Shown here: one piece after another, positions 1 through 64,000 of the stretch
Layout of the letters: the number at the start of each line of letters is the position of its first letter
Position numbering within the stretch: position 1 is the stretch's first letter
Sequence record: NC_105514.1
Source of the DNA: Escherichia phage JLBYU40
Direction: 5' to 3' (one strand)
DNA length: 64,000 nucleotides
Program-made: the position numbers and the translations under genes
Notes under the pieces: generated by a model
What the model was told of the DNA's origin: nothing
Seen by the model: the letters and a program-made list of their open reading frames with translations, nothing else
The model's database searches: none

Positions 1-84
1 GTAAGGATTTTGATGTATTCTTACCTAAACGTTTGTCACTTACTACTAATCGAAATACTTTCATTTCGAAATCCTCTATTAAAG

Positions 85-162
85 TGGAAGCGGGTGCAGG
101 AATCGAACCTACCTCTTTCTAGCTTATGAGACTAGCGATCTCTACCAGAGATCTAACCCGCA
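85..162 (-). tRNA. tRNA with CAU anticodon (Met or Ile2/lysidine)
   Basis: Reverse complement folds as cloverleaf: T-arm GTAGG-TTCGATT-CCTGC, anticodon arm CTAGT-CTCATAA-GCTAG, CCA encoded; position 1-72 is a U.U mismatch. Confidence 0.55.
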
Positions 163-168
163 ATTGTT

Positions 169-246
169 TGGTCTCCGTGGGAGGATTTGAACCCCCGACC
201 CTATCGCCCCAAACGAAACGCTCTGGCCAAACTGAGCTACACGGAG
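169..246 (-). tRNA. tRNA-Pro (UGG)
   Basis: Acceptor CTCCGTG/CACGGAG, D-stem GCTC/GAGC, anticodon loop TTTGGGG, T-loop TTCAAAT, CCA encoded. Confidence 0.65.
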
Positions 247-250
247 AATA

Positions 251-409
251 TTATTTCTTTAACCACAGCAAAGATAAGCCCAGCATACTAAAACCGCTAA
301 CTAATCCGATACATTTTTCTTCTATAGTAAAAGTATCTAGATTAAATGCTGTTATAGCTATTGGCATACACCATAATGCCATAAAAACTTGAGATATCTT
401 GTGTTTCAT
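251..409 (-). CDS. small hypothetical protein (about 52 aa, hydrophobic)
   Basis: ATG-to-TAA ORF read by hand on minus strand directly downstream of promoter 431-459; below the 60-aa cutoff of the ORF track. Confidence 0.3.
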   Translation of the reverse strand: MKHKISQVFMALWCMPIAITAFNLDTFTIEEKCIGLVSGFSMLGLSLLWLKK

Positions 410-430
410 TTTGCTTTCCTTCTCTTCACT

Positions 431-459
431 TTATAAAATATATTATACAGATAATAAAG
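431..459 (-). promoter_or_regulatory. sigma70-type promoter (minus strand: -35 TTGCTA, 17 bp, -10 TATAAT)
   Basis: Plus strand shows attata (431-436) and tagcaa (454-459) 17 bp apart inside the conserved AT-rich cassette. Confidence 0.6.
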
Positions 460-620
460 CAGAATAGCAAATGAATTTTTAATAAATTTACTTATTGTGT
501 AGGCCACCTGGAGGCTACCAACCCCACGGCTGACAAAGAAGTTTGCGAGACCTCTCTTAAATGCCAGAATAGACCCGCCGGTCTATCGGAACCTACATAA
601 TAAGTAAACTTTATAGTGTC

Positions 621-740
621 ATTCTAGACAGGACTCGAACCTGTTATCACTTGTGCGGACTTACGAGAACCATTCTTTCACTCGAATCGAACGAGCTTCT
701 GCCCCCGCCAAGCTGGTTTCCCCATCAACCACGCTAGAAT
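621..740 (-). ncRNA. unresolved tRNA-like element (about 120 nt)
   Basis: Perfect 7-bp acceptor pairing ATTCTAG/CTAGAAT, D-like stem TGGT/ACCA, T-arm ACAGG-TTCGAGT-CCTGT, but about 45 extra nt in the middle and no canonical anticodon arm. Confidence 0.3.
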
Positions 741-862
741 GTTTGATTGTTTTCAGTGCAAGAGTCCGAGTCTTGGACACGACCGCTTCGCAAGTACATA
801 GGCGGCTTATCATGAGTCAGCACTTCCGAATTGCTAGCTTCGTGTTCTGCACTGAAATTTTG

Positions 863-1210
863 TTAATTTAATAGTAAAGTACGATCTACTTCACCATTAA
901 TTGTTCGGCATTCTTCTGGGATTGCTGGTGTAGTCTTATATTCCCACCATTCAGAACCATCATATTCACCACGTTCTAACCAAGTTCCATCGGTAAACCA
1001 TACGTTACCATAAAGCAATTGTCCGCCGAAACCAGAATCATATTTAAAGTCTAGATTATCTAGAAAATCTTCAATATCTTTTTCTGTATAACCTACGGGT
1101 AATACCCAAACTTCTTTATCCCCATAATAACCGAATTCTATCTTAATACACTTAACTTCAGAATTAGTATTCTTTAGGGCAAGTAACAATTCTTCTTTAG
1201 CATTAATCAT
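863..1210 (-). CDS. hypothetical protein (115 aa)
   Basis: ORF track; colinear with minus-strand early genes. Confidence 0.5.
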   Translation of the reverse strand: MINAKEELLLALKNTNSEVKCIKIEFGYYGDKEVWVLPVGYTEKDIEDFLDNLDFKYDSGFGGQLLYGNVWFTDGTWLERGEYDGSEWWEYKTTPAIPEECRTINGEVDRTLLLN

Positions 1211-1236
1211 AGCGTATTTCTCGTGCTAGTTTAGTT

Positions 1237-1313
1237 TGGCGCGACCGATGGGATTCGAACCCACATTCTCTCCCGTGACAGGGGAGTACCATTACCAAGC
1301 CAGCCCCGGTCGC
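1237..1313 (-). tRNA. tRNA-Asp (GUC)
   Basis: Acceptor GCGACCG/CGGTCGC, anticodon arm CTCCC-CTGTCAC-GGGAG, T-arm GTGGG-TTCGAAT-CCCAT, CCA encoded. Confidence 0.7.
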
Positions 1314-1322
1314 ATAATTCAT

Positions 1323-1508
1323 TTACTCAGCTTTGAGTTTTTCAATAGCTGCATTAAGTTCCTTAAGAAACTCTTTTCGTACATTAAGACGATTAAGACT
1401 TACTAGTATATCATGTTTAAGTTCTTCGATGTATTTCTTCTCAACTTCAATATTGTTGATAGTGCTATCACGATGAACTTCTAGCTGTGCAATTACGTTC
1501 TTGGACAT
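1323..1508 (-). CDS. hypothetical protein (61 aa)
   Basis: ORF track; helical, charged sequence. Confidence 0.4.
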   Translation of the reverse strand: MSKNVIAQLEVHRDSTINNIEVEKKYIEELKHDILVSLNRLNVRKEFLKELNAAIEKLKAE

Positions 1509-1610
1509 GCTTGTTTCCTCAGTTATTAATGAAAATGGTATCTGTGGCTGAATTCGATGTCAGCAATGATAGCTGGTTGGCTACCGGTTTACTTAACTCT
1601 ACACAGAATT

Positions 1611-1688
1611 TGGCGGTTCCTGCTGGATTCGAACCAGCAACCCTCAACTTAACAAGATGCCGCTCTAACCAATTAGAGCTAAGGAACC
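1611..1688 (-). tRNA. tRNA-Asn (GUU)
   Basis: Acceptor GGTTCCT/AGGAACC, D-stem GCTC/GAGC, anticodon loop TTGTTAA, T-arm GCTGG-TTCGAAT-CCAGC, CCA encoded; anticodon stem has two mismatches. Confidence 0.55.
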
Positions 1689-2183
1689 ATATAAGTCAGA
1701 ACTAGAGTTAATACGTTCTAGATATTTACTAAGATCTCTAGAATTTATACTAAACCACTCATGTTCTTTTAAATCTTTGAAATACTGGTGAATTAGTTTT
1801 TCACCTTTTCGTTTGTCAAACCAAAAAGACCAATGCTCTAACTTATAATCCCTATAAGGGGAATAAGTCTGATATTGAGCTAATCTCTCTTTTGGATTTT
1901 GACTCATACCTATTTTATACTGATTTTTCCATGCAGGATTACTAATACAGTATACAAAACCTTCAGAAATAGGAAGTTTATTTTCCTGCTTAAACTTTAT
2001 AAAGGAAAGTGCAGCAAGTTTTCTCGAATACATAGTATTTGTATTCTTTTTGGTATTACCATTGGTTCCTGAAAGATTTATATATTCTTCCATAAATCTT
2101 TGGATTAGTTCTGCGGTTATATAGAAGGGCTCATTAGTAACAATACCTTTCTTTACCAAACTATCAAAAACTCTTGTATGCAC
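1665..2183 (-). CDS. T5orf172-domain (GIY-YIG-like) protein
   Basis: 172-aa ORF; motif YKIGMSQNPKERLAQYQTYSPY resembles the T5orf172 / MUG113 domain; 3' end overlaps the tRNA-Asn gene. Confidence 0.5.
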   Translation of the reverse strand: MHTRVFDSLVKKGIVTNEPFYITAELIQRFMEEYINLSGTNGNTKKNTNTMYSRKLAALSFIKFKQENKLPISEGFVYCISNPAWKNQYKIGMSQNPKERLAQYQTYSPYRDYKLEHWSFWFDKRKGEKLIHQYFKDLKEHEWFSINSRDLSKYLERINSSSDLYGSLALIG

Positions 2184-2204
2184 TACTTCTTTCCTTTAGT
2201 AATT

Positions 2205-2280
2205 TGGACGACCGCATGAGATTTGAACTCACATAAAAAGGATTTGCAATCCTTCGCCTAAGCCATTCAGCCAACGGTCG
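2205..2280 (-). tRNA. tRNA-Cys (GCA)
   Basis: Acceptor CGACCGT/GCGGTCG, anticodon arm AAGGA-TTGCAAA-TCCTT, T-loop TTCAAAT, CCA encoded. Confidence 0.65.
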
Positions 2281-2328
2281 GTTTATCTTGTTCTGTCATG
2301 TTGCTTCTCCAGTTCAATTTATGTAATT

Positions 2329-2357
2329 ATTATACAGAACTTTTGGAAACTAAGCAA
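2329..2357 (-). promoter_or_regulatory. sigma70-type promoter (-35 TTGCTT, 17 bp, -10 TATAAT)
   Basis: Plus-strand attata 2329-2334 and aagcaa 2352-2357; conserved cassette. Confidence 0.6.
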
Positions 2358-2627
2358 CTACATTTTTAAGAATTTGATGCCTTTCTTTTTCTTCTTATAT
2401 TTCCACGTTAATGGATTCTGCCGATTGTGAACGCTTGAGATCTTCGTCTCGTCAAAGTTCTTCAATATCATGTAATCACAAGATAATTGTTCTAATGGAA
2501 TGTGATCACCGTCAAAAGCATATACATAAGGCTGTTGACTAACACGATAATGATAGACTTTGTTAATTCTACGTTTTAGCGACTTATCAGCGCAGTAAAT
2601 AAAGAAGTTTTCAGGATGCATCAGCAT
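2358..2627 (-). CDS. hypothetical protein (89 aa)
   Basis: ORF track. Confidence 0.4.
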   Translation of the reverse strand: MLMHPENFFIYCADKSLKRRINKVYHYRVSQQPYVYAFDGDHIPLEQLSCDYMILKNFDETKISSVHNRQNPLTWKYKKKKKGIKFLKM

Positions 2628-2641
2628 CTCCTTCGATTTGG

Positions 2642-2713
2642 TGCACCCTGTTCGTATCGAACGAACCTCTCAAGCTCTTCAGGCAAGCGCTAATCCATCT
2701 CAGCTAAAGGTGC
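2642..2713 (-). tRNA. probable tRNA-Phe (GAA)
   Basis: Acceptor GCACCTT/AGGGTGC, D-stem GCTG/TAGC, anticodon loop CTGAAGA, T-arm GTTCG-TTCGATA-CGAAC; anticodon stem weak (two U.U). Confidence 0.4.
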
Positions 2714-2719
2714 AAATTT

Positions 2720-2796
2720 TGGCAAACCTACTAGGACTCGAACCTAGACCGTACGGTTTTGGAGACCGACATGCTGTCCAGTAACACTCTAGGAAT
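2720..2796 (-). tRNA. possible tRNA-Trp (CCA)
   Basis: T-arm CTAGG-TTCGAGT-CCTAG with encoded CCA, anticodon loop CTCCAAA; acceptor pairing imperfect, 5' boundary uncertain. Confidence 0.35.
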
Positions 2797-2804
2797 GCAG
2801 AAAT

Positions 2805-2881
2805 TGGCGTCCTGTGCGGGGATCGAACCCGCAAATCCTACCTTGAAAGGGTAGTGACTTTACCAGTTTGTCTAACAGGAC
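2805..2881 (-). tRNA. tRNA-Glu (UUC)
   Basis: Acceptor GTCCTGT/ACAGGAC, anticodon arm CTACC-CTTTCAA-GGTAG, T-arm GCGGG-TTCGATC-CCCGC, CCA encoded. Confidence 0.7.
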
Positions 2882-2888
2882 TTAAATT

Positions 2889-2979
2889 TGGTGTTGGATG
2901 ATGGAGTCGAACCACCCGAGACCCTTCCGAGTCGGCAGATTTACAGTCTGCTTCGCTACCTCTACGATACTAATCCAAC
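2889..2979 (-). tRNA. tRNA-Tyr (GUA), long variable arm
   Basis: Acceptor GTTGGAT/ATCCAAC, anticodon arm GCAGA-CTGTAAA-TCTGC, about 18-nt variable arm, T-loop TTCGACT, CCA encoded. Confidence 0.65.
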
Positions 2980-3042
2980 ATATTTAAAAGTATTCAAATA
3001 CTAGTTTAAACACTTTTAAATATGTTTCCGAATTAGATAACT

Positions 3043-3071
3043 ATTATATCAAGTTTTAAGGCACTGAGCAA
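3043..3071 (-). promoter_or_regulatory. sigma70-type promoter driving the tRNA operon (-35 TTGCTC, -10 TATAAT)
   Basis: Plus-strand attata 3043-3048 and gagcaa 3066-3071, 17-bp spacer. Confidence 0.5.
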
Positions 3072-3107
3072 GTCAAATTTTAAAGAACTTGCTCAGTGCT
3101 GTATTAG

Positions 3108-3383
3108 TTAGTCGAACTTAGGAGTGACAGTTAAGGAGAACGGAAGTTCGAAAACTTCTTCGCCCTCATTACTAACGGTAACTACACGACCTTTAAGTTC
3201 AGACATTAAAATATCAATATCAGCTTTTGCATCTGGAGCCATGCCAGCTTCAATACATTTAGCTTTAACTTCCGGTAAAAGCTCTACGTTATAGAGATAG
3301 AGCCACTCAATCTCACCTTCCCAGTCTTCCCAGGATTTGCAGATTGCACTTTCAATACCAGTTGCTACAACACGATTTTGCAT
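3108..3383 (-). CDS. hypothetical protein (91 aa)
   Basis: ORF track. Confidence 0.45.
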   Translation of the reverse strand: MQNRVVATGIESAICKSWEDWEGEIEWLYLYNVELLPEVKAKCIEAGMAPDAKADIDILMSELKGRVVTVSNEGEEVFELPFSLTVTPKFD

Positions 3384-3413
3384 TAATTAACTCCTTCATC
3401 AATTTATATAACT

Positions 3414-3443
3414 ATTATACCAGAAATTTAAAGTAAAAGGCAA
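3414..3443 (-). promoter_or_regulatory. sigma70-type promoter (-35 TTGCCT, -10 TATAAT)
   Basis: Plus-strand attata 3414-3419 and aggcaa 3438-3443, 18-bp spacer. Confidence 0.45.
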
Positions 3444-3473
3444 GTACATTTTTAAAAATTCTGTTTGGAGGAG

Positions 3474-3680
3474 CTAAACTCCAGATTTTTCGGCCAAGTC
3501 TAGACTAATAAGAGTTATAGCCATAATTGCTGCACCGTGTTCTTTTTCTCCGGTGTTTTTAGCAGAGTCTATAATATCCTTAATCTGTTCGTAATAACTT
3601 TTTACTTCTTGTTCAATGCCTGCCTCGGCTATCATGCCTTTAGCCATGAATCGTTGCATGGTAATTTCAGGATTAGCCAT
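3474..3680 (-). CDS. hypothetical protein (68 aa)
   Basis: ORF track; start overlaps stop of upstream small ORF (ATGGCTAA). Confidence 0.4.
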   Translation of the reverse strand: MANPEITMQRFMAKGMIAEAGIEQEVKSYYEQIKDIIDSAKNTGEKEHGAAIMAITLISLDLAEKSGV

Positions 3681-3840
3681 GTTGTTTCTCCAGTTTCATT
3701 TTTAATAGTTTACAGATGAAATCAACGTCTTCATCTGTGCCTAAGTCTCTATCCTCAAGGGTCGCCTTGAAGTTTTTCGTCAATTCCATGAGGATGACTT
3801 CCCTAGAACGACGTGTTGGCGGAGGTGGATGTCTATACAT
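3673..3840 (-). CDS. hypothetical small protein (about 55 aa)
   Basis: Hand-read ORF (MYRHPPPPTRRS...) with SD AAGGAAA upstream of ATG at 3840; stop overlaps next start. Confidence 0.35.
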   Translation of the reverse strand: MYRHPPPPTRRSREVILMELTKNFKATLEDRDLGTDEDVDFICKLLKMKLEKQHG

Positions 3841-3855
3841 CTTATTTCCTTAATT

Positions 3856-3932
3856 TGGTAGGGGTGGTGGGATTCGAACCCACAAAACCTGAATTTTAAG
3901 TCCAGTACCTATGCCAATTCGATTACACCCCC
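3856..3932 (-). tRNA. tRNA with UAA anticodon but short variable arm (identity uncertain)
   Basis: Acceptor GGGGGTG/CACCCCT, anticodon arm CTGGA-CTTAAAA-TTCAG, T-arm GTGGG-TTCGAAT-CCCAC, CCA encoded; D-arm poorly paired. Confidence 0.45.
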
Positions 3933-3939
3933 GTGTAAT

Positions 3940-4128
3940 TTAGTCAATTACTTTTGAAGCTTCAAGGTAGTCGATATAGTGTACGTTTTCTACCGTAATC
4001 ATATAATCTGCCACTTTATCCATAGCTTGGGCTTCAGAGGTAGCTCTGGCTAACCTATATCCTTTTTTATATTCATCAGAGTATTCTCTATCTTGAATAA
4101 ACACAACATAAACTACGTATAATTCCAC
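3940..4128 (-). CDS. hypothetical protein (about 62 aa; GTG start inferred)
   Basis: The 111-aa ORF in the track runs into tRNA genes; AGGGGG then GTG at about 4128 gives a tRNA-free CDS. Confidence 0.3.
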   Translation of the reverse strand: MELYVVYVVFIQDREYSDEYKKGYRLARATSEAQAMDKVADYMITVENVHYIDYLEASKVID

Positions 4129-4150
4129 TTGTAACCCCCTAATTAAGTTG

Positions 4151-4225
4151 GTGGCTCCCCGAGGATTCGAACCTACGTACCTTCCGGTTATGAGCCGGGT
4201 GCTCATACCATATGAGCTTGAGAAC
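4151..4225 (-). tRNA. tRNA with CAU anticodon (Met or Ile2)
   Basis: Acceptor GGTTCTC/GGGAGCC, D-stem GCTC/GAGC, anticodon arm CCCGG-CTCATAA-CCGGA, T-loop TTCGAAT; no encoded CCA. Confidence 0.5.
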
Positions 4226-4231
4226 CAAAAT

Positions 4232-4320
4232 CTGGCGGAAGAAGTGGGAATCGAACCCACAAGGCTATATTTCAAACCGACAGATTAGCAATCTGCTGCA
4301 ATACCGTTATGCTATTCTTC
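4232..4320 (-). tRNA. tRNA-Ser (GCU), long variable arm
   Basis: Acceptor GGAAGAA/TTCTTCC, anticodon arm GCAGA-TTGCTAA-TCTGT, long variable arm, T-arm GTGGG-TTCGATT-CCCAC, CCA encoded. Confidence 0.65.
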
Positions 4321-4342
4321 CGAATTTATAAGATATATTATA

Positions 4343-4864
4343 TTAGAAATTTAGCTTCATAGCAAGAAAATTTTTCAAGTTTTCGGTAGACATCTCATCT
4401 ACATCTACAGGAGAAACAAAGCCGTTTAATTTTCTAGCAAATTTTTCACCATCGGGATCATTGTCTCCAACAGCTACCAATTTAAAAGGTAGTAATTTCA
4501 GTTGCTTTAATAACGCTTTTCCTGGAGAAGAACCCAACATTGCTAGGGCTGGATAACCAGCGTTATGTAACGCAACTGCCTTAAATACAGATTCAGCAAT
4601 CAATACTACTTTTTCATCTCCATTGAGAGTTTCTAGTCCCCATACACACTGGGTAGTAGAATAAGTAAAGTATTTAGCTTCAAAGGGGCACTTACCATGA
4701 CCTTTTGGAGCAGAAGGATTATAAGTTTGATAGCCCCTCAACATCCCAGAGAAGTCATACAACGGGACTGTTAGCCATCCTTCTGGACTTAACCAGCAAT
4801 GATATTTATCTGTATCAAATCCCCTAGATAAGAGGTGCTGTGTTAGCTCATCAACATTCATATT
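4343..4864 (-). CDS. Toprim-like domain protein (hypothetical)
   Basis: Motifs IAESVFK and LVAVGDNDPDGEKFARKL resemble a Toprim acidic patch; start moved to MNVDEL. Confidence 0.4.
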   Translation of the reverse strand, partial: NMNVDELTQHLLSRGFDTDKYHCWLSPEGWLTVPLYDFSGMLRGYQTYNPSAPKGHGKCPFEAKYFTYSTTQCVWGLETLNGDEKVVLIAESVFKAVALHNAGYPALAMLGSSPGKALLKQLKLLPFKLVAVGDNDPDGEKFARKLNGFVSPVDVDEMSTENLKNFLAMKLNF

Positions 4865-4891
4865 TGGTTCCTCTCTCAAATTTATAGATAT

Positions 4892-4920
4892 ATTATACAG
4901 AGAATTTAGCATTCAAGCAA
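4892..4920 (-). promoter_or_regulatory. sigma70-type promoter (-35 TTGCTT, 17 bp, -10 TATAAT)
   Basis: Plus-strand attata 4892-4897, aagcaa 4915-4920. Confidence 0.6.
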
Positions 4921-5036
4921 TCAAATTTTTTAACTTTTTAGAGGAAAATCATAGGGCGCTTAAGGGTAACAGATAAGTGGTGAGGACCAAAATTTGTGAC
5001 CCCACTAAAAATCCGGGGGCAATTTTTAAAGACCCC

Positions 5037-5065
5037 TTGACATTTTCGCTGGGGTAGTGTAAAGT
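5037..5065 (+). promoter_or_regulatory. sigma70-type promoter (-35 TTGACA, about 17 bp, -10 TAAAGT)
   Basis: ttgaca at 5037-5042; TAAAGT/TATAT-like -10 about 17 bp downstream; followed by SD AGGAGG. Confidence 0.5.
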
Positions 5066-5127
5066 ATATGTTATGGATGAGTGATCAAAGAGACACACAT
5101 TTTCTATATACTAGGAGGTGTCAAAAA

Positions 5128-6114
5128 ATGACAGAAGAAGTAGCTAAGAGTCCTGAGACCGTCGCTAGCGTTGCAGCAGAACTGCACCGTCACGAGGAAT
5201 CAGATAAGAAAAAGTGGGAGAAGGTCAGAGCCTACGAAGAAAAACATCGTGAACACGATGATGAAGAAGATGACGATGATGAACATTGTCATAAATATGG
5301 AAAACATAAAATGCAAGAACCAGTAAACGTATTCACTAGTGGCTTCCCTGGCCTACTGGGTGGTTACCCAGCAAACGCAGGTGCTTTCGGTGGTGAAGGT
5401 ATGGGACTATTCGGAGCTATCCTAATCGGTGCTCTATTAACAGGTGGATTCGGTGGTTTCGGTGGATTCGGTGGACGTGGTGTAGTTGGTGAAGGTACCG
5501 CAGTTGATGCAGTACTTCAGAACCAAGATACCGCTAGTATTCTAGCAGCTATTAACACTACTCGTACAGAAGCTAATCAGGGTACTGGGGCTGTGTTAAG
5601 CGCAGTTAACAATGGTTTTAGCCAGACATCCCAAAACCAGAGCCGTGATACTCAGTCTGTACTAACTACGATTTATGGTACAGGTGCTAATCTGTCTAAT
5701 CAGATCTGCCAGGAAACTCGCAACGTTATTCAGGGTCAGTTCGATCTTTCTCGCCAGATTGATCAATCTTTCGCAGCTAACCAGATAGCTCGTGCACAAG
5801 ATAAATTTGATTCTGCACAGATCGCTTTCCAGCAGACTTTACAAACTAATAACCAGTTTGCCGCTGTTCAGGCTCAGATGTGTGCTAACCAGAACTCTCT
5901 GGAACGTCAGATCGCTGAATGTTGCTGTGAACTTCAGACTGCGATCGCTGGTGTAACTACTGCGCGTATCCAGGATGAGTTAGATGCATGTCGCCTACGT
6001 GAGGCAATCGCTGCGGGTAATGGTGCTAACGATCAGGTAATTAATCAAATCGCTGTAAGTCTTGGTGCAATCACTCAGACTCTGGCTGGTCTGCAGGCTA
6101 AACTGCCGGCTTAA
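5128..6114 (+). CDS. hypothetical protein: acidic/His-rich N-terminus, Gly-zipper hydrophobic segment, long Gln/Asn/Ala-rich helical region
   Basis: ATG 5128 after AGGAGG; GFGGFGGFGG and GAILIGALLTGG; codons biased to highly expressed E. coli-like usage. Confidence 0.6.
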   Translation: MTEEVAKSPETVASVAAELHRHEESDKKKWEKVRAYEEKHREHDDEEDDDDEHCHKYGKHKMQEPVNVFTSGFPGLLGGYPANAGAFGGEGMGLFGAILIGALLTGGFGGFGGFGGRGVVGEGTAVDAVLQNQDTASILAAINTTRTEANQGTGAVLSAVNNGFSQTSQNQSRDTQSVLTTIYGTGANLSNQICQETRNVIQGQFDLSRQIDQSFAANQIARAQDKFDSAQIAFQQTLQTNNQFAAVQAQMCANQNSLERQIAECCCELQTAIAGVTTARIQDELDACRLREAIAAGNGANDQVINQIAVSLGAITQTLAGLQAKLPA

Positions 6115-6135
6115 TATTAAGGGGAGGAGCCCATT

Positions 6136-6552
6136 ATGAGTAAATATGGTTTTGTAAATAACGGACTTAATCAAAGTATGGGCTCCCAGCAGCCCATTCC
6201 GGGTCTGGATAACCCCTACTTACAACAATTGCAACAGCGTTTAGCAGAAGCGCAACAGATGCAGCAACAACTCCAGCAAAACCCTGGAAGTGTGAGTCCT
6301 ATGCAAATGATGCAGCAAATGAGCGGGCAGTCGCAAATGCCTCAACAAATGCAGCAACAGGTGCCTCAGCAGCAAGTTCAGCAACAAACCCAACAACCGC
6401 AGGTTTCTGCGGAAGGACAGGCAGTACTAGCCCTTTTCGAAGACTTCGCAAAGACAGAGGATGGGAAACAGCTTGTATCACTTATGGGTAAGTTTAATAG
6501 CTTCTGCCAAAGCCAGGTTGCAAAAGCTCAAAATAGTGGTAATAACTCCTAA
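6136..6552 (+). CDS. hypothetical Gln-rich protein (138 aa)
   Basis: ORF with SD GGGGAGGAG upstream; about 35% Gln in the central region. Confidence 0.5.
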   Translation: MSKYGFVNNGLNQSMGSQQPIPGLDNPYLQQLQQRLAEAQQMQQQLQQNPGSVSPMQMMQQMSGQSQMPQQMQQQVPQQQVQQQTQQPQVSAEGQAVLALFEDFAKTEDGKQLVSLMGKFNSFCQSQVAKAQNSGNNS

Positions 6553-6561
6553 GGAGGAATT

Positions 6562-6756
6562 ATGTGTTGCAGAAAATCTGTTTCGTGCTGCCCAATGCCT
6601 GTAGCACGTTGTTGCTCTCCAGCAATGTTTACGCAAATACCGGCGTTCAATCCGTTTGCCTTTAAGCCTACTCTTATCCTGCCCCCTAGAGTAGATTTTC
6701 AGTCAAGATTGGCCTCCCGTATGGGTAGTTGCTGTAACAAGAGTATATGGTTCTAA
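6562..6756 (+). CDS. hypothetical Cys-rich small protein (64 aa, four CC doublets)
   Basis: Strong SD AAGGAGGA 5 nt before ATG; 8 Cys arranged as CC pairs. Confidence 0.4.
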   Translation: MCCRKSVSCCPMPVARCCSPAMFTQIPAFNPFAFKPTLILPPRVDFQSRLASRMGSCCNKSIWF

Positions 6757-6772
6757 GGAACCAAACAATAAA

Positions 6773-6806
6773 GCCCCTAGTCGAAAGACTTAGGGGCTTT
6801 TCTTTT
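6773..6806 (+). terminator. rho-independent terminator
   Basis: GCCCCTA/TAGGGGC stem followed by TTTTCTTTT. Confidence 0.6.
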
Positions 6807-6816
6807 ATCTTAAATA

Positions 6817-6851
6817 CAGAAAAGCCCTGCGCTCTCTAGGAAACGCAGGGC
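6817..6851 (-). terminator. rho-independent terminator for the convergent minus-strand gene
   Basis: GCCCTGCG/CGCAGGGC 8-bp stem; U-tract on minus strand (plus-strand agaaaa). Confidence 0.55.
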
Positions 6852-6876
6852 TTATTTCAGATGTTACATGCGGGTA

Positions 6877-7824
6877 TTATTTATTACGCATATCCATAAT
6901 CATTTGGCCATCATAGCCAGTGCCAACCACAGTCTGCGGTACACCACCTTGGTATTTCTGAGCACGAATCATTTCAACTTCCAGTTGCTTCCAGCGAATC
7001 ATCTCAGGAGTAATGGTACGTTGCAATGCGGCGTTAGCTTCAGCTTCTTTCTTAGCTGCATATAGTTTAGCATCTGCGTCACGTTCATTGGCAATAGCTT
7101 GGTTGTTGCGAGCTTCACGGTCTGCTTCTGCTTGTTTAACTTTTTGCTGTGCTTCCTGTTCAACGCGAGCCAGTTCAGCTTTCGCAGCATTAACTTGCTC
7201 TTCACGAACTTTGGTATTCTGTACCTGTTCCATGATTACCGGTGGCAAAGTAATATCCTGAAGGAATACCTGCTTAACTGTATAACCATATGGGCGTGCA
7301 TACTCTTCAACTTCCTGTTGAATTGCAGTTTGCAATTGAGCCTGAATTTTAGCATCAAACAAATCTTGTGCTTTAGGTACAGACTTACCAAACTCACGAA
7401 TAGTAGACAGTAATTTTTCAGTTACATACTTGTCTAGTGCCTGATCCTGAGTACCTGCGTTAATACGGTTAATTGGTGCCTTAGAACCATCAAACTGCAA
7501 CATAACAGTCAGGTCAACAGTGGATTTAAACTTATCCTGGCTAGGAACCTGAAGTTTATCTAATTTTACAGCAATATCTTTTGTACTAAAAGTGTCGAAA
7601 GATGCAAATGGGTTTACAAGATGGAAACCTGGTAATACTGGGTTAGGATCTACTTTACCCAGAAATGTTTGGGTTTTAACCGTACCATCAGAAACAATAG
7701 TATATGAATTAAAAGCTAGGATTAAACCTGCTAAACCAACTACAGCACCAATACCCCAACGTTTAATAGTACGAATTACTTTCTGCTCAGAAGTCAGTTC
7801 TTTCATATTTTTAGTATTAAACAT
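6877..7824 (-). CDS. SPFH / band-7 (prohibitin/HflK-like) membrane protein
   Basis: N-terminal TM helix (GIGAVVGLAGLILAF), then SPFH-like core and Ala/Glu/Gln-rich coiled coil. Confidence 0.6.
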   Translation of the reverse strand: MFNTKNMKELTSEQKVIRTIKRWGIGAVVGLAGLILAFNSYTIVSDGTVKTQTFLGKVDPNPVLPGFHLVNPFASFDTFSTKDIAVKLDKLQVPSQDKFKSTVDLTVMLQFDGSKAPINRINAGTQDQALDKYVTEKLLSTIREFGKSVPKAQDLFDAKIQAQLQTAIQQEVEEYARPYGYTVKQVFLQDITLPPVIMEQVQNTKVREEQVNAAKAELARVEQEAQQKVKQAEADREARNNQAIANERDADAKLYAAKKEAEANAALQRTITPEMIRWKQLEVEMIRAQKYQGGVPQTVVGTGYDGQMIMDMRNK

Positions 7825-7858
7825 ATATTTCCTTTGTTTTAGTTACAGTTAATAAAAT

Positions 7859-7933
7859 TGGCCGAGGTGACAGGATTCGAACCTGCATAAAGGAATTTAG
7901 AAGACTCCTGCCTCTCCCTTAGACTACACCCCG
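7859..7933 (-). tRNA. tRNA-Arg (UCU)
   Basis: Acceptor CGGGGTG/CACCTCG, anticodon arm GGAGT-CTTCTAA-ATTCC, T-arm GCAGG-TTCGAAT-CCTGT, CCA encoded. Confidence 0.65.
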
Positions 7934-8433
7934 TTTAAGTATTTTTAAGAACTCTCGTAAAAACTCTTAAAAATACAGACGATACCGGGAGAGTCATAGG
8001 TCTCACTCATTAAGTATTTCAAGACAAAATACAGTAACGTCTATTATTTTCCAGTTTAAGTCAGGGTGACTTAGTGGTTATGTCCTGCGGTATATTGAGG
8101 ACTCGGTTAGGCTTGGGGTCATGACTTCCCGCCTTTTGCTGCTACTCAACAGGAGTTATCGCGAATTACCTGTGCTATTGTGCACCATTAGTGACATCTC
8201 TCATGCCAGCATTTCCCACTTTGTGGATAGCTTGAAAAACTACTCCGATATGGAGAAAGAACTTCACTATCCTAGAATACCTTCTAAAGTTCTTCTTTAG
8301 CCTGGACATAGTTAAATCGTAATAAAACTATTCAGCAGACCGGTTGGTTAGTCTGGAACCAACTACCGCGTGGTTTAGGCAGTGCGCAACTAACCTCGGA
8401 AGCTTTTACGTTAAAAGCATCAGTTATCCAGTT

Positions 8434-8508
8434 CTTACCGACCGTAGGATTCGAACCTACATCTTCCACCAGTTACGGCTTGATAATACCAATTATACTA
8501 GGACGGCA
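8434..8508 (-). ncRNA. unresolved tRNA-like element
   Basis: T-arm GTAGG-TTCGAAT-CCTAC and partial acceptor pairing, but no canonical anticodon arm found. Confidence 0.25.
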
Positions 8509-8730
8509 GTGTTACTACATAAGTGATTTCCACACCCCACTATTTATAAATTAGAGAAGAGTTTAGGGAAGAGGTTTCAGACGCCTCATTTTACACGTTC
8601 TAGCCACTAACCGGGATTGCCGCCCCCTGTGTACTAGTTTTACAACTAACCCACCGACTCTATTCAATGCACTCCGGTTGGGATTCTGCACTCAGCGTAA
8701 TCGGCTCGCTGTTCCCTAATTTATGAATAT

Positions 8731-8759
8731 ATTATACAGAATTTATAAGCATTTAGCAA
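8731..8759 (-). promoter_or_regulatory. sigma70-type promoter (-35 TTGCTA, 17 bp, -10 TATAAT)
   Basis: Plus-strand attata 8731-8736, tagcaa 8754-8759; points into the 800-nt non-coding stretch. Confidence 0.6.
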
Positions 8760-8767
8760 ATGAATTT

Positions 8768-9202
8768 TTAGAAAAATTCACTAGCGATCAAAGCAGTTGT
8801 TTTACCGTCATAACGTCCAGGAAATTCTGCCTTAATAGTTTTCATTAATAGAGCTTTGGTAATACCTGGGTTTAATTTAACCAGTTCTGCAAAATACTCA
8901 CGAATTTCAGTTTCAGTCAGTTGACTTGGCTGATACTCTTGCAGCATGGAATAAAGCAGTTGCTCATAGTCTACATCAGTAGGAACTTTCGTACCAACTT
9001 TAATAGCGCGCTGCTTTGCATTTTCTAGAGCCTTAATCTGAGCTTTCAGATAGGCTACAAACTCGGTTCGAGTAACAATGTCTTTATCAATACGTTGCAG
9101 GTCGCCAATCATGGTCTGAAGATTAAGTGCCCGCTCTTTATCACCGTGAGTACGTGCTAGACTAAGCAGTCCACGAAGGGTCATTAGGATATTTTCACCC
9201 AT
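8768..9202 (-). CDS. hypothetical protein (144 aa)
   Basis: ORF track; start overlaps stop of upstream small ORF. Confidence 0.5.
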   Translation of the reverse strand: MGENILMTLRGLLSLARTHGDKERALNLQTMIGDLQRIDKDIVTRTEFVAYLKAQIKALENAKQRAIKVGTKVPTDVDYEQLLYSMLQEYQPSQLTETEIREYFAELVKLNPGITKALLMKTIKAEFPGRYDGKTTALIASEFF

Positions 9203-9370
9203 TATTTCATCCCCAATGCTTGGTTAAAAGATTGTTCTGTCATAACTGCTGAGACTTTGGCGAAATCAAACTTTTTAGGGTTCGTAGTGATTTCAGCAAC
9301 GTTAGAAGTTTTAACAGTTTTCGTAGTACGAATACCGCGAGTGTTAACACCAATAATTACAACTGATTTC
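9202..9370 (-). CDS. hypothetical small protein (about 56 aa)
   Basis: Hand-read ORF MKSVVIIGVNTRGIRTT... with SD GAGGAAG; stop overlaps next ATG. Confidence 0.35.
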
Positions 9371-9403
9371 ATATTTCGCTTCCTCTCATTAATTTATGAA
9401 AGT

Positions 9404-9432
9404 ATTATACAGAAATTTAAGTATTTAAGCAA
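9404..9432 (-). promoter_or_regulatory. sigma70-type promoter (-35 TTGCTT, 17 bp, -10 TATAAT)
   Basis: Plus-strand attata 9404-9409, aagcaa 9427-9432. Confidence 0.6.
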
Positions 9433-9440
9433 GTAAATTT

Positions 9441-9908
9441 TTAAGTTTTAGTGACAACAGGTTTATAAAACGTATGTCCCTTAATCTTAGTTGTTTTCTT
9501 AAACTTCTTTGTCCAGTAAGGTTTATCTTTACCACTATGGAAGTATAGTGCTCCATGTGTAGGATCTTGTGGTAAATCAACGTAGTATATCACTCTAGCT
9601 AAATTCTTAGCGGTTTGCCAAGCCTCATCAGTTTTATCAACTTTTGGTCTCTTAGATACCCAAGAGAACTGGTTAGACTGATATACTACTTTACAGTAGG
9701 AATCTGGGAATTTACCGGAGTTTACACGGTTTTTAGTAACATGTGCAATCGCCGTCATTCCCTTTATGCCCTCACCACGACTTTCGAAATAGATATTTTT
9801 AGCAATGCAATCTATTTCTTTTGCATCGTGCGATGCCTGACTACTAAAGCTGAAGGTAAGGGCAGCTACTAAAAGCAAAGCTGCCTTCATTCTTTTTACT
9901 ACTGCCAA
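9441..9908 (-). CDS. secreted cell-wall hydrolase, SleB-like (Hydrolase_2 family)
   Basis: N-terminal signal peptide (MKAALLLVAALTFSFSSQA); motifs resembling SleB-type cell wall hydrolases. Confidence 0.5.
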   Translation of the reverse strand: MAVVKRMKAALLLVAALTFSFSSQASHDAKEIDCIAKNIYFESRGEGIKGMTAIAHVTKNRVNSGKFPDSYCKVVYQSNQFSWVSKRPKVDKTDEAWQTAKNLARVIYYVDLPQDPTHGALYFHSGKDKPYWTKKFKKTTKIKGHTFYKPVVTKT

Positions 9909-10213
9909 TCATATTCAACACGATTGGGATTTTCTTTATACCCTAAGTCAAGCAAATCATTACGCATATTTTGCTTAGCTACTGGGTTCGAGGTTACTAG
10001 TACCACTTTCTTTGGTCTCTGCCCAAATTCTAAGAGTAAACGAAGAATTTGATAACCTTCCATACCATCTACAGCCAAGTCATTATCCATATAAACGAAA
10101 TGGCCTGTGGTATCAGTTTTATTCAGAAACTCTACAGCGGCTTCTGGGGTTCGAATGATAATGTCCATTCCGTGAAGATTGCGCACGTCATCAATCAAAA
10201 TATGAAAAGTCAT
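9899..10213 (-). CDS. stand-alone CheY-like receiver-domain protein (putative)
   Basis: ILIDD near N-terminus, central YMDNDLAVDGMEG, VVLVTSN, later Lys: pattern of response-regulator receiver domains. Confidence 0.4.
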   Translation of the reverse strand: MTFHILIDDVRNLHGMDIIIRTPEAAVEFLNKTDTTGHFVYMDNDLAVDGMEGYQILRLLLEFGQRPKKVVLVTSNPVAKQNMRNDLLDLGYKENPNRVEYDWQ

Positions 10214-10243
10214 AATAGCCTCGTTTCATCAATTTAAAAATAT

Positions 10244-10272
10244 ATTATACACATAATTTAGTAAATTAGCAA
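10244..10272 (-). promoter_or_regulatory. sigma70-type promoter (-35 TTGCTA, 17 bp, -10 TATAAT)
   Basis: Plus-strand attata 10244-10249, tagcaa 10267-10272. Confidence 0.6.
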
Positions 10273-10655
10273 ATACATTTTTAAATTGTGAAACTAGTAA
10301 ACCGATAAACAGCCTAGAGGCGCCACAGGCCATATCTTATGAGCCATGTACCTTTGATCTAGGGTTTGAATCATCAATGAATACTTTGCATCTTTTAGCT
10401 TTAGAAGTTTAGAAGTTTGAGTTCTTTAAACTTTTCAGCTTTCATACTTAAATGTTGATCTTTGAAGTTGTGTCGGTAATATCAACGACGCTTTGTTTTT
10501 ACGTGTCAGATTAAATGTCTGATGTAATAAACATAATCTCCAATAGATTATACTTTATAGTATGGTCAGCGGTCTTATTTAACCTCGTATTTCAACCGCT
10601 GCTGCGAGGTAAGATGCTTGGGCTTTCGTCTACCGATTTACTAGCTTTTAAATTA

Positions 10656-11294
10656 TTACTCTACTTCAATGAAGGTAGAGGCGTTAGACTCGGACAGAAC
10701 AAAGTCAACATTTGTTGCAAAGTCCTGATATTCCTCGTCATGCTGTTTAATCAGCTTTTCCAGTTCCAGCGGATCAATCAAGAATGGGGTATTCTTGAGT
10801 TCCAGCAGGTTGAGCTGCATTTTAACTTCATCTTCGGAAGTTTTCTTATCGCGGGTAGCCATGCTATCCTGCAAACGCTCATATTTAGCATCAAACTGTG
10901 CTTTCTGCGTATTAAACTTAACCGTAGCGGCATGGAACTGCTTACGCATGTTAGCCAGCAGTTGGGCTTTAAGTTCCATAGAACGCTTAGCTTCAATTGC
11001 TTCCGCAACGGTCATCTTACGAGAGCCAATCTCAACGATTGTTTCAGCATTGCTTTTAATCAGAGCAGCTTTGATACGATCACGCTGGGACATCATATCC
11101 AGGAGAGATTGGAAATCTGCCTTAATACGAGCAGACAGATCGTCTACTTCGATTGCAGCGCCAACTACAACCTTATTTTTATCCTTACCTTCACCAACAG
11201 CGATCAGAAGCTGCTGTTCAGTAGCTTTACGGATTTTAGCTTCCAGAGATTTGATAGTTGCCAGAGCGCGGGTTTTAGAAATACGAGTAGTCAT
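10656..11294 (-). CDS. hypothetical protein (212 aa, helical)
   Basis: ORF track; the two long plus-strand ORFs over it are antisense artefacts. Confidence 0.55.
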   Translation of the reverse strand: MTTRISKTRALATIKSLEAKIRKATEQQLLIAVGEGKDKNKVVVGAAIEVDDLSARIKADFQSLLDMMSQRDRIKAALIKSNAETIVEIGSRKMTVAEAIEAKRSMELKAQLLANMRKQFHAATVKFNTQKAQFDAKYERLQDSMATRDKKTSEDEVKMQLNLLELKNTPFLIDPLELEKLIKQHDEEYQDFATNVDFVLSESNASTFIEVE

Positions 11295-11346
11295 TATTTG
11301 CTTCCTTATATGAAGTTTGAGATTTGAATTTGTTTAAAGTTGGTCT

Positions 11347-11464
11347 ATTACAGACCAATTGCCAGCAGAGTGCGCAGAACAGTATCGTTACTGTTATCAA
11401 TTTTAGGATTAGCACGATTTAGCAGATCAAAGATTTTCTGGACACCTGATTGACGTTCAGCCAT
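11347..11464 (-). CDS. possible small basic protein (frame open upstream without ATG)
   Basis: Frame ...NGKKATRNLGIRRMAERQSGVQKIFDLLNRANPKID... with optimal-looking codons; only in-frame ATG gives 38 aa. Confidence 0.2.
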
Positions 11465-11570
11465 ACGACGGATACCCAGATTACGAGTAGCTTTCTTACC
11501 ATTTTTACGAACATTTTTAGATACTGGCGTATTTGTTTTCCTTTTATTGTTTTCTCAAATTTATGAATAT

Positions 11571-11599
11571 ATTATACAGAATTTTGGGGCCGGAAGCAA
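11571..11599 (-). promoter_or_regulatory. sigma70-type promoter (-35 TTGCTT, 17 bp, -10 TATAAT)
   Basis: Plus-strand attata 11571-11576, aagcaa 11594-11599; cassette nearly identical to 8719-8745. Confidence 0.6.
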
Positions 11600-11600
11600 A

Positions 11601-12302
11601 TCAAATTTTCATTTTTTCGATCATAGCTGCAACACAATAGCTTTCAACTAAGGCATCAAATGCAGGATCATGCTTAACCGGATAGATCCCATAACGAATA
11701 GTGTCCATCTTCTCCATTTTAGCTATTGCCCAGCTAATAGCTTCGGTCTCTAGAGCCTTATAACTGTATCCAGCTTGCATCCAGAGATTACGAAGAGATC
11801 GAACATTACCCAAATTCCAGAATTTCCACGGAACTACCTCTTCATTGGTTCCAGCATGGAACGTGTTTGCAGAGTAGATAGTCATATCAAATTCTGGGCC
11901 ATTGCCATAATACAAAGCATTTTCGCCTAGAGCCAACTCCATAATATTTTGAGCCATAGAGAAGGCAGCATAGTTAGAGCCGAGCTTATTAGTACAGTGA
12001 TGTTTACCATTTTGGAAGGCAATCAGTTTTGGATTACGTTCCTTCATAGCTTCCATTATGTGAATAGCAGAGGGGCTATTTTTAGCTTGATCCATCCAGA
12101 ATGCTAGAGTAGATGCTGTAACTTTGGCACCAGAATTAAGCTGATCCTGCACATCCAAAGTAACAAATACTAAGTCAGGGTCTTTGTCAATCCCATGCAT
12201 AGCCACAAAAGCGAAAGAAGGCATTGCGATATGAGTAGTACCACAATCTCCTGGAGTTCCTAGAGATTCAATATCTAGCATACCAAATGGTTTTACTTTC
12301 AT
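11601..12302 (-). CDS. putative exonuclease (DEDD-like motif)
   Basis: N-terminal LDIESLGT resembles Exo I motif of DnaQ-like 3'-5' exonucleases; otherwise unassigned. Confidence 0.4.
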   Translation of the reverse strand: MKVKPFGMLDIESLGTPGDCGTTHIAMPSFAFVAMHGIDKDPDLVFVTLDVQDQLNSGAKVTASTLAFWMDQAKNSPSAIHIMEAMKERNPKLIAFQNGKHHCTNKLGSNYAAFSMAQNIMELALGENALYYGNGPEFDMTIYSANTFHAGTNEEVVPWKFWNLGNVRSLRNLWMQAGYSYKALETEAISWAIAKMEKMDTIRYGIYPVKHDPAFDALVESYCVAAMIEKMKI

Positions 12303-12330
12303 AACTTATCCTTTATTGTGTAGAAAACTA

Positions 12331-12567
12331 TTAAAGAGCTGTCTCTTTAATAGACTCCCACTTCTTGGGGTCTTTAAAACCAGGAAGCATATCCTCACTG
12401 ACATCCCAGTTCTCTTCCATAGAGAAGTCGGGCCATTCATTCCAGCTACCTTCCAGCTCTTCATAACAGGCATCCATTACCTCATGAATAGAAAGTCGTG
12501 TATAATCCCTAGCTGACTTATGGGTGCTAGCACGGTTAAAATCATTCTTTGCTACAAAATTACGCAT
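12331..12567 (-). CDS. hypothetical protein (78 aa)
   Basis: ORF track; SD GGAGAAA upstream. Confidence 0.4.
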   Translation of the reverse strand: MRNFVAKNDFNRASTHKSARDYTRLSIHEVMDACYEELEGSWNEWPDFSMEENWDVSEDMLPGFKDPKKWESIKETAL

Positions 12568-12576
12568 AGTTTCTCC

Positions 12577-12600
12577 AAATAAGAGGGGCCTTCGCCCCCT
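12577..12600 (-). terminator. hairpin terminator/attenuator between minus-strand genes
   Basis: GGGGC-CTTC-GCCCC stem-loop, U-rich on minus strand. Confidence 0.4.
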
Positions 12601-12608
12601 GATTTAAA

Positions 12609-12824
12609 TCACTTGCCCAGCAGTTTAAGGATATTTTCCATAATAGTTTGGGCAGATTTTTCACTCTTGTTGGTTTCAGCCAACTTTAAAGCGAGTTCTT
12701 CCTGCTGTTTCTGAATATCCGCAGCAATTTTTTGATCAGCCTCAATACGAGCTTGAAGCTCATCAGTGATAGTGGTAAAGGAAGCAACGATTTCAGTAAC
12801 AGAACGTGGTTTCTTAGAGAACAT
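12609..12824 (-). CDS. hypothetical protein (71 aa)
   Basis: ORF track. Confidence 0.4.
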   Translation of the reverse strand: MFSKKPRSVTEIVASFTTITDELQARIEADQKIAADIQKQQEELALKLAETNKSEKSAQTIMENILKLLGK

Positions 12825-12887
12825 AAAAATATCCTTGATTAGTTAGAGAATTAGTAGATTGTAGGGGCTTCTGCCCCTATTTATCTA

Positions 12888-13403
12888 TTACTTCGCTTTA
12901 CGCTTGCGAGCTGGTTTAGCAGATTTACGAGCAGAATCACCCGTGAACTTAATGCCTACACCGTAACACAGAGCACGAACGTTATCTTTGCTATACTCTA
13001 CACCGAAGATATTTGGCTTAACAGAACCAAACTGTCCACGAGTATCACGCAATACATCTGCCGTTGGTTTGCGTTTCTGGTTAACTGCTTTCTCGTAATC
13101 TTTCATGGCCATGCCATTACGAGGGAACAATTCTGCTCCAGCATTGAAACTCAGTGCTACTGGAACAGATTTGTGACCGTAACCCTGTACATAGGTCACA
13201 AGGCGGGCTACAGAACGAGTTGCGTTCTTAGCCTTCGGCTTTTGACGAATCGGAGCCGGACGATTCAGTGCCTGTGCAGCTTGAGCATCAGTAGGGTGCT
13301 TGCGCAGGTGGCGTTCCAGACGAGCTTTGCGGTTAGCCTCAGTCTGAGGGAAAGTTTTAACTGTAGTAGCTGCTTGAGTTTTTGCGTTTTTCTGCTTAGC
13401 CAT
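12888..13403 (-). CDS. hypothetical basic protein (171 aa)
   Basis: Lys/Arg-rich termini; ORF track. Confidence 0.5.
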   Translation of the reverse strand: MAKQKNAKTQAATTVKTFPQTEANRKARLERHLRKHPTDAQAAQALNRPAPIRQKPKAKNATRSVARLVTYVQGYGHKSVPVALSFNAGAELFPRNGMAMKDYEKAVNQKRKPTADVLRDTRGQFGSVKPNIFGVEYSKDNVRALCYGVGIKFTGDSARKSAKPARKRKAK

Positions 13404-13442
13404 TATTTATTTTCCTTTTTGTTTATCAATTTATGAAGTATA

Positions 13443-13470
13443 TTATACGAGAATTTGAAGCGTTTAGCAA
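13443..13470 (-). promoter_or_regulatory. sigma70-type promoter (-35 TTGCTA, 16 bp, -10 TATAAT)
   Basis: Plus-strand attata 13443-13448, tagcaa 13465-13470. Confidence 0.55.
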
Positions 13471-13486
13471 ATGAATTTTTTAAAAA

Positions 13487-13765
13487 TTATCTACCAACCA
13501 TCTTGGCTTGTTCTGCATCGGAAACATATTGATACGCTCCTTTATTATACGCTGGAGCAGTACACATTTTCTTACGCTCAATCTCTTCTTGAGCTTTTCT
13601 TTCGCGTTCAGCTAATTCTTCGTCCAGATAAACTAAACGTTGTTCTGGAGGGGGTGGAAGACGTGTCTCTGGCTCACCAATATTAGCCTTTCTTATTTGA
13701 CGAGGTGATTGTGCACGTTTTCTCAATGGTTTAAATCCTAATGAATTTGAGTTATAAATCCGCAT
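13487..13765 (-). CDS. hypothetical protein (92 aa)
   Basis: ORF track. Confidence 0.4.
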   Translation of the reverse strand: MRIYNSNSLGFKPLRKRAQSPRQIRKANIGEPETRLPPPPEQRLVYLDEELAERERKAQEEIERKKMCTAPAYNKGAYQYVSDAEQAKMVGR

Positions 13766-13792
13766 AAAGCCCTCCTCACTTTCAATATGAAT

Positions 13793-13821
13793 ATTATACT
13801 AAATTAGAGGGCTTTAAGCAA
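13793..13821 (-). promoter_or_regulatory. sigma70-type promoter (-35 TTGCTT, -10 TATAAT)
   Basis: Plus-strand attata 13793-13798, aagcaa 13816-13821. Confidence 0.55.
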
Positions 13822-13841
13822 GAAGATTTTTAATTTATTTA

Positions 13842-14318
13842 TCACATCTCGGCCATTTCAGCTTCAGTAATAACTGTGTTACACAATGCATCTACAGCTT
13901 CATTACCACTAATACCAGAATGTCCTTTAACCTTAATAAAGGTAGGATTAGTATTGTGAAAGTTGATATACTGCTGTGTTAATTTAAATGCTTCCTGCCA
14001 AAGTTCTAGATTAAGAGGGACTTCACCATCTGCTTTCTTCCAGCCTTTCCTTTGCCAAGAAAACATCCAACTTTCCATACCATTTTTGCAATAAGCAGAA
14101 TCAGTATAGATAACAATTGGTCTATTATCTTTTTTAACTGACCAACGTAGAGCCTCTACAATAGCCGTGAGTTCCATCTCATTATTTGTAGTTTTAGGAC
14201 TATATCCAGATTTAGAACCTAAACGATCGTCGTTATCATCATAGACAATAAAACCCCAAGCACCTGGACCTGGATTAGACTTACAAGCACCATCTGTATA
14301 AATGTGGAAAACCGACAT
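13842..14318 (-). CDS. rnh: ribonuclease H (RNase HI family)
   Basis: IYTDGACKSNPGPGAWG and TDSAY motifs; start set to MSVFH after SD GGGAGG. Confidence 0.85.
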   Translation of the reverse strand: MSVFHIYTDGACKSNPGPGAWGFIVYDDNDDRLGSKSGYSPKTTNNEMELTAIVEALRWSVKKDNRPIVIYTDSAYCKNGMESWMFSWQRKGWKKADGEVPLNLELWQEAFKLTQQYINFHNTNPTFIKVKGHSGISGNEAVDALCNTVITEAEMAEM

Positions 14319-14599
14319 TATACCTCCCAACTAATTTTAAGACCCATGTCTACAAAGGCGGCTTCTCGGTAGTATTGTGAGAGATGATACCCCTTATCCG
14401 ATAAGGTTTTTAGTACCGATTTAGCTGCTCCTGGCATTTCTCTAGGATTATATAGCCATCTAGCGTAAGGATTATCTCGAATAATTACTTCTGTATTTCC
14501 AGACTTAGCAGCTTCTACAATCTTTTCTTCTATAAACTTTAGAAATGCGGGTACTTCTGTTAATCCTGCAAGTTCTTGGGCTTCTTTGGCTGAAATCAT
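14318..14599 (-). CDS. hypothetical protein (93 aa)
   Basis: ORF track; stop overlaps RNase H start. Confidence 0.45.
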   Translation of the reverse strand: MISAKEAQELAGLTEVPAFLKFIEEKIVEAAKSGNTEVIIRDNPYARWLYNPREMPGAAKSVLKTLSDKGYHLSQYYREAAFVDMGLKISWEV

Positions 14600-14624
14600 T
14601 GTATACCTCCAATTTATAAAATAT

Positions 14625-14653
14625 ATTATATTTAAATTTCACTAAATAAGCAA
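14625..14653 (-). promoter_or_regulatory. sigma70-type promoter (-35 TTGCTT, 17 bp, -10 TATAAT)
   Basis: Plus-strand attata 14625-14630, aagcaa 14648-14653. Confidence 0.6.
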
Positions 14654-14659
14654 ATGAAA

Positions 14660-14686
14660 TTTAAATATAATAGCCCCGAAGGGCTA
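14660..14686 (-). terminator. hairpin terminator downstream of thyA
   Basis: TAGCCC-CGAA-GGGCTA stem-loop with flanking U-rich tract on minus strand. Confidence 0.45.
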
Positions 14687-14692
14687 TTTAAG

Positions 14693-15532
14693 TTAAGAGG
14701 ACATTTTAGCTTTAAGAGCCGGATGCGGATCATATCCTTCAAGCTGGAAGGACCAAGCTGCCGTATTATTTTCTAATAAATCGTAAAGATCTACAAACTC
14801 TGGCATTACTAGAGTAGGTAAAGCACGAGGTTTACGTTTTACCTGCTCTTCTACCTGTTCCATGTGGTCATTATAGATATGAGTATCACCGCCACTAAAG
14901 ATAAGATAACGAGGTTTTAATCCTGTCAGTTTTGCTAATATGTGCGTTAATAAAGCATAACTAGCAATATTGAAAGGTAAACCGAGGAAACAATCTACAG
15001 AACGTTGGGTCCATTTAAGATCTAGGTATCCATCGTTACTTACATAGCACTGGAAGCCGTAGTGACATGGTGGTAATGCCATTTTATCAAGTTCAGCTAC
15101 GTTCCATGCAGAAACTAGATGTCTGCGGCCATGAGGATTATTCTTGAGTCCTTCAATAAGTTCTATAATCTGATCTCTCCCACCAAAGTTGCGCCACTGT
15201 TTACCATATACTGGTCCTAGATTACCCTTATCATACCCCATACTTATAGCTTGGTCTTCATAATTTGGAGTCCAGATGGTCCACTGTCCTTCGTCACGAC
15301 CAAATGTGAATACACGTAGATCATGGAGATTTGTGGAACCAGACAAGAACCATAAGAGTTCTCCTACTACTGATTTCCAGGCCAGGCGTTTAGTAGTTAC
15401 AGCCGGGAATCCCTCACGTAGGTCGAACTTAGCATAGGAATCAAAAATCGAAACTGTGCCCGTTCCTGTACGATCGTTACGTGGTTCACCTAGTAAAATT
15501 ACATCTGTCAAAATTTTTAAGTATTGTTGCAT
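14693..15532 (-). CDS. thyA: thymidylate synthase
   Basis: 279 aa; active-site region ALPPCHYGFQCYV and typical ThyA N-terminus. Confidence 0.9.
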   Translation of the reverse strand: MQQYLKILTDVILLGEPRNDRTGTGTVSIFDSYAKFDLREGFPAVTTKRLAWKSVVGELLWFLSGSTNLHDLRVFTFGRDEGQWTIWTPNYEDQAISMGYDKGNLGPVYGKQWRNFGGRDQIIELIEGLKNNPHGRRHLVSAWNVAELDKMALPPCHYGFQCYVSNDGYLDLKWTQRSVDCFLGLPFNIASYALLTHILAKLTGLKPRYLIFSGGDTHIYNDHMEQVEEQVKRKPRALPTLVMPEFVDLYDLLENNTAAWSFQLEGYDPHPALKAKMSS

Positions 15533-16065
15533 TAATAAGTAACCAATTCCTGTACAAATCGCAGGCTGTTATCACTGTTTGCGCCAGTTGCGTAAACTAA
15601 ACGAGTAGATTCATAGTTGTAATCTAGAATCGTATTATCCAGATGTACATCTGCCTCTAGTTTTTGATCACTAAAGATTGTGGATACAAAAGCACTTTCA
15701 ATATGTCCATGAATATACATTTCTAGAAGAAGGTTAGCCCCACCTAGAACTACTGTCTGCTGATCTTTCAGAAATGTAGGTAAAGCATCCCCAATCTTAG
15801 AAATTGGAGTGTAAATATCATGTGTAATATCGTCTGGCAGTGGACGATCAGCACGAATAAATAGGTCAGAAGCTCCAATCATACGTTCTCTAACGGCGTA
15901 TGGAAGAGCTAAATAAGTACCCGCACCAATGATGATGTTATCTGGATTCAACACGTCCAGTTGAGAATAGAAAGCATCTAGTTCTTCTTTGAAGGAACCC
16001 CATGGAAGTTTACCGCGGAGGCCGAACTCCCCATTCGGCCCAACTGCATACATTGCTGTAATCAT
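15532..16065 (-). CDS. frd: dihydrofolate reductase
   Basis: 177 aa; N-terminal AVGPNGEFGLRGKLPW matches DHFR signature; stop/start overlap with thyA. Confidence 0.8.
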   Translation of the reverse strand: MITAMYAVGPNGEFGLRGKLPWGSFKEELDAFYSQLDVLNPDNIIIGAGTYLALPYAVRERMIGASDLFIRADRPLPDDITHDIYTPISKIGDALPTFLKDQQTVVLGGANLLLEMYIHGHIESAFVSTIFSDQKLEADVHLDNTILDYNYESTRLVYATGANSDNSLRFVQELVTY

Positions 16066-17207
16066 AAGAAATCTCCAAATTCATTACCTAGATCTTTCAG
16101 AGTATCAGCAGAGGTCTCAGTTACCTGACCTACACGGTAAGCTGCACCAATCTGGATTTCTTGCGGAGCAGGCTGTAGAGAAGTAGTATCCAACCAGTTC
16201 ATGATCCATGGAATAGGGTTTTTGGTGATTACTGGTAAGTGACTAGGCCATTCTACACCGATGTGCATAAATGCATTACGTCCCACAAAGTACAGATATT
16301 CTTCTAGAAGTTCTGCATTCAAGCCAATCAGACTACGACCTTTGAAAATGAAATGACCCCATTCAATTTCAGTTTTCAGAGTTTTCAGGAGCTGTGCTGG
16401 TGCTTTAGCCACTGCTTCATCTACCAGATCTTTGTCAAACTGCTGAAACATAATCTGGATGATTGCTTTGGACATCTGAGTGTGCAGAGCTTCATCTTTA
16501 GCGATTAATTGCAGATTTTTAGCAATACCTTGCAGAATATCGTTCTCTGCTAATGCAAAGGTACATGCAAAGGATGCGTAAAACTGCATTGCTTCCAGAC
16601 CATAGATAGCAAAGTAAGCGTCTAATAGTTTAGCCTGAGTTTCACGTTTAACTTCAGGGAACTCCGTTTCTGGATATGTATTGTCGCCACGATGATCGCG
16701 TACTGCGATGAAATACTGACCTAACTGGTACAGTTCATCGAATAGTTCAACAGAATCAGCGATGCGTGCGAATGCTTCTTGGTTTTTGGTTACAGAATCA
16801 ATAAATTCTGCTGGGTCAGTCAGCACATTACGAATAATATTGCTATAAGCACGACTATGCAGGTCTTCAAAATAGCTCCACTGTTTGAGCATACCTTCCA
16901 ATTCTGGACGACTTACAAGTGGCATAATAGCTGCTTCAGGGGCACGACTGATAAAGGAATCAGTTTGAGTCTGCCATGCTAGGTTCAGGAGTGTAATTTC
17001 CTGAATTTCCCGTGGGAGGTTAGGCCATTGTTTCTTATCTGCTTCCAGACTGATTTCAGTTTCAGTCCAAAATTGAGAGCGTTGCAGAAGTGCCAGACGT
17101 TCTAGTTCTGGATGTGCTACACGTACATAATCTGCGATACCGAGAGAATCTCCCAGGAAAAGGTCAGCATTAGTATGATCCCAATTCAGGTTTAGTAAAG
17201 TAGTCAT
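16062..17207 (-). CDS. nrdB: ribonucleotide reductase class Ia small subunit
   Basis: 381 aa; ferritin-like di-iron ligand pattern; adjacent to nrdA. Confidence 0.85.
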   Translation of the reverse strand: MTTLLNLNWDHTNADLFLGDSLGIADYVRVAHPELERLALLQRSQFWTETEISLEADKKQWPNLPREIQEITLLNLAWQTQTDSFISRAPEAAIMPLVSRPELEGMLKQWSYFEDLHSRAYSNIIRNVLTDPAEFIDSVTKNQEAFARIADSVELFDELYQLGQYFIAVRDHRGDNTYPETEFPEVKRETQAKLLDAYFAIYGLEAMQFYASFACTFALAENDILQGIAKNLQLIAKDEALHTQMSKAIIQIMFQQFDKDLVDEAVAKAPAQLLKTLKTEIEWGHFIFKGRSLIGLNAELLEEYLYFVGRNAFMHIGVEWPSHLPVITKNPIPWIMNWLDTTSLQPAPQEIQIGAAYRVGQVTETSADTLKDLGNEFGDFL

Positions 17208-17238
17208 TGATTTTCCTCTTTCTCACTATTTCAGGAAT

Positions 17239-17268
17239 ATTATAGCAAATCTGGTAGCGATTAGCAAG
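17239..17268 (-). promoter_or_regulatory. sigma70-type promoter upstream of nrdB
   Basis: Plus-strand attata about 17239-17244 and tagcaa 17263-17268, 18-bp spacer. Confidence 0.5.
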
Positions 17269-17276
17269 TAAAATTT

Positions 17277-17306
17277 CAAAGAAAAAGGAGACCCGAAGAT
17301 CTCCTT
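17277..17306 (-). terminator. hairpin terminator after nrdA
   Basis: AGGAGA...TCTCCT stem with U-rich flanks. Confidence 0.45.
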
Positions 17307-17313
17307 ATTTTTA

Positions 17314-19644
17314 TTAAATAGTACAACCGCCTGATGCACAACCGGCTGCTTCTTCTCCTGCACCACCACCATTAGCGGTGTTGAAGTTTGCGTAGTAGAA
17401 AGTCTTCCACCCATACTTAACAGCAGTCATGAAATCACGAACTACTACTGGACCAGGAATGATTTCATTCTCAAACTTGGTGTAGTCATAGTACATATTC
17501 GTACTGATAGACTGACTGAAGAATTTCTGCATAGTTGCTACCCATTTGATCCACTCGATACGATCTACATCATAAGCCAGTTTATAGCTCATTAACGTTT
17601 CCCAATCGGTTGCACCCGGAGCAATTGCAATTACTTTATTCACTGCACTACCCTTGATAGATACAATCTTACGAGGCGGTTCAATAGAGTTAGTAACACC
17701 TAACAGAACAGAAGAACTTTCTCCCGGCATCTGAGCAGTCAGAACAGAGTTACGCATACCATATTTCAGAATATCTGCACGTAGAGACTCCCAATCCATT
17801 TCTAGACCTACGGATACCAGTTCATCAACAGTTTTCTTGTACGTGTCGATTACCAGAATTCCTTTAGATGGTTTAGTACGATCAAACCACTCACATGCAC
17901 CCTGTTCTTTAGCTAGGCGTACAGAGGCTTTATGTAGGAAGTAGGACAGTTTTTCAGCCTCACGGTGAATCCAGTTACGGGCTTCAATACCTTCGTAAGC
18001 CAGACCTTCTGCTGCCATTGCACCTGCTGCGTTCATTAGGCCAATACCAACATTACGACGTTTCTTAGCCGTATATTCCATAGTTGGGAACGGATAATCC
18101 TGAATTTCGATAATTGTATCAACGAATTTCAGAAGGATGTAGCAAGTTTTTTCCCACTCAGCTAGAGATTCCATGCGTCCAAGTACAACACCACCTAAGT
18201 TACACAGAGATACTTCACCAATATCCTCCGGCTTCATTTGATCAAGCTGCTCTTTTGTCTTATACAGCTCTGTAATGTGATGGAATGGGCGTGTAGGCTG
18301 AGTAATCTCAACACAAAGGTTTGTCATACGGATCGGATCAAGGAAATTACCGTGACGATTAGATTCCCCGATGTGATGAGCATACATACGTCCTGTTTCC
18401 ATTCGGATACGTAGCCAAGTATCTAGGATTTCTTTTGCAGAGACTTTAGGAGCTGCAGGAACTGTTTTTCCTTCGTGGTCGATCTTTGTAAGAGATGCCA
18501 CACGTTTCTCCGCTGCCACGTAGATTTCTTCAAATTTAGCCTCGTCATCACTATAAAACGCTTCATGAACTTCTGGAGCATAGAAGTATGACATTAGCGT
18601 AATATCTTCATTTTTCAGATAACGTTTTAACAAAAGATTGTTGAAGCTCAGAGAATAATCCATCTTATCGATTTTATTCTCATCTGTAGCACGTTGTTGC
18701 TTAACCTGCATTAATTGAATGATTTCAGGGTCGAAGTATGGATAAGACACTGTAGCAGAACCACCACGAGTTTGCTGAGTATTGGCCTTTACTGAGCGGT
18801 CAATGTGTCGATAATATGGCAGTTTTCCGGAATGCGGGAATGCCCCATTTCGCACCGGATCAGCAATTGATCGGCTTTCAAGATGATACCCGATTCCCGC
18901 TCTGGCTGCGACCATTTTGAAGACGATGTGCTCGGCGGTGTCGATTGAATCCAACGTGTCAGTGGAATCCACGAGGCAGCAACTAGCAAATCCACGGTCA
19001 CTAGAGCGCAGACCAACCAGTGGCGGCGTAGGAACGTTGATTTTGTGGAGCGACATTGCGTTGTAGAGGTCGATTGCATCTAGAATTGTCCAGTTAGGTT
19101 GAGATAACATCGCCATTGCCATACCCATGTAGGCAAACTGCGGGGTTTCGTAAATTTCACCAGTGGCTATGTTACGACGGGAATACTTATCAAAGAACTG
19201 CTTCAGCCCACCACTAGTAAAAAGACGGTCACGATCATGGTCGATAACCTGATTCAGAGCTTCAAATTGCTCATCGGTAATCCATGCACTCATGTCTTCC
19301 CATGCACCTACGCTAACCATGTGGTCATGGAAGAAGCGTAGAGAAGGTGGTTCGAAAGAGTCATAAAGGCGTTTACGCATTTGCGCAAGACGTAATTCCT
19401 TTGCTGGCACATCGTATGCTGGGTTATCTTTGATAAGACTTTCAGCAGCTTTAATTAATGCGTCCATCAGAGTGTCGGAATCTACAACCCCTTTAGGTAG
19501 AGTTTTTTGAGCAGCCATAGTAATGGCTGACCAGCTTACATCAACTGTTTTGCAACCATACTCTGCCCAACCATTGAGTTTTTCAGGAGCAAAGTCTTCT
19601 ACAGTACCGTCACGTTTAATTACTTTTTCAATGCGATGGCTCAT
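17314..19644 (-). CDS. nrdA: ribonucleotide reductase class Ia large subunit
   Basis: ATP-cone start MSHRIEKVIKRDGTVEDF after SD AAAGGAAAG; radical/cysteine motifs, C-terminal CxxC tail; the longer tracked ORF would include a promoter. Confidence 0.9.
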   Translation of the reverse strand: MSHRIEKVIKRDGTVEDFAPEKLNGWAEYGCKTVDVSWSAITMAAQKTLPKGVVDSDTLMDALIKAAESLIKDNPAYDVPAKELRLAQMRKRLYDSFEPPSLRFFHDHMVSVGAWEDMSAWITDEQFEALNQVIDHDRDRLFTSGGLKQFFDKYSRRNIATGEIYETPQFAYMGMAMAMLSQPNWTILDAIDLYNAMSLHKINVPTPPLVGLRSSDRGFASCCLVDSTDTLDSIDTAEHIVFKMVAARAGIGYHLESRSIADPVRNGAFPHSGKLPYYRHIDRSVKANTQQTRGGSATVSYPYFDPEIIQLMQVKQQRATDENKIDKMDYSLSFNNLLLKRYLKNEDITLMSYFYAPEVHEAFYSDDEAKFEEIYVAAEKRVASLTKIDHEGKTVPAAPKVSAKEILDTWLRIRMETGRMYAHHIGESNRHGNFLDPIRMTNLCVEITQPTRPFHHITELYKTKEQLDQMKPEDIGEVSLCNLGGVVLGRMESLAEWEKTCYILLKFVDTIIEIQDYPFPTMEYTAKKRRNVGIGLMNAAGAMAAEGLAYEGIEARNWIHREAEKLSYFLHKASVRLAKEQGACEWFDRTKPSKGILVIDTYKKTVDELVSVGLEMDWESLRADILKYGMRNSVLTAQMPGESSSVLLGVTNSIEPPRKIVSIKGSAVNKVIAIAPGATDWETLMSYKLAYDVDRIEWIKWVATMQKFFSQSISTNMYYDYTKFENEIIPGPVVVRDFMTAVKYGWKTFYYANFNTANGGGAGEEAAGCASGGCTI

Positions 19645-19682
19645 TTGGCTTTCCTTTTTATAGTTATCAGGATTTAAGGAAT

Positions 19683-19711
19683 ATTCTACTTTATTATCGG
19701 TCATTAGGCAA
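19683..19711 (-). promoter_or_regulatory. sigma70-type promoter upstream of nrdA (-35 TTGCCT, 17 bp, -10 TAGAAT)
   Basis: Plus-strand attcta 19683-19688 and aggcaa 19706-19711. Confidence 0.45.
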
Positions 19712-19786
19712 ATAAAATTTTCTGATAGAAAAGGCCCGAGTATTTTCATACCCAGGCCCTGTATATTACCAGTCTAGCTTTTTAGC

Positions 19787-20008
19787 TTATTCAATTACTT
19801 TAGCTCTAGCTACTTCTTTTAATAGAATATCTATGGAGGTGCTCAGCTCGTTATAATTGAATGGTTTATTTGGATTTGAGGTTACAATTTTCCACGCTAG
19901 GGTTGTCTTAGGACTTTCTTCCCCTTCCTTACGTGTAATCATATTAGCAGCACTCAGTGAAGTACGATGTATTTTAGTTTTACGGCTCAGATGAACGACG
20001 TTTCCCAT
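19787..20008 (-). CDS. hypothetical protein (about 73 aa)
   Basis: Start moved to MGNVVHL after SD GGAAGGTG. Confidence 0.4.
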   Translation of the reverse strand: MGNVVHLSRKTKIHRTSLSAANMITRKEGEESPKTTLAWKIVTSNPNKPFNYNELSTSIDILLKEVARAKVIE

Positions 20009-20009
20009 A

Positions 20010-20771
20010 TTACACCTTCCCCATGTCTTTAAAAATATCATAGAATGCTTTAGACTCAACAGAACGAACGTTATCAATCAATTCGATCATTGAGAAGGGG
20101 GCATTTTCGTATTTCTCATAGACTTCCATAAGGAGTGCTAGACCTGAGTCGCCTTTAATGTCTTTCTGGGCTATATCTCCGCAGATAATTAAACGGCAGT
20201 CTTGTCCTACACGAGTTAGGAGACAAATCATTGCCTCAACGGAAATATTCTGAGCTTCATCGACAATTACATAGGAGTTGTTGAAAGTTCTGCCACGAGC
20301 ATGTTCGATAGCCAAAAATTTAATTTTCTGACGTTCGACATACCCTTTATATGCATGATCGCCAATGGCCCATTTCATACCATCAGCTATTGGCTCCAAC
20401 CAAGGCTCTAGCTTTTCCGCTAGATCACCAGGAAGCATACCAAGAGACTTACCTAGAGGTTCATTAGGACGTACGAGAATCACTTGCTCAATATCTGAGT
20501 GAATGTCTACTAGTTCCTGAGCTGCAAGAACGGACGGAATAAAGGTTTTACCAGTACCTGGCTCACCGATACCCACAGTCACTGTGTTGTTCTTGATCAT
20601 ATTGATATATGATTTTTGCTCGCGGTTTTTACCTACTAGGGATTTAGCAACTGGGTTAGCGTAATCATTAGAAAAATCAGCCTGAATTACGTTATTCTCA
20701 TATTTGTTGCCACGCTTTCTTGAACCATTGCGGTTCTCTCTTTTTTGACGTGCTTTTCCCATAAATAACAC
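20010..20771 (-). CDS. phoH: PhoH-like ATPase
   Basis: Walker A GIGEPGTGKTF and Walker B ...SYVIVDEAQN. Confidence 0.8.
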   Translation of the reverse strand: MLFMGKARQKRENRNGSRKRGNKYENNVIQADFSNDYANPVAKSLVGKNREQKSYINMIKNNTVTVGIGEPGTGKTFIPSVLAAQELVDIHSDIEQVILVRPNEPLGKSLGMLPGDLAEKLEPWLEPIADGMKWAIGDHAYKGYVERQKIKFLAIEHARGRTFNNSYVIVDEAQNISVEAMICLLTRVGQDCRLIICGDIAQKDIKGDSGLALLMEVYEKYENAPFSMIELIDNVRSVESKAFYDIFKDMGKV

Positions 20772-20835
20772 TCCTATAGTGTACTTCGCTAACAGAGGAT
20801 CAACAAAAAGATCTTGTTTATCAACTTACAAATAT

Positions 20836-20864
20836 ATTATACCAATATATACAGTAAAAAGCAA
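20836..20864 (-). promoter_or_regulatory. sigma70-type promoter (-35 TTGCTT, 17 bp, -10 TATAAT)
   Basis: Plus-strand attata 20836-20841, aagcaa 20859-20864. Confidence 0.55.
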
Positions 20865-21056
20865 CTACAATTTTAAATAAGCCTATGATATTGCATTTAA
20901 ATAAAAAATTTGCTTGCTTTTAACGTGAGATGTGTGATACTAGATAATCATTTTATATCGCGTGCACGAGTGCGTGATTATACAATTTTTAATAGAGATT
21001 GGCAAATAAAATTTTTTGACTCAGATCATGTTATAGAACTTTATAGTAAAATATTG

Positions 21057-21085
21057 TTGACATCCGCCCTCGAATGAGTTATAAT
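21057..21085 (+). promoter_or_regulatory. sigma70 consensus promoter upstream of nrdD (-35 TTGACA, 17 bp, -10 TATAAT)
   Basis: ttgaca 21057-21062 and tataat 21080-21085. Confidence 0.65.
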
Positions 21086-21114
21086 AGTAGTCTTAGTTAG
21101 AGAAGGAGGGTGTA

Positions 21115-22989
21115 ATGAATCGTAATGAAGAACTAAAATATAAAGAAATGCAGGCGTTAATTAGAAACTGCAAAGAGATTATCGAAGGGTCAGCAGATGA
21201 AGAGCTGCTGTTTAATAATGCTAATAAACCCTCAGAACGTTTCCCTACACAAAGGGATATGCTTGCAGGTGAATTGAGTAAGTATCTAATTCTAGAAGAA
21301 ATGCCAATTCAGATTCGAAATGCTCATATGATTGGGGATATTCATTTCCATGATGCTGATTATGCTGCATTAGGCATGACTAACTGTTGCCTGGTAGCTC
21401 TGGAAGATATGTTGAAGAATGGTATGAAGGTTGGTAATGCTGAAATTAGCACTCCAAACTCTATCACTACTGCGGCGGCTATTACTGCTCAGATTATCAC
21501 TCAGGTTAGCTCCCATCAGTATGGTGGTACTTCTGTAGATCGCCTTGATGAAGTATTAGCCCCTTATGTTCGTAAATCCTATGACAAAAATCATGCGTTT
21601 GCAAAACGCTGGACTAAGGATGAGGCCAAAGCATCCGTAATGGCTACGGAGATGACTGAAAAAGAAGTCTATGATGCTTGTCAGGGTCTAGAGTATGAGA
21701 TCAATACGATGTTCAACTCTAATGGTCAGAGTCCATTTATTACCTTTGGTTTTGGTCTAGGAACTTCTTGGGAAGCTCGTCTAGTACAGAAAGCAATACT
21801 GAAAGTACGTATGGATGGTTTAGGTATCAATAAACGTACAGCTATCTTCCCGAAACTGGTATTTGTACTTCGTGATGGAGTAAATATGAAACCAGGAGAT
21901 GTTAATTATGACATCAAGAAGTTAGCTATGAAATGTACTGCTGAACGTATGTATCCAGATTATATCAGCTATGACAAAGTTGTAGAAGTTACTGGAGACT
22001 ACAAAGTTTCTATGGGCTGCCGTTCATTCCTAGCTGCTACAGAAGATGGTGAAACTGCAGGTCGTAATAACTTAGGTGTTGTTTCTGTAAACTTGCCTAG
22101 AATTGCTATCGAAGCTGAAGGAAATATTGACCTATTCTTTGATTTGCTTGAGCTACGTGTAGATACAGCATTAAAAGCGTTGGAGTGGAGAGTTGATCGC
22201 TTAAAATACATTCAAGCTAAAGCTGCACCCATCCTCTATATGTCAGGAGCCTTTGGGTTACGCTTAGGGCCTGATGAATATGTATTTGATCATTTCTATA
22301 ACCGTGCTTCTGTATCTCTAGGGTATATTGGTTGCCATGAAATGCTACAGTTCATGTTTGGCAAAGATGTAGACACAATGTCCGAGACCTGCATTAAGTT
22401 TGTTCAGCGTGTATTGCAGTACATGCGAGATAGAGTCGATCAGAAGAAGGAAGAAACTAAGTTAGGTTATAGCCTGTATGCTACACCATCAGAATCCCTA
22501 TGTGATCGTTTTTGTCGTCTAGACCGTGAATATTTCCCGGAGCATGAAGATATTCTGTCTAAAGGATACTACACTAACTCGCACCACCTTGATGTAGAAC
22601 GCAAAGTTGCTCCCAATGTGAAATTTGATTATGAATCTAATTTTACTCCGATTGCTTCTGGTGGGTGCATTTCCTATGTAGAACTACCAGATATGAAACG
22701 ATTCCCAGATGCACTGGAATGGGTTATTAATTATGCTGCTAGTAAAGTTCATTACTTCGGTATTAATACTCCAGTGGATTCTTGTGGTAAATGTGGATTC
22801 TTAGGTGAAACAATAGCATCCGAAGATGGATTTAAGTGCCCTATCTGTGGTAATCATGACCCCGAAACTCTTGAAGTAACTCGTCGAGTTTGTGGGTATC
22901 TTGGAAATCCAGGTGCTCGTCCATTTAACCCGGGCAAACAGCACGAGGTTATGGGCAGAGTGAAACATCAGGATATTCGAGCTAAATAA
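21115..22989 (+). CDS. nrdD: anaerobic ribonucleoside-triphosphate reductase (class III, glycyl radical)
   Basis: 624 aa; C-terminal Zn-ribbon CPICG and glycyl-radical motif RVCGYLG. Confidence 0.9.
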   Translation: MNRNEELKYKEMQALIRNCKEIIEGSADEELLFNNANKPSERFPTQRDMLAGELSKYLILEEMPIQIRNAHMIGDIHFHDADYAALGMTNCCLVALEDMLKNGMKVGNAEISTPNSITTAAAITAQIITQVSSHQYGGTSVDRLDEVLAPYVRKSYDKNHAFAKRWTKDEAKASVMATEMTEKEVYDACQGLEYEINTMFNSNGQSPFITFGFGLGTSWEARLVQKAILKVRMDGLGINKRTAIFPKLVFVLRDGVNMKPGDVNYDIKKLAMKCTAERMYPDYISYDKVVEVTGDYKVSMGCRSFLAATEDGETAGRNNLGVVSVNLPRIAIEAEGNIDLFFDLLELRVDTALKALEWRVDRLKYIQAKAAPILYMSGAFGLRLGPDEYVFDHFYNRASVSLGYIGCHEMLQFMFGKDVDTMSETCIKFVQRVLQYMRDRVDQKKEETKLGYSLYATPSESLCDRFCRLDREYFPEHEDILSKGYYTNSHHLDVERKVAPNVKFDYESNFTPIASGGCISYVELPDMKRFPDALEWVINYAASKVHYFGINTPVDSCGKCGFLGETIASEDGFKCPICGNHDPETLEVTRRVCGYLGNPGARPFNPGKQHEVMGRVKHQDIRAK

Positions 22990-23031
22990 GCTAATCAGCT
23001 GGGTTGCTAGTCGACCTGGCTTTTATTTTAT

Positions 23032-23060
23032 TTGCTTTCAGCCAAAAATTTATATATAAT
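23032..23060 (+). promoter_or_regulatory. sigma70-type promoter (-35 TTGCTT, 17 bp, -10 TATAAT)
   Basis: ttgctt 23032-23037, tataat 23055-23060; AT-rich upstream. Confidence 0.6.
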
Positions 23061-23088
23061 AGATTTATAAATTTGAGAGGAGAAAGCT

Positions 23089-23370
23089 ATGAGCGAGTTG
23101 CTTCCTAAAGTAGATGTCTCCCATCTTGGAGAGCCTAGTGAAGAACGTAAGGCTCTAGATTGGTTGGGTGGATTTGATTATCGTCGTGTTGTTGCAACAT
23201 GGAATGATAAGAAAGTTAAGAAGTTTCGGGTACATTATGTAGGTAAAGACAAGTGGCTCTGGATTGATTATGAAGAATCAAAGGGGTCTACTAAGGCTGT
23301 GAAAATTTATTGTATGTATGGGTATTATTATGCTCACTGTGATAAGAATGAATTTACAGTACAGAACTAA
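23089..23370 (+). CDS. hypothetical protein (93 aa)
   Basis: ORF track; SD GAGAGGAG upstream. Confidence 0.5.
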   Translation: MSELLPKVDVSHLGEPSEERKALDWLGGFDYRRVVATWNDKKVKKFRVHYVGKDKWLWIDYEESKGSTKAVKIYCMYGYYYAHCDKNEFTVQN

Positions 23371-23379
23371 GGAACAAGA

Positions 23380-23583
23380 ATGAAAAACGTAAAACATCTT
23401 AAATATCGCTTAATTTACAACGGACGTATGGAAACAGAAGATCTGGCCCAATTAGCTATTAATTCTAATGAGGTTACGGTGCGTGCTCTGGCAATTGAAA
23501 AGTTGCGTGCCTCTTATGAAAATCGTGTTATGGAACTGGAGGAGAAACTTTATGGACTTCTTGAATCAGAATCTAAAAAGTAA
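23380..23583 (+). CDS. hypothetical protein (67 aa)
   Basis: ORF track. Confidence 0.4.
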   Translation: MKNVKHLKYRLIYNGRMETEDLAQLAINSNEVTVRALAIEKLRASYENRVMELEEKLYGLLESESKK

Positions 23584-23746
23584 TCCAGAAAACATGCTTA
23601 TTGAGCAATGGAACTTTGGTTATAATGCTGGTGTAGCTACTTGTATTGCTAGATTGGATACGCTTATTAAGCAAGAAAAGGTACGCCCTGAGGAAGCAAT
23701 TTTACTCCAAAATATTATCGAAGGATTTAAGCAAGGAATCGTATAG
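23552..23746 (+). CDS. hypothetical protein (about 64 aa)
   Basis: Start at MDFLNQ after SD GGAGGAG; overlaps next gene start. Confidence 0.4.
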   Translation: MDFLNQNLKSNPENMLIEQWNFGYNAGVATCIARLDTLIKQEKVRPEEAILLQNIIEGFKQGIV

Positions 23747-24582
23747 TGCGTAGATTAGTTATTATTAGCGGTGCAGGTTTGAGTGTTGAAAGTGGTGTAC
23801 GAGCTTTTCGTACTGATACTGCTAGTGGTAAAGCATTGTGGGATGATTATGATCTAGAAGAAGTATGTAATATTCATGCCTTTCGTGGTAATTTTTATCA
23901 TAAAACCCATATGTTTTACAACAAACGTCGTGAAGAGCTAAAAACTGTTGAACCCAATCTTGCACATTTGCGTATTGGTGAATGGTATAAACAATATCCA
24001 GGTCAAGTAGTAAACTTGACTACCAACGTTGATGACCTTATTGAGCGTGCTGGCGTTCCACATAGTGACATTCTGCACATTCACGGATATTTAAAAGAGG
24101 TTGTTGTAGCTGATAGCTACAATAGTAGCAATAAACGGATTATTGATGTAGGGTATAATTCTATTGATCCAGATGATTATAAATGGGTTAAACCTAATGT
24201 AATCTTCTTTGGAGAACATGCTCCTGCATACGCAGAAATGTATAATGTTTTTGATGGTATTACCAGTCAAGATATGATCATTGTGGTTGGTTGCTCTAAT
24301 CAAGTAATTAACTTCTACTGGGAATTATTTCCTGTTCTTAATTTGACTGCTGCCAAACTAATGGTAGTTAACTACTATGATAGTGCCATAGCAGCAGAGC
24401 CAGGCTATCAAGGTATGACTCGTAGTGAGATGTACCAACTGGAAGATCGTGGTATTCCTTACTGGAGTAAAGGTGCAGTAGATGCTTTTAGTGACCCTGA
24501 TTTTATTGCTCGTGTGGAAGCCCATTTAGAGGGTAGACCTTATGTGCCGGAGAGAAGGGGAAACAGATATGTCCATAGTTAA
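23746..24582 (+). CDS. Sir2-family (sirtuin-like) NAD-dependent protein
   Basis: N-terminal ISGAGLSVESGVRAFR matches sirtuin NAD-binding motif GAGIS..SGIP.FR. Confidence 0.55.
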   Translation: MRRLVIISGAGLSVESGVRAFRTDTASGKALWDDYDLEEVCNIHAFRGNFYHKTHMFYNKRREELKTVEPNLAHLRIGEWYKQYPGQVVNLTTNVDDLIERAGVPHSDILHIHGYLKEVVVADSYNSSNKRIIDVGYNSIDPDDYKWVKPNVIFFGEHAPAYAEMYNVFDGITSQDMIIVVGCSNQVINFYWELFPVLNLTAAKLMVVNYYDSAIAAEPGYQGMTRSEMYQLEDRGIPYWSKGAVDAFSDPDFIARVEAHLEGRPYVPERRGNRYVHS

Positions 24583-24751
24583 ATCTGTTTATACACATCC
24601 CGATGATATATTTGTATGGGCGGACGGTAGTTGGTGCTATCGCTGTGAGCTGTGGGAAATGGACTATAAATCCGATGACTATGGTGTCATATATGTTGAT
24701 ACGGCTGAGTATGATACGTTCTTAGAAAGGAACAAAAATGGAAATAAGTAA
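24569..24751 (+). CDS. hypothetical protein (about 60 aa)
   Basis: Start at MSIVKSVY after SD; overlapping ORF-track entry trimmed. Confidence 0.35.
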   Translation: MSIVKSVYTHPDDIFVWADGSWCYRCELWEMDYKSDDYGVIYVDTAEYDTFLERNKNGNK

Positions 24752-25244
24752 TACTCCAATTATTTTTCTAGATATTGATGGGGTGCTCAATTCGAGCATC
24801 TCCCACCATCATGCGCCTGATCATGAAAAGATTTTCTTTGGAAGTGACTGGGTTTTCAAACCGCTTCTCAAGGCTTTTCAGGACTTTATTCGTCCTTCTC
24901 CGATAATGATTGTTGGAGTATCCTCATGGTTCCCTGTCAGGAATGAGATGGAGAACGTTCAGATTATGACCGGATTAGGTCTTATCGATCGTTTTCTTGG
25001 TACAACGGATTTTACTGGTGGTGGGCTATCTAGGGGTAATTCTGTTCTTCGCTTCGTTGAAAAGCATAAGCTCAAACATTGGTGTGTGCTGGATGATGCT
25101 GGTGCTATGATGTACCAGTATCCAACGGTTATAGTCAACGGTAGAACTGGAATAAATCTTCAAGATTTAAGAGCTGTTAGCTATATGCTAGAATTTAGCC
25201 CAGATCTTGAAATGTGTAAATCCTTACAACAATTTAAGGTGTAA
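24738..25244 (+). CDS. HAD-superfamily-like hydrolase (putative)
   Basis: N-terminal IIFLDIDGVLN resembles HAD motif I (DxDGV). Confidence 0.4.
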   Translation: MEISNTPIIFLDIDGVLNSSISHHHAPDHEKIFFGSDWVFKPLLKAFQDFIRPSPIMIVGVSSWFPVRNEMENVQIMTGLGLIDRFLGTTDFTGGGLSRGNSVLRFVEKHKLKHWCVLDDAGAMMYQYPTVIVNGRTGINLQDLRAVSYMLEFSPDLEMCKSLQQFKV

Positions 25245-25246
25245 AT

Positions 25247-25675
25247 ATGTTCAATAATGTATTCTCTAAAGAAGCTAACCCAATTTTGGTTAACTTTTGG
25301 CGTACTCTCCCGGCTAGCCTGTATAATGAGGCTATTAACTCCTTGAAAATATGGTGTGAAAATAATGAAATCTCCTTTGCTTTTAAAGATGATATTGATG
25401 AGGCCCCCTGTATTGGTTTAGTTGTGCAGGTAGAGGATGGTCTTGAAGAGATTGTGGGCTGGAAAGAGTTAGACGAAATGGGCTTAGTTTTTGCGTTAAA
25501 TTATAAGCTGTTTATGCCTGCTAAGCATCGCCTCGTTGTTAACCATAAAACTAGTGAATCTCCTGGTTTTCAGGTTAATGAACGTTATGGTTGGTCTTAC
25601 TCACCGGAAGAAGTAAATGAGGGGATTCAGAAACTTCGCCGTTTTGGTTATCAGATTCCGGGTTTAACTGCTTAA
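25247..25675 (+). CDS. hypothetical protein, paralog A
   Basis: Shares conserved blocks with the next ORF (PCIG, MGL..ALN, IPGL). Confidence 0.5.
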   Translation: MFNNVFSKEANPILVNFWRTLPASLYNEAINSLKIWCENNEISFAFKDDIDEAPCIGLVVQVEDGLEEIVGWKELDEMGLVFALNYKLFMPAKHRLVVNHKTSESPGFQVNERYGWSYSPEEVNEGIQKLRRFGYQIPGLTA

Positions 25676-25684
25676 GGAGGCAGA

Positions 25685-26077
25685 ATGGAACAAGTATATT
25701 GGCGTCAGATTGATCCTAGTTTGGTGAAGCGTGCGGAGAAGCTGCTACAACGTTGGTTGGGGGTAAGACAAGCCTCCTTCACTTTTCCGGAGCAGCAAAT
25801 AGACGATCCCTGTATTGGTGTTTTCCTATCAGGCTACGCTAGGGAATGGGAATTGGATTGGAATGAATTGTCTGCTATGGGCTTGATTGTTGCCCTAAAC
25901 TTCTCTTTGTTCCATCCACGTGGTTTGGCCATATGTCGTGTGCCTGATGACGGTTGTTCGCCCCATCTTTTACAGGTGGAAGATGATATTTGGGAGTACA
26001 CTCCAGATATTCTCACAGAAGCTAAAGAACAATTAAATCGTGTTGGGATTTATGTTCCGGGCTTAAATGATGAATGA
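25685..26077 (+). CDS. hypothetical protein, paralog B
   Basis: Tandem paralog of 25247-25675. Confidence 0.5.
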   Translation: MEQVYWRQIDPSLVKRAEKLLQRWLGVRQASFTFPEQQIDDPCIGVFLSGYAREWELDWNELSAMGLIVALNFSLFHPRGLAICRVPDDGCSPHLLQVEDDIWEYTPDILTEAKEQLNRVGIYVPGLNDE

Positions 26078-26216
26078 TTTTTATTAGCTGAAATTTGTAA
26101 TCCGGGCTATTAGTGCTCGGATTATTACATAATCTTTCCAGTCGATTGACAGTCAAAATAAATTGTCGTTGACAATTTGGATGGATTATGTAATAATATA
26201 TGTATTGGAGGTGAGG

Positions 26217-26669
26217 ATGTCATTCACACAGCAAGAACTTTTAGATAACTTCCGATATGAAGATGGTAAGTTATTTAGAACTACAGGAAGAAATGCAGGG
26301 AAAGAATGTTGTGTTTCTACGGGTAACGGATATTATCGTATATCTCTAGGGAATAGGACTATGCTTCGGCATAGAGCAATATTTTTAATGCATCATGGAT
26401 ACTTACCTGATTTAGTAGATCATGTGAATACTATAAAAGGTGATGATCGTATTGAAAATCTTAGAGAGCAGACAGTGTCCGGTAATCTAAGAAATATCAA
26501 ATATAAGAAAGGAATGCATGTTTACCCTTCTGGTAGTAAGAACTGGCAAGTAGTATTTACTATTAACCGTAAACGTATAGTTAAAGGAACATATGACAAC
26601 TATGAGGTTGCATGTTCTATGGCCAAGATGTTTAGAGGTCAATTATACGGTAGGGAATCAATCCAGTAA
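26217..26669 (+). CDS. HNH homing endonuclease (HNH plus AP2-like DNA-binding region)
   Basis: Start MSFTQQELL after SD GGAGGTGAGG; HNH region HRAIFLMHHGYLPDLVDHVN..NLR. Confidence 0.55.
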   Translation: MSFTQQELLDNFRYEDGKLFRTTGRNAGKECCVSTGNGYYRISLGNRTMLRHRAIFLMHHGYLPDLVDHVNTIKGDDRIENLREQTVSGNLRNIKYKKGMHVYPSGSKNWQVVFTINRKRIVKGTYDNYEVACSMAKMFRGQLYGRESIQ

Positions 26670-27204
26670 AATTTCATTTGCAAGGGAGTATTATTTTATA
26701 GTATAATATTCCCATAAATGAGAGACATTAGTAAAAATTGATTTTGCTAATTTTTCTTGTTTACAATCCGCGATACGGAACAGTTAGGCTGCCCCATTAA
26801 GGGTTGTTTTAACTGTTACGTGTTAGTTTTTAAACAAATAGTTAATAGAATACTTAGCGATCTGCGTCCCATAGGAACCCTGGTAAGGCCTCGAAGCAAC
26901 CTAGTATGAGGTGGTTGTGAAGTGAGATGGGAGGAGTGAAAAACTCCGAGACGTGATTCTGTAAGTTATATTGCATCTAGTATGAGCTAGTATATGAAGC
27001 ATTAGGTGAGCAAATCTGGCTTAGCGGCCATCCTCAAGGATTTGTGCGGTATAACAAAGCAGCAGCGCAGCGTGAAAGTGGAAGTTGCCACCCCACTTCA
27101 GTATTTGCGATTAATTTGTTGAGAAATTGACAGTAACAGTTGTTCTATTCTTTCTGAATAGTCCTAAAGAAAACTTATTTCATTTCCAACACAGGAGTAT
27201 TGTT

Positions 27205-29991
27205 GTGTTTTCAATCCTACAAGGTCATGCAGGATTTCATCGCGATTTAGCCACAGGCAATTGGCGAGAAGTTAAAGCAGAAGACTATCTTTTTGCTAAA
27301 AGATTTTCCTCAAAGCATCCTGAAGGTAAACCAGCTTCAATGCCCTTCAAGTTTGATGTAATTGATGAAGTTGATCCTCAAACCCTAGTAGAAATGCTTC
27401 CTCTTATGAGACGTTTAACGTCTGACCCTCATATCGTTGCGGTACGAGGTCGATGTCTTGCACCTAAAAATAATGTGCGACGTAAGAAGGGCAACTTTAA
27501 TGTATCTAACCCAAGTCATATAATTGCAATGGACGTGGATGGTATTGTAGATACAGGTGGTTGTAACAAGTTTGATCTTGTTGGCATGGCCCGACATATT
27601 ATTAGGATGTTAAATAGTATTAGTGAGGATATGTTTCCTCTTGATGCAGGGTTTATCGCTCATGCATCATCTTCGGCTGGGCTAAAACCAGGTATCCGAA
27701 TGCACTTAATACTAGAATCTAATGTTAAAGTAACTCAGGGTCAAATCAAGTTCTTATTTACATCTATCAATGAAAGTAGTAGACAAAAGTATGGCTTTGA
27801 TATTGCCGACTTAGCTTATTACTCTTCCGTACAGCTCCATTATTTTGCAGATCCGTTATTTACAGATGGTATAGTAGATCCGTTTAAAGCGGAGGGTGCT
27901 TCACGTCTGGTATTTGTTAAGGGTTCTAAAGTAAATTTACCCAATAATCTGGTTGACTATGAAACAACTAGAGGCGAGTTTAAAGAGGAGTTTTACTCTT
28001 TACTCGATCAAATTAAAGGTAAAAAAGCCGCCTCCGATAAAGTAGAGGAAACTATCAGCGAACTAGAAGAAGCTGAGGATGGAGTGTATCTACGTATTAT
28101 TCCTAAACTCTATCACAGGGCTTTAGAGGATGGTGTTGATTTTGCATGGCTAGAAAAAGAAATCCGTCCAGCCTTATCAGAGTATATTGCAACTAAAGAT
28201 AATAGTCGTAATATTCAAGACTACTTTAACAACGGTCGTAAGCAGGCTCTGAAAGCGTTTGTTAATAATTCTAAACGTGATATACCGGATGTTTTAAAAG
28301 GTATTCCACTTAAAAAGCTAGAAACTAACTCTCTAGAGACTGATAACTTCTTGAAATTAAATACTGTACCACCAGAAGGTTATATGACTTTTGTAAAAGC
28401 AAGTCTAGGTACAGGTAAAACTACGGCGGTTGTGCGTTGGCTGGATTCAGGAGTTATTAAGGGTAATTTCTTAGCAATTACCAATACTAGGGCACTAGTG
28501 TCTTCAAATGCTAAGAAATTTAGTGCAGGACAATATGATAAGTCTGTAGATATGCTTAATTTTAAGCGCGGTGCTATTGACCGTATGTCCACAACTATTC
28601 ACTCTTTACATAAGTTCAAGAGTTTTATTGGTCAAATTGATGCAATCTTTATCGATGAATGTGATGCTGTAATGAATGACCTATTATTCGCCCCGGTTGT
28701 TAAGCAACGTCGCGAGTGTATTCAGGTTCTTCGGGATATTCTTGCAACTGCAAAAATCATTATATTATCTGATGGTGATATTAGTGCTGAAACAATTGAA
28801 GCATATGGTTCTTTGATTGAGTTTGATAAACCGGTTGCATTTTATAATCATCACCGTAAGATGCTGTCAAAAGCTCATGCTTATGAGTTCCCTGATGAAT
28901 CTAGTATTTGGGTTGCACTTCAGACTTCTCTAGAGATGGGTGAGAAATCTATTCTGGTATCTGACTGTGGGCCGGATGAGCTGAATGAGAAGGGCATGGC
29001 ATTGCGTCATAATACGGGTGCATTAGTTAAGGAAATCCACTCAAACTCTACGTCTGATGTAGATATTAGACGTATCCTGGATTACACAACTAATGAGTTA
29101 ATTGACCAACAAATTGATTGCTTATTATGTAGTCCATCCGTAACGAGTGGTGTTGACTTCAACTATTTTGATAACGTATTCGTTATTACTAGAACCAGTA
29201 ATCAGGCGCCAAACATGCGTTTCCAAGCAATCAGGCGCGACCGTGGTGCTCAGAACATCTATTATTTTATTGATAAATCCACTAGTGGATTCTCCGCAGG
29301 TTCCGAACAATATAATATTGATGAAGGTTGGCTGGAGTTAGCACAGCAATTATACGCACGTCGCAGAGAGCTAGAATCTAGGAACTATACTAGTACTTTA
29401 CGTTATTACTTGCTTGATCAGGGTGCAACTATTGATATTTTCAGCGAAAGCTGGGGAACTATTGAAGGTGCTGGTAAAGAGTACACAGAAGAGCGAATTA
29501 AAGCTATTCTACATTCAACTCCGGATTATTGTGCTCCACGTCATGCGGATGCGTATGAAGCTAAACTACTTCTTGTTCGCTATTATCATCTCGAGTCTAT
29601 TAAAGATGTAACAGTTGAGCATGTTGAACAATATATCAAAGATAAACCAAATGATCGAGCTGCATTCTTCCATAAGATGCATGAGATGTTCTGGGAAGAT
29701 ATTAAGAAGTGTTCAAATGTGACCATTAAACCATTCATAGAAGCTCTGAAAGGTAAGAAGAAGGATTTCTTCCTTAAAACAGGTCAGAGTGCTAACCCAA
29801 AATATGCTAGAATGTATCTTGGTATGATGGGTATTGGTAAGGATATGAACACTGAAAATATTGTAGACTGGTACAGAACCTATTGTAAAATCGAGTGTAT
29901 GCCAATTCCTTTCAAATTCATGACAGAGGAAGAGAAGGCTATGGCAGAAGAAGTAATGTCCGAACTTGGAGCAACCAATGAAGATGCATAA
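27205..29991 (+). CDS. large P-loop ATPase / helicase-like protein (putative replication initiator or origin-binding)
   Basis: GTG start after SD AGGAG; Walker A SLGTGKTT, Walker B IFIDECDAV, SGVDF-like motif; about 928 aa. Confidence 0.55.
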   Translation: MFSILQGHAGFHRDLATGNWREVKAEDYLFAKRFSSKHPEGKPASMPFKFDVIDEVDPQTLVEMLPLMRRLTSDPHIVAVRGRCLAPKNNVRRKKGNFNVSNPSHIIAMDVDGIVDTGGCNKFDLVGMARHIIRMLNSISEDMFPLDAGFIAHASSSAGLKPGIRMHLILESNVKVTQGQIKFLFTSINESSRQKYGFDIADLAYYSSVQLHYFADPLFTDGIVDPFKAEGASRLVFVKGSKVNLPNNLVDYETTRGEFKEEFYSLLDQIKGKKAASDKVEETISELEEAEDGVYLRIIPKLYHRALEDGVDFAWLEKEIRPALSEYIATKDNSRNIQDYFNNGRKQALKAFVNNSKRDIPDVLKGIPLKKLETNSLETDNFLKLNTVPPEGYMTFVKASLGTGKTTAVVRWLDSGVIKGNFLAITNTRALVSSNAKKFSAGQYDKSVDMLNFKRGAIDRMSTTIHSLHKFKSFIGQIDAIFIDECDAVMNDLLFAPVVKQRRECIQVLRDILATAKIIILSDGDISAETIEAYGSLIEFDKPVAFYNHHRKMLSKAHAYEFPDESSIWVALQTSLEMGEKSILVSDCGPDELNEKGMALRHNTGALVKEIHSNSTSDVDIRRILDYTTNELIDQQIDCLLCSPSVTSGVDFNYFDNVFVITRTSNQAPNMRFQAIRRDRGAQNIYYFIDKSTSGFSAGSEQYNIDEGWLELAQQLYARRRELESRNYTSTLRYYLLDQGATIDIFSESWGTIEGAGKEYTEERIKAILHSTPDYCAPRHADAYEAKLLLVRYYHLESIKDVTVEHVEQYIKDKPNDRAAFFHKMHEMFWEDIKKCSNVTIKPFIEALKGKKKDFFLKTGQSANPKYARMYLGMMGIGKDMNTENIVDWYRTYCKIECMPIPFKFMTEEEKAMAEEVMSELGATNEDA

Positions 29992-30496
29992 ACCAATGCC
30001 TCCTATGGCATTTATCCTAGAAAAGCTTAGGTATGACGAAAGTACTGGGGACTTAATTTGGTTATCTGGCCCAAGGAAGGGAAAGATAGCGGGCTCCAAA
30101 ATGAAAACTGGGAGACAGTTAGAGTTTATGATAAATGGAGAGCATACAGCTTACTTAGCCCATAGAATAATCTGGTTTATAAAGACAGGCGAAGATCCTG
30201 GAGATAAAACTATCGACCACAAAGACGGTGATAGTTTAAACAACTTGTGGGATAATTTACGTAAGGCTACCTATTCCGAAAATGGAAAGAATAAGAAGTG
30301 TTCTACTAATTCTACCGGATTCACTGGAGTTGTAAAACGAGGTAATAGGTATATGGCCTACGCTTACTGCAATGGAAAACAGCATATTTTTGGTAGACGA
30401 GATACCCCGGAAGAAGCCCATCAGCTATACCTTAGGGGAGTTAAAGAACTGTTTGGTGAATTTAATCCCTCGGAGAGATATGACAGTGAAGAATAA
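29966..30496 (+). CDS. HNH-AP2 homing endonuclease
   Basis: DHKDGDSLNNLWDNLR (HNH) followed by GFTGVVKRGNRYMAYAYCNGKQHIFGRRDTPEEA (AP2-like). Confidence 0.6.
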   Translation: MEQPMKMHKPMPPMAFILEKLRYDESTGDLIWLSGPRKGKIAGSKMKTGRQLEFMINGEHTAYLAHRIIWFIKTGEDPGDKTIDHKDGDSLNNLWDNLRKATYSENGKNKKCSTNSTGFTGVVKRGNRYMAYAYCNGKQHIFGRRDTPEEAHQLYLRGVKELFGEFNPSERYDSEE

Positions 30497-30713
30497 AAAA
30501 TGGGAAACAAGGAAGTTCCCCGTAAAAGAGCGTAAAGTTCCTGTTTACGATACTTCGGAAAAGCTATGTAGGGTGGTACCGCACAGATTAGCTGGCATCC
30601 CTAACATATCCGAATGGTTACTTAAACAACGGAAAACAAACGTGTCTCTTCGCATCGGCTTTGAGTTAGATAAAGTCTATGCTGAACTTGCTTCTTTGCT
30701 CAAGGAATCGTAA
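30480..30713 (+). CDS. hypothetical protein (about 77 aa)
   Basis: Start at MTVKNKKW after SD GGAGAG. Confidence 0.35.
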   Translation: MTVKNKKWETRKFPVKERKVPVYDTSEKLCRVVPHRLAGIPNISEWLLKQRKTNVSLRIGFELDKVYAELASLLKES

Positions 30714-30721
30714 AAATTTAT

Positions 30722-30750
30722 TTGCTTTCAGGAAAATTTTTCTGTATAAT
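30722..30750 (+). promoter_or_regulatory. sigma70-type promoter (-35 TTGCTT, 17 bp, -10 TATAAT)
   Basis: ttgctt 30722-30727, tataat 30745-30750. Confidence 0.6.
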
Positions 30751-30783
30751 AGATTCATAAATTTGAGAGAGAGGAGTTTAAAT

Positions 30784-31488
30784 ATGGCTGGTTCTCGCAG
30801 AAAGAAACATATCCATGAAATCCCGGATGAAGTCTTTAAAAAAGTTATAGAGCATCTGGAGAACGGTGGTACTAAGAAAGCAGCATGTGAAATGCTTGGC
30901 GTATCATCCAATCCAACTATGGAAAGGATGATTGAAGAATGGCAAGACCGCCAGATTCAAGTTGCCGAGATGAAGAAAAAGAAACGTGGTACACTCATTG
31001 AAGGTATTGAGTTGGCCAACGTTATTGAACAGTATCTATCTGGCGATTCTTTTGAAGAAATTGCCGACCGTAATTACCGCTCTGTAGCAATGGTTAAATC
31101 TGTTCTGGAACGCTATGGTGCTTTGCTTCGTTTGAACGATATTGTAGACCCATTGAATCCTCCAATTATTCCTGATGATGCTGTGGCAGAAGAATTTGAA
31201 GTTGGTGAGCTTGTTTGGGTTCCTGGATACCAGTGTATTGGTGAAATCAAAAAAGCAATGGATAATCCTGTTGGTTGTTACCGTGTTTGGCTTCTATCAG
31301 AAGGCAAACAACAGAACGTCCATTATATGAATTACGAGCTGGCTTCTGTTAAACATCTGGAAAAGTTAGGGGTAGACGTAAAATCTCTAGGGTATAAATG
31401 GACTCGTGAAGAAATTATCACACTGATTAATGAAGCTGTTAAGGCTGCCTTGAAACTTGATAAAGAAAAAGGAAAACGCCGTGAGTAG
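30784..31488 (+). CDS. putative HTH DNA-binding protein
   Basis: Start MAGSRRKK after SD GAGAGGAG; N-terminal HTH-like KKAACEMLGVSSNPTMERMIEEW. Confidence 0.5.
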   Translation: MAGSRRKKHIHEIPDEVFKKVIEHLENGGTKKAACEMLGVSSNPTMERMIEEWQDRQIQVAEMKKKKRGTLIEGIELANVIEQYLSGDSFEEIADRNYRSVAMVKSVLERYGALLRLNDIVDPLNPPIIPDDAVAEEFEVGELVWVPGYQCIGEIKKAMDNPVGCYRVWLLSEGKQQNVHYMNYELASVKHLEKLGVDVKSLGYKWTREEIITLINEAVKAALKLDKEKGKRRE

Positions 31489-31732
31489 ACTAACTGATTT
31501 ACTTAAAGATGGAGAAGTAAAAACTCTGTATCGTAGAAGCTGGGATAATGATAATAATGGCTTAGTGTTACTAACTTTAGATGCTGACTCAGATGTAGCT
31601 ACTCAGCATACCTGGGTAGCCGGTAACTATCCATATAGCGAGGTTGTTTCATTAACAGTATGCGAAGCTATTGCTGACGATTGGGAGGTTGCCAGCATTG
31701 ATGATATGCTCGCTGTTGGCCTGGTGGAGTAA
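31484..31732 (+). CDS. hypothetical protein (GTG start inferred)
   Basis: SD AAGGAAAA then GTG; overlapping ORF-track entry trimmed. Confidence 0.35.
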   Translation, partial: SRLTDLLKDGEVKTLYRRSWDNDNNGLVLLTLDADSDVATQHTWVAGNYPYSEVVSLTVCEAIADDWEVASIDDMLAVGLVE

Positions 31733-31748
31733 CTACTTAAAAATTTCA

Positions 31749-31777
31749 GTTGCTTAATCCTACAATTCTTGATATAA
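31749..31777 (+). promoter_or_regulatory. sigma70-type promoter (-35 TTGCTT, 17 bp, -10 TATAAT)
   Basis: ttgctt 31749-31754, tataat 31772-31777. Confidence 0.6.
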
Positions 31778-31835
31778 TATTCTCATAGTTTGAAAGAACT
31801 ATTCTGTTTAATTCTTAATTAAGGAAATATAAAAT

Positions 31836-32246
31836 ATGACTACTCCAACTCAGTGGACTGATGAACTGTTCGAAAAAATGTCTTCCGAATACGTTGCTCG
31901 TATGGAGCAATTCCCAGAGGATGAACGTCCGGGTGTTAGCATGGAAATTGTTAGCGAAATTGCCCAGGAAAATGGTGTAACTCCGAACGGTTTTCGTATG
32001 AAGCTGACTAAAGCAGGTTTGTATATCAAGAAAGCTGCTGGCTCTGCTTCTAAATCTAGCGCATCTACTGGAGAAAAAGCTTCCGGTGGTTCTCGTACCT
32101 CCAAAGCCCAAGCTCACGCCGATCTTCGCTCAGCATTCTCTGATGCTGGCCTAGCACCAGATTTTCTGGATAATGCAATTATCGACAAACTGACCGGTAA
32201 AGCGGCTGCTCATCTGGCAGAAGCAATCCGAGCTATCACTAAGTAA
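31836..32246 (+). CDS. hypothetical protein (136 aa)
   Basis: ORF track; SD AAGGAAA upstream. Confidence 0.5.
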   Translation: MTTPTQWTDELFEKMSSEYVARMEQFPEDERPGVSMEIVSEIAQENGVTPNGFRMKLTKAGLYIKKAAGSASKSSASTGEKASGGSRTSKAQAHADLRSAFSDAGLAPDFLDNAIIDKLTGKAAAHLAEAIRAITK

Positions 32247-32282
32247 TTTTTAGATAAATCCACCAACAAAAGGAACACAGTT

Positions 32283-32579
32283 ATGACCAAAGCTGAAATT
32301 ATCGCACAATGTGAAAAATTTGGTGAGTTTTATCTTCATTATGAGAAACTTCGTCAGAAAGGAACCACGTACCTTCAGGGTACGATGGAATTTGATCCAG
32401 CCCAAGATAAATATCTAGCTGAGCGTATTAAACGTGAACGTATTCGTAAAGCGAAAGATGATGAGATCCTTGTCTTCTCTCGTACTAATGATAGCTTCCG
32501 TTTTATTCCTGTCGAGAAAGTCCGTCGTGTGACTAGCCTCCAATCAGAGTTAGATCGTGCTTCTCCAGTAGGCCGATAA
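32283..32579 (+). CDS. hypothetical protein (98 aa)
   Basis: ORF track. Confidence 0.5.
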   Translation: MTKAEIIAQCEKFGEFYLHYEKLRQKGTTYLQGTMEFDPAQDKYLAERIKRERIRKAKDDEILVFSRTNDSFRFIPVEKVRRVTSLQSELDRASPVGR

Positions 32580-32629
32580 GAAACCAATTAGCCCCTATAT
32601 GGGGCTTTTTGTGTATTTGGAATATGTAA

Positions 32630-32938
32630 ATGAGCGAACAGGTAAATCAAAACTATGAAGGACACGTTGATGACCAGTCCATCATACTTTGGGAGAAGGA
32701 GGGAGAACAAGTAAGATTAACAGTATCTGAATTTCGTGGGAATCTATACATGGGTATTCGTTACTGGCTTCTTGATATTAATGATGAATGGTTTCCAACG
32801 AAATCTGGCTTCTCTTTTCCTTACACCCTAGAAACAACATCACAGCTTTTCTATGCGTTTACACAGATTCTTAGCGAATCTGAGGTTTTACATGAAGTAC
32901 AGAAACGAGCTGAAGAACTCAAAGCCAAGAATGCCTAG
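32630..32938 (+). CDS. hypothetical protein (102 aa)
   Basis: ORF track. Confidence 0.5.
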   Translation: MSEQVNQNYEGHVDDQSIILWEKEGEQVRLTVSEFRGNLYMGIRYWLLDINDEWFPTKSGFSFPYTLETTSQLFYAFTQILSESEVLHEVQKRAEELKAKNA

Positions 32939-32955
32939 TTCTTGGCTTTTTCTTT
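32924..32955 (+). terminator. rho-independent terminator
   Basis: GCCAAGAA/TTCTTGGC 8-bp stem then TTTTTCTTT; overlaps stop codon. Confidence 0.6.
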
Positions 32956-32965
32956 ATAAATGTAT

Positions 32966-32994
32966 TTGCTTTCAACTCAGTTTTATTATATAAT
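32966..32994 (+). promoter_or_regulatory. sigma70-type promoter (-35 TTGCTT, 17 bp, -10 TATAAT)
   Basis: ttgctt 32966-32971, tataat 32989-32994. Confidence 0.6.
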
Positions 32995-33024
32995 ATTTAT
33001 ATAAATTAATGAGAGGGTTGCAAA

Positions 33025-33297
33025 GTGAAAAAGATAAATATAAGCACACTTAAACCTTTCCCATACATCGGACAGCCTCTTATACTTATGTGGGAGGAGA
33101 AGATTAATGGAGAAAAGTATACTAAAATTAGAAGCGGGTATAAGCTGATTTCACTTCATTACGAAAAAGAAGTATTAACAGCTGAAATATACTCTCCGTT
33201 GTCAGATAGGCTAGTAAAAACTACGTATTTGCATCTCTGCAAAAATTTTACATGGCACGGATCCACTAGACAGCTCACGTACTATGAGGCAGAATAA
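33025..33297 (+). CDS. hypothetical protein (90 aa, GTG start)
   Basis: SD GAGAGGG 7 nt before GTG. Confidence 0.4.
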   Translation: MKKINISTLKPFPYIGQPLILMWEEKINGEKYTKIRSGYKLISLHYEKEVLTAEIYSPLSDRLVKTTYLHLCKNFTWHGSTRQLTYYEAE

Positions 33298-34269
33298 ATG
33301 ACTAATGTAAAAGAATTTATCAAACGTTGCCAAGAAGCGTATTACCAGGGAATGTCTTTAATTTCTGACGAAGAATATGATCGTCTGATTAAAAGATTTC
33401 CGTTAGAAGAAGAGATCGGGCCTAAGGGTGATATTCCACATCTGTACCGTATGTATTCTTTACAGAAAGTTTATTATAACCGTGGGGATAAACCACCATT
33501 TAATCCTTTAGGTCAGGTAGAAACTGATAAGTTAGATGGTTGTGCAATTTCTCTGCTATATATTAATGGCGAATTTGTTCAAGCATTAACCCGTGGTAAT
33601 GGTATTCTGGGGAATGATGTCACAAGCAACGTAAGATTGCTGAACATCCCTAAAAAGATTTCCCAAAAAGTACCTACCCAAATCACTGGTGAAGTTCTAA
33701 TTACAAAGGAAGTAGAAAATAAGCGTAACTTTGCCTCTGGTGCTATTAACCTCAAAGATAGCGATGATTTCGTACAACGTATCGGGGAAGGTGGTTTAAT
33801 CTTCGTTGCATATGGTATCCAGTGTTCCCCTGATTCTGTAGGTATTACAGAATCGTATTTAAAAGATATGCTTTGGCTAGAGAATGAGAACTTCTTAACA
33901 GTTGTTAATGTGCGTTCCTTCTTTAAGTGGATTCCGACGGATGGTAAAGTTGTTCGTATTAATGACAACAACAAATTCTTCCGAGAAGGCTGGACTAATA
34001 AATTCCCCCGTGGAGCATTTGCTATTAAAGAGGATGAAGAAGGCGAGATTACAACTCTTACTAAAGTTGAGTGGCAGGTAGGGGCTTCTGGTAAAGTAAC
34101 TCCAGTTGGTTATTTCGAACCGGTAATTATTGATGATGCTACAATTGTTAAAGCGACTCTTAATAACGTTGATTATATTAACTCTCTCGATCTAGAGATC
34201 GGTTGCCAGATTCGAGTGATTCGTGCTGGTGGTGTAATCCCGTGTATAGTAGAGCGAGTATACGATTAA
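33298..34269 (+). CDS. NAD-dependent DNA ligase, N-terminal (adenylation) part
   Basis: KxDG adenylation motif (TDKLDGCAIS) and NAD-ligase-like N-terminus. Confidence 0.75.
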   Translation: MTNVKEFIKRCQEAYYQGMSLISDEEYDRLIKRFPLEEEIGPKGDIPHLYRMYSLQKVYYNRGDKPPFNPLGQVETDKLDGCAISLLYINGEFVQALTRGNGILGNDVTSNVRLLNIPKKISQKVPTQITGEVLITKEVENKRNFASGAINLKDSDDFVQRIGEGGLIFVAYGIQCSPDSVGITESYLKDMLWLENENFLTVVNVRSFFKWIPTDGKVVRINDNNKFFREGWTNKFPRGAFAIKEDEEGEITTLTKVEWQVGASGKVTPVGYFEPVIIDDATIVKATLNNVDYINSLDLEIGCQIRVIRAGGVIPCIVERVYD

Positions 34270-34412
34270 TACATAACCCTTTGCTACCCATCTACCATAT
34301 CGGAATTATAAAGTGGTTATTGACATTTTCGCCGCTTAGGTATATACTATTATCATTCAGTTGAGGGATAGAAAGTTATGGCGAGGGTAAGCAAAGTTAG
34401 TTAAAATTGTAA

Positions 34413-34441
34413 TTGCTAAATGCTTAAATACTTGCTATAAT
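34413..34441 (+). promoter_or_regulatory. sigma70-type promoter between the ligase halves (-35 TTGCTA, 17 bp, -10 TATAAT)
   Basis: ttgcta 34413-34418, tataat 34436-34441; a second TTGACA/TATACT pair near 34320-34348. Confidence 0.55.
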
Positions 34442-34468
34442 ATTTATATAAATTGATAAGGAAGAAAT

Positions 34469-35251
34469 TTGATGAAAATCGAAATTCCAACACAATGTCC
34501 CTCTTGTGGTTCTAAGCTAGATCTTGTCAACGGACAATTATTCTGTCGTAATAAGTCCAACTGTCCAGCGCAATCAAGTAAGTTAATTGAGAACTTCTGT
34601 ACAAAAATGAAGTTAAAGGGCTTTGGCCCGAAAACTATTGAGAAGCTGGAGCTGACGAAGATTTCAGAACTATTTTACCTAGCCGAAGAAGCTTTGGTTA
34701 GAGCCGTGGGTAGCAAGGTTGCCGCTAAGTTAATTAGCGAATTAAATACTAAAGTTCGCGGAGACATTGACTTTGGTTCAGTTCTCGGTTCTTTAGGAAT
34801 CCCTCTAATTGGAGAGGTTGCAGCAAAGAAATTATCCCAAAATTGCACCAGTTTTCACGATGTGAAGGCTGATGGCAAAGCTGGAGAAAACTATAAAGCC
34901 TGGCTAAATTCCCCACAAGGCAAGGATGTTATCGAATTACCGTGGAAATTCACAACTGGTATTAAAGGTGCTAAAACTGAGGTCATCATCACTGATGGTC
35001 TAGTAGCCCAACCAAATGGAATCACGGTGTGTATTACCGGATCTTTGCAAGATTTTGCAAATCGAACGGATGCAACAAACTATTTAGAAGGTCTAGGATA
35101 TACGGTTAAGAAATCCGTTACCAAAGATGTCAAATACCTAATCTGTGAGGATGAATCAAAACGTTCTTCCTCATCTTATAAGAAAGCCGAAACGAATGGG
35201 ATAGAAATCCTGTCGATTAAAGAACTATTGGAGAAAAATAATAATGTCTAA
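34469..35251 (+). CDS. NAD-dependent DNA ligase, C-terminal part (Zn-finger / HhH / BRCT-like)
   Basis: CPSCGSKL...CRNKSNCPAQ zinc-finger pattern and HhH-like GFGPKTIEKL. Confidence 0.7.
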   Translation: MMKIEIPTQCPSCGSKLDLVNGQLFCRNKSNCPAQSSKLIENFCTKMKLKGFGPKTIEKLELTKISELFYLAEEALVRAVGSKVAAKLISELNTKVRGDIDFGSVLGSLGIPLIGEVAAKKLSQNCTSFHDVKADGKAGENYKAWLNSPQGKDVIELPWKFTTGIKGAKTEVIITDGLVAQPNGITVCITGSLQDFANRTDATNYLEGLGYTVKKSVTKDVKYLICEDESKRSSSSYKKAETNGIEILSIKELLEKNNNV

Positions 35252-36011
35252 ACTGAACTGGAACGTAGAAGGTGTAACCGAGTCTCTGAAAGCAAAAGCC
35301 ACTGCTCTGGGTGTTGCTGTAATCTCTCAAGAACAAGTAGCTGCTATTGCTGCTGAACTGGCTGCTGAAACTGGCAAAGATGTTACTGCTCGCTCTGTTG
35401 GCTCTAAACTGCGTAAAGAAGGTTTCGAAGTACAGAAAGCTAACGAAGTACAGAAATCTCCGTGGACTCCTGAGCAGGAAGCTGAACTGGTTGATTTCCT
35501 GAACGCTCATGCTGGTCAGTATACTTATGCTGAAATCGCTGCTGCTGTAGCTGGTGGTCAATTTGGTGCTAAGCAGGTACAGGGTAAGATTCTGAGTCTG
35601 GAAATGACCGCTTCTGTTAAACCAACCGAAAAAGCTGCTGCTGTTCGTTCCTTCACTCCGGATGAAGAAACTGATTTTGTTAATCAGGTTGTTGCTGGTG
35701 CTACTATTGAAGCTATCGCTGCTCACTTCGGTCGTAATATCAAGCAGATCCGCGGTAAAGCTCTGAGCCTGCTTCGTGAAGGTCGTATCGCCGCTATGCC
35801 GGTACAGGAAACCTCAAGTGCTAAAACTCGTGAAGATCTGTTAGAAGGTCTGGATCTGGTTAACATGACTGTTGCTGAGATCGCTGAGAAAACTGGTAAA
35901 TCTGAGCGCGGTGTTAAATCTATGCTGTCTCGTCGTGGTCTGGTTGCTAAGGACTATGATGGTGCCGCTAAGCGTGCTAAACTGGATGCAAAAGCTGCGG
36001 CTGCTGAATAA
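35244..36011 (+). CDS. putative abundant DNA-binding protein with three internal repeats
   Basis: Three about 55-aa repeats each ending in an HTH-like segment; codons skewed to highly expressed usage. Confidence 0.5.
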   Translation: MSKLNWNVEGVTESLKAKATALGVAVISQEQVAAIAAELAAETGKDVTARSVGSKLRKEGFEVQKANEVQKSPWTPEQEAELVDFLNAHAGQYTYAEIAAAVAGGQFGAKQVQGKILSLEMTASVKPTEKAAAVRSFTPDEETDFVNQVVAGATIEAIAAHFGRNIKQIRGKALSLLREGRIAAMPVQETSSAKTREDLLEGLDLVNMTVAEIAEKTGKSERGVKSMLSRRGLVAKDYDGAAKRAKLDAKAAAAE

Positions 36012-36028
36012 TCTGGTAAATTAAACCT

Positions 36029-36060
36029 AAGGGGAGGGGGCTATGCTCCTTCCCCTTTTT
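36029..36060 (+). terminator. rho-independent terminator
   Basis: GGGGAGG...CCTTCCCC hairpin then TTTTT. Confidence 0.55.
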
Positions 36061-36093
36061 GCATTTAGAAGGCACGAAAGCGTGCAAAGGAGA

Positions 36094-37566
36094 ATGACCT
36101 TGTTTAACGTGCAAGCTGTAGTGTTGAAGATGCTTCTAGCTTCCGAACAGAAGCAAATAGCATTGGAAACATTCTCAAAACTGCATAAAGATCATTTTAA
36201 TGACGCTTTCTCCTCAATTTACCAAGCCGTCCAGAATTATTATAAAAAATATAACACAATGCCGTCCATTGATGCACTGATGCTTGAGGCTAATAGGAAC
36301 GCCCGCCTTTCTCAAGCTCTAGTCGTTTTAGCTAACACTCAAATTCCAGAAGTTAGCATGGAACAGGCACTTGAAGTCCTAGAGGCCGAGTATACACAGG
36401 ATTTATTCCTGAAGCTTCTAGAAACAGACGTGCTTCAAGATTTAACAATGCTGGATCAGGGAGAAATTCTTAACCGAGTTGCCTCCCTTCACTTAAAATT
36501 AGAAGAGAAAGTAACGAATACTGGAAAAGTATTCAACGCAGATAACATGCGTATTTTCCAGAGAGAAGAAGATACCAAACTGAACTTAATCGCTCTTGGT
36601 ATTTGTAATGAGTTCGACGCTCAAATTGGTTTAGCTCGCACAGAAACGTTACTGCTTGGTGGTTGGCGTGGTACTGGTAAATCCATTATCTGTTCAAACA
36701 TACAGGTTCAGCAATATTTGAATGGGGATATTGCTCCATACTTCTCAATTGAGATGAAAGAACATGAAGTATTTAGACGTAATCTAGCCATGTTAGCCGG
36801 TGTATCAGCACTAGCAATGCGTAATAATACTCTAGAAGGTGCAGCTCTGTTGAGATTAGCCAGAACTAGAGCTAGGATGTTTAATGGTGGTGAAGAGCTT
36901 TTCGATAACTTCGTTAAACAGTACACAATGGCTAAGATGAGTGATTTCTACGATATGGAAAGTAAGCTAATAGAAGGATATGAGCTACATACTCCTATGA
37001 TTATTGTTTATGATCCTGAGCTGTCTATTACAACAGTTGACGTAGAATTAAATAAATTAGTTGCTAGATATGGGGATAAAGTTACAGTAGCTTTACTGGA
37101 CTATATTAACCAAACCCGACTTCCAGACTCTAAAACCATTGATATGTATGACTGGAAAGAACAGATGGTTGTTAGCTCGTCTTTCAAATCTATCTGCCAG
37201 AAACATAACGTGGCTGGTGTAGCCCCTTACCAGATTGATCAAGATGGTAGAACACGTATGTCAAAGGGGATTCTTGATTCCGCAGACATGGCTGCTAATC
37301 TTAATGCTGCAAAAGCTGATAATGGTCAAGGTGCTATTATGTTTGACTTCGTTAAGACTCGTTCTTCTGATAGCGTGAAGTTTATGCCTAAAATGAACTG
37401 GGAAACCCTACGGATGGATAACACTACCAACCTAGCAATGGAAGATATATCTCAAATGGAAGCTGAGTTCGTTATCCCTATTGAGAAGGATAAGCCGGCT
37501 CAATCTAAACGTGCTAAGAAAGACAAAGCTGAAAATTCAACGGGTGAACAGGCCAGCGATATATGA
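36094..37566 (+). CDS. DnaB-like replicative helicase (RecA-fold ATPase)
   Basis: Start MTLFNV after SD AAAGGAGA; Walker A GGWRGTGKS, DnaB-like C-terminal domain. Confidence 0.65.
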   Translation: MTLFNVQAVVLKMLLASEQKQIALETFSKLHKDHFNDAFSSIYQAVQNYYKKYNTMPSIDALMLEANRNARLSQALVVLANTQIPEVSMEQALEVLEAEYTQDLFLKLLETDVLQDLTMLDQGEILNRVASLHLKLEEKVTNTGKVFNADNMRIFQREEDTKLNLIALGICNEFDAQIGLARTETLLLGGWRGTGKSIICSNIQVQQYLNGDIAPYFSIEMKEHEVFRRNLAMLAGVSALAMRNNTLEGAALLRLARTRARMFNGGEELFDNFVKQYTMAKMSDFYDMESKLIEGYELHTPMIIVYDPELSITTVDVELNKLVARYGDKVTVALLDYINQTRLPDSKTIDMYDWKEQMVVSSSFKSICQKHNVAGVAPYQIDQDGRTRMSKGILDSADMAANLNAAKADNGQGAIMFDFVKTRSSDSVKFMPKMNWETLRMDNTTNLAMEDISQMEAEFVIPIEKDKPAQSKRAKKDKAENSTGEQASDI

Positions 37567-38453
37567 GTAGAATAACAGAACTACTTGATCTGAAAGGCAT
37601 TGAATATAAAGACACAGGTGGGGACATCCTCATCTGTTGTCTCAATCCAGATCATGACGATAAACACCCAAGTTTGCGTATTGACCCTGAAACAGGTATT
37701 ATGCACTGCTTGAGTTGTGGCTTCGGTAAAGGTATACCGAGCATTTACCACTATTTTAATGAGACTCAGTACCGACAGTCCCCAAGGCTATCGCAAGTAC
37801 GTAAAAAGATTTCAGAGATTAGGAATGGATCAACGAATCTTGCAATTCCTGAATCTGCTTGCCTTTTCGAAGGTGATTTCCGAGGTATAAGTTCTAAGAC
37901 CTTGAAGAAATATTTTGCTTTCCAACACCAAGCAGACTGGGAAGGCAGAATTGTATTCCCAATCACAGATGCTGTTGGACGCAATATCCTATTTTTGGGT
38001 CGTTCTATAAACAGTTCTGCCCCTCCTAAATACTTAGTAAAACCAAAACAAGTTTCACCGCCAATTTTTCCTGTACGATATAATACTCCAGTCCTTATTC
38101 TAGTTGAAGGCATCTTTGATATGCTGAACCTAGAGGATAATGGTATAGACTATGCTTCTTGCTGCTTTGGTACACATCAGTTTACTTCGGATAACATTGC
38201 AGATAAGTTCAGTCCTTATATTATTGCCGGTGTAAAAGTTGTTGTTATCTTACTAGATAATGATGCTTCTGGTAATAAAGCTGCACAAGCATTGGCCAAG
38301 CTAATTCGTACAAAAACGCGTTTAACACCTATAGTTGCTAACTTTCTTCTGCCTGAAGGTAAAGACCCTGGTGACTTAAATAAAGAAGAGATTGATATGT
38401 TAGCAAAACGTATTGAAATTTTAGTTGCTGAATCGCTTAAAGATTTGGTATAA
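37563..38453 (+). CDS. DNA primase (DnaG-like: CHC2 zinc finger plus Toprim)
   Basis: Zn-finger CCLNPDHDDKHPSLRIDPETGIMHCLSCG; Toprim EGIFD...LLDNDASG. Confidence 0.8.
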   Translation: MSRITELLDLKGIEYKDTGGDILICCLNPDHDDKHPSLRIDPETGIMHCLSCGFGKGIPSIYHYFNETQYRQSPRLSQVRKKISEIRNGSTNLAIPESACLFEGDFRGISSKTLKKYFAFQHQADWEGRIVFPITDAVGRNILFLGRSINSSAPPKYLVKPKQVSPPIFPVRYNTPVLILVEGIFDMLNLEDNGIDYASCCFGTHQFTSDNIADKFSPYIIAGVKVVVILLDNDASGNKAAQALAKLIRTKTRLTPIVANFLLPEGKDPGDLNKEEIDMLAKRIEILVAESLKDLV

Positions 38454-38454
38454 T
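38425..38454 (+). promoter_or_regulatory. sigma70-type promoter with extended -10 (TTGCTG, 18 bp, TGgTATAAT)
   Basis: Lies within the 3' end of the primase gene, upstream of the polymerase start. Confidence 0.45.
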
Positions 38455-38515
38455 ATATTGGTAAGTTAGAGAAGAAACACTGAAGTTATACTTGCTTACC
38501 AAGAGGAGATTAAAT

Positions 38516-41083
38516 TTGAAAATCGCAGTAGTTGATAAAGCTCTAAATAACACTCGTTATGATAAACATTTCCAGTTATACGGCGAGGAAGTTGATGTAT
38601 TCCATATGTGTAACGAGAAGTTGTCCGGTCGTTTGCTCAAAAAGCATATTACTATCGGGACTCCGGAAAACCCATTTGACCCGAATGATTATGATTTTGT
38701 TATACTAGTAGGTGCTGAACCTTTCCTGTACTTCGCAGGTAAGAAAGGCATTGGTGACTATACTGGTAAACGTGTAGAGTATAATGGATATGCTAACTGG
38801 ATTGCGAGTATCAGCCCAGCCCAGTTACACTTTAAGCCTGAAATGAAACCAGTTTTTGATGCAACAGTAGAGAATATCCACGATATTATCAATGGTCGTG
38901 AGAAGATTGCAAAAGCTGGTGATTACCGTCCTATTACTGACCCTGACGAGGCGGAAGAATATATCAAGATGGTGTATAGTATGGTTATCGGACCTGTCGC
39001 ATTCGACTCCGAAACCTCAGCATTATACTGTCGAGATGGTTATCTGCTTGGTGTTTCTATATCTCACCAAGAGTATCAGGGTGTGTATATTGATTCTGAT
39101 TGTCTCACAGAGGTTGCAGTATATTATCTCCAGAAAATTCTGGATAGTGAAAACCACACTATTGTTTTTCACAACTTGAAGTTTGATATGCACTTTTATA
39201 AGTACCATCTGGGACTTACATTTGATAAAGCACATAAAGAACGCAGGCTCCATGATACCATGTTGCAGCATTATGTTCTAGATGAGCGTCGTGGTACTCA
39301 TGGCTTGAAATCTCTAGCAATGAAGTACACCGATATGGGTGACTATGACTTTGAACTAGATAAGTTCAAGGATGATTACTGCAAAGCACATAAAATCAAG
39401 AAAGAAGATTTCACCTATGATTTAATTCCGTTTGATATTATGTGGCCTTACGCTGCAAAAGATACCGATGCTACCATACGTTTACACAACTTCTTCTTAC
39501 CAAAAATTGAGAAGAATGAAAAACTTTGCAGTCTGTATTATGATGTCCTAATGCCTGGTTGTGTATTTCTCCAGCGTGTTGAGGATCGTGGTGTACCAAT
39601 TTCTATTGATCGCTTGAAAGAAGCACAGTACCAGTTAACTCATAATCTGAATAAAGCTCGTGAGAAGCTGTATACTTATCCAGAAGTAGTTCAGCTAGAG
39701 AAAGATCAGAATGAAGCATTTAATCCTAACTCTGTTAAGCAGCTACGTGTTCTTCTATTTGATTATGTTGGCTTAACTCCAACAGGTAAATTGACGGATA
39801 CTGGAGCAGACTCTACAGATGCAGAAGCTCTGAATGAACTGGCTACGCAGCATCCAATTGCTAAAACTCTGCTAGAGATTCGTAAGCTGACTAAGCTGAT
39901 CTCTACTTACGTTGAGAAAATTCTTCTGAGCATTGATGCTGATGGTTGCATTCGTACTGGCTTCCACGAACACATGACTACTTCTGGTCGTCTGAGTTCT
40001 TCTGGTAAGCTGAACCTGCAACAGTTACCTCGTGATGAATCTATTATCAAGGGTTGTGTAGTAGCTCCTCCTGGGTATCGTGTAATCGCATGGGACTTAA
40101 CAACTGCGGAAGTTTATTATGCTGCTGTTCTATCTGGTGATAGAAATATGCAACAGGTATTTATCAACATGAGAAATGAACCTGATAAATACCCTGACTT
40201 CCACTCTAACATCGCACACATGGTATTTAAGCTCCAATGCGAACCTCGTGATGTTAAAAAGTTATTCCCAGCTCTGCGTCAAGCAGCTAAAGCAATTACC
40301 TTTGGTATTTTGTATGGTTCTGGCCCAGCTAAAGTAGCTCATTCTGTTAACGAAGCTCTTCTGGAGCAGGCTACTAAGACAGGCGAACCGTTTGTAGAGT
40401 GTACTGTTGCAGATGCTAAAGAGTACATTGAAACTTACTTCGGTCAGTTCCCGCAGCTTAAGCGTTGGATTGATAAGTGCCACGATCAGATCAAGAATCA
40501 TGGATTTATCTATAGTCACTTTGGTCGTAAACGTCGTCTGCATAATATCCACTCCGAAGACCGTGGTGTTCAGGGTGAAGAAATCCGTTCTGGATTTAAC
40601 GCAATCATTCAGTCTGCTTCTTCTGATAGCCTCCTTTTAGGTGCGGTAGATGCAGATAATGAGATCATTTCTCTTGGCCTAGAACAAGAGATGAAGATTG
40701 TTATGCTAGTTCACGACTCCGTAGTTGCTATTGTTCGTGAAGACTTGATTGATCAATACAATGAAATCCTGATTCGTAATATTCAGAAAGACCGTGGTAT
40801 CAGTATTCCTGGCTGTCCGATTGGTATTGATTCAGATTCTGAAGCTGGAGGTTCTCGTGACTATTCTTGTGGTAAGATGAAGAAACAGCACCCATCAATC
40901 GCTTGTATTGATGATGATGAATATACTCGTTATGTCAAGGGTGTATTACTTGATGCAGAGTTCGAGTATAAGAAACTAGCTGCAATGGATAAAGAGCATC
41001 CAGATCATAGCAAATACAAGGATGATAAGTTTATTGCTGTATGTAAAGATCTGGATAACGTGAAAAGGATTCTCGGTGCTTAA
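38516..41083 (+). CDS. DNA polymerase, family A with 3'-5' exonuclease domain
   Basis: TTG start after SD AAGAGGAG gives 855 aa; exo motifs near VAFDSETS; polymerase motifs ...KAITFGILYGSG and LVHDSV. Confidence 0.9.
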   Translation: MKIAVVDKALNNTRYDKHFQLYGEEVDVFHMCNEKLSGRLLKKHITIGTPENPFDPNDYDFVILVGAEPFLYFAGKKGIGDYTGKRVEYNGYANWIASISPAQLHFKPEMKPVFDATVENIHDIINGREKIAKAGDYRPITDPDEAEEYIKMVYSMVIGPVAFDSETSALYCRDGYLLGVSISHQEYQGVYIDSDCLTEVAVYYLQKILDSENHTIVFHNLKFDMHFYKYHLGLTFDKAHKERRLHDTMLQHYVLDERRGTHGLKSLAMKYTDMGDYDFELDKFKDDYCKAHKIKKEDFTYDLIPFDIMWPYAAKDTDATIRLHNFFLPKIEKNEKLCSLYYDVLMPGCVFLQRVEDRGVPISIDRLKEAQYQLTHNLNKAREKLYTYPEVVQLEKDQNEAFNPNSVKQLRVLLFDYVGLTPTGKLTDTGADSTDAEALNELATQHPIAKTLLEIRKLTKLISTYVEKILLSIDADGCIRTGFHEHMTTSGRLSSSGKLNLQQLPRDESIIKGCVVAPPGYRVIAWDLTTAEVYYAAVLSGDRNMQQVFINMRNEPDKYPDFHSNIAHMVFKLQCEPRDVKKLFPALRQAAKAITFGILYGSGPAKVAHSVNEALLEQATKTGEPFVECTVADAKEYIETYFGQFPQLKRWIDKCHDQIKNHGFIYSHFGRKRRLHNIHSEDRGVQGEEIRSGFNAIIQSASSDSLLLGAVDADNEIISLGLEQEMKIVMLVHDSVVAIVREDLIDQYNEILIRNIQKDRGISIPGCPIGIDSDSEAGGSRDYSCGKMKKQHPSIACIDDDEYTRYVKGVLLDAEFEYKKLAAMDKEHPDHSKYKDDKFIAVCKDLDNVKRILGA

Positions 41084-41573
41084 TTTCAAATTGCCCGTCT
41101 ATGCATTACGGGCGTTTGTATCAATTGAGCAAGAAGGTGATTATTCCGTAATTACAACAAGATATAATAAATATGTGCTAGATAACAGGAAGTTGTCTGG
41201 CACGTTTTCTCAACGTAGGCTTATTCTATTTGAGAAACGGAAAGAATTACCATACAAGCTCTATCCTATTAGGGGTAGAATATCAATGTTGTCTCAATTA
41301 GTTGGGTCAAAGCGTAACCAATTTATAGATTCTGATGGAAATCTTATTAATTGGAAGAAAACTACGTTCTATGATGTTGTCACCTCTAAAGTTTTGCATT
41401 CAGCTAGAATTTATAATGGAAAATACCAATGCTATGTGGCTAAAGTTCCTTATCCATTTGTATTATCCTATGTTCCAGCTTATATAAGCTATATTCTGGT
41501 AAATAATAGCCCTGTTATTTATCAAGTCCATCAAGAGGAGCCTGAAATTCCTAGACTTAGAATAAAATTATGA
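41076..41573 (+). CDS. hypothetical protein (start uncertain)
   Basis: ORF track; GTG start overlaps polymerase stop. Confidence 0.35.
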   Translation: MLNFKLPVYALRAFVSIEQEGDYSVITTRYNKYVLDNRKLSGTFSQRRLILFEKRKELPYKLYPIRGRISMLSQLVGSKRNQFIDSDGNLINWKKTTFYDVVTSKVLHSARIYNGKYQCYVAKVPYPFVLSYVPAYISYILVNNSPVIYQVHQEEPEIPRLRIKL

Positions 41574-42922
41574 AGGTTGTTATATCTAATAAAGCCTATT
41601 TCAAGCCCGATGATGAACTTTGGGATTATTGTAGTAAGCAAACCACTTATCACATAGAGACAATGACTAGTAAATACCCTATTATGTATAAGAATAGTGG
41701 TGTTGTTGCCAAAGAGATTAAGTGGATTCCTATTACGCGTCTGGACTTACTGGATGCTAAAGGAGTAAAATACGAATTAGTCGATAAACGCACATTAGCT
41801 CCGGTAGATATACCAAAACCTAAGTTCAAGCTGCGTGAAGAAGATCAACTTCCAATATACGAAGAATGCGATGATACATGTATTATTAATGGTAAGCCTG
41901 GATTTGGTAAAACTATCCTAGCCCTTGCACTTGCGTATAAATTTGGCCAGAAAACGTTGGTAATCTGTACGAATACATCCATTCGTGAAATGTGGGCAGC
42001 GGAAGTTCGTAAATGGTTTGGGTTTGAACCAGGCATCATAGGTTCTGGGAAATACAATATTGATCCACCAATTGTAGTCAGTAATATTCAAACAGTGAAT
42101 AAACATGCAAATACTCTTTCTAAGGTATTCGGTACTGTTATAGTTGATGAAGTTCACCATTGTGTGGCTACAACTTTCACTAATTTCCTAGAAATATCAT
42201 GTGCTCGCTATAAAATTGGACTATCCGGTACACTAAAACGAAAAGATGGTTTACAAGTTATGTTCAAAGATTTCTTTGGATATAAGATATTTAGTCCACC
42301 GGTTAATAATACTGTTGCACCTACAATCCATAGGTACTCCGTGCCTGTTGAGCTATCAGGAAACCAAAACGTACCGTGGGCGTTACGTGCTAATGATGTA
42401 TACAATCATCCTGAATATCGAGAGACTATTATAAATCTAGCACATTTATACGTGAATATGGGGCATAAAGTACTCATTGTAAGCGATAGAACAGAGTTAA
42501 TCCAAACAGTACTAGAAGCTCTTGCACAGCGTGGTGTTACAACATATGAAATTATAGGGGCAACCCCCTTAGATGACCGATTAAAAATTCAGGAAGATAT
42601 AGCAAAAGGTGGGCCTTGTGTACTTGCAGCAGCTCAAAGTATCTTCTCTGAGGGTATTTCCCTTAATGAGCTATCTTGTTTAATAATGGGAAGCCTCATT
42701 AATAATGAATCTCTCATTGAACAGCTTGCAGGGCGTGTTCAACGTATTGTCGATGGTAAACTCGACCCCATTGTTGTAGATCTAATTATGAAAGGTGGCA
42801 CTGGACTAAGACAGGCTTCGGGACGTATGGCAGTATATCGTAACAACGGGTGGAAAACTATTACTATGACTCCGGAGAAAGCAGTTCAATTAGCTAAAAT
42901 TGCATTTGGCAACAGCTTATAA
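41570..42922 (+). CDS. SF2 DNA helicase (DEAH-like)
   Basis: Walker A NGKPGFGKT, Walker B IVDEVHH, helicase C-terminal motifs. Confidence 0.8.
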   Translation: MKVVISNKAYFKPDDELWDYCSKQTTYHIETMTSKYPIMYKNSGVVAKEIKWIPITRLDLLDAKGVKYELVDKRTLAPVDIPKPKFKLREEDQLPIYEECDDTCIINGKPGFGKTILALALAYKFGQKTLVICTNTSIREMWAAEVRKWFGFEPGIIGSGKYNIDPPIVVSNIQTVNKHANTLSKVFGTVIVDEVHHCVATTFTNFLEISCARYKIGLSGTLKRKDGLQVMFKDFFGYKIFSPPVNNTVAPTIHRYSVPVELSGNQNVPWALRANDVYNHPEYRETIINLAHLYVNMGHKVLIVSDRTELIQTVLEALAQRGVTTYEIIGATPLDDRLKIQEDIAKGGPCVLAAAQSIFSEGISLNELSCLIMGSLINNESLIEQLAGRVQRIVDGKLDPIVVDLIMKGGTGLRQASGRMAVYRNNGWKTITMTPEKAVQLAKIAFGNSL

Positions 42923-42934
42923 ATGATGTATAAT
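42906..42934 (+). promoter_or_regulatory. sigma70-type promoter (TTGGCA, 17 bp, TATAAT)
   Basis: ttggca 42906-42911, tataat 42929-42934. Confidence 0.45.
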
Positions 42935-43005
42935 ATATACATAAATTTGAGAGAGAAAGTTTCGGGTTGATAAGAAAGTCCGAAGCAGAAAAATAAAAAT
43001 TTTAG

Positions 43006-43035
43006 TTGCTAAATTCTCTCGAAATCTAGTATAAT
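43006..43035 (+). promoter_or_regulatory. sigma70-type promoter (TTGCTA, 18 bp, TATAAT)
   Basis: ttgcta 43006-43011, tataat 43030-43035. Confidence 0.5.
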
Positions 43036-43142
43036 ATATACATAAATTCGAGGAGAAAACAAAAATTAAATTCTTCGATTATGAAAAGCTATACTTACTA
43101 GCTAGAGGAAATTCCGACTTAATTATTAAGCTATTCAAAAGA

Positions 43143-43427
43143 ATGCTTACAGAGCCTGATGCTCACCAATTATTGGTCGGTTCCTCATTCATTTTGAATG
43201 AATCAACAATAGTTGATAATCCAAATAAATTGTCTAATAGACAACTGGCAGAATATCTAGGAATTTTAAGTCTACGAAATTATGCCGAATACAAGTTTAC
43301 AAACGATCCTAGTTTGGACATACAATATGTTCCAGTATGGATACCACGGTTAGTAATCGACACTAACCCACTAATCGCAATTAACAAATCGAAATTAATC
43401 TTTAAAGAGGAAATAAAATATGGCTAA
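43143..43427 (+). CDS. hypothetical protein (94 aa)
   Basis: ORF track. Confidence 0.4.
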   Translation: MLTEPDAHQLLVGSSFILNESTIVDNPNKLSNRQLAEYLGILSLRNYAEYKFTNDPSLDIQYVPVWIPRLVIDTNPLIAINKSKLIFKEEIKYG

Positions 43428-44193
43428 GTCTTGGGGCGAAACTACTGGCGGTTCTAACGATAAAATCGAATTCCTGAAGTTCAACAACGGTATCACTCGT
43501 GTTCGTATCGTTTCTGGTGTTCTTCCACGTTATGTCTATTGGCTGACTAATAAAGAGGGTAGCGTAGCTCCTTTCGAATGTCTCCGTTTTAACCGCGACA
43601 AAGAGAGCTTTGTTCGTGGTAAAGCTGATCCGGTTCATGAGATGGGCTTCTTTGAGAAAGAGCTGGATAAAGATGGTAATCGAGTTCCGCTGAAACCGAA
43701 GAAAAACTATATCGCTTTTGTTATCGACCGTTCTGATAACAAACTGAAAGTAATGGAAGTCAAAGCTACTATTCTGAAAGGCATCCAGTCTATCATGAAG
43801 CAGTTGAATCTGGCAACTCCGTTTGATATTGATATTTCTATTGAGAAAAAAGGCAAAGGTTTCGATACTGAGTATGATGTACAGCAGATTGCTGCTATGC
43901 AGTTCCAGATTAAGCTGCAAGATCCTAACAGTGCGGAATCTAAGCAATATGCTGCGGATGTAGATCTGATTGGTGAAGCTATGTGTGATGAAGATGGCGA
44001 CATCATTAAGTTCGAAAAAGTTCCTTCTCTGGAGCAAACATATCCGGTTCCTACCTATGAAGAGCAGAAAGAAGCAATTCAAGCCTTCATGGAAGGTCGT
44101 GAGAATAAAGATGATGATGCCAAATCTGGTAACAGCAATGCTGGTTCCCAGAAAGGTATTGACCAAGAAGCTGCAAGCGATCTGGACGACTAA
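43420..44193 (+). CDS. abundant acidic-tailed protein, possible ssDNA-binding protein
   Basis: Strong SD AAAGAGGAAA; optimal codon usage; acidic C-terminal tail ...DQEAASDLDD. Confidence 0.45.
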   Translation: MAKSWGETTGGSNDKIEFLKFNNGITRVRIVSGVLPRYVYWLTNKEGSVAPFECLRFNRDKESFVRGKADPVHEMGFFEKELDKDGNRVPLKPKKNYIAFVIDRSDNKLKVMEVKATILKGIQSIMKQLNLATPFDIDISIEKKGKGFDTEYDVQQIAAMQFQIKLQDPNSAESKQYAADVDLIGEAMCDEDGDIIKFEKVPSLEQTYPVPTYEEQKEAIQAFMEGRENKDDDAKSGNSNAGSQKGIDQEAASDLDD

Positions 44194-44199
44194 TAAATA

Positions 44200-44220
44200 G
44201 AGGGGCTTCGGCCCCTTTTC
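44200..44220 (+). terminator. rho-independent terminator with UUCG tetraloop
   Basis: GGGGC-TTCG-GCCCC followed by TTTTC. Confidence 0.65.
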
Positions 44221-44230
44221 TTATATCTTT

Positions 44231-44708
44231 ATGATTACACAAGATAGACTTAAAGAGCTATTGGACTATGATCCTCTAACTGGTGTATTTAGATGGAAAG
44301 TCTCAAGGGGAAGAGTATCAAAAGGCTCCATAGCAGGGACGGAAGTATGGGTATCTGATAACTATATCAGATTGGAAATCCGAATTGATGGTAAAAGGTA
44401 TAAAGCACATCAGCTAGCTTTCCTATATGTGTATGGATACATTCCAGAAGAAATCGACCATAAGGATAGGAATCCATTAAATAATGCCATAGATAATTTA
44501 CTAGACTCTTCTAAGTCACGCAATCAGTTGAAATAGAAACAGGAATAGTAATAAAGAATTACCAAAAGGTGTTTTCTTAAAACATTCAACTGGTAGGTAT
44601 TTTGTTCAAATTAAAGGTAAGCATTATGGATATACAGATTCCATACATGAAGCAGAGACTGTAGCAAATGCAGTATATGATAGTCTATTAAGTGAAAATA
44701 CTATTTAG
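44231..44708 (+). pseudogene. frameshifted HNH-AP2 homing endonuclease
   Basis: HNH part in one frame to TAG at 44534-44536; AP2-like part (...LPKGVFLKHSTGRYFVQIKGKHYGYTDSIHEAE...) continues in another frame from about 44532 to TAG 44706-44708 without a start codon. Confidence 0.5.
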
Positions 44709-45669
44709 TGCTGATCATCATATTAAGCTGGGCCAAGATAAAATACCCAAAGAATGGCAGAAGCGTCGCTTCCTGATGCTAGGAGAACGGTTAAATGATA
44801 TATTCCATAATCATAACTGTGATCTTCATATTGCTGGTGGTGATATACTTGATGTTGCCGATCCGTCGTCAGAAGAAATAGAGCTGCTTGAACAGTTCAT
44901 GTCAAGACTCGACCATCCAGGCAAAATCTTTACTGGAAATCATGAAATGTTAACTAAAACCATTTCATGTCTATATCATTATGCAGGAGTTATTAATAAA
45001 GTAACGAGTGGTAAGTGGGAAGTAATTACCAAACCATATCGTTCCCCTGAATTTGATATTGTTCCATATGACGAAATCCATAAATCTAAGTGGAAACCAT
45101 CTGAATCAAAACTATGTTTCACACATGTTCGTGGTGAAATCCCTCCACATGTAAAACCAGAAATTGATCTAACTAAATATAACTGTTATGATACTGTAAT
45201 TGCTGGCGATTTACATTCTTATACTAATAGCCAGACTATCGGATCTACTAGACTTCTCTACCCAGGGTCTCCATTAACTACATCGTTCCATAGAGAACGC
45301 ACAAAAGGTACAAATGGTTGCTTTATCATTGATACCGACACATTAAAAGTAGAATGGATTGAACTCGGTGATTTACCACAACTGATTCGTAAAACAATCG
45401 GAGCTGGTGAAGAGATGGAACCTAGTGATTACGATCGTGTAGTATATGAAGTTACTGGTGACGTTGTTCAGTTAAAGTCAATCAAAGACTCTGATTTATT
45501 AGATAAGAAAATTAACCATCGAGTTACTAAAGACGCTAAGTTAAATCTTGTTGATCTTGATATGCTAGGCGAACTTGAACTTTACTTCCGTGAAGTCGAG
45601 AAGCTATCTCAAGGCGACATTGATAGAATCTTGGCTAGAGCTGCGAAATATGTCAAAGATTACAATTAA
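44692..45669 (+). CDS. SbcD/Mre11-like nuclease
   Basis: Calcineurin-like phosphoesterase motifs (DHH, GNHE); GTG start as in ORF track. Confidence 0.75.
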   Translation: MKILFSADHHIKLGQDKIPKEWQKRRFLMLGERLNDIFHNHNCDLHIAGGDILDVADPSSEEIELLEQFMSRLDHPGKIFTGNHEMLTKTISCLYHYAGVINKVTSGKWEVITKPYRSPEFDIVPYDEIHKSKWKPSESKLCFTHVRGEIPPHVKPEIDLTKYNCYDTVIAGDLHSYTNSQTIGSTRLLYPGSPLTTSFHRERTKGTNGCFIIDTDTLKVEWIELGDLPQLIRKTIGAGEEMEPSDYDRVVYEVTGDVVQLKSIKDSDLLDKKINHRVTKDAKLNLVDLDMLGELELYFREVEKLSQGDIDRILARAAKYVKDYN

Positions 45670-47488
45670 GACACTAAAATTTAGTAACGTTATGTCTTAC
45701 GGTAAGGACATCGTAATTCATTTCGATAAGAATCCAGTTACTCAAATAATTGGTGGCAATGGGCTAGGGAAATCCACCATCGCTACGGTTATCGAGGAAT
45801 TGTTTTATAACAAGAACTCACGTGGTATTAAGAAGGATGCTCTGTTCTCTTGGGCTTCTCCGAAAAAAGAGTATGATATGCACGCTTACTTCTCGAAAGA
45901 TGAAGATGAGTACGAATTGCATAAAGTAGTTAAGTCAACTGCTAAAGTAACTCTTATTAAGAATGGAGAAGATATTAGTGGACACACGGCAACTCAAACA
46001 TACAAGATGATTGAAGAGATTATGGGTGGTGACTTCCAAACATTCACCAAACTGATTTATCAATCGGTGGGTTCCAATCTAGATTTTCTAAAAGCAACGG
46101 ATGCAACACGTAAGGCTTTTCTTGTCAATTTGTTCAATCAAGAACAGTATAAAGAAATGTCAGAAACTATTAAGGCTGACCGTAAAGAAATAGCAAATAC
46201 CTTAAATAATTTGCAGGGCCAAATGGCTGTAGTTACGAAAATCCTTAATGGAAAAAATAATCTAGGAACTTTGCAGGAACCTGTAGAAGTACCGGAGTTT
46301 GATGAAGAGCCATTAGCACAAGAACTTACTGAATCGAAAATTAAGGCGGCATTAGCCAAGTCTCAAGAGGCTAATATTACTAAGTTGCGTAATTTGGACA
46401 AAGCTGTACAAGTTGCCGAACAATCTTTCGAGCCTTTCAAAAATTTGCCTGCGCCCACTGACCAAAATGAAGAGATCTCAAGTGTTACGCGTGACCTAAC
46501 GATTGTGACCTCACGTGCGGGCGAAGTTAAGAAACGTTATCAGAAGTTCAAGCAAGAGGCTTCAAATACTGAATGTCCTACTTGTGGTACTCATCTGGAT
46601 ACAACTGCTGCTCAAAAAGCAATGGATATGGCTAGAACAGAATATGACCCTCTGTTCAAAGAGAAACAATCTCTTGAAGCTAAGTTAGAACAGTTGAAGA
46701 AAGAACAACTTGAGTACACTACATATATTAGAGCAAAGGATGCTTTGGATAAAGCAGTAGCAGCTAGAGACGAGTTCAAAAATTCAATGAGTGATGCTTC
46801 TTTTGAAGAACTCAATGTGCAAAACCTACAGGTGCAAATCCGACAATTAGAACAGGAAATCGCTAATGGCCGTTCTAAGGTTGCAATTGCCAAAGAGCAT
46901 AATGCAAATGTCGAATTAGCCAATGCAAAATATAAAGCGAAACTAGAACAGATTGAGAAAGCTGAGGCAGAAATGTCTGAGATTACTTCCAAACTGGATG
47001 AGGTATCAGAAGCTGTTGCTGATCTCGATATTCTGATCGCTGCATTAAAGAATCTAGTAGGATATAAACTAGAGCATAGTGTGAAAGTATTTGAAGAGCT
47101 TATCAATAAATATCTTTCCATTATGACTGGAGGTAAATTCGCACTTGGATTTGAACTTGATGAAACAAAATTACAAGTAGTAATCTTCAATGATGGAAAC
47201 CGTACCAGTATGGAGAACTGCTCTACTGGTCAGCAAAGTCGAATTAATCTAGCAACCCTATTAGCTATTCGAATGCTATTAACATCTATTAGTAAAGTTA
47301 ATATTAATCTTCTGTTCCTTGACGAAGTAATTAGCTTTATTGATACGAAAGGACTTGATACCCTAGTTGAACTATTAAATGAGGAAGAAAGTCTAAATTC
47401 TATCATTGTTTCTCATGGGCATACGCATCCATTAGCTCATAAGATTACTGTCAAAAAAGATGCAGAAGGATTTTCCTACTTAGAATAA
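45650..47488 (+). CDS. SbcC/Rad50-like ATPase
   Basis: Start MSKITIKTLKF; Walker A GGNGLGKST, coiled-coil middle, C-terminal LLFLDEV. Confidence 0.75.
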   Translation: MSKITIKTLKFSNVMSYGKDIVIHFDKNPVTQIIGGNGLGKSTIATVIEELFYNKNSRGIKKDALFSWASPKKEYDMHAYFSKDEDEYELHKVVKSTAKVTLIKNGEDISGHTATQTYKMIEEIMGGDFQTFTKLIYQSVGSNLDFLKATDATRKAFLVNLFNQEQYKEMSETIKADRKEIANTLNNLQGQMAVVTKILNGKNNLGTLQEPVEVPEFDEEPLAQELTESKIKAALAKSQEANITKLRNLDKAVQVAEQSFEPFKNLPAPTDQNEEISSVTRDLTIVTSRAGEVKKRYQKFKQEASNTECPTCGTHLDTTAAQKAMDMARTEYDPLFKEKQSLEAKLEQLKKEQLEYTTYIRAKDALDKAVAARDEFKNSMSDASFEELNVQNLQVQIRQLEQEIANGRSKVAIAKEHNANVELANAKYKAKLEQIEKAEAEMSEITSKLDEVSEAVADLDILIAALKNLVGYKLEHSVKVFEELINKYLSIMTGGKFALGFELDETKLQVVIFNDGNRTSMENCSTGQQSRINLATLLAIRMLLTSISKVNINLLFLDEVISFIDTKGLDTLVELLNEEESLNSIIVSHGHTHPLAHKITVKKDAEGFSYLE

Positions 47489-47491
47489 AAC

Positions 47492-47974
47492 ATGGCTGTA
47501 GATAGTAGAGAGAAAGGTAAACGTGGTGAATATCAGGTAAGAGATATTCTACGTGAGCGTACAGGTCTTGAGTGGGAACGTGTTCCTGGCTCTGGTGCTT
47601 TTGGCCAGAGCCATGGACTAAAAGGTGACATCTACCTTCCACCACAAAGCGGACACATTAGTAAATACTGCTTCGAAGTTAAGTGGTATAAAGATGATAA
47701 TATATCAAGTAATTTATTTAATGTTGGTGAATCCACTCTAGAGAAGTGGTGGCAGCAGTGCTCACGTGAAGGTGAGCAGATGAACTCCAAACCTGCATTA
47801 ATATTCAAAAAAGACAGAGGACAGTGGTTAATAGCTTTGGATAGCTCAGACCCGATGGTTGACAACTTAATGAGTCGTACCCATATGGTGTTAAATAAGA
47901 AAGACATGGAAATCGTAATTGGCTTATTTGAGCCGTGGCTACATCATGCATCTGTTGAGGACTTAATTAAATAA
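47492..47974 (+). CDS. hypothetical protein, possible PD-(D/E)xK-type nuclease
   Basis: 160 aa; D...E.K-like pattern (GDIYL...FEVKWYK); weak assignment. Confidence 0.4.
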   Translation: MAVDSREKGKRGEYQVRDILRERTGLEWERVPGSGAFGQSHGLKGDIYLPPQSGHISKYCFEVKWYKDDNISSNLFNVGESTLEKWWQQCSREGEQMNSKPALIFKKDRGQWLIALDSSDPMVDNLMSRTHMVLNKKDMEIVIGLFEPWLHHASVEDLIK

Positions 47975-48849
47975 TGAGTAAATCCTGGGGAAAATTTATT
48001 GAAGAAGAGGAAGCTGAAATGGCTTCCCGTCGTAACCTAATGATTGTCGATGGAACTAACTTAGGCTTTCGCTTCAAACATAACAATAGTAAAAAACCAT
48101 TTGCCTCAAGTTATGTTTCCACTATTCAGTCTCTTGCAAAATCTTATTCTGCTAGAACTACAATAGTTTTAGGAGATAAGGGGAAGTCTGTATTCCGCTT
48201 AGAACATCTCCCCGAGTATAAAGGGAACCGAGATGAGAAATACTCGCAGCGTACGGAAGAGGAGAAAGTATTAGATGAGCAGTTCTTCGAGTATTTGAAA
48301 GATGCTTTCGAATTATGTGAAACTACATTCCCAACTTTCACTATTCGTGGTGTAGAAGCAGACGACATGGCAGCTTATATTGTTAAGCTCATTGGGCATC
48401 TATATGATCACGTTTGGTTGATTTCTACTGACGGTGACTGGGATACCTTATTAACTGATAAAGTTTCACGCTTCTCTTTCACAACACGTCGTGAATATCA
48501 TCTTCGTGATATGTACGAGCATCATAATGTTGACGATGTAGAGCAGTTTATCTCTCTGAAAGCAATTATGGGTGATTTAGGGGATAATATCCGTGGTGTT
48601 GAAGGTATTGGGGCAAAACGCGGATATAATATTATTCGTGAATTTGGTAACGTTCTGGATATTATTGATCAACTTCCACTGCCTGGAAAACAGAAATATA
48701 TACAGAATTTAAATGCTTCGGAAGAATTGCTTTACCGAAATCTAATTCTGGTTGATTTACCTACCTACTGTGTGGATGCTATTGCTGCTGTAGGTCAAGA
48801 TGTATTAGATAAGTTCACAAAAGATATTTTGGAGATTGCAGAACAATGA
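47974..48849 (+). CDS. flap endonuclease / 5'-3' exonuclease
   Basis: 291 aa; N-terminal LMIVDGTNLGFRF and H3TH region GDLGDNIRGVEGIGAKRG. Confidence 0.9.
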   Translation: MSKSWGKFIEEEEAEMASRRNLMIVDGTNLGFRFKHNNSKKPFASSYVSTIQSLAKSYSARTTIVLGDKGKSVFRLEHLPEYKGNRDEKYSQRTEEEKVLDEQFFEYLKDAFELCETTFPTFTIRGVEADDMAAYIVKLIGHLYDHVWLISTDGDWDTLLTDKVSRFSFTTRREYHLRDMYEHHNVDDVEQFISLKAIMGDLGDNIRGVEGIGAKRGYNIIREFGNVLDIIDQLPLPGKQKYIQNLNASEELLYRNLILVDLPTYCVDAIAAVGQDVLDKFTKDILEIAEQ

Positions 48850-49292
48850 TTAAAATTAAATTAACTCACCCAGATTGTATGCCTAAGATTGGTTCCGAAG
48901 ATGCCGCAGGTATGGATCTGCGAGCATTCTTTGGTACAAACCCTGCCGCAGATTTACGTGCTATTGCGCCAGGCAAATCCCTAATGATTGACACTGGTGT
49001 CGCGGTAGAAATTCCGCGAGGTTGGTTCGGTTTGGTGGTTCCTCGTAGCTCTTTAGGTAAGCGCCATTTGATGATTGCAAACACCGCAGGGGTGATCGAC
49101 TCAGACTATCGTGGTACTATTAAGATGAACCTCTATAATTACGGTTCTGAAATGCAAACTCTGGAGAATTTCGAGAGACTTTGTCAGCTAGTGGTACTCC
49201 CACATTACTCAACTCATAATTTTGAAATCGTTGATGAGTTAGAAGAGACTGTACGTGGGGAAGGAGGATTTGGAAGTTCAGGAAGTAAGTAA
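48846..49292 (+). CDS. dut: dUTPase
   Basis: 148 aa; conserved dUTPase motifs (GVIDSDYRG, RGEGGFGSSG). Confidence 0.9.
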   Translation: MIKIKLTHPDCMPKIGSEDAAGMDLRAFFGTNPAADLRAIAPGKSLMIDTGVAVEIPRGWFGLVVPRSSLGKRHLMIANTAGVIDSDYRGTIKMNLYNYGSEMQTLENFERLCQLVVLPHYSTHNFEIVDELEETVRGEGGFGSSGSK

Positions 49293-49317
49293 TCTACATA
49301 TAAAATAAATAATAAAC

Positions 49318-49351
49318 CCCAGTGGACAAAATCCACTGGGGTTTTCTTTTA
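49318..49351. terminator. bidirectional rho-independent terminator at the early/late boundary
   Basis: CCCCAGTGGA-CAAAA-TCCACTGGGG 10-bp stem with T-tract on the plus side and A-tract on the other. Confidence 0.7.
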
Positions 49352-51118
49352 TTGTGATACTAATTGTACCTTTAATTGCTCAAGCTCTTTCTCTAGATCT
49401 TCAATCCGTTTAATAAGATCTTGCACAACATGCATAGTGTCAAGAAGCATTGGAGTTGTATCTAGTTCCTTTTGCTCCTGCTCTATTCCGTCATCATTAT
49501 AAAATTTTCTAGTTTTTACATAAAGTGGTTCTATAGTCTCTACTTGCTGAGCAATAACCCCACGTCGGACACGAGATTTTTCATCGTTATTATATACAAA
49601 GGATTGGAATTCTAATCCTTTTAATACCTCGATGGACTTAGTTGCGTCTATAGCCTTAATATCATGCTTTAAGCGAGAATCAGATACAGCATTTAATTGC
49701 AAAGTATAGGTTGCTGAAGCACCTGGCCACCAAGAATAAAAATAAATACTATTATTATTCGGCTGAATTTTTAAACGCACACCAAATTTATTATCATCAT
49801 CTCCCGCTACCTGCCAACAAGAATCTGCAAATGAGCCTAAGTCATTATGAATTAATCCAAAATGTGCAGATGTCTTATACCCTGCGGAAGAAGACTGGGA
49901 ACCGCTCAATATACTATAAAAGTTAAATGTACTACCTATATTGACCTCGTTCTGAGAAAGAGTACCTTGTACCCGGCCAGTCTGAGACCACGCCATGCCA
50001 GTAACTAATCTAGCTTTAAAACGATCCGTTACAAAATCCCCATTATCTACAAGCTGGGCGGAATTCGATTTACCGGTAGATTTATTGTCTATTAGTAGTT
50101 CAGTAGAGTAGGTGCCACCAATAGTAGCTTTAGCTCGTAGTGTACTTACAGCCTCACTACTAGTACCTACTTTATACTCAGATAGTACACTCCCTCCATA
50201 AACAGTAGTACCAGTATTAGGTTTGACAACACCACCACTAATAACACTCCACGAAGTCTTTGCAGCCACGAACCCACCAGAAGCACGGATTACCCAGACA
50301 CCTATAAAGCTGTTTGGAATAATAGTACCTTTTATTCCATAACGCCCATAAACAGGGTCCGCTAAGTTTGCATCAAAACTAAATCCGTATTGGTTATCAG
50401 GATTAACTACGGCAAATGATTTAGATGCACCTCCAGGAGCGGCACCTAAGCCGTTTTCACCACCAATCGCCCCAATAAGACCAAATCTAGATGAATATCT
50501 ATTAAGCGCTTCTTCATATGCACCAGCAATAGCGCCAGGAAAACTACCAGTAATATTGGGTGCTGCAGCTTCTGATATTGAACCAGCTTGACCAGCATCT
50601 CCCCCACCGTCACCACGAGCGAATAACCCTTTGATTGAATCTAGTTGCACACCATTACGATCTGGGACGCGGAAAGTAGTGGTACCATCTCCCGTAGAAT
50701 ATTTCCCACGTTGTTTGATATCAGACACCCAAATGTCATCACTAATTGCCCCCACCATTTGAGCGTAAGCCCAAAGCTCCGGCCAGTCAGCCCTGTTAAG
50801 AAGCTGCCCATCAGAAACTACCTCATAAGGTTGAATATACGCACGGCTATCTCGAAGATGAAAATCCCCCACCCCGTAGTTCATAACACCATTCATTGTG
50901 GGTCCTACTGTGCCAGTATTAAGTTTGTTCTCCACCCAACGCTTAGTTGCGGCATCATAGTCCCCAACAGGATCCCCCGCAAGAGGGGTGGACCCAATAG
51001 GACGCACATTTAACCATGCTGCTGCACGGTCTGCTAAGTCACTTAAATTATTATTCTTGTTAAGTGACTCATTTTTAAGTTTTGTAATATCCGTAGGAAT
51101 TACTGTTTTAGTTACCAT
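49349..51118 (-). CDS. tail fibre protein with C-terminal intramolecular-chaperone (S74-like) domain
   Basis: C-terminus ...SDSRLKHDIKAIDATKSIEVLKGLEFQSFVYN...GVIAQQVE matches autoproteolytic chaperone of phage fibres. Confidence 0.7.
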   Translation of the reverse strand: MVTKTVIPTDITKLKNESLNKNNNLSDLADRAAAWLNVRPIGSTPLAGDPVGDYDAATKRWVENKLNTGTVGPTMNGVMNYGVGDFHLRDSRAYIQPYEVVSDGQLLNRADWPELWAYAQMVGAISDDIWVSDIKQRGKYSTGDGTTTFRVPDRNGVQLDSIKGLFARGDGGGDAGQAGSISEAAAPNITGSFPGAIAGAYEEALNRYSSRFGLIGAIGGENGLGAAPGGASKSFAVVNPDNQYGFSFDANLADPVYGRYGIKGTIIPNSFIGVWVIRASGGFVAAKTSWSVISGGVVKPNTGTTVYGGSVLSEYKVGTSSEAVSTLRAKATIGGTYSTELLIDNKSTGKSNSAQLVDNGDFVTDRFKARLVTGMAWSQTGRVQGTLSQNEVNIGSTFNFYSILSGSQSSSAGYKTSAHFGLIHNDLGSFADSCWQVAGDDDNKFGVRLKIQPNNNSIYFYSWWPGASATYTLQLNAVSDSRLKHDIKAIDATKSIEVLKGLEFQSFVYNNDEKSRVRRGVIAQQVETIEPLYVKTRKFYNDDGIEQEQKELDTTPMLLDTMHVVQDLIKRIEDLEKELEQLKVQLVSQ

Positions 51119-51127
51119 TATAAAACC

Positions 51128-51406
51128 TTACGCCCACTCTCTAAGAGGCTGTTCCAACTGAACTATAAAAGGCTCAAAGTATTCATAAGTAAAGGATTCA
51201 CCAAGAATCCTTACATTAACATAGTATCCTTCATTACGGGTGTATCTAGGTTCCTCATCGCCTGGTGCGGAGATTTCAGTATAAGTATAGCCAATCTCGT
51301 CCAGGAGAAACATATCTCGTAACTCTTCATTTTCTTGCCAGTTTATTCCAACTAAGAAATTTTTATATTCGTTCTTGTCTTTAAATTTTAATATTATATC
51401 TTTCAT
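51128..51406 (-). CDS. hypothetical protein (92 aa)
   Basis: ORF track. Confidence 0.4.
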   Translation of the reverse strand: MKDIILKFKDKNEYKNFLVGINWQENEELRDMFLLDEIGYTYTEISAPGDEEPRYTRNEGYYVNVRILGESFTYEYFEPFIVQLEQPLREWA

Positions 51407-53775
51407 ACAGACTCCCTCATTTGACGATCCGTTAATTCTTTATGCCAGATTCTAAAATTTCTGACATGCCCGAAAAGATGTTTCCCACCATCTGCACTTA
51501 TGCCGCCGATACGAAGATTTTTAGATAAACCAGCTTTCCATGTTGTTTTCACAGGCGCACCGAACACAGCGTTTGTTACGCATCTTAATTCTGAGCTTTT
51601 GTTGCAAACAAAACCCGTCACCATTTTCCCGCTTGTTTTTGTTGATACTGGCGTAAATGACTGACTGACCCCCAACTGAGAATAAGGCAGCGGCTCTACT
51701 GTATCGCTTGATGGAACCCTGAAAGCAACTAATAACTGGTCTTCTGGTGCATTTGCTACATGTACTATCCTTGGTGCTGAGTTTGGGGCTATATCCCAAT
51801 TTCTATTTACCTCAACAAGTAGACTTAACGGTATAGAGGATGGTTGATTGCAATCAGTTGGTATTAGGACCATGTCACTAGCTCTTGTGGCGGGCGTACT
51901 GCTTGTAATTATGAACGATGAAGCGCATGACCCTTTTTCAATTTGCGGAGTAGTCACCTCAACAAAACTAGAATCATCATAAGTGGCATCGGCTTTTTGC
52001 ACAATCTGAATTCCACCGTTAATATATGCTGAGTTATCTGTAACTTTATAAACAACCTCTATAGCAACCCATTCACCATCCTGAACAACATTTTTCACAG
52101 TGATGTTAGACGCATCCTGCCCGGACGTGAATGTAGCTAGCGTGTCGCTGTCAATAAAAAGAACAGCAACAGTAGCAGGTGTTTCTCCTTTGCTAAATCT
52201 AGCAACAAATCTTAGATTATGTCCTCTTGCCCTAAACGATAGTGTAACTGCGTCATCTTTAACTACAGATATATTGTTTTGCGAGTTACCTAATATAATC
52301 CCATATGTACCAGTAGAGCCAGAGTAAACACCAGGCCCGAACGTTGCATATTTAAAACCACGATCATCGGTTTTTGTTTCACTTTTGCTTAGCCCTGAAT
52401 TCGAGTTCCATAATTCTGGCGCGTTTGAATTCGCAAAATAGTTAGTTCTCTGACCTTCAATAAGCAGACCTTCTTTTTCAAAACGTGGCTCATTAATTTC
52501 TGCAATGGTAAGAGCGCCGGACTTATTAATATATGTCGCAGTTGATGCACGGGTAAAGCTAACAATCTTGTCGCTAGGCAGTGTTATTTCCTCATCACCG
52601 ACTGTTATTTTTTTATAGCCTGGTGCAAAGCCGGTGATCATATCTAGAGAATCATTAAACGGTATCCATACATCTGGAAGAGGTTGAATGTCGGGGGTAG
52701 AATTAGCAGCAGCTTCTGATCTATCAGCCTCAGTTTTTGAACGGTCGGCTTCAGTTTTAGCAGTATTAGCACTATTGGCAGCACTAGTAGCTTGTTTTCC
52801 TGCTTCAGTAGCAGAATTGGCAGCACTAGTTGCAGAAGTTGCAGCTTGGTTTTTTAGCGCGGTAGTTTCTGTTATCGCGCTATTTTTAATGCCTTGTGTA
52901 TCTGTTTTTAACTGCGCAACATCTGCCTTTATAGCTGTTGTCTCTGTTACAGCACTGTTTTTAATGGCCTGAGTATCTGATTTTAGTTGCTCAACATCTG
53001 ATTTTAAGCCTTGAATAGTAGTTACTGACTGACTAGCTGAAGTTGCGGAACTAGCTGCGTTAGTCTCACTAGCTTTGGTTTTAGTCTCACTAGCTTTTGC
53101 ATTAGTCTCACTAGCTTTTGCATTAGTTTCAGAGGTTTTTGCAGCAGAAGCTGATGTAGCAGCTTGTGTAGAGAATGTTTCCGCCTCATTCCTAAAACCA
53201 CTGGAATCCGCAGCGGAAGCGGCAGCATTAGTCTCACTGACCTTTGCATTATCCTCACTAAGTTTTGCCGCTGCAGCCGAAGCAGTAGCATTAGTTTCAC
53301 TAGCCTTAGCATTAGTCTCGGAGGCCTTAGCTTTGGTTTCACTAGACTTTGCATTAGTTTCTGATGTTTTTGCATTAGTCTCGGAGGTTTTAGCCTTAGT
53401 TTCACTAGCTTTCGCATTAGTCTCGGATACTTTAGCTGCTGCGGCTGATTCTGCAGATTTATCCGCTGATGCAGCAGATTGAGTAGCAGATGTAGCAGAC
53501 TGAGTAGCAGAAGCTTCTGAAGCTCCGGCAGAAATAGCAGCTTCCTGCTCCGAATTCTTAGCATTAAGCTCTGAGGTCTTAGCTGCTATCTCAGAATCTT
53601 TTGCAGCTGCAGCAGATTTAGCAGCGGCCTCTATAGAAGATACTAACTCACTAGCAGTAATAGAACTAATAGAATTTCCAAGAATTACTGTATATCTAGG
53701 AAATTTACTAGCAGTAGCTTTCGTATCATCTATATTCAGTATTTGTTGCACAATAATTTTAGTAGTTACCGCCAT
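51403..53775 (-). CDS. tail fibre protein (proximal part) with tandem heptad-like repeats
   Basis: 790 aa; long run of SETNAKA/SETKAKT repeats then beta-rich C-terminal domain. Confidence 0.65.
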   Translation of the reverse strand: MAVTTKIIVQQILNIDDTKATASKFPRYTVILGNSISSITASELVSSIEAAAKSAAAAKDSEIAAKTSELNAKNSEQEAAISAGASEASATQSATSATQSAASADKSAESAAAAKVSETNAKASETKAKTSETNAKTSETNAKSSETKAKASETNAKASETNATASAAAAKLSEDNAKVSETNAAASAADSSGFRNEAETFSTQAATSASAAKTSETNAKASETNAKASETKTKASETNAASSATSASQSVTTIQGLKSDVEQLKSDTQAIKNSAVTETTAIKADVAQLKTDTQGIKNSAITETTALKNQAATSATSAANSATEAGKQATSAANSANTAKTEADRSKTEADRSEAAANSTPDIQPLPDVWIPFNDSLDMITGFAPGYKKITVGDEEITLPSDKIVSFTRASTATYINKSGALTIAEINEPRFEKEGLLIEGQRTNYFANSNAPELWNSNSGLSKSETKTDDRGFKYATFGPGVYSGSTGTYGIILGNSQNNISVVKDDAVTLSFRARGHNLRFVARFSKGETPATVAVLFIDSDTLATFTSGQDASNITVKNVVQDGEWVAIEVVYKVTDNSAYINGGIQIVQKADATYDDSSFVEVTTPQIEKGSCASSFIITSSTPATRASDMVLIPTDCNQPSSIPLSLLVEVNRNWDIAPNSAPRIVHVANAPEDQLLVAFRVPSSDTVEPLPYSQLGVSQSFTPVSTKTSGKMVTGFVCNKSSELRCVTNAVFGAPVKTTWKAGLSKNLRIGGISADGGKHLFGHVRNFRIWHKELTDRQMRESV
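53040..53460 (-). repeat. tandem imperfect 21-nt repeats encoding Ala/Ser/Thr-rich heptads inside the tail-fibre gene
   Basis: Plus-strand unit gcattagtctcactagctttt recurs back-to-back; creates long antisense ORF artefacts. Confidence 0.7.
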
Positions 53776-54197
53776 TATTTAGTTACCCCATCACTGATAA
53801 ATACTTTACCCTCCATTATACGAAAGGAGCTAATAGCTGATCCTATGACATCTCGTGTCATAATTATATCATAGTATCCTGCAAAACGTTGGCGAGGATT
53901 ATATTTATCTCTTTCTTTGGTGGCTTTGGCACCAATATTCTCTACCGCCTCTATGGGCAAACTTATGGCTATAGCACCTTGAGCAGCATCAATAATTTTA
54001 GTAGTAAAAGATGCCAAAGTCTCCGCATTCTCATCAAGACTGGCCTTTATAGTACCTCTTAGAGAATACCCTGTTAAGTTAACAGGGGTATTTGTAGGTG
54101 GATAAGTACTATCGTCAACATCTAAGAACTGCATCATTAGACCATAAGGTACTTTTTCATCTATTACTAAGTCTATAACTCTATTTTCAGTACTCAT
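53775..54197 (-). CDS. tail structural protein (collar-like, 140 aa)
   Basis: Size and position between fibre and baseplate genes match the T5 collar protein by synteny; inference only. Confidence 0.45.
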
Positions 54198-54203
54198 TAT
54201 TTA

Positions 54204-56276
54204 TTACCTTATATGGATATACCCACTATTTAGGTCTATCTTCATCTTGTAGTATGCCTCAGGGTTTCCCGATAATGCAGCATTCCTATCATAAATGATG
54301 TTAACACCGATCTGAGATAAGAAAGCATTTCCTGCTACAATTTTATCTGCCGTCACCGTTCCGTTAACAATCATGTTTCCGTGGAGAACCATTGCAGGGT
54401 TAACCCAACCAGACCCATTCCATTGCCTTGTAAATGCTGATTGTGGGGCATTACTATTAAATTCAGTTAATACATCGTATTTAACTGGTGGAGAACCGAA
54501 GTTACTTTGAAAGAAGGAATTAGCTTGTCCATCATCCCAACCACCTAAACCTGCTATACCTACAGAATACATCCCAGGACCACGTTGTCCATCATGCCCT
54601 ATAGTACCTTCAGTACCACTCCACTGAACTACATCCGACCAGCTAGTACCCTCTAATAACCTATTAGTAACTGGATCAAGCGTACCTGTAGTGGCATAGA
54701 TATTTTGTGTCATATCTGTACGGTTAGGTGGAGTTTTTGACCAACCAGGAGGAGGATAATCTTGTTCTAGTGGTTTAGCAGGTAGAGATGTTGCTAACTT
54801 ATAAACAAATACTGTTTGCTTACCTTGCATACCAGTACCAAGATCTACATCGCCATTAGGAGTTCCAATAACTACCCCACTAGAAATACGTAGCACATCA
54901 CCATCATAACGAATCCACTGTGTGGCATTACCAATGTCTAATTTAGCTTTGGCAGAGGTATTATCCATACCCATCCAAATACCAGAGTTATTATCCCCCC
55001 AAGATTTACCTTGAGTGTAAATTGCTGGATTATCCTTACCAGATAAGTTAGTCATGATAAAGTTCGCAGCATTAATATCTCTAGTAATTACTTTACCATC
55101 AACGTTAACAACACGGTTTATGGGGTCAAAAGAAATAGGTGCTTTTCCTTCTTCGTCTAGCAGACCAATGTTAATAGCACCAGTAGCTGCGTCGATTAAG
55201 AATGTCTGTCTCCAGATTTCTCCATCTTTCATGCTGCCCTTAATAAAGGCATAATTAACATCAATACCCGTCTCATTGACAAAGCTGTTGTCTAGGGGAG
55301 TATCTTCATTAAGTATAAACGTTACAGGAGCTGATTCTGTTATATCTTGCTTATTTGGTCCCCAGGCAATTGATGATACCTTAAAAGTATGCTCAACTTT
55401 CCACGGGAATGATATAATCGTTGCAGCTCTAGCAGCCCCAACGTTTATCTTTTGAGCTTTAGCCCAGCCAGTCTTAGCGTATTCTTCAGAGTTTATATAA
55501 GTAACCAGAAATTCACGGACATTAGCACCCGCACCACGTTCCCAGTCCCACTCTATTCTGACATCATATCGTTCCTTACCATCTGCAATTCGTGCAGCTT
55601 TAAAGGCAATGTTAGTAGGTGCAGTAGGTGGTACAAAATTATAAGCTACAGTGAAAATGCTCGGATATTCATAATAACCAGATGAGTCAACTGTAATACC
55701 ATCTGGCATCGTAACTTGACCAGATATTCTGATCTTATAGTCGCCAACAGGAACACCACCAAATTTGATAGTAGGTCCCAATGCGCCTATATAATATTTA
55801 ACCCATTCACTATCTTCTGATGCAGTACTTTTTAATTCAATAGTGCAGTAACTAGCTTCACCAGCAGTCTCTACAACAACTATTGGAGCACCAACACCAA
55901 CGTCAACGGGTTCTGATTCAGATCTTGCTGTAGTAATTATTGGCTTTTCCTTTGTTCTAAAGTTAGTTTCATTAGAGAGGTTGATACCAATCTTAGCTTC
56001 CAGTAACTCTGAGTCAATAATTGAGTCATAGAAAGCCCCCTGAATCTCATAGGAGGTAGAGGGGGTTAGATTATTAATCATTACGAAGAAAGTATCTATA
56101 CCGGTGTAATCACGTCTATCTATACTTTCTCCTATTTTTAACCAAAAAGATCTACCAATAACATCATAATCAGTATAAATGGAGTGCTGGACATAAGCCA
56201 AAGTATATCCAGTCATTATACTATTTAAGACCATTTTGGCTGGTGCATTATTTGAAATCATTAAATGGATGCCCAC
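54204..56276 (-). CDS. tail tip / baseplate structural protein (690 aa)
   Basis: Beta-rich, Gly/Thr/Asn-rich; position upstream of the fibre genes. Confidence 0.5.
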   Translation of the reverse strand: MGIHLMISNNAPAKMVLNSIMTGYTLAYVQHSIYTDYDVIGRSFWLKIGESIDRRDYTGIDTFFVMINNLTPSTSYEIQGAFYDSIIDSELLEAKIGINLSNETNFRTKEKPIITTARSESEPVDVGVGAPIVVVETAGEASYCTIELKSTASEDSEWVKYYIGALGPTIKFGGVPVGDYKIRISGQVTMPDGITVDSSGYYEYPSIFTVAYNFVPPTAPTNIAFKAARIADGKERYDVRIEWDWERGAGANVREFLVTYINSEEYAKTGWAKAQKINVGAARAATIISFPWKVEHTFKVSSIAWGPNKQDITESAPVTFILNEDTPLDNSFVNETGIDVNYAFIKGSMKDGEIWRQTFLIDAATGAINIGLLDEEGKAPISFDPINRVVNVDGKVITRDINAANFIMTNLSGKDNPAIYTQGKSWGDNNSGIWMGMDNTSAKAKLDIGNATQWIRYDGDVLRISSGVVIGTPNGDVDLGTGMQGKQTVFVYKLATSLPAKPLEQDYPPPGWSKTPPNRTDMTQNIYATTGTLDPVTNRLLEGTSWSDVVQWSGTEGTIGHDGQRGPGMYSVGIAGLGGWDDGQANSFFQSNFGSPPVKYDVLTEFNSNAPQSAFTRQWNGSGWVNPAMVLHGNMIVNGTVTADKIVAGNAFLSQIGVNIIYDRNAALSGNPEAYYKMKIDLNSGYIHIR

Positions 56277-59110
56277 TCCACAGACTGTTCTCCATCATCC
56301 CCTTCAGCTCTAATACGAAAATACAATTTTCTATTTATACCTAGAGCACCGCTGTTCTGGAGAGCAAAATCTGCCTTATTATACGTTAATAAATAGTCAT
56401 AAGTATACTGATTTTCAATACGTACACTTCTTAACATCCTATTTTGTGAATCGTGTATTTCAAGGGTATAAAATATACTCTCTATTATATCTTCTTCAGG
56501 TATTCTATCCCAGGCTAGTTTCACATCTGGGCCAACAAACTCAGTTACATCTCCGGAAGCAGTATTAGTTACCCTAAAATTAGATACTACACTAAGGTTT
56601 TTAGCAGAGTTAAGTTCTATAGACAGAGTCACCGGGGAACTTCTTCTACCATTAATATCTACTGCTCTTATCTCAAATATAGCCAGACCTGCTGGTTCTC
56701 CAATTATTTCTTGGATCATACGTTCGTTAGGGTTGGTCTCTAACTGTTGTACTATGTAAGGTTCGGCATGACCTGAGTGCACAATAGAGTAATAAACTAC
56801 ATTATTGGTTAGACTCGGAAGCCAGGATAACTCACCATTTTTACCTATAGAGCCTACTAAACCACCAGGAGTAGGGGTATACTTAAAGTCTCTAGGAGGA
56901 AGGACATTATTACTAATATCGGGAATATCATTACCGCTATTATCAACCTGCTCAGAGTTGATGAATACATCTTTTCCATACTCCTGTAGAGTAACATTTA
57001 TCTTTCCTTCTCTAGAGTTTTCCACTTCGTCTACTAGGAAGTACTTCTTATCCCACCCATAACGGTCGTATGTAAATGCAATAGCATCATTAGGCTCAAT
57101 ACCAATGAATTGATATGGCAATGAGAAAGAAAGTGTTCTTGAGTATCTAGATTTCTTAAGTTCCCTATCAGCAAAACTTCTTGCAGTATAGTAATTAGTA
57201 ATATTAGCAAAAGATAGTTGTAATTTTTTATCTAGGTTCTTGTCCTGTTCCTTATACTTGGAATTATAGAACGTAATGGAATTAGTTTTCCAGCTAAGGG
57301 CGGGATCTACGATAGATGCTTGAACTGAGTTGAATTTATTTCTACCAGTAGTATCTGATAGCTCCAAATCACCGTAAGTATCTAGAAAATTAATCTCTAA
57401 CGGAGTATTAGAGTATTTTTCTACAGTAACTCTATACTGGCCAGATAAATTGTTAATAGCCCCACCGTAGGACTCTAATAAACCTTGCACATTTTTAAAT
57501 ACTGATTCAGATGTATCCAGAATAGTATTCATTTGTACTATTTGTCTATTTTCTGCTAGTGGATCAGTCCACCCAACGTATCTCCAATATGGCTGCCAAG
57601 ATACCTGATAGGATTCATCTATAATATCTAAAATAGCTGCTTCCTGTATTAGTTGCTGAAGAGGGAACTGATCAATGGTAATATCAGCACCATATCTATC
57701 AGAGGTTAAGTAATCAAGTGTTTGCCAAATACCATTTAAGCTAGTACTATTAGCAGTTACTCTACCATCAGAATGATAGACTTTTACTTTTTTACCTTGA
57801 ATTTCAGCACTAACTTCTGGAATCTCAGTCCTATTTTCATTAATAGTGAAGCGCACCACTGCGTATGCAGTATCTAGTAGCTTATACCTAGCATCCCAGT
57901 ATTCAGGGCCATTGCCATTCATATTTTGAAGATAGAATCCGCGGTTTTTAGCGATGTCCACTAATACATCCGAGGCCGTTTGATCAGATTTTCCGTGATA
58001 CGTCCAAATCCTTATATCACCATTACCATCATTATATTTATATTCCTGACCATGCACAGAAGGACTACTGGAAGATATTCCTGATGCTATTCTTTGCATG
58101 GTGTCTCCGGCTACTTTTTTAACACCGAAACAGGTTCTAGCAGAGCTATCATTAGAATCCATACAAATCATGGGGTTATCACCAAAGGAGAAATCAAGAA
58201 AACCATCAATCTCCCCTTCAGCAAAGGCGTATACGACATAAACTATGTTGGGATTGTGTAGTTCTGTATCAGCAAAAATTGGTATTCCTGGTATTTTCTG
58301 TACGCCATAAACTACTGTGATATATTTAGCAGCAAGGTTAAAATCTATATCTACTTCCTTAGTGACAGTTTCATAGTATTTTTTAAGGCTGTAGCTTCTA
58401 GATAAGCCAAATAGTTTTTTCTTTGATTTTAGCTTATACCTTTCTTCCTGTACTTGGTACTTTGCTAGTATAGATATACTCTTATTAGAATGAAAGAACC
58501 CATAGTCTTCTTGGTACTCAGGTCTTTTAGCACCGTTAGATGGTACTAACTGTCCAGCTACAACTTCAAGTCCCCTATGGGAGGCGTCATCAGTATATCT
58601 ACCATTAACTCTATCAAAGTCATAGAATTGGTTAGAACAATTCCAGGTAATTGTAGAGGTTCCTACTCCAGAGGTACTAATATTATCTTTAATGCCCCCT
58701 CCAGTAATCCTCCCCCTAAAGTATAGTAGAGGACCATTTGTATCTGGGTCTACTGGTAGAATAGAACCATCTTCGGTAATAATTGCTTGATGAATTGATA
58801 CGGTTCTATCTAAGAAGGATACACCATTTTGCACTAGTTTTAGTACTTCATCCTGTGCTGTACCAGTAATAGTAAAAGATAGACTACCAATAGATAAATC
58901 TCTATTTTGTTTGTGTGTGCTAATAGACTTAACTTTACCCGCCTGGTATAGAATGCCATTATATAGTACATCCCTAAAATAATCAGTTAAATAAATAAAA
59001 GCAGTACTAGTACCAGTAGAGCCAGGTAACTCTAGAGAAATTAGACTAGCAGTTTTTATTTTGCTATTATTTTTTAAGTAGTTTCTAGCACTATCTAGTA
59101 TTTTTTTCAT
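56261..59110 (-). CDS. baseplate hub / tail tip protein (949 aa)
   Basis: Large structural protein immediately downstream of the Dit-like gene; size and order fit a T5-type hub. Confidence 0.55.
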   Translation of the reverse strand: MKKILDSARNYLKNNSKIKTASLISLELPGSTGTSTAFIYLTDYFRDVLYNGILYQAGKVKSISTHKQNRDLSIGSLSFTITGTAQDEVLKLVQNGVSFLDRTVSIHQAIITEDGSILPVDPDTNGPLLYFRGRITGGGIKDNISTSGVGTSTITWNCSNQFYDFDRVNGRYTDDASHRGLEVVAGQLVPSNGAKRPEYQEDYGFFHSNKSISILAKYQVQEERYKLKSKKKLFGLSRSYSLKKYYETVTKEVDIDFNLAAKYITVVYGVQKIPGIPIFADTELHNPNIVYVVYAFAEGEIDGFLDFSFGDNPMICMDSNDSSARTCFGVKKVAGDTMQRIASGISSSSPSVHGQEYKYNDGNGDIRIWTYHGKSDQTASDVLVDIAKNRGFYLQNMNGNGPEYWDARYKLLDTAYAVVRFTINENRTEIPEVSAEIQGKKVKVYHSDGRVTANSTSLNGIWQTLDYLTSDRYGADITIDQFPLQQLIQEAAILDIIDESYQVSWQPYWRYVGWTDPLAENRQIVQMNTILDTSESVFKNVQGLLESYGGAINNLSGQYRVTVEKYSNTPLEINFLDTYGDLELSDTTGRNKFNSVQASIVDPALSWKTNSITFYNSKYKEQDKNLDKKLQLSFANITNYYTARSFADRELKKSRYSRTLSFSLPYQFIGIEPNDAIAFTYDRYGWDKKYFLVDEVENSREGKINVTLQEYGKDVFINSEQVDNSGNDIPDISNNVLPPRDFKYTPTPGGLVGSIGKNGELSWLPSLTNNVVYYSIVHSGHAEPYIVQQLETNPNERMIQEIIGEPAGLAIFEIRAVDINGRRSSPVTLSIELNSAKNLSVVSNFRVTNTASGDVTEFVGPDVKLAWDRIPEEDIIESIFYTLEIHDSQNRMLRSVRIENQYTYDYLLTYNKADFALQNSGALGINRKLYFRIRAEGDDGEQSVEWASI

Positions 59111-59721
59111 AAACTTTCCCGTAAATTTAATGAGATGCCGGAATATGTTCCGTTATTATTTAATGTAGATCCGAAAGCATCACCATTCATGAGTTTTGTC
59201 CTAAATAGTATCCCATTAAATACTGGTTTTTCAGCTCCAGTAGTAGTTACAAATAAATCAGGATATACGTTAATAGACCATGAATTACCTGACTTGTTAA
59301 ATGATGTTATTTTATATACTTTTGGGTGGTTAGACAGCTTAAATAGATCCCCCGGTTTTGGAGTACCTGTAAGAAGTCCTTTTGTATCCATAGTTATATT
59401 AGAACCCTTCTGTCCAGCAGGTATATTTACTAGACTAGTATTACCTCTAACTCTAAAAGCTTCGTATTGGGGTAATATAACATCTATATAACCACCAGTC
59501 CTTTTGTATTCTAGAATAAAAGCATCTAGAACACCATATTCATCTGGAAATAATTCTGGATAAGAAATATTTATACCCCAGTATTGAGCAGATACTTTAA
59601 CTTCGTTAACTTTACCATTTGGTAACTCATCACGAATTACTGGGTCATTATCAATCAGGTTAACACTTTCGAATCCTAAGCCTGAAAGTTCTGGATTCGT
59701 GTATGGGTCTGGTAATCTCAT
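59107..59721 (-). CDS. distal tail protein (Dit-like, 204 aa)
   Basis: Synteny: directly downstream of tape-measure gene; size typical of siphovirus Dit. Confidence 0.5.
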   Translation of the reverse strand: MRLPDPYTNPELSGLGFESVNLIDNDPVIRDELPNGKVNEVKVSAQYWGINISYPELFPDEYGVLDAFILEYKRTGGYIDVILPQYEAFRVRGNTSLVNIPAGQKGSNITMDTKGLLTGTPKPGDLFKLSNHPKVYKITSFNKSGNSWSINVYPDLFVTTTGAEKPVFNGILFRTKLMNGDAFGSTLNNNGTYSGISLNLRESL

Positions 59722-59748
59722 AGTTAATTTCTCCTCTTTAATAACAAT

Positions 59749-59777
59749 ATTATAATAGTATTAGAAAATTTTATCAA
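59749..59777 (-). promoter_or_regulatory. sigma70-like promoter upstream of the Dit-like gene (TTGATA, 17 bp, TATAAT)
   Basis: Plus-strand attata 59749-59754 and tatcaa 59772-59777. Confidence 0.4.
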
Positions 59778-59792
59778 GAAATTTTTATTTTT

Positions 59793-59826
59793 CCATAAAG
59801 AAAAGGAGGACTCAAAGTCCTCCTCC
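59793..59826 (-). terminator. hairpin terminator after the tape-measure gene
   Basis: GGAGGAC-TCAAA-GTCCTCC stem with U-rich tract on minus strand. Confidence 0.5.
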
Positions 59827-59830
59827 AGTT

Positions 59831-62800
59831 TTAAGAATTTCCTAATGTTTTCAGACTAGCACCGTTCTCATTCAGAGCTAATTCTACTGCGTCTCTTAGA
59901 GCACCACTATTACTAGAAGCAAACTCTCTAAAACTTGCAGCATCCATAGCACTAATATTCAGGATGATAGGTCTTCCTGAAGTTGAGTTAGACGAGGTTT
60001 TTAGCTCATCATTAGGTGTAGCTTTCATAGGAACCATAGGGGTAACTACTTCTGTACCATGCTCACCCATTTGATAGCTAACCCCTGGATACATATTACC
60101 ACCCTCAGCACGAGGAACGAAAGAGTTGGCACTACCTATACCTTGATCGCCACGAATATAAGATAGTTCACCTGCATTAGCAGACATGGACACATCTATA
60201 TTCTTCTGACGCTCTCCTAAGGTTAAGTAACTAGTTGTATCCGCCCCAGAATCAGCAATACTTGACATACCAGATGCAGAAGATGCTTGTGCTAATGCCA
60301 ATGCACCCGCTAAACCTGCCGCAACCATTAAAGGAATAGAGAACGGGTATGGTACAGCTGTTGCCGCTTGCATTACAGCTACTGCAGTTTGGATGATAAT
60401 CTGCTTCTTAGCTGCGTCTTGTTGAATCTTCAGCTTTTCAGCTTCCAACTTCTTCAACTTAGCTTTAGATGCTTCTGATTTACCATCACGTTTCTGCTCC
60501 GCTGCGATAGCTGCATCAATAGCACTAACCTGTTGACTAGTACTATACTGAATCATAGAAGATACAGTTTGCATGCCAGAAGCAATCAAGGAGGTAGTAT
60601 CTAGGGATCCCTGAGAGAACTGAATCATAGCGTTAGTTAAGTTACCCATACTTTGAGCCACAGCGGTTGCTTCAGAATTTAATTCAGATAGTTTAGAGAT
60701 TGCCTGATCATAAGAAGCCATTCTATTTTGCATATCAGCAAAATCTTTATCCTCCCCAGATAGTCCAGTTGTAGGAGTATATACAGCACCTACAGAAGAT
60801 CCCACCTGTTGCTGCATCTGGATATCTCTCTGTTTTCTAAGCTGCTCTAAGGCCGCCGAAGTTTTATAAATCTCATTACGATATTTAATTTCTTCCTCAG
60901 TATTGCCCTTAGACAGCTCCAGCTGTTGCTGCAGAATGGATAATCTTTCAGTAAGAATTTGAGATTGACCAGTAACATTCCTCTGCGTTTGGCTGACCTC
61001 TAGCGCATCCATGAGAGCTGATACATGTGAGGCAGTTGCCTGTTTCTCCGCTTCCCATATTTCTCTGCTTATTTGTGCTTGAGCACGTCTAGACTGTTCT
61101 GCCTCTTTCTGTTTGTCCGCTTGTTTTGTATACCATTCGTACTTCTCTTTCTCTATAGTTAGTTCTAGTTTTAGCTGAGCTAATCTATATTGAGTAGTAG
61201 TCATAGTGCGGTCATTCAGAAGAGCTATCTCACGATCTACACCCAGGATTTTATCTGTATAATCCTTAACCTTCTTCTGGGCCTCCATACCCTGATTGGT
61301 AAGTTTAAGTTTCTCCAGCTGAATTTTTTCAATTTCTTTCTCAACAGCTTTATTTCCCTGGTTTGTTTGAAGAACACGGCGTAAAGCAGCTTCTTGCTCT
61401 TCTAACTGTTGCAACTCTAAACGTCTACCAGCTTCCTGAGCCTTTTCCTTATCCTTAGTTTGATTATACACATCGGCTATTTTCTGTTGAACTGCTAACT
61501 GATTTTTAGTTTCATTACCAGTTAGTTTAACATACTCGGACAAGGCCTGAGAAGCAGTTTTCATCTCAGATAACGTATTATAGCCTAAATTAAGATTTTT
61601 AACATACTCATCTGCACTTTTACCCGTACCTAGAGATAGAGATTCTATGTTTTTTATAGCATCTGCTAACGTAGCACTAGTTTTAGCAGCAGTATCTGTA
61701 TTCTGAGCAACGTTCTGTATATCATTAGCTAAGTCACTAGCAGTTTTCTTAGTCTGATTGTACGCTTTCTGCTGCTCAGTTAGTCCTTTTAATACAGTAG
61801 AGTTAAAATCGTATACAGCATCAGGATCAGTAGTATCTCTCTGTAGATTAATTTGCTTCTGAAACTCGGGGTTAGCTTTTGCAGCAGCAGCTCCAGCAGC
61901 TTGATACGCTGATTTCCAAGCATTGAGGTTTTCAGTAGAATCCTCTACTTCTTTACCAAGTCTAGTTACTTGTAAACCCATAGCTGCAGTTTCTGCTACA
62001 AATTGCTTATTGGCCTCCGAAGCACCTGCTGCTGCAAGACCAACAGGAATACCTTCACCAACTTGACGTATAGCTAGTTTTGTATAGAAATCTGCTTGTT
62101 CCATTCGTTTATCGAACTCAGATTTTAGCTTATTACGCTTATCAAGAGATTCCTTATACATATCTAGAGCTTTATTATAGCCTTCTTCAGAAGCAGCTAA
62201 ACTTAAAGCAACAGCACCAACGTTGGTAGGGTCTATCTGTCTATTAGTTTTTTCTTGAGCTCTAGCTGCCTCAGCAGATATAGAAGCCTGAGATGTATAA
62301 AATACTGTGTTGATAGCATCAATTACTGGCCCTAAATACTTAGCAGCAGCTTGTTGTATTTTTCTTAGCGCAGCATCTGCATTAGCAGCAAATTGCTCCC
62401 ATGGAGTTGCACGTAGTACTTCATCTAGGTAGCCAAACCGCTTAGTAGATTCAGCAATTACCGCGTTAGCGTATGCTTGTTGTTTCTGGAAAGTGGTAAG
62501 ACTATTAACATTATATGTTATACCTGTGTTTGCAGCATTTAACTGTTTAACATAATCAGCGTATGCGTCATTAAGACGTATGGTGACACCAAGTTCATCC
62601 AGAAGTTCGATTTCTTGTTTAGATACACCCTTAATTACACGGTTAAGTGCGTCAGTCATATCAACGCCAAGAACAGCAGCAGCACGACGAGCTACTAAAC
62701 CAAATTTATTAAGTTGTTCGGCATCAAATCCATAAGCAGACGCTGAAGATGCCTGTCTCATTGCTTCTTCAAAAGAAATAGCATATCCAGCAGCTTCTTG

Positions 62801-63511
62801 TAGTGATCTAGCAAGGGACTGAACAGGAGTACCTGTCTGAGTACCTACTATAACACCAAATTTTTCTAGACGATTTAGCTGATCACCTAGTTTAAGCTGT
62901 TCGAATGCAGATTGCAAAACGAAGATGTTGGAAGCAAGAGCTGCATACATAATAGGTAAACTACCACCGATTTTAGCCATTGCCGCAAAATCACGAGTTG
63001 CACCACGTGCTGAACCAGAAGTATTACCAATAGCTCTAGAAGCTCTACCAGCGGCACCAGCAGTATCATTAAAACCCCTAGCTGTGCCACCTAATGCTCT
63101 ATTAGTATCATATAATCTATCCTGGACTTTTTCTGTTGCAGCTGCAACATCATTACCCATTGTTTTAACAGATCTAGAAACTCCATCGAATCCAATTTCT
63201 AGTTTATCTGTTACTTCAATAAGCTGGATAGCCAGGTAGTCTAGCTTATCACCAATACCATCAATGGATTTAGTGATACCAGCCATACCCCTACTAGCTT
63301 GCATTTTAGTAAGACTTTTCGCTGCTCTGTCTGCTGCCCTCTCAATGGAATAAAGAGTTCTGGGCATTTTACCTAACTGCTCATTTGTCAGTTCGGAAGC
63401 AGCAGCAGCATTTTCCAACGCATCAGATACGTTTTCAATAGACTTTGCAGTACGAGTTGCCCCCTTCTGTTTAACGTCTATTAGTAATTCTCGTATTAGC
63501 TTATCAGTCAT
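59831..63511 (-). CDS. tail tape-measure protein (1226 aa)
   Basis: Very long, Ala/Gln-rich helical protein with hydrophobic C-terminal segment and C-terminal metallopeptidase-like region; position before Dit. Confidence 0.75.
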   Translation of the reverse strand: MTDKLIRELLIDVKQKGATRTAKSIENVSDALENAAAASELTNEQLGKMPRTLYSIERAADRAAKSLTKMQASRGMAGITKSIDGIGDKLDYLAIQLIEVTDKLEIGFDGVSRSVKTMGNDVAAATEKVQDRLYDTNRALGGTARGFNDTAGAAGRASRAIGNTSGSARGATRDFAAMAKIGGSLPIMYAALASNIFVLQSAFEQLKLGDQLNRLEKFGVIVGTQTGTPVQSLARSLQEAAGYAISFEEAMRQASSASAYGFDAEQLNKFGLVARRAAAVLGVDMTDALNRVIKGVSKQEIELLDELGVTIRLNDAYADYVKQLNAANTGITYNVNSLTTFQKQQAYANAVIAESTKRFGYLDEVLRATPWEQFAANADAALRKIQQAAAKYLGPVIDAINTVFYTSQASISAEAARAQEKTNRQIDPTNVGAVALSLAASEEGYNKALDMYKESLDKRNKLKSEFDKRMEQADFYTKLAIRQVGEGIPVGLAAAGASEANKQFVAETAAMGLQVTRLGKEVEDSTENLNAWKSAYQAAGAAAAKANPEFQKQINLQRDTTDPDAVYDFNSTVLKGLTEQQKAYNQTKKTASDLANDIQNVAQNTDTAAKTSATLADAIKNIESLSLGTGKSADEYVKNLNLGYNTLSEMKTASQALSEYVKLTGNETKNQLAVQQKIADVYNQTKDKEKAQEAGRRLELQQLEEQEAALRRVLQTNQGNKAVEKEIEKIQLEKLKLTNQGMEAQKKVKDYTDKILGVDREIALLNDRTMTTTQYRLAQLKLELTIEKEKYEWYTKQADKQKEAEQSRRAQAQISREIWEAEKQATASHVSALMDALEVSQTQRNVTGQSQILTERLSILQQQLELSKGNTEEEIKYRNEIYKTSAALEQLRKQRDIQMQQQVGSSVGAVYTPTTGLSGEDKDFADMQNRMASYDQAISKLSELNSEATAVAQSMGNLTNAMIQFSQGSLDTTSLIASGMQTVSSMIQYSTSQQVSAIDAAIAAEQKRDGKSEASKAKLKKLEAEKLKIQQDAAKKQIIIQTAVAVMQAATAVPYPFSIPLMVAAGLAGALALAQASSASGMSSIADSGADTTSYLTLGERQKNIDVSMSANAGELSYIRGDQGIGSANSFVPRAEGGNMYPGVSYQMGEHGTEVVTPMVPMKATPNDELKTSSNSTSGRPIILNISAMDAASFREFASSNSGALRDAVELALNENGASLKTLGNS

Positions 63512-63594
63512 GTTTTATTTTTCCCAATAAAAAAGGCTCTGGGCAAATCACCCAGAGCCAAGCCTCATCGTGGAACGCCCATTGGAGGAAACTT

Positions 63595-63963
63595 TTACCG
63601 TGCACGAGATCTAGCATGTGGCTTAACGTTAGGAATCCTTCCGTTTTGCGGTTTATGCTTCTCAGCACGTTTACGTGCAGCATCTACAGCTTTAGCATCA
63701 AATATATTGATAATGTGTAGAACAAATTCTTTCTCTATAGGATCAGTAATCCCATAAATATCAAATAAAACACCTAGAGCAGCCTTATCTTTACCTATAA
63801 AGATAGGAAAGTCACCTGGTATGAAGCAGTCAATTAGACTGTTATAAATATTCATACTAATAGATACAATAGGTGGAAAATCTTCGAGTTCAACAGGCAT
63901 AGCCTTAGGATCAGGTTCTATACCCATTGACTCACAAAGTATTAAATATTGTTGTTTGGTCAT
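63595..63963 (-). CDS. putative tail assembly chaperone (122 aa)
   Basis: Small gene immediately upstream of tape-measure gene; positional inference only. Confidence 0.35.
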   Translation of the reverse strand: MTKQQYLILCESMGIEPDPKAMPVELEDFPPIVSISMNIYNSLIDCFIPGDFPIFIGKDKAALGVLFDIYGITDPIEKEFVLHIINIFDAKAVDAARKRAEKHKPQNGRIPNVKPHARSRAR

Positions 63964-64000
63964 TTTAGATGCTGAGCTTTTAATACATTTATCTGCAAAA

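What the first reader, a model, noticed from the sequence alone, without database searches (positions are those of the whole stretch)
431..20864. Highly conserved promoter cassette repeated at least 15 times on the minus strand
A roughly 55-bp cassette recurs upstream of almost every small minus-strand unit at 431, 2329, 3043, 3414, 4892, 8731, 9404, 10244, 11571, 13443, 13793, 14625, 17239, 19683 and 20836. On the coding strand it reads AT-rich UP-like tract, TTGCTa/t, 17 bp, TATAAT, then a conserved AATT..CATAAATT leader. Copies at 8719-8745 and 11559-11585 share an identical 27-mer. This fits the known strong early promoters of T5-type phages, and the near-identity also makes them candidate recombination or module-shuffling sites.
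Basis: partly seen in the sequence, partly recalled or inferred. Interest (0 to 1): 0.4.

Follow-up and report, generated by a model that had tools for sequence, protein, structure and literature searches.

The report
Known T5-type early promoters, repeated
The repeated ~60-bp cassette is real, but it is the well-known strong early promoter of phage T5 and its relatives, already annotated site by site in public T5 records, so the finding is ordinary.

Summary
TTGCT-N18-TATAAT occurs 19 times in the window against 0.08 expected. With close variants there are about 26 cassettes, and each points the same way as the gene it precedes. The window is a Tequintavirus (T5-like) genome, about 97% identical to sequenced relatives. 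Plus-strand copies include P-N25, P-N26, P-K28a and P31A/B. Published work covers the consensus, the UP-like tract, the ATATT discriminator and the N25 initial transcribed sequence.

Corrections:
- Sites 3414 and 19683 are variants.
- The shared 27-mer lies one base off the stated coordinates.
- "Near-identity" is overstated. Copies within the genome are about 60% identical, while the same promoter in different phages is about 95% identical.

The recombination idea is weakly supported. Breakpoints hit 13 of 17 cassette junctions and 21 of 36 other gene junctions (p = 0.24). Natural deletions end in tRNA genes, tRNA-like genes or ORFs. Only two duplicated cassette halves appear among 2144 pairs. 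Verdict: already known, low interest.

The parts
424..485 (-). Early promoter cassette (-50..+12), ortholog of T5 P13a. Drives a small ORF (251-409), then tRNA-Pro and tRNA-Met.
2311..2372 (-). Early promoter cassette, ortholog of T5 P14b. Drives tRNA-Cys and downstream genes.
3025..3086 (-). Early promoter cassette, ortholog of T5 P14a. Drives the tRNA-Tyr/Glu/Trp/Phe cluster.
3396..3458 (-). Variant cassette (TTGCCT, 18-bp spacer), ortholog of T5 P15c.
4319..4380 (-). tRNA-Ser starts about +10 from the predicted start site.
4874..4935 (-). Early promoter cassette, ortholog of T5 P15a. The T5 promoter was detected by primer extension in Klimuk 2020. Drives the TOPRIM ORF 4343-4861.
8713..8774 (-). 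Early promoter cassette, ortholog of T5 P16-17. Drives the stable RNAX and tRNA-Arg. Shares a 27-mer with the 11571 copy.
9386..9447 (-). Early promoter cassette, ortholog of T5 P-D/E33.
10226..10287 (-). Early promoter cassette, ortholog of an unnamed T5 promoter feature.
11553..11614 (-). Early promoter cassette, ortholog of an unnamed T5 promoter feature.
13424..13485 (-). Early promoter cassette, ortholog of T5 P-H207.
13775..13836 (-). Early promoter cassette upstream of RNase H, ortholog of an unnamed T5 promoter feature.
14607..14668 (-). Early promoter cassette, with a hairpin (AATAGCCCttcgGGGCTATT) directly upstream. Ortholog of an unnamed T5 promoter feature.
17221..17282 (-). Early promoter cassette upstream of nrdB, with a terminator hairpin at 17285-17306 directly upstream.
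19665..19726 (-). Weaker variant (TTGCCT-17-TAGAAT, no ATAAATT leader), preceded by a GAAA-loop hairpin plus T-run. Lies 33 nt upstream of the likely true nrdA start (ATG at 19644). T5 has no promoter feature here.
20818..20879 (-). Early promoter cassette upstream of phoH, ortholog of an unnamed T5 promoter feature.
20959..21020 (-). TTGCCA-17-TATAAT promoter without the early discriminator or leader. Annotated as a promoter in T5.
23017..23078 (+). Plus-strand early promoter cassette, with a terminator at 22997-23021 directly upstream.
30707..30768 (+). Ortholog of T5 P-N25. The core and start-site region match the published N25 sequence: TATAATAGATTCAT is -12..+2.
31735..31796 (+). Ortholog of T5 P-N26.
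32951..33012 (+). Early promoter cassette upstream of ligA, with a terminator at 32921-32949 directly upstream.
34398..34459 (+). Ortholog of T5 P-K28a.
38411..38472 (+). Cassette with an 18-bp spacer upstream of the DNA polymerase gene, ortholog of an unnamed T5 promoter feature.
42891..42952 (+). Ortholog of T5 P31A (TTGGCA -35).
42992..43053 (+). Ortholog of T5 P31B (18-bp spacer).

Best explanation
The cassettes are sigma-70-dependent early promoters of a T5-like phage (Tequintavirus), read by unmodified host RNA polymerase.

Anatomy:
- An A-rich UP-like block at about -47..-37, inferred to contact the alpha C-terminal domains.
- A -35 hexamer TTGCT(T/A).
- A 17-bp A/T-rich spacer.
- A perfect -10 hexamer extended to TATAATA.
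- An A/T-rich discriminator A-T-A/T-T-T/C.
- A start at the A of cATAAATT, followed by a conserved initial transcribed sequence ATAAATTGA.

Where the target is an ORF, a Shine-Dalgarno sequence follows at about +12..+18 and the start codon at +20..+28. Each cassette starts a short early transcription unit: tRNAs and stable RNAs, nucleotide-metabolism genes or replication genes. The units run leftward from 21 kb and rightward from 23 kb.

Shown here: sequence anatomy, enrichment, orientation, orthology to annotated T5 promoters, purifying selection on exactly these positions, and conservation across genera. Taken from the literature on T5 orthologs: promoter activity, the +1 position, the role of the initial transcribed sequence in promoter escape, and the weakening of polymerase contact with -5/+2 by gpT5.026. 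Inferred, as Klimuk et al. propose: the shared ATATT discriminator marks the early class for the early-to-late switch.
For: - Enrichment: 19 exact matches against 0.08 expected.
- Register and flanks: about 26 cassettes in register with conserved flanks.
- Orientation: all 17 minus-strand copies lie before minus-strand genes in 1-21 kb, and all plus-strand copies lie before plus-strand genes in 23-43 kb.
AKFV33 annotates them and cites the consensus TTGCTT(N17-18)TATAATA from Wang et al. 2005.
- Literature: Klimuk 2020 (PMC7472727) gives TATAATAGATTCAT as -12..+2 of N25, reports primer-extension products for 11 of 19 tested T5 promoters (P15A among them), and states that all known early promoters carry ATATT in the discriminator. 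PMC12464699 describes N25's UP element, TTGctt/17/TATAAT core and control of escape by the initial transcribed sequence.
- Phylogenetic footprint over 133 ortholog pairs: almost no substitutions at -45..-42, -35..-31, -12..-4 and +1..+6, and up to 18% in the spacer.
- Breadth: the extended cassette is present in Epseptimavirus, Sugarlandvirus (Klebsiella host) and Novosibvirus (Proteus host).
- Transcriptional role of the leader motif: it is kept at promoters that drive tRNAs and RNAX (4337, 8731), so it is not only a translation signal.
Against: No transcript 5' ends were mapped for this particular phage, and activity and timing are extrapolated from T5. Site 19683 has a weaker -10 and no T5 promoter annotation. 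Site 20977 lacks the early discriminator and leader. The generic TTGACA/TATAAT scan is not enriched in the region (37 found against 49.6 expected), so the case rests on the specific T5 consensus and orthology rather than on generic promoter scoring.
Confidence: 0.95

Rival explanations
1. Besides acting as promoters, the cassettes are PeSL-like recombination joints. Exchange between cassettes, within a genome or between co-infecting relatives, would shuffle gene modules, as reported for promoter/stem-loop cassettes of T4-like phages.
For: Many mosaic breakpoints against 9 relatives fall at cassette edges, typically at +10..+28, between the conserved leader and the ATG. In Stitch, the promoter-leader half (-12..+26) of the cassette driving ORF77 matches the P15a ortholog driving NadR/PnuC at 36 of 38 positions. 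The two flank an inserted NadR-PnuC-terminator module, and the genes differ immediately after the ATG. The next-best pair in Stitch scores 30 and the mean is 19. The same P15a leader precedes a TOPRIM gene in the window. PeSL precedent.
Against: Cassette junctions are hit 13/17 and non-cassette junctions 21/36, Fisher p = 0.24. Paralogs are only 60% identical with a median longest shared word of 9 nt. Orthologs are 95% identical against 60% for paralogs, so there is no homogenisation. The large natural deletions in R2, DT571/2, K20 and SP3 end in tRNA genes, tRNA-like genes or ORFs, and the annotated T5 st0 deletion repeat lies in coding sequence. Only 2 of 2144 within-genome cassette pairs have a near-duplicate half. 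Only about 5 of 26 cassettes have an upstream stem-loop. Several insertions next to cassettes are homing-endonuclease genes, a known separate cause of mosaicism.
Confidence: 0.15
2. The conserved part downstream of the -10 box (ATATTcATAAATTGA) is mainly an mRNA 5'-leader element for translation or stability, not part of the promoter.
For: It is transcribed from +1 and lies just upstream of the Shine-Dalgarno sequence in most units. A/U-rich leaders are generally thought to aid ribosome loading (general knowledge, not tested here).
Against: The discriminator half (-6..-1) is not transcribed. The ATAAATT motif is kept at promoters that drive tRNA-Ser (mature 5' end about +10) and RNAX, where no translation occurs. 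Published work shows that the N25 +3..+20 sequence controls promoter escape and that gpT5.026 acts on the -5/+2 contact.
Confidence: 0.1
3. The copies are a dispersed mobile repeat (MITE- or REP-like), or a chance or compositional artefact of an A/T-rich genome.
For: There are many short dispersed copies in intergenic DNA.
Against: None of 100 dinucleotide-preserving shuffles approaches the observed count. The copies keep orthologous positions across genera. Orientation always follows the downstream gene. Similarity is confined to functional promoter positions while the spacers diverge. No terminal inverted repeats or target duplications were seen.
Confidence: 0.01

Closest known systems
Bacteriophage T5 early promoters (P-N25, P-N26, P-K28, P-H207, P-D/E33, P13-P16 series; consensus TTGCTT-N17/18-TATAATA with ATATT discriminator)
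   Same: The consensus, spacing, UP-like A-tract, discriminator, start site and initial transcribed sequence are the same. The positions are orthologous to promoter features in T5 NC_005859 and AY734508, and the core of the 30722 site matches P-N25.
   Different: The window is a relative of T5, with flanks 81-99.7% identical, not T5 itself. T5 P-K28b and one unnamed T5 promoter feature (T5 58999-59073) have no listed counterpart among the window sites tested. P11 and P13b appear to lie upstream of where the window begins. Site 19683 has no T5 promoter annotation.
PeSL (promoter-early stem-loop) cassettes of T4-like phages (Arbiol et al. 2010; Comeau et al. 2014)
   Same: Both are repeated strong sigma-70-type early promoters with an A/T-rich upstream region, a Shine-Dalgarno sequence and a start codon, placed between small early genes in a plastic genome region. 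Some breakpoints lie between the -10 box and the ATG, and one inserted module in Stitch is flanked by a duplicated promoter-leader.
   Different: Most T5-type cassettes lack the upstream stem-loop. There is no significant excess of breakpoints over other junctions. The copies are only about 60% alike. Mini-circles have not been tested.
Canonical E. coli sigma-70 promoters with UP elements (e.g. rrnB P1, lambda PR)
   Same: The -10 hexamer is TATAAT, the spacer is 17 bp, there is an A-tract upstream of the -35, and host holoenzyme is used.
   Different: The -35 hexamer is TTGCTT/A, matching only 3-4 of 6 positions of TTGACA. There is also a class-specific A/T-rich discriminator and a conserved initial transcribed sequence. 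A generic TTGACA-based scan misses the TTGCTT copies.

Membership tests
T5-type sigma-70 early promoters | -35 TTGCT(T/A), 17-18 bp spacer, -10 TATAAT(A) | tested here: met
   19 exact TTGCT-N18-TATAAT matches against 0.08 expected, plus variants with TTGCCT, TTGGCA or an 18-bp spacer. A at -6 in 19 of 19.
T5-type sigma-70 early promoters | A/T-rich UP-like block upstream of the -35 | tested here: met
   -47..-37 reads TTAAAAaTTtA. A at -42 and T at -40 are invariant in 19 of 19.
T5-type sigma-70 early promoters | ATATT-type discriminator, the class mark of early promoters (Klimuk 2020) | tested here: met
   -6 A 19/19, -5 T 14/19, -4 A 11 or T 8, -3 T 15/19, -1 T 13 or C 6. Absent at 20977 and at the TTGACA-type promoters 5037 and 21057. 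Class definition.
T5-type sigma-70 early promoters | Orthology to mapped or annotated T5 promoters | tested here: met
19683 does not.
T5-type sigma-70 early promoters | Co-orientation with, and placement just upstream of, early genes or tRNAs | tested here: met
   All copies are co-directional with the downstream unit. Leaders are 19-27 nt to the start codon, or about 9 nt to tRNA-Ser.
T5-type sigma-70 early promoters | Primary transcript 5' ends at +1 and early timing in infection | not testable with these tools
   Only literature on T5 orthologs is available: N25 +1, P15A and Ppol by primer extension. No genome-wide TSS map of T5 was found in the library.
PeSL-type recombinogenic regulatory cassettes | Stem-loop terminator directly upstream of the promoter in most copies | tested here: not met
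   Hairpins lie directly upstream of only about 5 of 26 cassettes (14625, 17239, 19683, 23032, 32966).
PeSL-type recombinogenic regulatory cassettes | Preferential association with insertions, deletions and replacements between relatives | tested here: inconclusive
   13 of 17 cassette junctions hit against 21 of 36 other junctions, odds ratio 2.3, Fisher p = 0.24, from 9 relatives.
PeSL-type recombinogenic regulatory cassettes | Chimeric or duplicated cassettes flanking exchanged modules | tested here: inconclusive
   One clear case (Stitch, 36/38) and one weaker case (T5 P-N25 against P15a, 33/38) among 2144 within-genome pairs.
PeSL-type recombinogenic regulatory cassettes | Mini-circle formation between neighbouring cassettes during infection | not testable with these tools
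   Needs inverse PCR on infected cells (describes the assay).

The most novel reading that the evidence does not exclude
In Demerecviridae the early promoter-leader cassette occasionally serves as the joint at which whole gene modules are swapped or inserted. This would be a PeSL-like mechanism without the stem-loop. The evidence is the duplicated P15a promoter-leader flanking the NadR/PnuC module in Stitch, and three unrelated genes (TOPRIM, NadR, ORF77) fused to the same leader exactly at the ATG.
Probability: 0.15. Interest if true: 0.4.

Novelty: already known. Interest (0 to 1): 0.1.

Why it matters
As a discovery it matters little. These promoters have been studied for decades, P-N25 is a standard model promoter for escape studies and, from my own knowledge, underlies common expression vectors, and public records already annotate the sites. 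The useful results are corrections and context. The discriminator and leader are under purifying selection and are conserved across four genera on different hosts, which fits the published idea that they mark the early class for the early-to-late switch. Generic TTGACA-based promoter scans miss the TTGCTT copies. The recombination idea has little support in these data.

Tried and rejected
- Generic sigma-70 scan: not enriched and misses the TTGCTT sites, so it is uninformative for this class.
- Rfam scan of 1-36000: only tRNAs, no RNA family at the cassettes.
- Breakpoint enrichment at cassettes: a raw excess disappears once ordinary gene junctions are used as the control (p = 0.24).
- Concerted evolution among cassettes: rejected, orthologs 95% against paralogs 60%.
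- Chimeric origin of Stitch cassette B's upstream half: its best match, 30/43, is not an outlier, so only the downstream half is a demonstrable duplicate.
- Search for near-duplicate cassette halves in 12 loci: only two cases.
- Original Bujard-group paper (Kammerer et al. 1986): not held in the library. What I say about that early work comes from later papers that cite it, or is marked as my own knowledge.
- Genome-wide TSS mapping of T5: none found.
- Mobile-repeat and chance explanations: rejected on shuffles, orthology and orientation.
Full report
**Observation.** The pattern TTGCT-N18-TATAAT (TTGCTN, a 17-bp spacer, TATAAT) occurs 19 times in the 64-kb window against 0.08 expected from dinucleotide-preserving shuffles, and none of 100 shuffles came close. 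14 copies are on the minus strand between 442 and 20864. Five are on the plus strand at 23032, 30722, 31750, 32966 and 34413. Allowing TTGNNN, 16-18 bp spacers and TA-N-AAT, and reading the flanks, gives about 26 cassettes in the same register.

Site 3414 is TTGCCT with an 18-bp spacer. Site 19683 is TTGCCT-17-TAGAAT and lacks the leader motif.

The shared 27-mer is real (AAATTCTGTATAATATATTCATAAATT) but sits at 8718-8744 and 11558-11584, one base off. "Near-identity" is overstated. Over -50..+12 the copies are on average 60% identical (45-76%), and the median longest shared word between two cassettes is 9 nt.

**Anatomy.** I anchored on the -10 box and took +1 as the A of cATAAATT. Klimuk et al. 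2020 give TATAATAGATTCAT as -12..+2 of N25. The information profile of the 19 exact copies shows:
- an A-rich block at -47..-37 (TTAAAAaTTtA, with A-42 and T-40 invariant);
- TTGCT at -35..-31;
- an A/T-rich spacer, often with G at -13;
- TATAATA at -12..-6;
- a discriminator T-A/T-T-T-T/C at -5..-1;
- TAAATT at +2..+7, then a purine-rich stretch carrying the Shine-Dalgarno sequence.

Leaders to the start codon are 19-27 nt. At 4337 the mature tRNA-Ser begins about +10. Every minus-strand copy precedes minus-strand genes (1-21 kb), and every plus-strand copy precedes plus-strand genes (23-43 kb).

**Identity of the genome and of the sites.** The window is a Tequintavirus-type phage, about 97% identical to sequenced Salmonella and Escherichia T5-like phages, with 554 matching records. 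Three public records already annotate these sites:
- Escherichia phage AKFV33 annotates the corresponding positions as promoters [quoted passage not shown].
- The T5 tRNA-region record AY734508 names P14b, P14a, P15c, P15a and P16-17.
- The T5 RefSeq record annotates promoters throughout the region.

Local BLAST maps the window sites onto T5 promoter features as follows:

| Window site | T5 promoter feature |
|---|---|
| 442 | P13a |
| 2329 | P14b |
| 3043 | P14a |
| 3414 | P15c |
| 4337 | P15b |
| 4892 | P15a |
| 8731 | P16-17 |
| 9404 | P-D/E33 |
| 13442 | P-H207 |
| 30722 | P-N25 |
| 31750 | P-N26 |
| 34413 | P-K28a |
| 42906, 43006 | P31A, P31B |

Sites 10244, 11571, 13793, 14625, 17239, 20836, 20977, 23032, 32966 and 38425 map to unnamed promoter features. 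Only 19683 has no T5 promoter feature. It falls in the annotated 5' end of T5 nrdA. That 811-aa annotation is probably too long. The 776-aa form starts MSHRIEKVIKRDG, which resembles (from memory) the N-terminus of cellular NrdA, and phiLLS, Stitch and DT571/2 annotate the short form. The 19683 site and an upstream GAAA-loop hairpin with a T-run lie just before it.

**Function.** The literature on the T5 orthologs supplies the experimental basis.
- Klimuk et al. 2020 detected primer-extension products for 11 of 19 previously mapped T5 promoters, including early P15A and Ppol.
- They state that all known early promoters carry ATATT in the discriminator.
- They show that the phage protein gpT5.026 weakens polymerase binding to the -5/+2 segment and shifts the early/late balance.
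- Work on N25 describes its UP element, its TTGctt/17/TATAAT core, very tight polymerase binding, and rate-limiting escape controlled by the initial transcribed sequence.

Two analyses here support constraint on the same positions. First, a footprint over 133 orthologous cassette pairs in nine relatives shows almost no substitutions at -45..-42, -35..-31, -12..-4 and +1..+6. The spacer and position -2 reach 10-18%. The local alignments are truncated at their ends, so only the pattern inside the core is informative. Second, the full extended cassette, including the discriminator and ATAAATTGA leader, recurs in Epseptimavirus (Stitch), Sugarlandvirus (Klebsiella host) and Novosibvirus (Proteus host, where the -35 is more often TTGCAA or TTGACA).

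The leader motif is retained at promoters that drive tRNAs and the stable RNAX. Its conservation is therefore transcriptional and not only translational.

**The recombination suggestion.** I aligned window 1-24500 to nine relatives: T5, phiLLS, MM-1, Kenya-K20, SP3, Stitch, DT571/2, R2 and AKFV33. This gave 78 distinct breakpoint clusters for indels or replacements of at least 40 bp. Many lie at cassette edges, typically between +10 and the ATG. But cassettes sit in gene junctions, where viable breakpoints are expected anyway. At junction level, 13 of 17 cassette junctions and 21 of 36 cassette-free junctions are hit (odds ratio 2.3, Fisher p = 0.24).

Other evidence also argues against frequent exchange:
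- Orthologous cassettes are 95% identical against 60% for paralogs, so the copies are not being homogenised.
- The large natural deletions end in tRNA genes, tRNA-like genes or ORFs: R2 643 to 7869, DT571/2 1643 to 2980, K20 2645 to 2979, SP3 1564 to 3214. The R2 deletion appears to join tRNA-like T-arm sequences.
- The annotated T5 st0 deletion repeat lies in coding sequence.
- Several insertions next to cassettes are homing-endonuclease genes, a recognised separate source of mosaicism in this group.
- Only about 5 of 26 cassettes have a hairpin directly upstream, unlike PeSLs.

One clear case points the other way. In Stitch the TOPRIM gene between P15b and P15a is replaced by a NadR-PnuC-terminator module plus a small ORF. 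The cassette in front of that ORF matches the P15a ortholog at 36 of 38 positions from -12 to +26, while the coding sequences differ immediately after the ATG. Among the 190 Stitch pairs the next-best score is 30 and the mean is 19. Across 12 loci and 2144 within-genome pairs, only this pair and T5 P-N25/P15a (33/38) stand out. Cassette-associated exchange therefore seems possible but rare, and these data do not show that cassettes are preferred sites.

**Comparison and verdict.** The feature is a member of the T5 early promoter class. Every sequence-level defining feature was tested and met, and only in vivo 5' ends and timing could not be tested. It resembles T4-type PeSLs in being a repeated early promoter in a plastic region. 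It fails the stem-loop criterion, and the association test is inconclusive. The finding is already known and is annotated in public records, so interest is low.

Noticed in passing
window 19645-19749 (-), with T5 NC_005859 nrdA (T5.096): The 811-aa nrdA reading frame, as annotated in T5, AKFV33 and MM-1, probably starts 35 codons too early. The extension covers a GAAA-loop terminator hairpin and the 19683 promoter. The 776-aa form begins MSHRIEKVIKRDG, which resembles (from memory) the N-terminus of cellular NrdA, and it is the form annotated in phiLLS, Stitch and DT571/2.
   Followed up: partly
L008 (Salmonella phage Stitch) 5950-8160; window 4343-4920: In Stitch the TOPRIM ORF between P15b and P15a is replaced by a NadR-like adenylyltransferase, a PnuC-like transporter, a terminator and a small ORF. 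The insertion is flanked by two promoter-leader copies that match at 36 of 38 positions. The T5 homolog of this TOPRIM ORF is described in PMC10644984 as Rad, an inhibitor of retron defence.
   Followed up: partly
window 12584-12599 and 12861-12880: ORF 12609-12824 is absent from T5, DT571/2, SP3, R2 and K20. In the window it is flanked by two similar G+C-rich terminator-like hairpins (GGGGGCGAAGGCCCCT and GTAGGGGCTTCTGCCCCTAT). The alignments overlap by 15-22 bp at the joint, which suggests exchange between hairpins rather than between promoters.
   Followed up: partly
window 643 and 7869 (relative R2, L010); 1643 to 2980 (DT571/2); 2645 to 2979 (K20): Large natural deletions of the tRNA region in relatives have endpoints inside tRNA or tRNA-like genes. 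The R2 joint shows a 17-bp overlap that appears to lie in T-arm-like sequence. tRNA genes, not promoters, seem to be the usual deletion joints.
   Followed up: partly
window 4152-4226 (-) and 8436-8507 (-): Rfam finds two tRNA-like matches that ARAGORN did not report. 4152-4226 lies where T5 annotates tRNA-Ile2(CAU). 8436-8507 (35.5 bits) lies inside the region that T5 annotates as the 719-nt stable RNAX of unknown function.
   Followed up: no
window about 490-860 (-): This stretch downstream of the promoter region at 863+ and upstream of P13a corresponds to the T5 stable RNAs RNAIV and RNA2 (tRNA-like, function unknown). Neither Rfam nor ARAGORN matches it, and relatives carry insertions here at 612-618.
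   Followed up: no
window 20818-21085: Three promoters lie between phoH and nrdD: the early cassette at 20836(-), a TTGCCA-17-TATAAT at 20977(-) without the early discriminator, and a perfect-consensus TTGACA-17-TATAAT at 21057(+) for nrdD. This junction is also where relatives carry different endonuclease genes or an extra ORF.
   Followed up: partly
window 17208-17237, 18311-18315 and 18769-18773: The window lacks the HNH endonuclease gene that T5 and five other relatives carry between the 17239 promoter and nrdB. It also lacks the roughly 0.9-1.0 kb insertions that SP3 and R2 carry inside nrdA (intein or intron-like).
   Followed up: no
window 5037-5065 (+) and 6822-6853: A short plus-strand unit of three ORFs sits inside the minus-strand region. 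It starts at the T5 P12 ortholog (TTGACA-17-TAAAGT, not the early cassette) and ends at a strong bidirectional terminator. T5 annotates a major single-strand nick just beyond that terminator.
   Followed up: no

What the first reader, a model, noticed from the sequence alone, without database searches (positions are those of the whole stretch)
621..740. 120-nt tRNA-like element with perfect acceptor helix but an interrupted core
Positions 621-627 and 734-740 form a perfect 7-bp acceptor-type pairing, with a T-arm (ACAGG-TTCGAGT-CCTGT) and a D-like stem, but about 45 extra nucleotides sit where a 17-nt anticodon arm should be, including a second T-loop-like motif (TTCGATT). It could be an intron-containing or permuted tRNA, a fused tRNA pseudogene, or a tRNA-mimic RNA.
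Basis: seen in the sequence. Interest (0 to 1): 0.5.

Follow-up and report, generated by a model that had tools for sequence, protein, structure and literature searches.

The report
Phage T5 tRNA-like RNA2 gene
This is the minus-strand gene for "RNA2", a tRNA-shaped RNA already annotated in phage T5 whose anticodon loop is replaced by a conserved folded module; its job is unknown, but relatives turn out to be widespread in phage tRNA gene clusters.

Summary
Window 620-740 (minus strand) encodes a 121-nt tRNA-like RNA with a 7-bp acceptor stem, D arm, 5-bp anticodon stem, 4-nt variable loop and T arm. A 55-nt insert (654-708) replaces the 7-nt anticodon loop.

The window is a T5-like phage. The element is the orthologue of T5 rna2, which NC_005859 annotates as "tRNA-like stable RNA with unknown functions". 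So the locus itself is already known.

It is neither a pseudogene nor an intron-bearing tRNA. Across 39 distinct homologues, 92-94% of stem positions pair and 25-28 of 30-33 pairs show compensatory changes. The insert is the most conserved part. These homologues come from Demerecviridae, T4-like Acinetobacter phages, jumbo-phage contigs and metagenomes.

The insert folds as a small three-way junction: a 4-bp hairpin with a T-loop (G-UUCRAUU-C), next to an invariant AUGGU pentaloop closed by a covarying pair. It also has an invariant GUAA bulge.

Members sit in tRNA arrays on the tRNA strand but usually lack the genomic CCA that 96% of neighbouring tRNAs carry. Rfam has no family for it.

Best reading: a non-decoding tRNA mimic, excised by tRNA-processing enzymes, that displays a second "elbow". 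Its partner is unknown, and T5 tolerates its loss in the laboratory.

The parts
620..740 (-). Whole RNA2-family gene: acceptor 5' end at 740 to discriminator G at 620 (121 nt)
   Evidence: Model R1 hit at 93 bits, E 5e-21, full length. About 96% identical to T5 rna2. Annotated in NC_005859 as rna2.
734..740 (-). Acceptor stem, 5' strand (ATTCTAG)
   Evidence: Pairs with 621-627. All 7 pairs show compensatory changes across the family.
714..731 (-). D arm: stem TGGT/ACCA, loop TGATGGGGAA containing GG
   Evidence: All 4 stem pairs covary. Coordinates verified.
709..713 (-). Anticodon-stem equivalent, 5' strand (GCTTG)
   Evidence: Pairs with 649-653. All 5 pairs covary, 96-98% of cells paired.
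654..708 (-). Conserved 55-nt module that replaces the 7-nt anticodon loop
   Evidence: Holds 21 of the 26 invariant columns of module alignment A6. Module-only model R2 scores the module with its closing stem (649-713) at 60.6 bits, E 1.7e-14, with no other copy in the window.
701..704 (-). GGGC, pairs with GUCC (657-660): first helix of the module
   Evidence: G:C, G:C and G:U are invariant. The fourth pair switches U:A <-> C:G but is U.U in 12 of 30 sequences, so support is weak and rests mainly on conservation.
681..695 (-). Inner hairpin CTCG-TTCGATT-CGAG: 4-bp stem with a T-loop-type 7-nt loop closed by an invariant G:C
   Evidence: 100% of cells paired, 3 of 4 pairs covary, loop GTTCRATTC invariant. 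A putative fifth outer pair is not supported.
668..674 (-). A-AUGGU-U: invariant AUGGU pentaloop (669-673) closed by a covarying pair (674:668)
   Evidence: An unbiased column-pair scan found the flanking pair: U:A 24, A:U 9, C:G 2, 97% canonical. Confirmed.
661..665 (-). Invariant CGUAA. The C pairs with the invariant G at 699 and GUAA (661-664) is left as a 4-nt bulge. The neighbouring pair 698:666 covaries.
   Evidence: G:C in 30/30. Next pair U:A 15, A:U 6, G:C 5.
657..660 (-). GUCC, 3' strand of the first module helix
   Evidence: See 701-704.
649..653 (-). Anticodon-stem equivalent, 3' strand (CAAGT)
645..648 (-). Variable loop (GATA)
   Evidence: Segment parse. Coordinates verified.
628..644 (-). 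T arm ACAGG-TTCGAGT-CCTGT
   Evidence: 4 of 5 pairs covary, 97% of cells paired.
621..627 (-). Acceptor stem, 3' strand (CTAGAAT). Followed by discriminator G (620), then ACA rather than CCA.

Best explanation
SHOWN. The locus is the orthologue of bacteriophage T5 rna2. It is one member of a broad family of phage RNAs: a complete tRNA body (acceptor, D arm, 5-bp anticodon stem, variable loop, T arm) whose anticodon loop is replaced by a conserved module of about 52-55 nt. The module is a small three-way junction. It has a short helix (GGG:UCC), an invariant GUAA bulge, two more base pairs, a 4-bp hairpin with a canonical T-loop (G-UUCRAUU-C), and an invariant AUGGU pentaloop closed by a covarying pair. 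The gene sits on the tRNA strand inside the tRNA cluster, has no promoter or terminator of its own, and has no anticodon loop. Unlike its neighbour tRNAs, it has no encoded CCA.

INFERRED.
- It is co-transcribed with the tRNA operon.
- It is cut out by the enzymes that mature tRNAs: RNase P at the 5' end, and 3' trimming, possibly followed by CCA addition.
- The tRNA body acts as a processing and stability scaffold. This is the natural counterpart of the engineered 'tRNA scaffold'.
- The molecule cannot decode.
- The working part is the module. The T-loop and the GG of AUGGU probably dock on each other as the T- and D-loops do in tRNA. This would make a second 'elbow' at the end of a lengthened anticodon arm.
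- That module would engage a partner conserved across many bacterial hosts, acting as a decoy or adaptor for something that reads tRNA shape.

The partner is not identified. The RNA is dispensable for T5 growth in laboratory E. coli, which fits an accessory or conditional role.
For: Identity:
- The window is T5-like.
- NC_005859 annotates rna2 as 'tRNA-like stable RNA with unknown functions' in the same tRNA-Pro ... CDS ... tRNA-Asp context.
- The alignment is about 96% identical.

Structure:
- 17-sequence registered alignment: 94.1% of cells paired vs 59.8% in shuffles; covariation 0.904 vs 0.204, reached by 0 of 500 shuffles; 25 of 30 pairs compensatory.
- 39 distinct sequences aligned by the model: 91.7% vs 56.2%; slid partners give 32-48%.
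- An unbiased pair scan recovers all helices and adds two pairs inside the module.

tRNA frame:
- Rfam's tRNA model hits the L170 member at 44.8 bits, with 55 nt in place of the 7-nt anticodon loop.
- Ordinary tRNAs score 14-39 bits on R1 and members score 40-96 bits.

Breadth:
- Demerecviridae of Escherichia, Salmonella, Klebsiella, Pantoea, Providencia and Proteus; T4-like Acinetobacter phages; 164-363 kb contigs; about 29 metagenome contigs.

Context:
- Members are always on the tRNA strand, often 0-10 nt from a tRNA.
- 214 of 224 neighbour tRNAs encode CCA, against 2-3 of 23 members.
- There is no promoter or terminator between the upstream CDS and the RNA.

Other:
- The module occurs only inside tRNA frames, once per locus.
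- No conserved neighbouring protein apart from homing endonucleases.
- No E. coli homologue or antisense match.
- Dispensable: T5Mos lacks 30661-38625, which includes rna2 (PMC11464382).
Against: - No expression, end-mapping or binding data were available here. 'Stable RNA' rests on the GenBank note alone.
- The T-loop/GG docking cannot be tested by covariation, because the nucleotides involved are invariant.
- Thermodynamic folding of the module alone is not better than shuffles (z from -1.7 to +0.4).
- The first module helix has little covariation.
- Three lineages do encode CCA, so charging or CCA-dependent interactions are not excluded.
- My registered alignments were built to maximise pairing, and the model alignment is fitted to the structure. 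Both lean towards it.
Confidence: 0.55

Rival explanations
1. The invariant UGGU of the pentaloop base-pairs in trans with the universal 3' ACCA end of (uncharged) tRNAs. T-box antiterminator bulges (UGGN) and the RNase P L15 loop (GGU) do this. On this reading the RNA is a sponge, sensor or protector of tRNA 3' ends, not a self-contained second elbow.
For: AUGGU is invariant in 30 of 30 module sequences and sits in a loop closed by a covarying pair. UGGU is the exact complement of ACCA (direct reading). That T-box and RNase P pair with CCA in this way is established knowledge, not tested here.
Against: - The same GG lies next to a T-loop hairpin carrying all the conserved elbow nucleotides, which gives a simpler intramolecular explanation.
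- A 5-nt loop can offer only about 3-4 pairs.
- No target-side evidence exists.
- The members' own discriminators vary (G, A, U, C) without any change in UGGU, so pairing in cis is unlikely.
Confidence: 0.12
2. The element is only a tRNA-shaped processing signal. It recruits RNase P and 3' nucleases to cut the polycistronic early transcript, and the excised RNA has no function of its own.
For: It lies between a CDS and further RNAs with no promoter or terminator of its own. The tRNA frame is preserved by covariation.
Against: A punctuation mark needs only the acceptor and T arm. Here the most conserved part is the 55-nt insert. It has 21 invariant positions shared by phages as distant as T5-like, T4-like and jumbo phages. 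Neighbouring true tRNAs already provide processing sites, often 0-10 nt away.
Confidence: 0.1
3. It is a precursor tRNA with a short unconventional intron. Removing about 48 nt would leave RUCCGCA as an anticodon loop (U33, anticodon CCG = Arg), giving a decoding tRNA.
For: ARAGORN in intron mode calls three canonical-bodied members as tRNA-Arg(ccg) with 46-48 nt introns. The last 7 nt of the module do have U at the second position.
Against: - There is no ARAGORN call for the window, T5, Pantoea or Klebsiella copies. Other members get Phe, Ser, Gly or Pro with different intron positions.
- Position 37 would be C, where tRNAs carry a purine (established knowledge).
- UCC is engaged in the invariant GGG:UCC helix.
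- There is no group I core and no bulge-helix-bulge.
- The 'intron' is more conserved than the 'exons', the reverse of what is normal.
- T5's record describes a 125-nt stable RNA.
Confidence: 0.05
4. It is a decayed or fused tRNA pseudogene, or the region is protein-coding. ORFs at 653-871 (+) and 661-813 (-) are annotated as 'hypothetical protein' in related phage records.
For: Overlapping ORFs of 72 and 50 aa exist. Many records annotate a hypothetical protein under the match. The inner hairpin resembles a second T arm.
Against: - Compensatory base-pair changes occur in 25-28 pairs.
- Length is conserved at 112-127 nt and the module core is invariant across hundreds of phages and metagenomes.
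- Variable junction lengths of 2-5 nt would break any reading frame.
Confidence: 0.02

Closest known systems
Bacteriophage T5 rna2 (locus T5s06, NC_005859 32959-33083), 'tRNA-like stable RNA with unknown functions'
   Same: Orthologous gene: about 96% identical, same strand, same neighbours (tRNA-Pro, small ORF, rnaIV, rna2, CDS T5.067, tRNA-Asp).
   Different: Nothing structural. The window copy differs by a few substitutions. The record gives only coordinates and a note, with no structure or function.
Canonical elongator tRNA (Rfam RF00005)
   Same: A 7-bp acceptor stem, D arm with GG, 5-bp anticodon stem, variable loop and T arm with a UUCGA T-loop. Located in a tRNA array. The Rfam tRNA model hits a canonical-bodied family member at 44.8 bits.
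   Different: There is no 7-nt anticodon loop, no U33 and no anticodon; 55 nt stand in their place. No encoded CCA, although 96% of neighbour tRNAs have one. The window copy is missed by ARAGORN and by RF00005 even at E<=10.
Engineered 'tRNA scaffold' for recombinant RNA (Ponchon and Dardel; PMC3753655)
   Same: Works like it: a structured RNA is inserted in place of the anticodon loop of a tRNA, so the chimera is processed and stabilised by the tRNA machinery.
   Different: That is a laboratory design. This is a natural, conserved phage gene, and that it is processed the same way is inferred, not shown.
tmRNA tRNA-like domain
   Same: A tRNA mimic in which the anticodon arm is replaced by other RNA. 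It is processed by RNase P and has a T arm.
   Different: No G3:U70, no tag reading frame, no pseudoknot ring, about 120 nt rather than about 360 nt. A true D stem is present. Not called by ARAGORN or Rfam.
Phage T4 species 1 and 2 RNAs (rnaC, rnaD) and T5 rna1
   Same: Small stable RNAs of unknown function encoded in phage tRNA clusters. rnaC and rna1 have tRNA-like T arms.
   Different: Not homologous by the models. rnaC scores only 20.7 bits on R1 and nothing on the module model; rnaD and rna1 give no hit.
tRNA-elbow readers built from T-loops (T-box stem I platform, RNase P S-domain, ribosomal L1 stalk)
   Same: They use T-loop motifs and GG/UGG elements that contact tRNA elbows or CCA ends. 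This could explain what the module touches.
   Different: This is recalled from the literature as a lead only. The module has a single canonical T-loop, not an interdigitated pair, and no sequence or model match was found.

Membership tests
T5 RNA2 family (orthologues of T5 rna2) | Sequence homology to T5 rna2 over the full length | tested here: met
   About 96% identity to NC_005859 32963-33083. R1 scores are 93 bits for the window and 91.6 bits for T5.
T5 RNA2 family (orthologues of T5 rna2) | Same genomic position in the T5-type tRNA region | tested here: met
   tRNA-fMet, tRNA-Pro, small ORF, promoter P13a equivalent, rnaIV homologue, RNA2, CDS, tRNA-Asp.
T5 RNA2 family (orthologues of T5 rna2) | Accumulates as a stable RNA of about 125 nt in infected cells | not testable with these tools
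   Known only from the GenBank note. No expression data were available.
Canonical tRNA | Cloverleaf with 7-bp acceptor stem, D arm and T arm with T-loop | tested here: met
Canonical tRNA | 7-nt anticodon loop with U33 and an anticodon | tested here: not met
   55 nt lie between the two strands of the anticodon stem. One search shows 55 nt in place of 7 in a relative.
Canonical tRNA | Recognised by tRNA gene finders and models | tested here: not met
   No call from ARAGORN or its intron mode, none from RF00005 at gathering score, and none at E<=10 for the window copy.
Canonical tRNA | 3' CCA, encoded as in the neighbouring phage tRNAs, and aminoacylation | tested here: not met
   The discriminator G is followed by ACA. 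12 of 12 tRNAs in the window encode CCA. Post-transcriptional CCA addition and charging cannot be tested here.
Intron-containing tRNA | Group I intron catalytic core, or a bulge-helix-bulge splice motif | tested here: not met
   No Rfam intron hit at E<=10. The insert is 55 nt. The unpaired segments flanking the first module helix face each other and are not staggered.
Intron-containing tRNA | Excision leaves one consistent, functional anticodon loop across homologues | tested here: not met
   Residual loops are 6-8 nt without U33. ARAGORN intron mode gives five different isotypes and variable intron positions.
tmRNA | Alanine identity pair G3:U70, tag-peptide frame, detection by ARAGORN or Rfam | tested here: not met
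   Pair 3:70 is U:A. Variable junction lengths exclude a conserved frame. No tmRNA call.
T4 species 1/2 RNAs (rnaC, rnaD) | Homology to rnaC or rnaD | tested here: not met
   On R1, rnaC scores 20.7 bits and rnaD gives no hit. R2 gives no hit in the T4 tRNA region.
Other curated RNA families (Rfam 15, e.g. Y RNA-like, C4 antisense RNA) | Match to any Rfam covariance model | tested here: not met
   Only three junk hits with E>7 in window 240-1240, none overlapping 620-740. For L170 there is only the tRNA model, with a 55-nt insertion.

The most novel reading that the evidence does not exclude
T5 RNA2 would be the founding member of an undescribed, widespread class of phage 'two-elbow' tRNA mimics. 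These are tRNA bodies that carry a second T-loop/GG elbow where the anticodon should be. They would act in trans as decoys or adaptors for machinery that reads tRNA shape. Candidates are a tRNA-targeting defence nuclease, RNase P, the ribosome or a tRNA-end binder. This would be a new RNA-based strategy in the phage-host conflict over tRNAs.
Probability: 0.25. Interest if true: 0.8.

Novelty: already known. Interest (0 to 1): 0.45.

Why it matters
The small stable RNAs in the tRNA clusters of T4 and T5 have been known for decades without a function. Phage tRNA clusters are now recognised as counter-defence loci: T5 tRNA-Lys acts against PARIS and T5 tRNA-Tyr against retron/Septu nucleases (PMC11464382, PMC11555353).

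This work shows that RNA2 is not a T5 oddity. It is one member of a broad family under structural constraint. The family has a defined architecture and a short list of invariant nucleotides: the inner T-loop, AUGGU and the GUAA bulge. That makes the question directly testable by point mutation, pull-down and probing.

It also flags a systematic annotation gap. Hundreds of T5-like genomes leave the locus blank or call a spurious ORF across it, and Rfam has no model for it.

Tried and rejected
- **Standard detectors.** ARAGORN, Rfam at gathering score and Rfam at E<=10 made no call on the locus. This is uninformative about absence, because the 55-nt insert defeats them.
- **Single-sequence folding.** The z-score is -1.4 for the whole RNA and -1.7 to +0.4 for the module alone. 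The MFE folds disrupt the conserved hairpin, so I did not use them.
- **Cellular homologues.** A core-pattern scan of 185,579 genomes gave 120 hits. All lack the T arm and the inner hairpin, so they are chance matches. The scan was truncated, so absence is not proven.
- **Chance viral hits.** L033, L035, L036, L159, L161, L163 and L166 were discarded.
- **Default MAFFT alignment.** It mis-registered the 5' half. I replaced it with a segment parse and N-padding.
- **Homology with T4 rnaC/rnaD and T5 rna1.** This was suggested by shared short strings and rejected by both models.
- **Resemblance to the tRNA-Tyr anticodon arm.** CCGUAAAUCCGC resembles the 3' half of the E. coli tRNA-Tyr anticodon arm in 9 of 11 positions. 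My own estimate puts this at about chance level given the number of possible comparisons, so I dropped it.
- **Resemblance to 16S rRNA helix 45.** GGUAACCGUA matches the 5' strand, but only in members where the variable junction happens to read AAC. Rejected.
- **Mini-ORF starting at the AUG of AUGGU.** Junction lengths vary by 2-5 nt, so no frame is conserved.
- **Conserved partner protein nearby.** Only NUMOD3 homing endonucleases recur.
- **Antisense target or homologue in E. coli.** No match.
- **Literature.** Eight searches found no functional study of T5 RNA2.

Full report
**What is there.** All 14 tRNAs detected in the window lie on the minus strand (ARAGORN; Rfam), so the finding has to be read on that strand. 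Read that way, 740-620 is ATTCTAG-CG-TGGT-TGATGGGGAA-ACCA-GCTTG-[55 nt]-CAAGT-GATA-ACAGG-TTCGAGT-CCTGT-CTAGAAT-G. That is a perfect 7-bp acceptor stem, a D arm, a 5-bp anticodon-type stem, a 4-nt variable loop, a T arm and a discriminator. A 55-nt insert stands where the 7-nt anticodon loop should be. The insert contains a second T-loop hairpin, CTCG-TTCGATT-CGAG. Neither ARAGORN nor Rfam, even at E<=10, calls anything here.

**Identity.** The first 9 kb of the window are 95-97% identical to T5-like phages (Demerecviridae). The T5 reference record NC_005859 annotates two features between tRNA-Pro and the CDS upstream of tRNA-Asp. One is a misc_RNA 'rnaIV'. The other is 'rna2', "tRNA-like stable RNA with unknown functions", 125 nt long. 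The window element aligns to rna2 at about 96% identity in the same context. So the locus is an already annotated gene. Only that record labels it: in hundreds of other T5-like genomes the place is blank or covered by a 'hypothetical protein'. Those ORFs correspond to 653-871 (+) and 661-813 (-) in the window.

**A family, not a one-off.**
- Blastn showed that the core of the element is also present in Pantoea, Klebsiella, Providencia and Proteus T5-like phages, and in T4-like Acinetobacter phages 133 and Acj9.
- Pattern scans of IMG/VR with progressively relaxed cores added contigs of 164-363 kb and many smaller ones (read).
- One metagenome scan gave 34 loci. I searched 29 with the model and the other five appear to be the same contigs as viral loci already held. 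Of the 29, 28 were confirmed and L194 gave no hit.
- The 120 hits returned from cellular genomes lack the tRNA frame and are chance matches. That scan was truncated, so absence from bacteria is not proven.
- The uncultivated members have textbook tRNA bodies: U8-A9, a D loop with A14/GG/A21, N26 and a 5-nt variable loop.
- Rfam's tRNA model hits one of them at 44.8 bits, explicitly with 55 nt in place of the 7-nt anticodon loop.

**Structure by covariation.** I parsed each sequence into segments and registered the alignment as A4.
- The six helices pair in 94.1% of cells, against 59.8% in shuffles and 29-46% when partners are slid.
- 25 of 30 pairs carry two-sided changes. The covariation score is 0.904 against 0.204, reached by 0 of 500 shuffles.
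- A covariance model built on this alignment (R1) scores members at 40-96 bits and ordinary tRNAs at 14-39 bits. It finds exactly one member per locus, including one in the window (93 bits, E 5e-21).
- On the model-based alignment of 39 distinct sequences the figures hold: 91.7% against 56.2%.
- Both alignments lean towards the structure, because one was chosen to maximise pairing and the other is fitted to the model. The margin is nevertheless large, and an unbiased scan of all column pairs recovers the same helices.

**The module.** The insert is the best-conserved part of the molecule. Its invariants are GGG, one G, G-UUCRAUU-C, AUGGU, CGUAA and CCGC. The unbiased scan added two covarying pairs (confirmed):
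- one just inside the GGG:UCC helix (U:A 15, A:U 7, G:C 7);
- one formed by the bases flanking AUGGU (U:A 24, A:U 9, C:G 2).

The picture that results is as follows. The anticodon stem leads to an internal loop (NYRA opposite GCA), then to the GGG:UCC helix. This helix is supported mainly by conservation, and its fourth pair is U.U in 12 of 30 sequences. Next comes a 4-nt GUAA bulge, then two more pairs, and then a three-way junction. The junction carries a 4-bp hairpin with a T-loop and an AUGGU pentaloop closed by a Watson-Crick pair. A fifth outer pair of the hairpin is not supported.

Every nucleotide that builds the elbow of a real tRNA is duplicated in the module. These are G53:C61, U54, U55, C56, R57 and A58 in the T-loop, and G18 and G19 in the D loop. 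I therefore infer that the two loops dock on each other to form a second elbow at the tip of a lengthened anticodon arm. Because these bases never vary, covariation cannot test this. Energy folding of the module alone is uninformative.

**Context and likely biogenesis.**
- In 23 loci, members always lie on the tRNA strand, and tRNAs are found nearby in 21 of them. The gap to the next tRNA is often 0-10 nt.
- 214 of 224 neighbouring tRNAs encode CCA. Only the Pantoea and Klebsiella members clearly do; the Providencia member does only if its acceptor stem is read one base shifted.
- In the window, the only good sigma-70-like site (470->442, minus strand) lies downstream and corresponds to T5 promoter P13a. 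There is no terminator.
- So the RNA is most likely co-transcribed with its neighbours and excised by RNase P and 3' processing. This is inferred.
- A module-only model (R2) finds the module nowhere else in the window. It is absent from the other T5 'stable RNAs' and from the T4 rnaC/rnaD region.
- No protein gene other than NUMOD3 homing endonucleases recurs near it.
- No E. coli sequence resembles it or its complement.

**What it is not.**
- *Not a pseudogene or fusion.* Compensatory changes and an invariant insert argue against decay.
- *Not coding.* Junction lengths vary by 2-5 nt.
- *Not tmRNA.* Pair 3:70 is U:A, there is no reading frame and no detector calls it.
- *Not an intron-bearing tRNA.* There is no group I core and no bulge-helix-bulge, and the residual loops are 6-8 nt without U33. 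ARAGORN in intron mode is silent on the window, T5, Pantoea, Klebsiella and L175 copies and gives Phe, Arg, Ser, Gly and Pro for other members.
- *Not related to T4 species 1/2 RNAs*.

**How it probably works.** It cannot decode. The tRNA body is kept in shape but not in sequence, which is what a processing and stability scaffold needs. It is the natural analogue of the engineered tRNA scaffold (PMC3753655). The module is kept in sequence across phages of very different hosts, which points to a partner that is itself conserved. I favour a trans-acting mimic whose second elbow engages something that reads tRNA shape. A rival reading is that UGGU pairs with tRNA 3' ACCA ends, as T-box and RNase P RNAs do.

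T5Mos, a viable laboratory strain, lacks 30661-38625 and hence rna2 (PMC11464382). The RNA is therefore accessory under laboratory conditions. That fits the current view of phage tRNA clusters as conditional, often counter-defence, loci (PMC11464382, PMC11555353), but neither paper mentions this RNA. No functional study was found in the held library.

**Verdict.** The locus itself is already known as T5 RNA2, so novelty is low. What was not evident before, as far as I could find, is the breadth of the family, its covariation-backed architecture and the defined invariant module. These give the finding moderate interest and make a decades-old unknown experimentally tractable.

Noticed in passing
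window 494-600 (-): Homologue of T5 rnaIV ('stable RNA with unknown functions'), 18 nt downstream of RNA2. It folds into a closed multi-branch structure (MFE -38.3 kcal/mol, z = -2.5) and has no Rfam match.
   Followed up: partly
window 745-862 (-): The stretch between the upstream CDS (863-1210) and RNA2 is unannotated. It is closed by a predicted stem of about 12 bp (UUUCAGUGCA.. / ..UGCACUGAAA; MFE -32.9, z = -1.7). It may be another structured RNA or a processing element. T5's record annotates nothing there.
   Followed up: partly
window 4152-4226 (-) and 8436-8507 (-): Two Rfam tRNA hits (40.3 and 35.5 bits) that ARAGORN does not call. The first corresponds to T5 tRNA-Ile2(CAU), which phage Elw annotates as tRNA-Met(cat). 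The second lies in the region homologous to T5 'rnaX', a 719-nt 'stable RNA with unknown functions'.
   Followed up: no
window 653-871 (+) and 661-813 (-): ORFs of 72 and 50 aa overlap the RNA gene. Many related phage records annotate a 'hypothetical protein' here. These are very probably mis-annotations of the RNA2 locus.
   Followed up: partly
L003 2946-3072 (Acinetobacter phage 133), L157 1472-1583 (Acj9), L162 3046-3162: The T4-like Acinetobacter-type members keep the module and the T arm. Their 5' part is AUACC(A/U)(A/U)GGUGGAAG, with no D stem and only a 4-6 bp acceptor stem. In two of them the core ends CCAUA, not CCGCA. This is a reduced variant of the frame.
   Followed up: partly
L205 5111-5225 (+): A second, divergent insert-bearing tRNA-like element lies in the same metagenome contig as a regular member (41 bits on R1). 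It has an inner T-loop hairpin and UUGGU but no CGUAA. It may be a sister class.
   Followed up: no
L002 about 4535-4565 (-), T5 rna1: T5's other 'tRNA-like stable RNA' (rna1) contains GAGATA-AATGGTC-TATCTC just before its T arm. That is a 6-bp hairpin whose loop also displays AUGGU. T4 rnaC has GATATGGTTGAGATATGG. The models do not link these RNAs to RNA2, so this may be a shared loop motif or a coincidence.
   Followed up: partly
23 member loci: Phage tRNA genes in these arrays encode their 3' CCA in 214 of 224 cases (96%), and every tRNA lies on one strand.
   Followed up: yes
L001 (Escherichia phage Elw) versus window 1210-1240: A close relative carries an extra tRNA-Lys(ctt) and a small ORF between the CDS and tRNA-Asp, both absent from the window. 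This shows indel turnover within the tRNA cluster, often next to homing-endonuclease genes.
   Followed up: no

Follow-up and report, generated by a model that had tools for sequence, protein, structure and literature searches.

A conserved type-I tRNA-Leu(UAA) of a T5-like phage and its short-armed relatives in other phages

The tRNA gene and its neighbourhood

The DNA analysed here is a window of 64,000 nucleotides from Escherichia phage JLBYU40 (NC_105514.1), and positions given without a locus prefix refer to this whole stretch. On its minus strand, at 3856-3932, it carries a 77-nt tRNA-Leu(UAA) gene of class-I (type-I) architecture with an encoded CCA end, which is recovered by ARAGORN and by Rfam and is annotated in phage records. 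ARAGORN calls a 77-nt tRNA-Leu(taa) at exactly these positions, with the anticodon at position 35, and the Rfam model RF00005 matches the interval over its full length with 57.4 bits (E = 1.3e-10; gathering score 29), with zero non-canonical pair flags and posterior probabilities that are near-maximal through the anticodon arm. In RNA sense, the gene reads GGGGGUG UA AUCG AAUUGGCAU AGGU A CUGGA CUUAAAA UUCAG GUUUU GUGGG UUCGAAU CCCAC CACCCCU A CCA. The molecule has the attributes of a canonical tRNA, namely a cloverleaf scoring above the Rfam gathering threshold, a 7-nt anticodon loop and U33, together with that of a type-I tRNA, i.e., a variable region of 4-5 nt with no arm hairpin. This region, GUUUU (tRNA positions 44-48; 3884-3888, minus strand, delimited by Rfam), ends in U48, which can form the Levitt pair with A15. 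A stringent 47-nt class-I Leu pattern has one match in the window as against none in 100 shuffles; the minimum free energy fold of the single sequence is a non-cloverleaf (z = -1.2), which is usual for tRNAs and uninformative.

The anticodon arm consists of a 5-bp stem (CUGGA/UUCAG) closing the loop C32-U33-UAA-A37-A38 (3895-3901, minus strand), in which ARAGORN and Rfam agree on the anticodon U34-A35-A36 (3896-3898, minus strand), reading UUA and UUG by wobble. The triplet A36-A37-A38 is the MiaA (i6A37) determinant of tRNAs that read UNN codons. A reading of the gene as a suppressor or recoding tRNA was rejected: the anticodon UAA reads UUA, whereas it is the anticodon UUA that would read the stop codon UAA, and the loop is of the standard 7-nt kind with U33. 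A preliminary description of this DNA had picked out the same clean arm (quoted there as CTGGA-CTTAAAA-TTCAG, which are minus-strand strings) with the anticodon UAA, as well as the 77-nt length and the 5-nt variable arm of class I, all of which ARAGORN and Rfam bear out. Its worry that the register might have been mis-set proved needless, for the Rfam covariance model gives the same register and reveals no overlooked long arm; neither an alternative register nor a hidden arm finds support from either program.

The gene belongs to a cluster of T5 type, whose order along the minus strand is a promoter-like site, tRNA-Ser(GCU), tRNA-Ile2(CAU), a small ORF, tRNA-Leu(UAA) and further small ORFs. 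The promoter-like site (TTGCTA-17-TATAAT; 4337-4365, minus strand), recognised purely by its match to the sigma-70 consensus, occupies the position of the annotated T5 promoter P15b and probably starts the tRNA/small-ORF transcription unit. Upstream of tRNA-Leu(UAA) in the same unit are the tRNA-Ser(GCU) (4233-4321, minus strand; ARAGORN and Rfam), a class-II tRNA that has kept its long arm, and a tRNA with the anticodon CAU (4152-4226, minus strand; Rfam, 40.3 bits), which is the T5 tRNA-Ile2, annotated there as tRNAI2(CAU). The latter has an irregular T-stem and was missed by ARAGORN. The small ORF that lies between tRNA-Ile2 and tRNA-Leu(UAA) (3940-4128, minus strand) is present both in the annotation and in the ORF list and corresponds to oldekolle_101. 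Elsewhere in the window, another tRNA-like Rfam match (8436-8507, minus strand; 35.5 bits), also missed by ARAGORN, aligns poorly in its anticodon arm; its position immediately past tRNA-Arg(UCU) is the one that the T5 and BF23 annotations give to a stable 'RNAX'.

The window is that of a T5-like phage: the kilobase surrounding the gene shares 99.6% identity with Salmonella phage oldekolle (Demerecviridae, Tequintavirus) and has matches in 417 phage records. The 77-nt gene itself recurs with at least 99% identity in 290 phage records, usually annotated as tRNA-Leu and in one GenBank record as 'tRNA-Xle', and the tRNA-Leu annotation of the window gene already stands in the databases for hundreds of T5-like genomes. 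The gene is absent from some relatives. In an alignment of window positions 3856-4128 with T5 (L263:9380-10063), the HNH endonuclease gene hegA stands precisely in place of the small ORF and tRNA-Leu(UAA), with flanks that are ~97% identical and homology that restarts with the tRNA's terminal 7 nt, CCTACCA; the BF23 annotation likewise has hegA at this position and lacks the Leu(UAA) gene. In T5, it seems that a homing-endonuclease cassette has taken the place of an accessory tRNA. Since T5 and BF23 carry hegA instead, the tRNA-Leu(UAA) gene is dispensable at least in some hosts.

Identity elements and the leucine codons of the phage

The preliminary description had set the short variable arm against the rule that bacterial tRNA-Leu is of class II, and had offered, as the alternative to a mis-set register, an atypical tRNA whose aminoacylation identity was not obvious. 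The long variable arm, the hallmark of bacterial tRNA-Leu, is indeed not present in the window tRNA (5 nt), and class I is atypical; but the rule is not without exception, in that Streptomyces coelicolor possesses a type-I tRNA-Leu(CAA) that is charged by its LeuRS. The doubt as to identity can be answered, as the full identity set of E. coli LeuRS is present and points to leucine.

[quoted passage not shown] All determinants of the E. coli enzyme are found in the window tRNA, viz., A73 (3859, minus strand), the major determinant, U8-A14, A15-U48, G18G19, A20a, and a 3-bp D-stem with G13.A22. The D-arm in which most of these reside (tRNA positions 10-25; 3907-3923, minus strand) is of Leu type, AUC-G13-A14-A15-U-U-G18-G19-C-A20a-U-A22-GGU, with G13.A22 as a mismatch. 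Further, the T-loop has the nucleotides for U54-A58, G18:U55 and G19-C56, tertiary pairs whose formation is predicted from the sequence, and the anticodon UAA falls within the leucine set (NAG or YAA). The molecule aligns end to end with the E. coli tRNAs leuZ, leuW and leuT except for a clean 8-10-nt deletion of the arm hairpin, and the geometry of its D-region (17 nt) is the same as theirs.

The specificity of this signature was gauged on 79 distinct tRNAs drawn from the window, four other phages and E. coli: the D-arm motif combined with U48 and A73 is found in 10 of the 11 tRNA-Leu and in none of the 68 other tRNAs. Pairwise identity over the whole molecule does not separate the isotypes (Leu, Ser, Arg and Gln all at 0.68-0.71). 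Isotype profile HMMs were built from ~3000 tRNAs with the anticodons masked and with a Leu model derived from class-II tRNA-Leu only, and give support that falls short of being decisive. When the variable region is excised, the window tRNA scores 43.1 bits with Leu as against 32.7 with Cys, 32.0 with Met and 31.4 with Lys, in a classifier that is ~75% accurate on controls and that ranks Leu first for 11 of 11 tRNA-Leu queries. With the variable region retained, Lys (37.6) and Leu (37.3) tie, and a homologue from Pseudomonas phage ZC08, considered below, scores higher with Lys than with Leu; the tie comes about because the class-II Leu model penalises the deletion of the arm. From these features, we strongly infer a leucine identity for the window tRNA. 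Two other identities were examined and rejected, alanine in view of G3-C70 rather than G3.U70, and serine in view of the lack of a long arm and a discriminator that is A73 rather than G73.

This identity is matched by the codon usage of the phage. Across 51 window ORFs and a 49-kb sample of E. coli, computed alike, UUA (21.5 per 1000) ranks first among the leucine codons of the window with a share of 26%, as against 11% in E. coli, and CUA reaches 22% as against 2%. These two codons, the most enriched of the leucine codons relative to the host, are precisely those that the anticodons UAA and UAG decode.

Class-I tRNA-Leu in other phages

A comparison with the tRNA sets of related phages, one of the checks proposed in the preliminary description, was run and finds short-armed tRNA-Leu in several phages, with the window gene annotated as tRNA-Leu. 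The earlier characterisation of the gene as an atypical phage tRNA is apt to the extent that class I is atypical for a bacterial-type tRNA-Leu, but the type is widespread in phages and tRNA arrays. One case is a second leucine slot of the T5-like phages, which follows tRNA-Ala directly on its downstream side. In T5 this slot holds an 85-nt class-II Leu(UAG) whose variable arm is AGCUUAAAUGCGU (L263:4625-4709), whereas it is occupied by a 77-nt class-I Leu(UAG) in BF23 (L001:3992-4068) and in oldekolle (L010:9607-9682). Oldekolle has two tRNA-Leu genes of ~76 nt, one corresponding to the window UAA gene and the other, beside tRNA-Ala, aligning with the BF23 UAG gene. Because the sequences are quite diverged, the difference between T5 and BF23/oldekolle is a replacement and not a simple deletion. 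The class-I and class-II architectures are thus interchangeable at the Leu(UAG) slot. The annotation of BF23 tRNAL1, in a record prepared by the group that studied the BF23 tRNAs, states that changing its anticodon to CUA gives an effective amber suppressor, the inserted amino acid not being stated there. As this class-I tRNAL1 functions as a suppressor, at least one class-I tRNA-Leu of the T5 genus is charged and used by E. coli ribosomes.

Beyond oldekolle, 77-nt tRNA-Leu are found in BF23 (UAG), Vibrio phage JSF10 (UAG), Aeromonas phage AhP_Mru1 (UAA) and Proteus phage M4H10_20, the last with UAA and UAG versions in tandem. Pseudomonas phage ZC08, an N4-like member of the Schitoviridae that is unrelated to T5, has a class-I Leu(UAA) 81% identical to the window gene in a cluster that also has a class-II Leu(UAG) (L002:1236-1319 and 1499-1575). 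The ZC08 gene suggests that the class-I gene has spread horizontally between phage families. We define the family to which these molecules belong by the Leu D-arm motif, an NAR anticodon, a 5-nt variable region ending in U48, a canonical T-arm and A73, all of which the window tRNA has.

A first scan of viral sequences in IMG/VR used a fixed-spacing pattern of the class-I Leu body, in which an NAR anticodon was required and A73 was not part of the pattern. The class-I Leu pattern occurs on at least 120 viral contigs (IMG/VR) and at least 120 genome contigs, and ARAGORN resolves the IMG/VR set into at least 175 distinct viral class-I tRNA-Leu, which between them have six of the six leucine anticodons. 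Among the matches listed, A73 is found in 175 of 175 viral class-I tRNA-Leu, compared with 56% of the non-Leu tRNAs from the same loci. Since the NAR requirement is circular with respect to the question of identity, the viral scan was repeated with the anticodon free; leucine anticodons then accompany the body in 109 of the 118 distinct matches listed from viral contigs (92%).

The conservation of the family was assessed on 139 distinct sequences of fixed geometry, with a median pairwise identity of 65%. Every stem pair is canonical in 94-100% of them and is represented by 3-6 pair types, whereas 13:22 is never canonical; U8, A14, A15, G18, G19, A20a, U33, A35, U48, A58 and A73 are 98-100% conserved. 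Functional tRNAs held to leucine-type constraints would be expected to look like this. The variable loop of the window tRNA, GUUUU, is the commonest one in the phage family (26/139).

Loss of the arm is peculiar to leucine. In the viral loci listed, none of 116 tRNA-Ser are of class I (116/116 being class II) and only 2 of 57 tRNA-Tyr are (55/57 being class II), while tRNA-Leu is often of class I, as expected if the arm can be spared only in tRNAs whose synthetase does not rely on it. The two architectures of tRNA-Leu frequently coexist, class I and class II being found together in 51 of 108 viral loci among the matches listed.

Several further observations arose from these scans. On bacterial-genome contigs (loci L142-L261), class-I tRNA-Leu are found, among others, in isolate assemblies of several Chryseobacterium species, Tumebacillus, Microbulbifer and cyanobacteria; dense tRNA arrays (1.35 tRNA per kb; median of 7.5 tRNAs per locus of at most 8 kb) harbour nearly all of these genome-contig matches, many of which are on MAG fragments. 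Seven distinct class-I tRNAs in IMG/VR (L131-L135 and L138-L141) combine a Leu-type D-arm (ACGAAUUGGUAGAGU), U48 and A73 with the Glu anticodons UUC/CUC. Bacterial LeuRS takes no notice of the anticodon, so in principle these tRNAs could place leucine at GAA/GAG; alternatively, they may simply be the tRNA-Glu of a lineage with a similar D-arm. In another IMG/VR sequence (L137), the body is very close to that of E. coli Leu and the anticodon is UUG (Gln). Finally, class-I tRNA-Leu of the IMG/VR family with the anticodon UAG have A37 in 52 sequences and G37 in 17, and in the alignment the E. coli leuW (UAG) and leuT (CAG) have G37. In the CUN-reading tRNA-Leu of E. coli, G37 is methylated to m1G37, which guards the reading frame. 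The phage UAG class-I tRNAs with A37 may hence be modified and decoded differently.

Function, alternatives and known counterparts

The window holds a genuine type-I tRNA-Leu(UAA) that is conserved and represents a known but rarely discussed kind. The best explanation for it, which we hold with a probability of about 0.8, is that of a functional type-I phage tRNA-Leu(UAA) leucylated by the host LeuRS and decoding UUA/UUG, in which charging, expression and benefit to the phage are the predicted elements. It would be transcribed from the minus-strand tRNA/small-ORF cluster, after which the host leucyl-tRNA synthetase would attach leucine by way of A73 and the Leu-specific core (U8-A14, A15-U48, G18G19, A20a, the 3-bp D-stem and G13.A22), the enterobacterial enzyme reading neither the anticodon nor the long arm. 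The charged tRNA would then decode UUA, along with UUG, and supply the most-used leucine codon of an AT-rich phage, which is a minor one in the host. Aminoacylation or tRNA-seq results for the window tRNA were not found in the literature.

A proposal that would add to this explanation, and that we regard as doubtful, concerns the reason for the short arm. Under it, the long arm would have been repeatedly lost from the tRNA-Leu of phages and mobile arrays as a means of escaping host toxins or nucleases for which the arm is the mark of a type-II tRNA, such that the host tRNA-Leu is inactivated during infection and the phage copy keeps working. This would be an apparently undescribed adaptation, and one open to leucine alone, since bacterial LeuRS can dispense with the arm and SerRS cannot. 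The proposal would accommodate the commonness of class-I tRNA-Leu in phage contigs and dense tRNA arrays as well as its coexistence with class-II versions noted above; but neutral loss suffices, given that the arm is superfluous for LeuRS and that its loss is confined to Leu, and T5 has itself retained a class-II Leu(UAG). Among potential agents, the toxin MenT3 is a precedent for recognition of the arm and human SLFN11 is cited as cleaving type-II tRNAs, yet other tRNAs, e.g., tRNA-Ala, are the reported targets of the bacterial Schlafen examined to date. It has been published that phage tRNAs evade anticodon nucleases by sequence changes, but an enterobacterial defence targeting tRNA-Leu via the arm was not found in the literature, and to our knowledge none is known. 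Neither the bacterial Schlafen paper nor the eLife paper on phage tRNAs contains anything on the architecture of tRNA-Leu.

A second alternative, which we deem improbable, is that the RNA is no substrate of the host LeuRS, or a poor one, being either a tRNA-like RNA with another role (a nuclease decoy, a processing signal or a primer) or a decaying gene. [quoted passage not shown] The S. coelicolor tRNA is an imperfect proxy for the phage molecule, because it has C48 and is without the A15-U48 pair needed by E. coli LeuRS. The absence of the gene from T5 and BF23 would also fit such a reading, but 290 genomes carry the sequence at 99% identity or more, and it retains an intact cloverleaf, the encoded CCA and every universal tertiary nucleotide. 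Likewise, several tRNA-like stable RNAs of unknown function are annotated in the T5 tRNA region; set against these are the compensatory covariation of the family and its invariant A73, U33 and A35, which a decoy would not need, the in vivo activity of the class-I BF23 paralogue as a suppressor, and the fit of the anticodon to the most-used leucine codon of the phage.

Charging with a different amino acid, for example, lysine on account of a Lys-like body, with UUA being partly recoded, is very improbable: the 'tRNA-Xle' label and the HMM scores obtained with the variable region retained are what recommend it, but the Lys signal disappears without the arm-deletion penalty, the D-arm is of Leu type (3-bp stem, A15, A20a) as against the 4-bp D-stem of the tRNA-Lys genes examined, the UAA anticodon should be rejected by LysRS, alanine is excluded by the lack of G3.U70, and the body is tied to leucine anticodons in 92% of the anticodon-free matches listed. 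Anticodon recognition is the norm among synthetases for class-I tRNAs, and LysRS relies on U35.

Returning to the reading of a functional tRNA-Leu(UAA), the window gene belongs with the normal, conserved accessory tRNAs carried by T5-like phages, and its likely leucine identity is readable from known rules. A prior description of type-I tRNA-Leu in T5 or other phages was not found in the literature searched, the coverage of which probably leaves out the T5/BF23 tRNA papers of the 1980s, and the prevalence of short-armed tRNA-Leu in phages is the only moderately novel point. A review describes tRNA-Leu as long-armed everywhere except in animal mitochondria (PMC9976931), and bacterial type-I tRNA-Leu has been called rare, in an article that does not mention phages (PMC6614811). 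In contrast to such a 'rare' or mitochondria-only view, hundreds of distinct type-I tRNA-Leu are present among the matches listed from viral and genome contigs, nearly all in dense tRNA clusters. For annotation, the 'tRNA-Xle' label and the Lys/Leu tie illustrate that isotype models can be confused by such molecules. For the rules of identity, phage type-I tRNA-Leu constitute natural experiments in LeuRS recognition, and for phage biology they bear on the debate over whether tRNAs are carried for codon supply or for evasion of tRNA-targeting defences.

Among known systems, the tRNA-Leu(CAA) of S. coelicolor, which is leucylated in vitro by the single ScoLeuRS (Fan et al., NAR 2019, PMC6614811), is alike in having a 5-nt variable loop in a bacterial-type tRNA-Leu that coexists with type-II tRNA-Leu alongside one LeuRS. 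It differs in being chromosomal and apparently essential, whereas the phage gene is accessory, and in its rules: its loop is ACAGC (C48), it has no A15-U48, and A73 is not an identity element for ScoLeuRS, while the phage tRNA has both A15-U48 and A73, i.e., the E. coli rule set. E. coli leuZ has the anticodon UAA, A36-A37-A38, G1.U72, A73, the 17-nt D region and G13.A22, with A14, A15, G18G19, A20a and U48 also common to the phage tRNA; but leuZ is 87 nt long with a 15-nt variable arm, as against 77 nt and 5 nt, and the two are ~68% identical. BF23 tRNAL1(UAG), from a phage of the same genus, is a 77-nt class-I molecule that shares the D-arm motif and the GUUUU loop, and is set apart from the window gene by its UAG anticodon, different locus and 71% identity; T5 tRNAL1(UAG) departs further, being the 85-nt class-II version at the BF23 tRNAL1 slot. 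The tRNA-Leu(UUR) of animal mitochondria is also of type I, decodes UUR and draws its identity mainly from A73 and A14 with no long arm (PMC9976931), but it is organellar, structurally floppy, served by a dedicated mitochondrial LeuRS and unrelated by descent to the phage gene. A further parallel is offered by engineered armless E. coli tRNA-Leu, which are charged by E. coli LeuRS if A73 and the D/T-loop contacts are kept (PMC9976931): those were made in the laboratory, in contrast to the natural and conserved phage gene.
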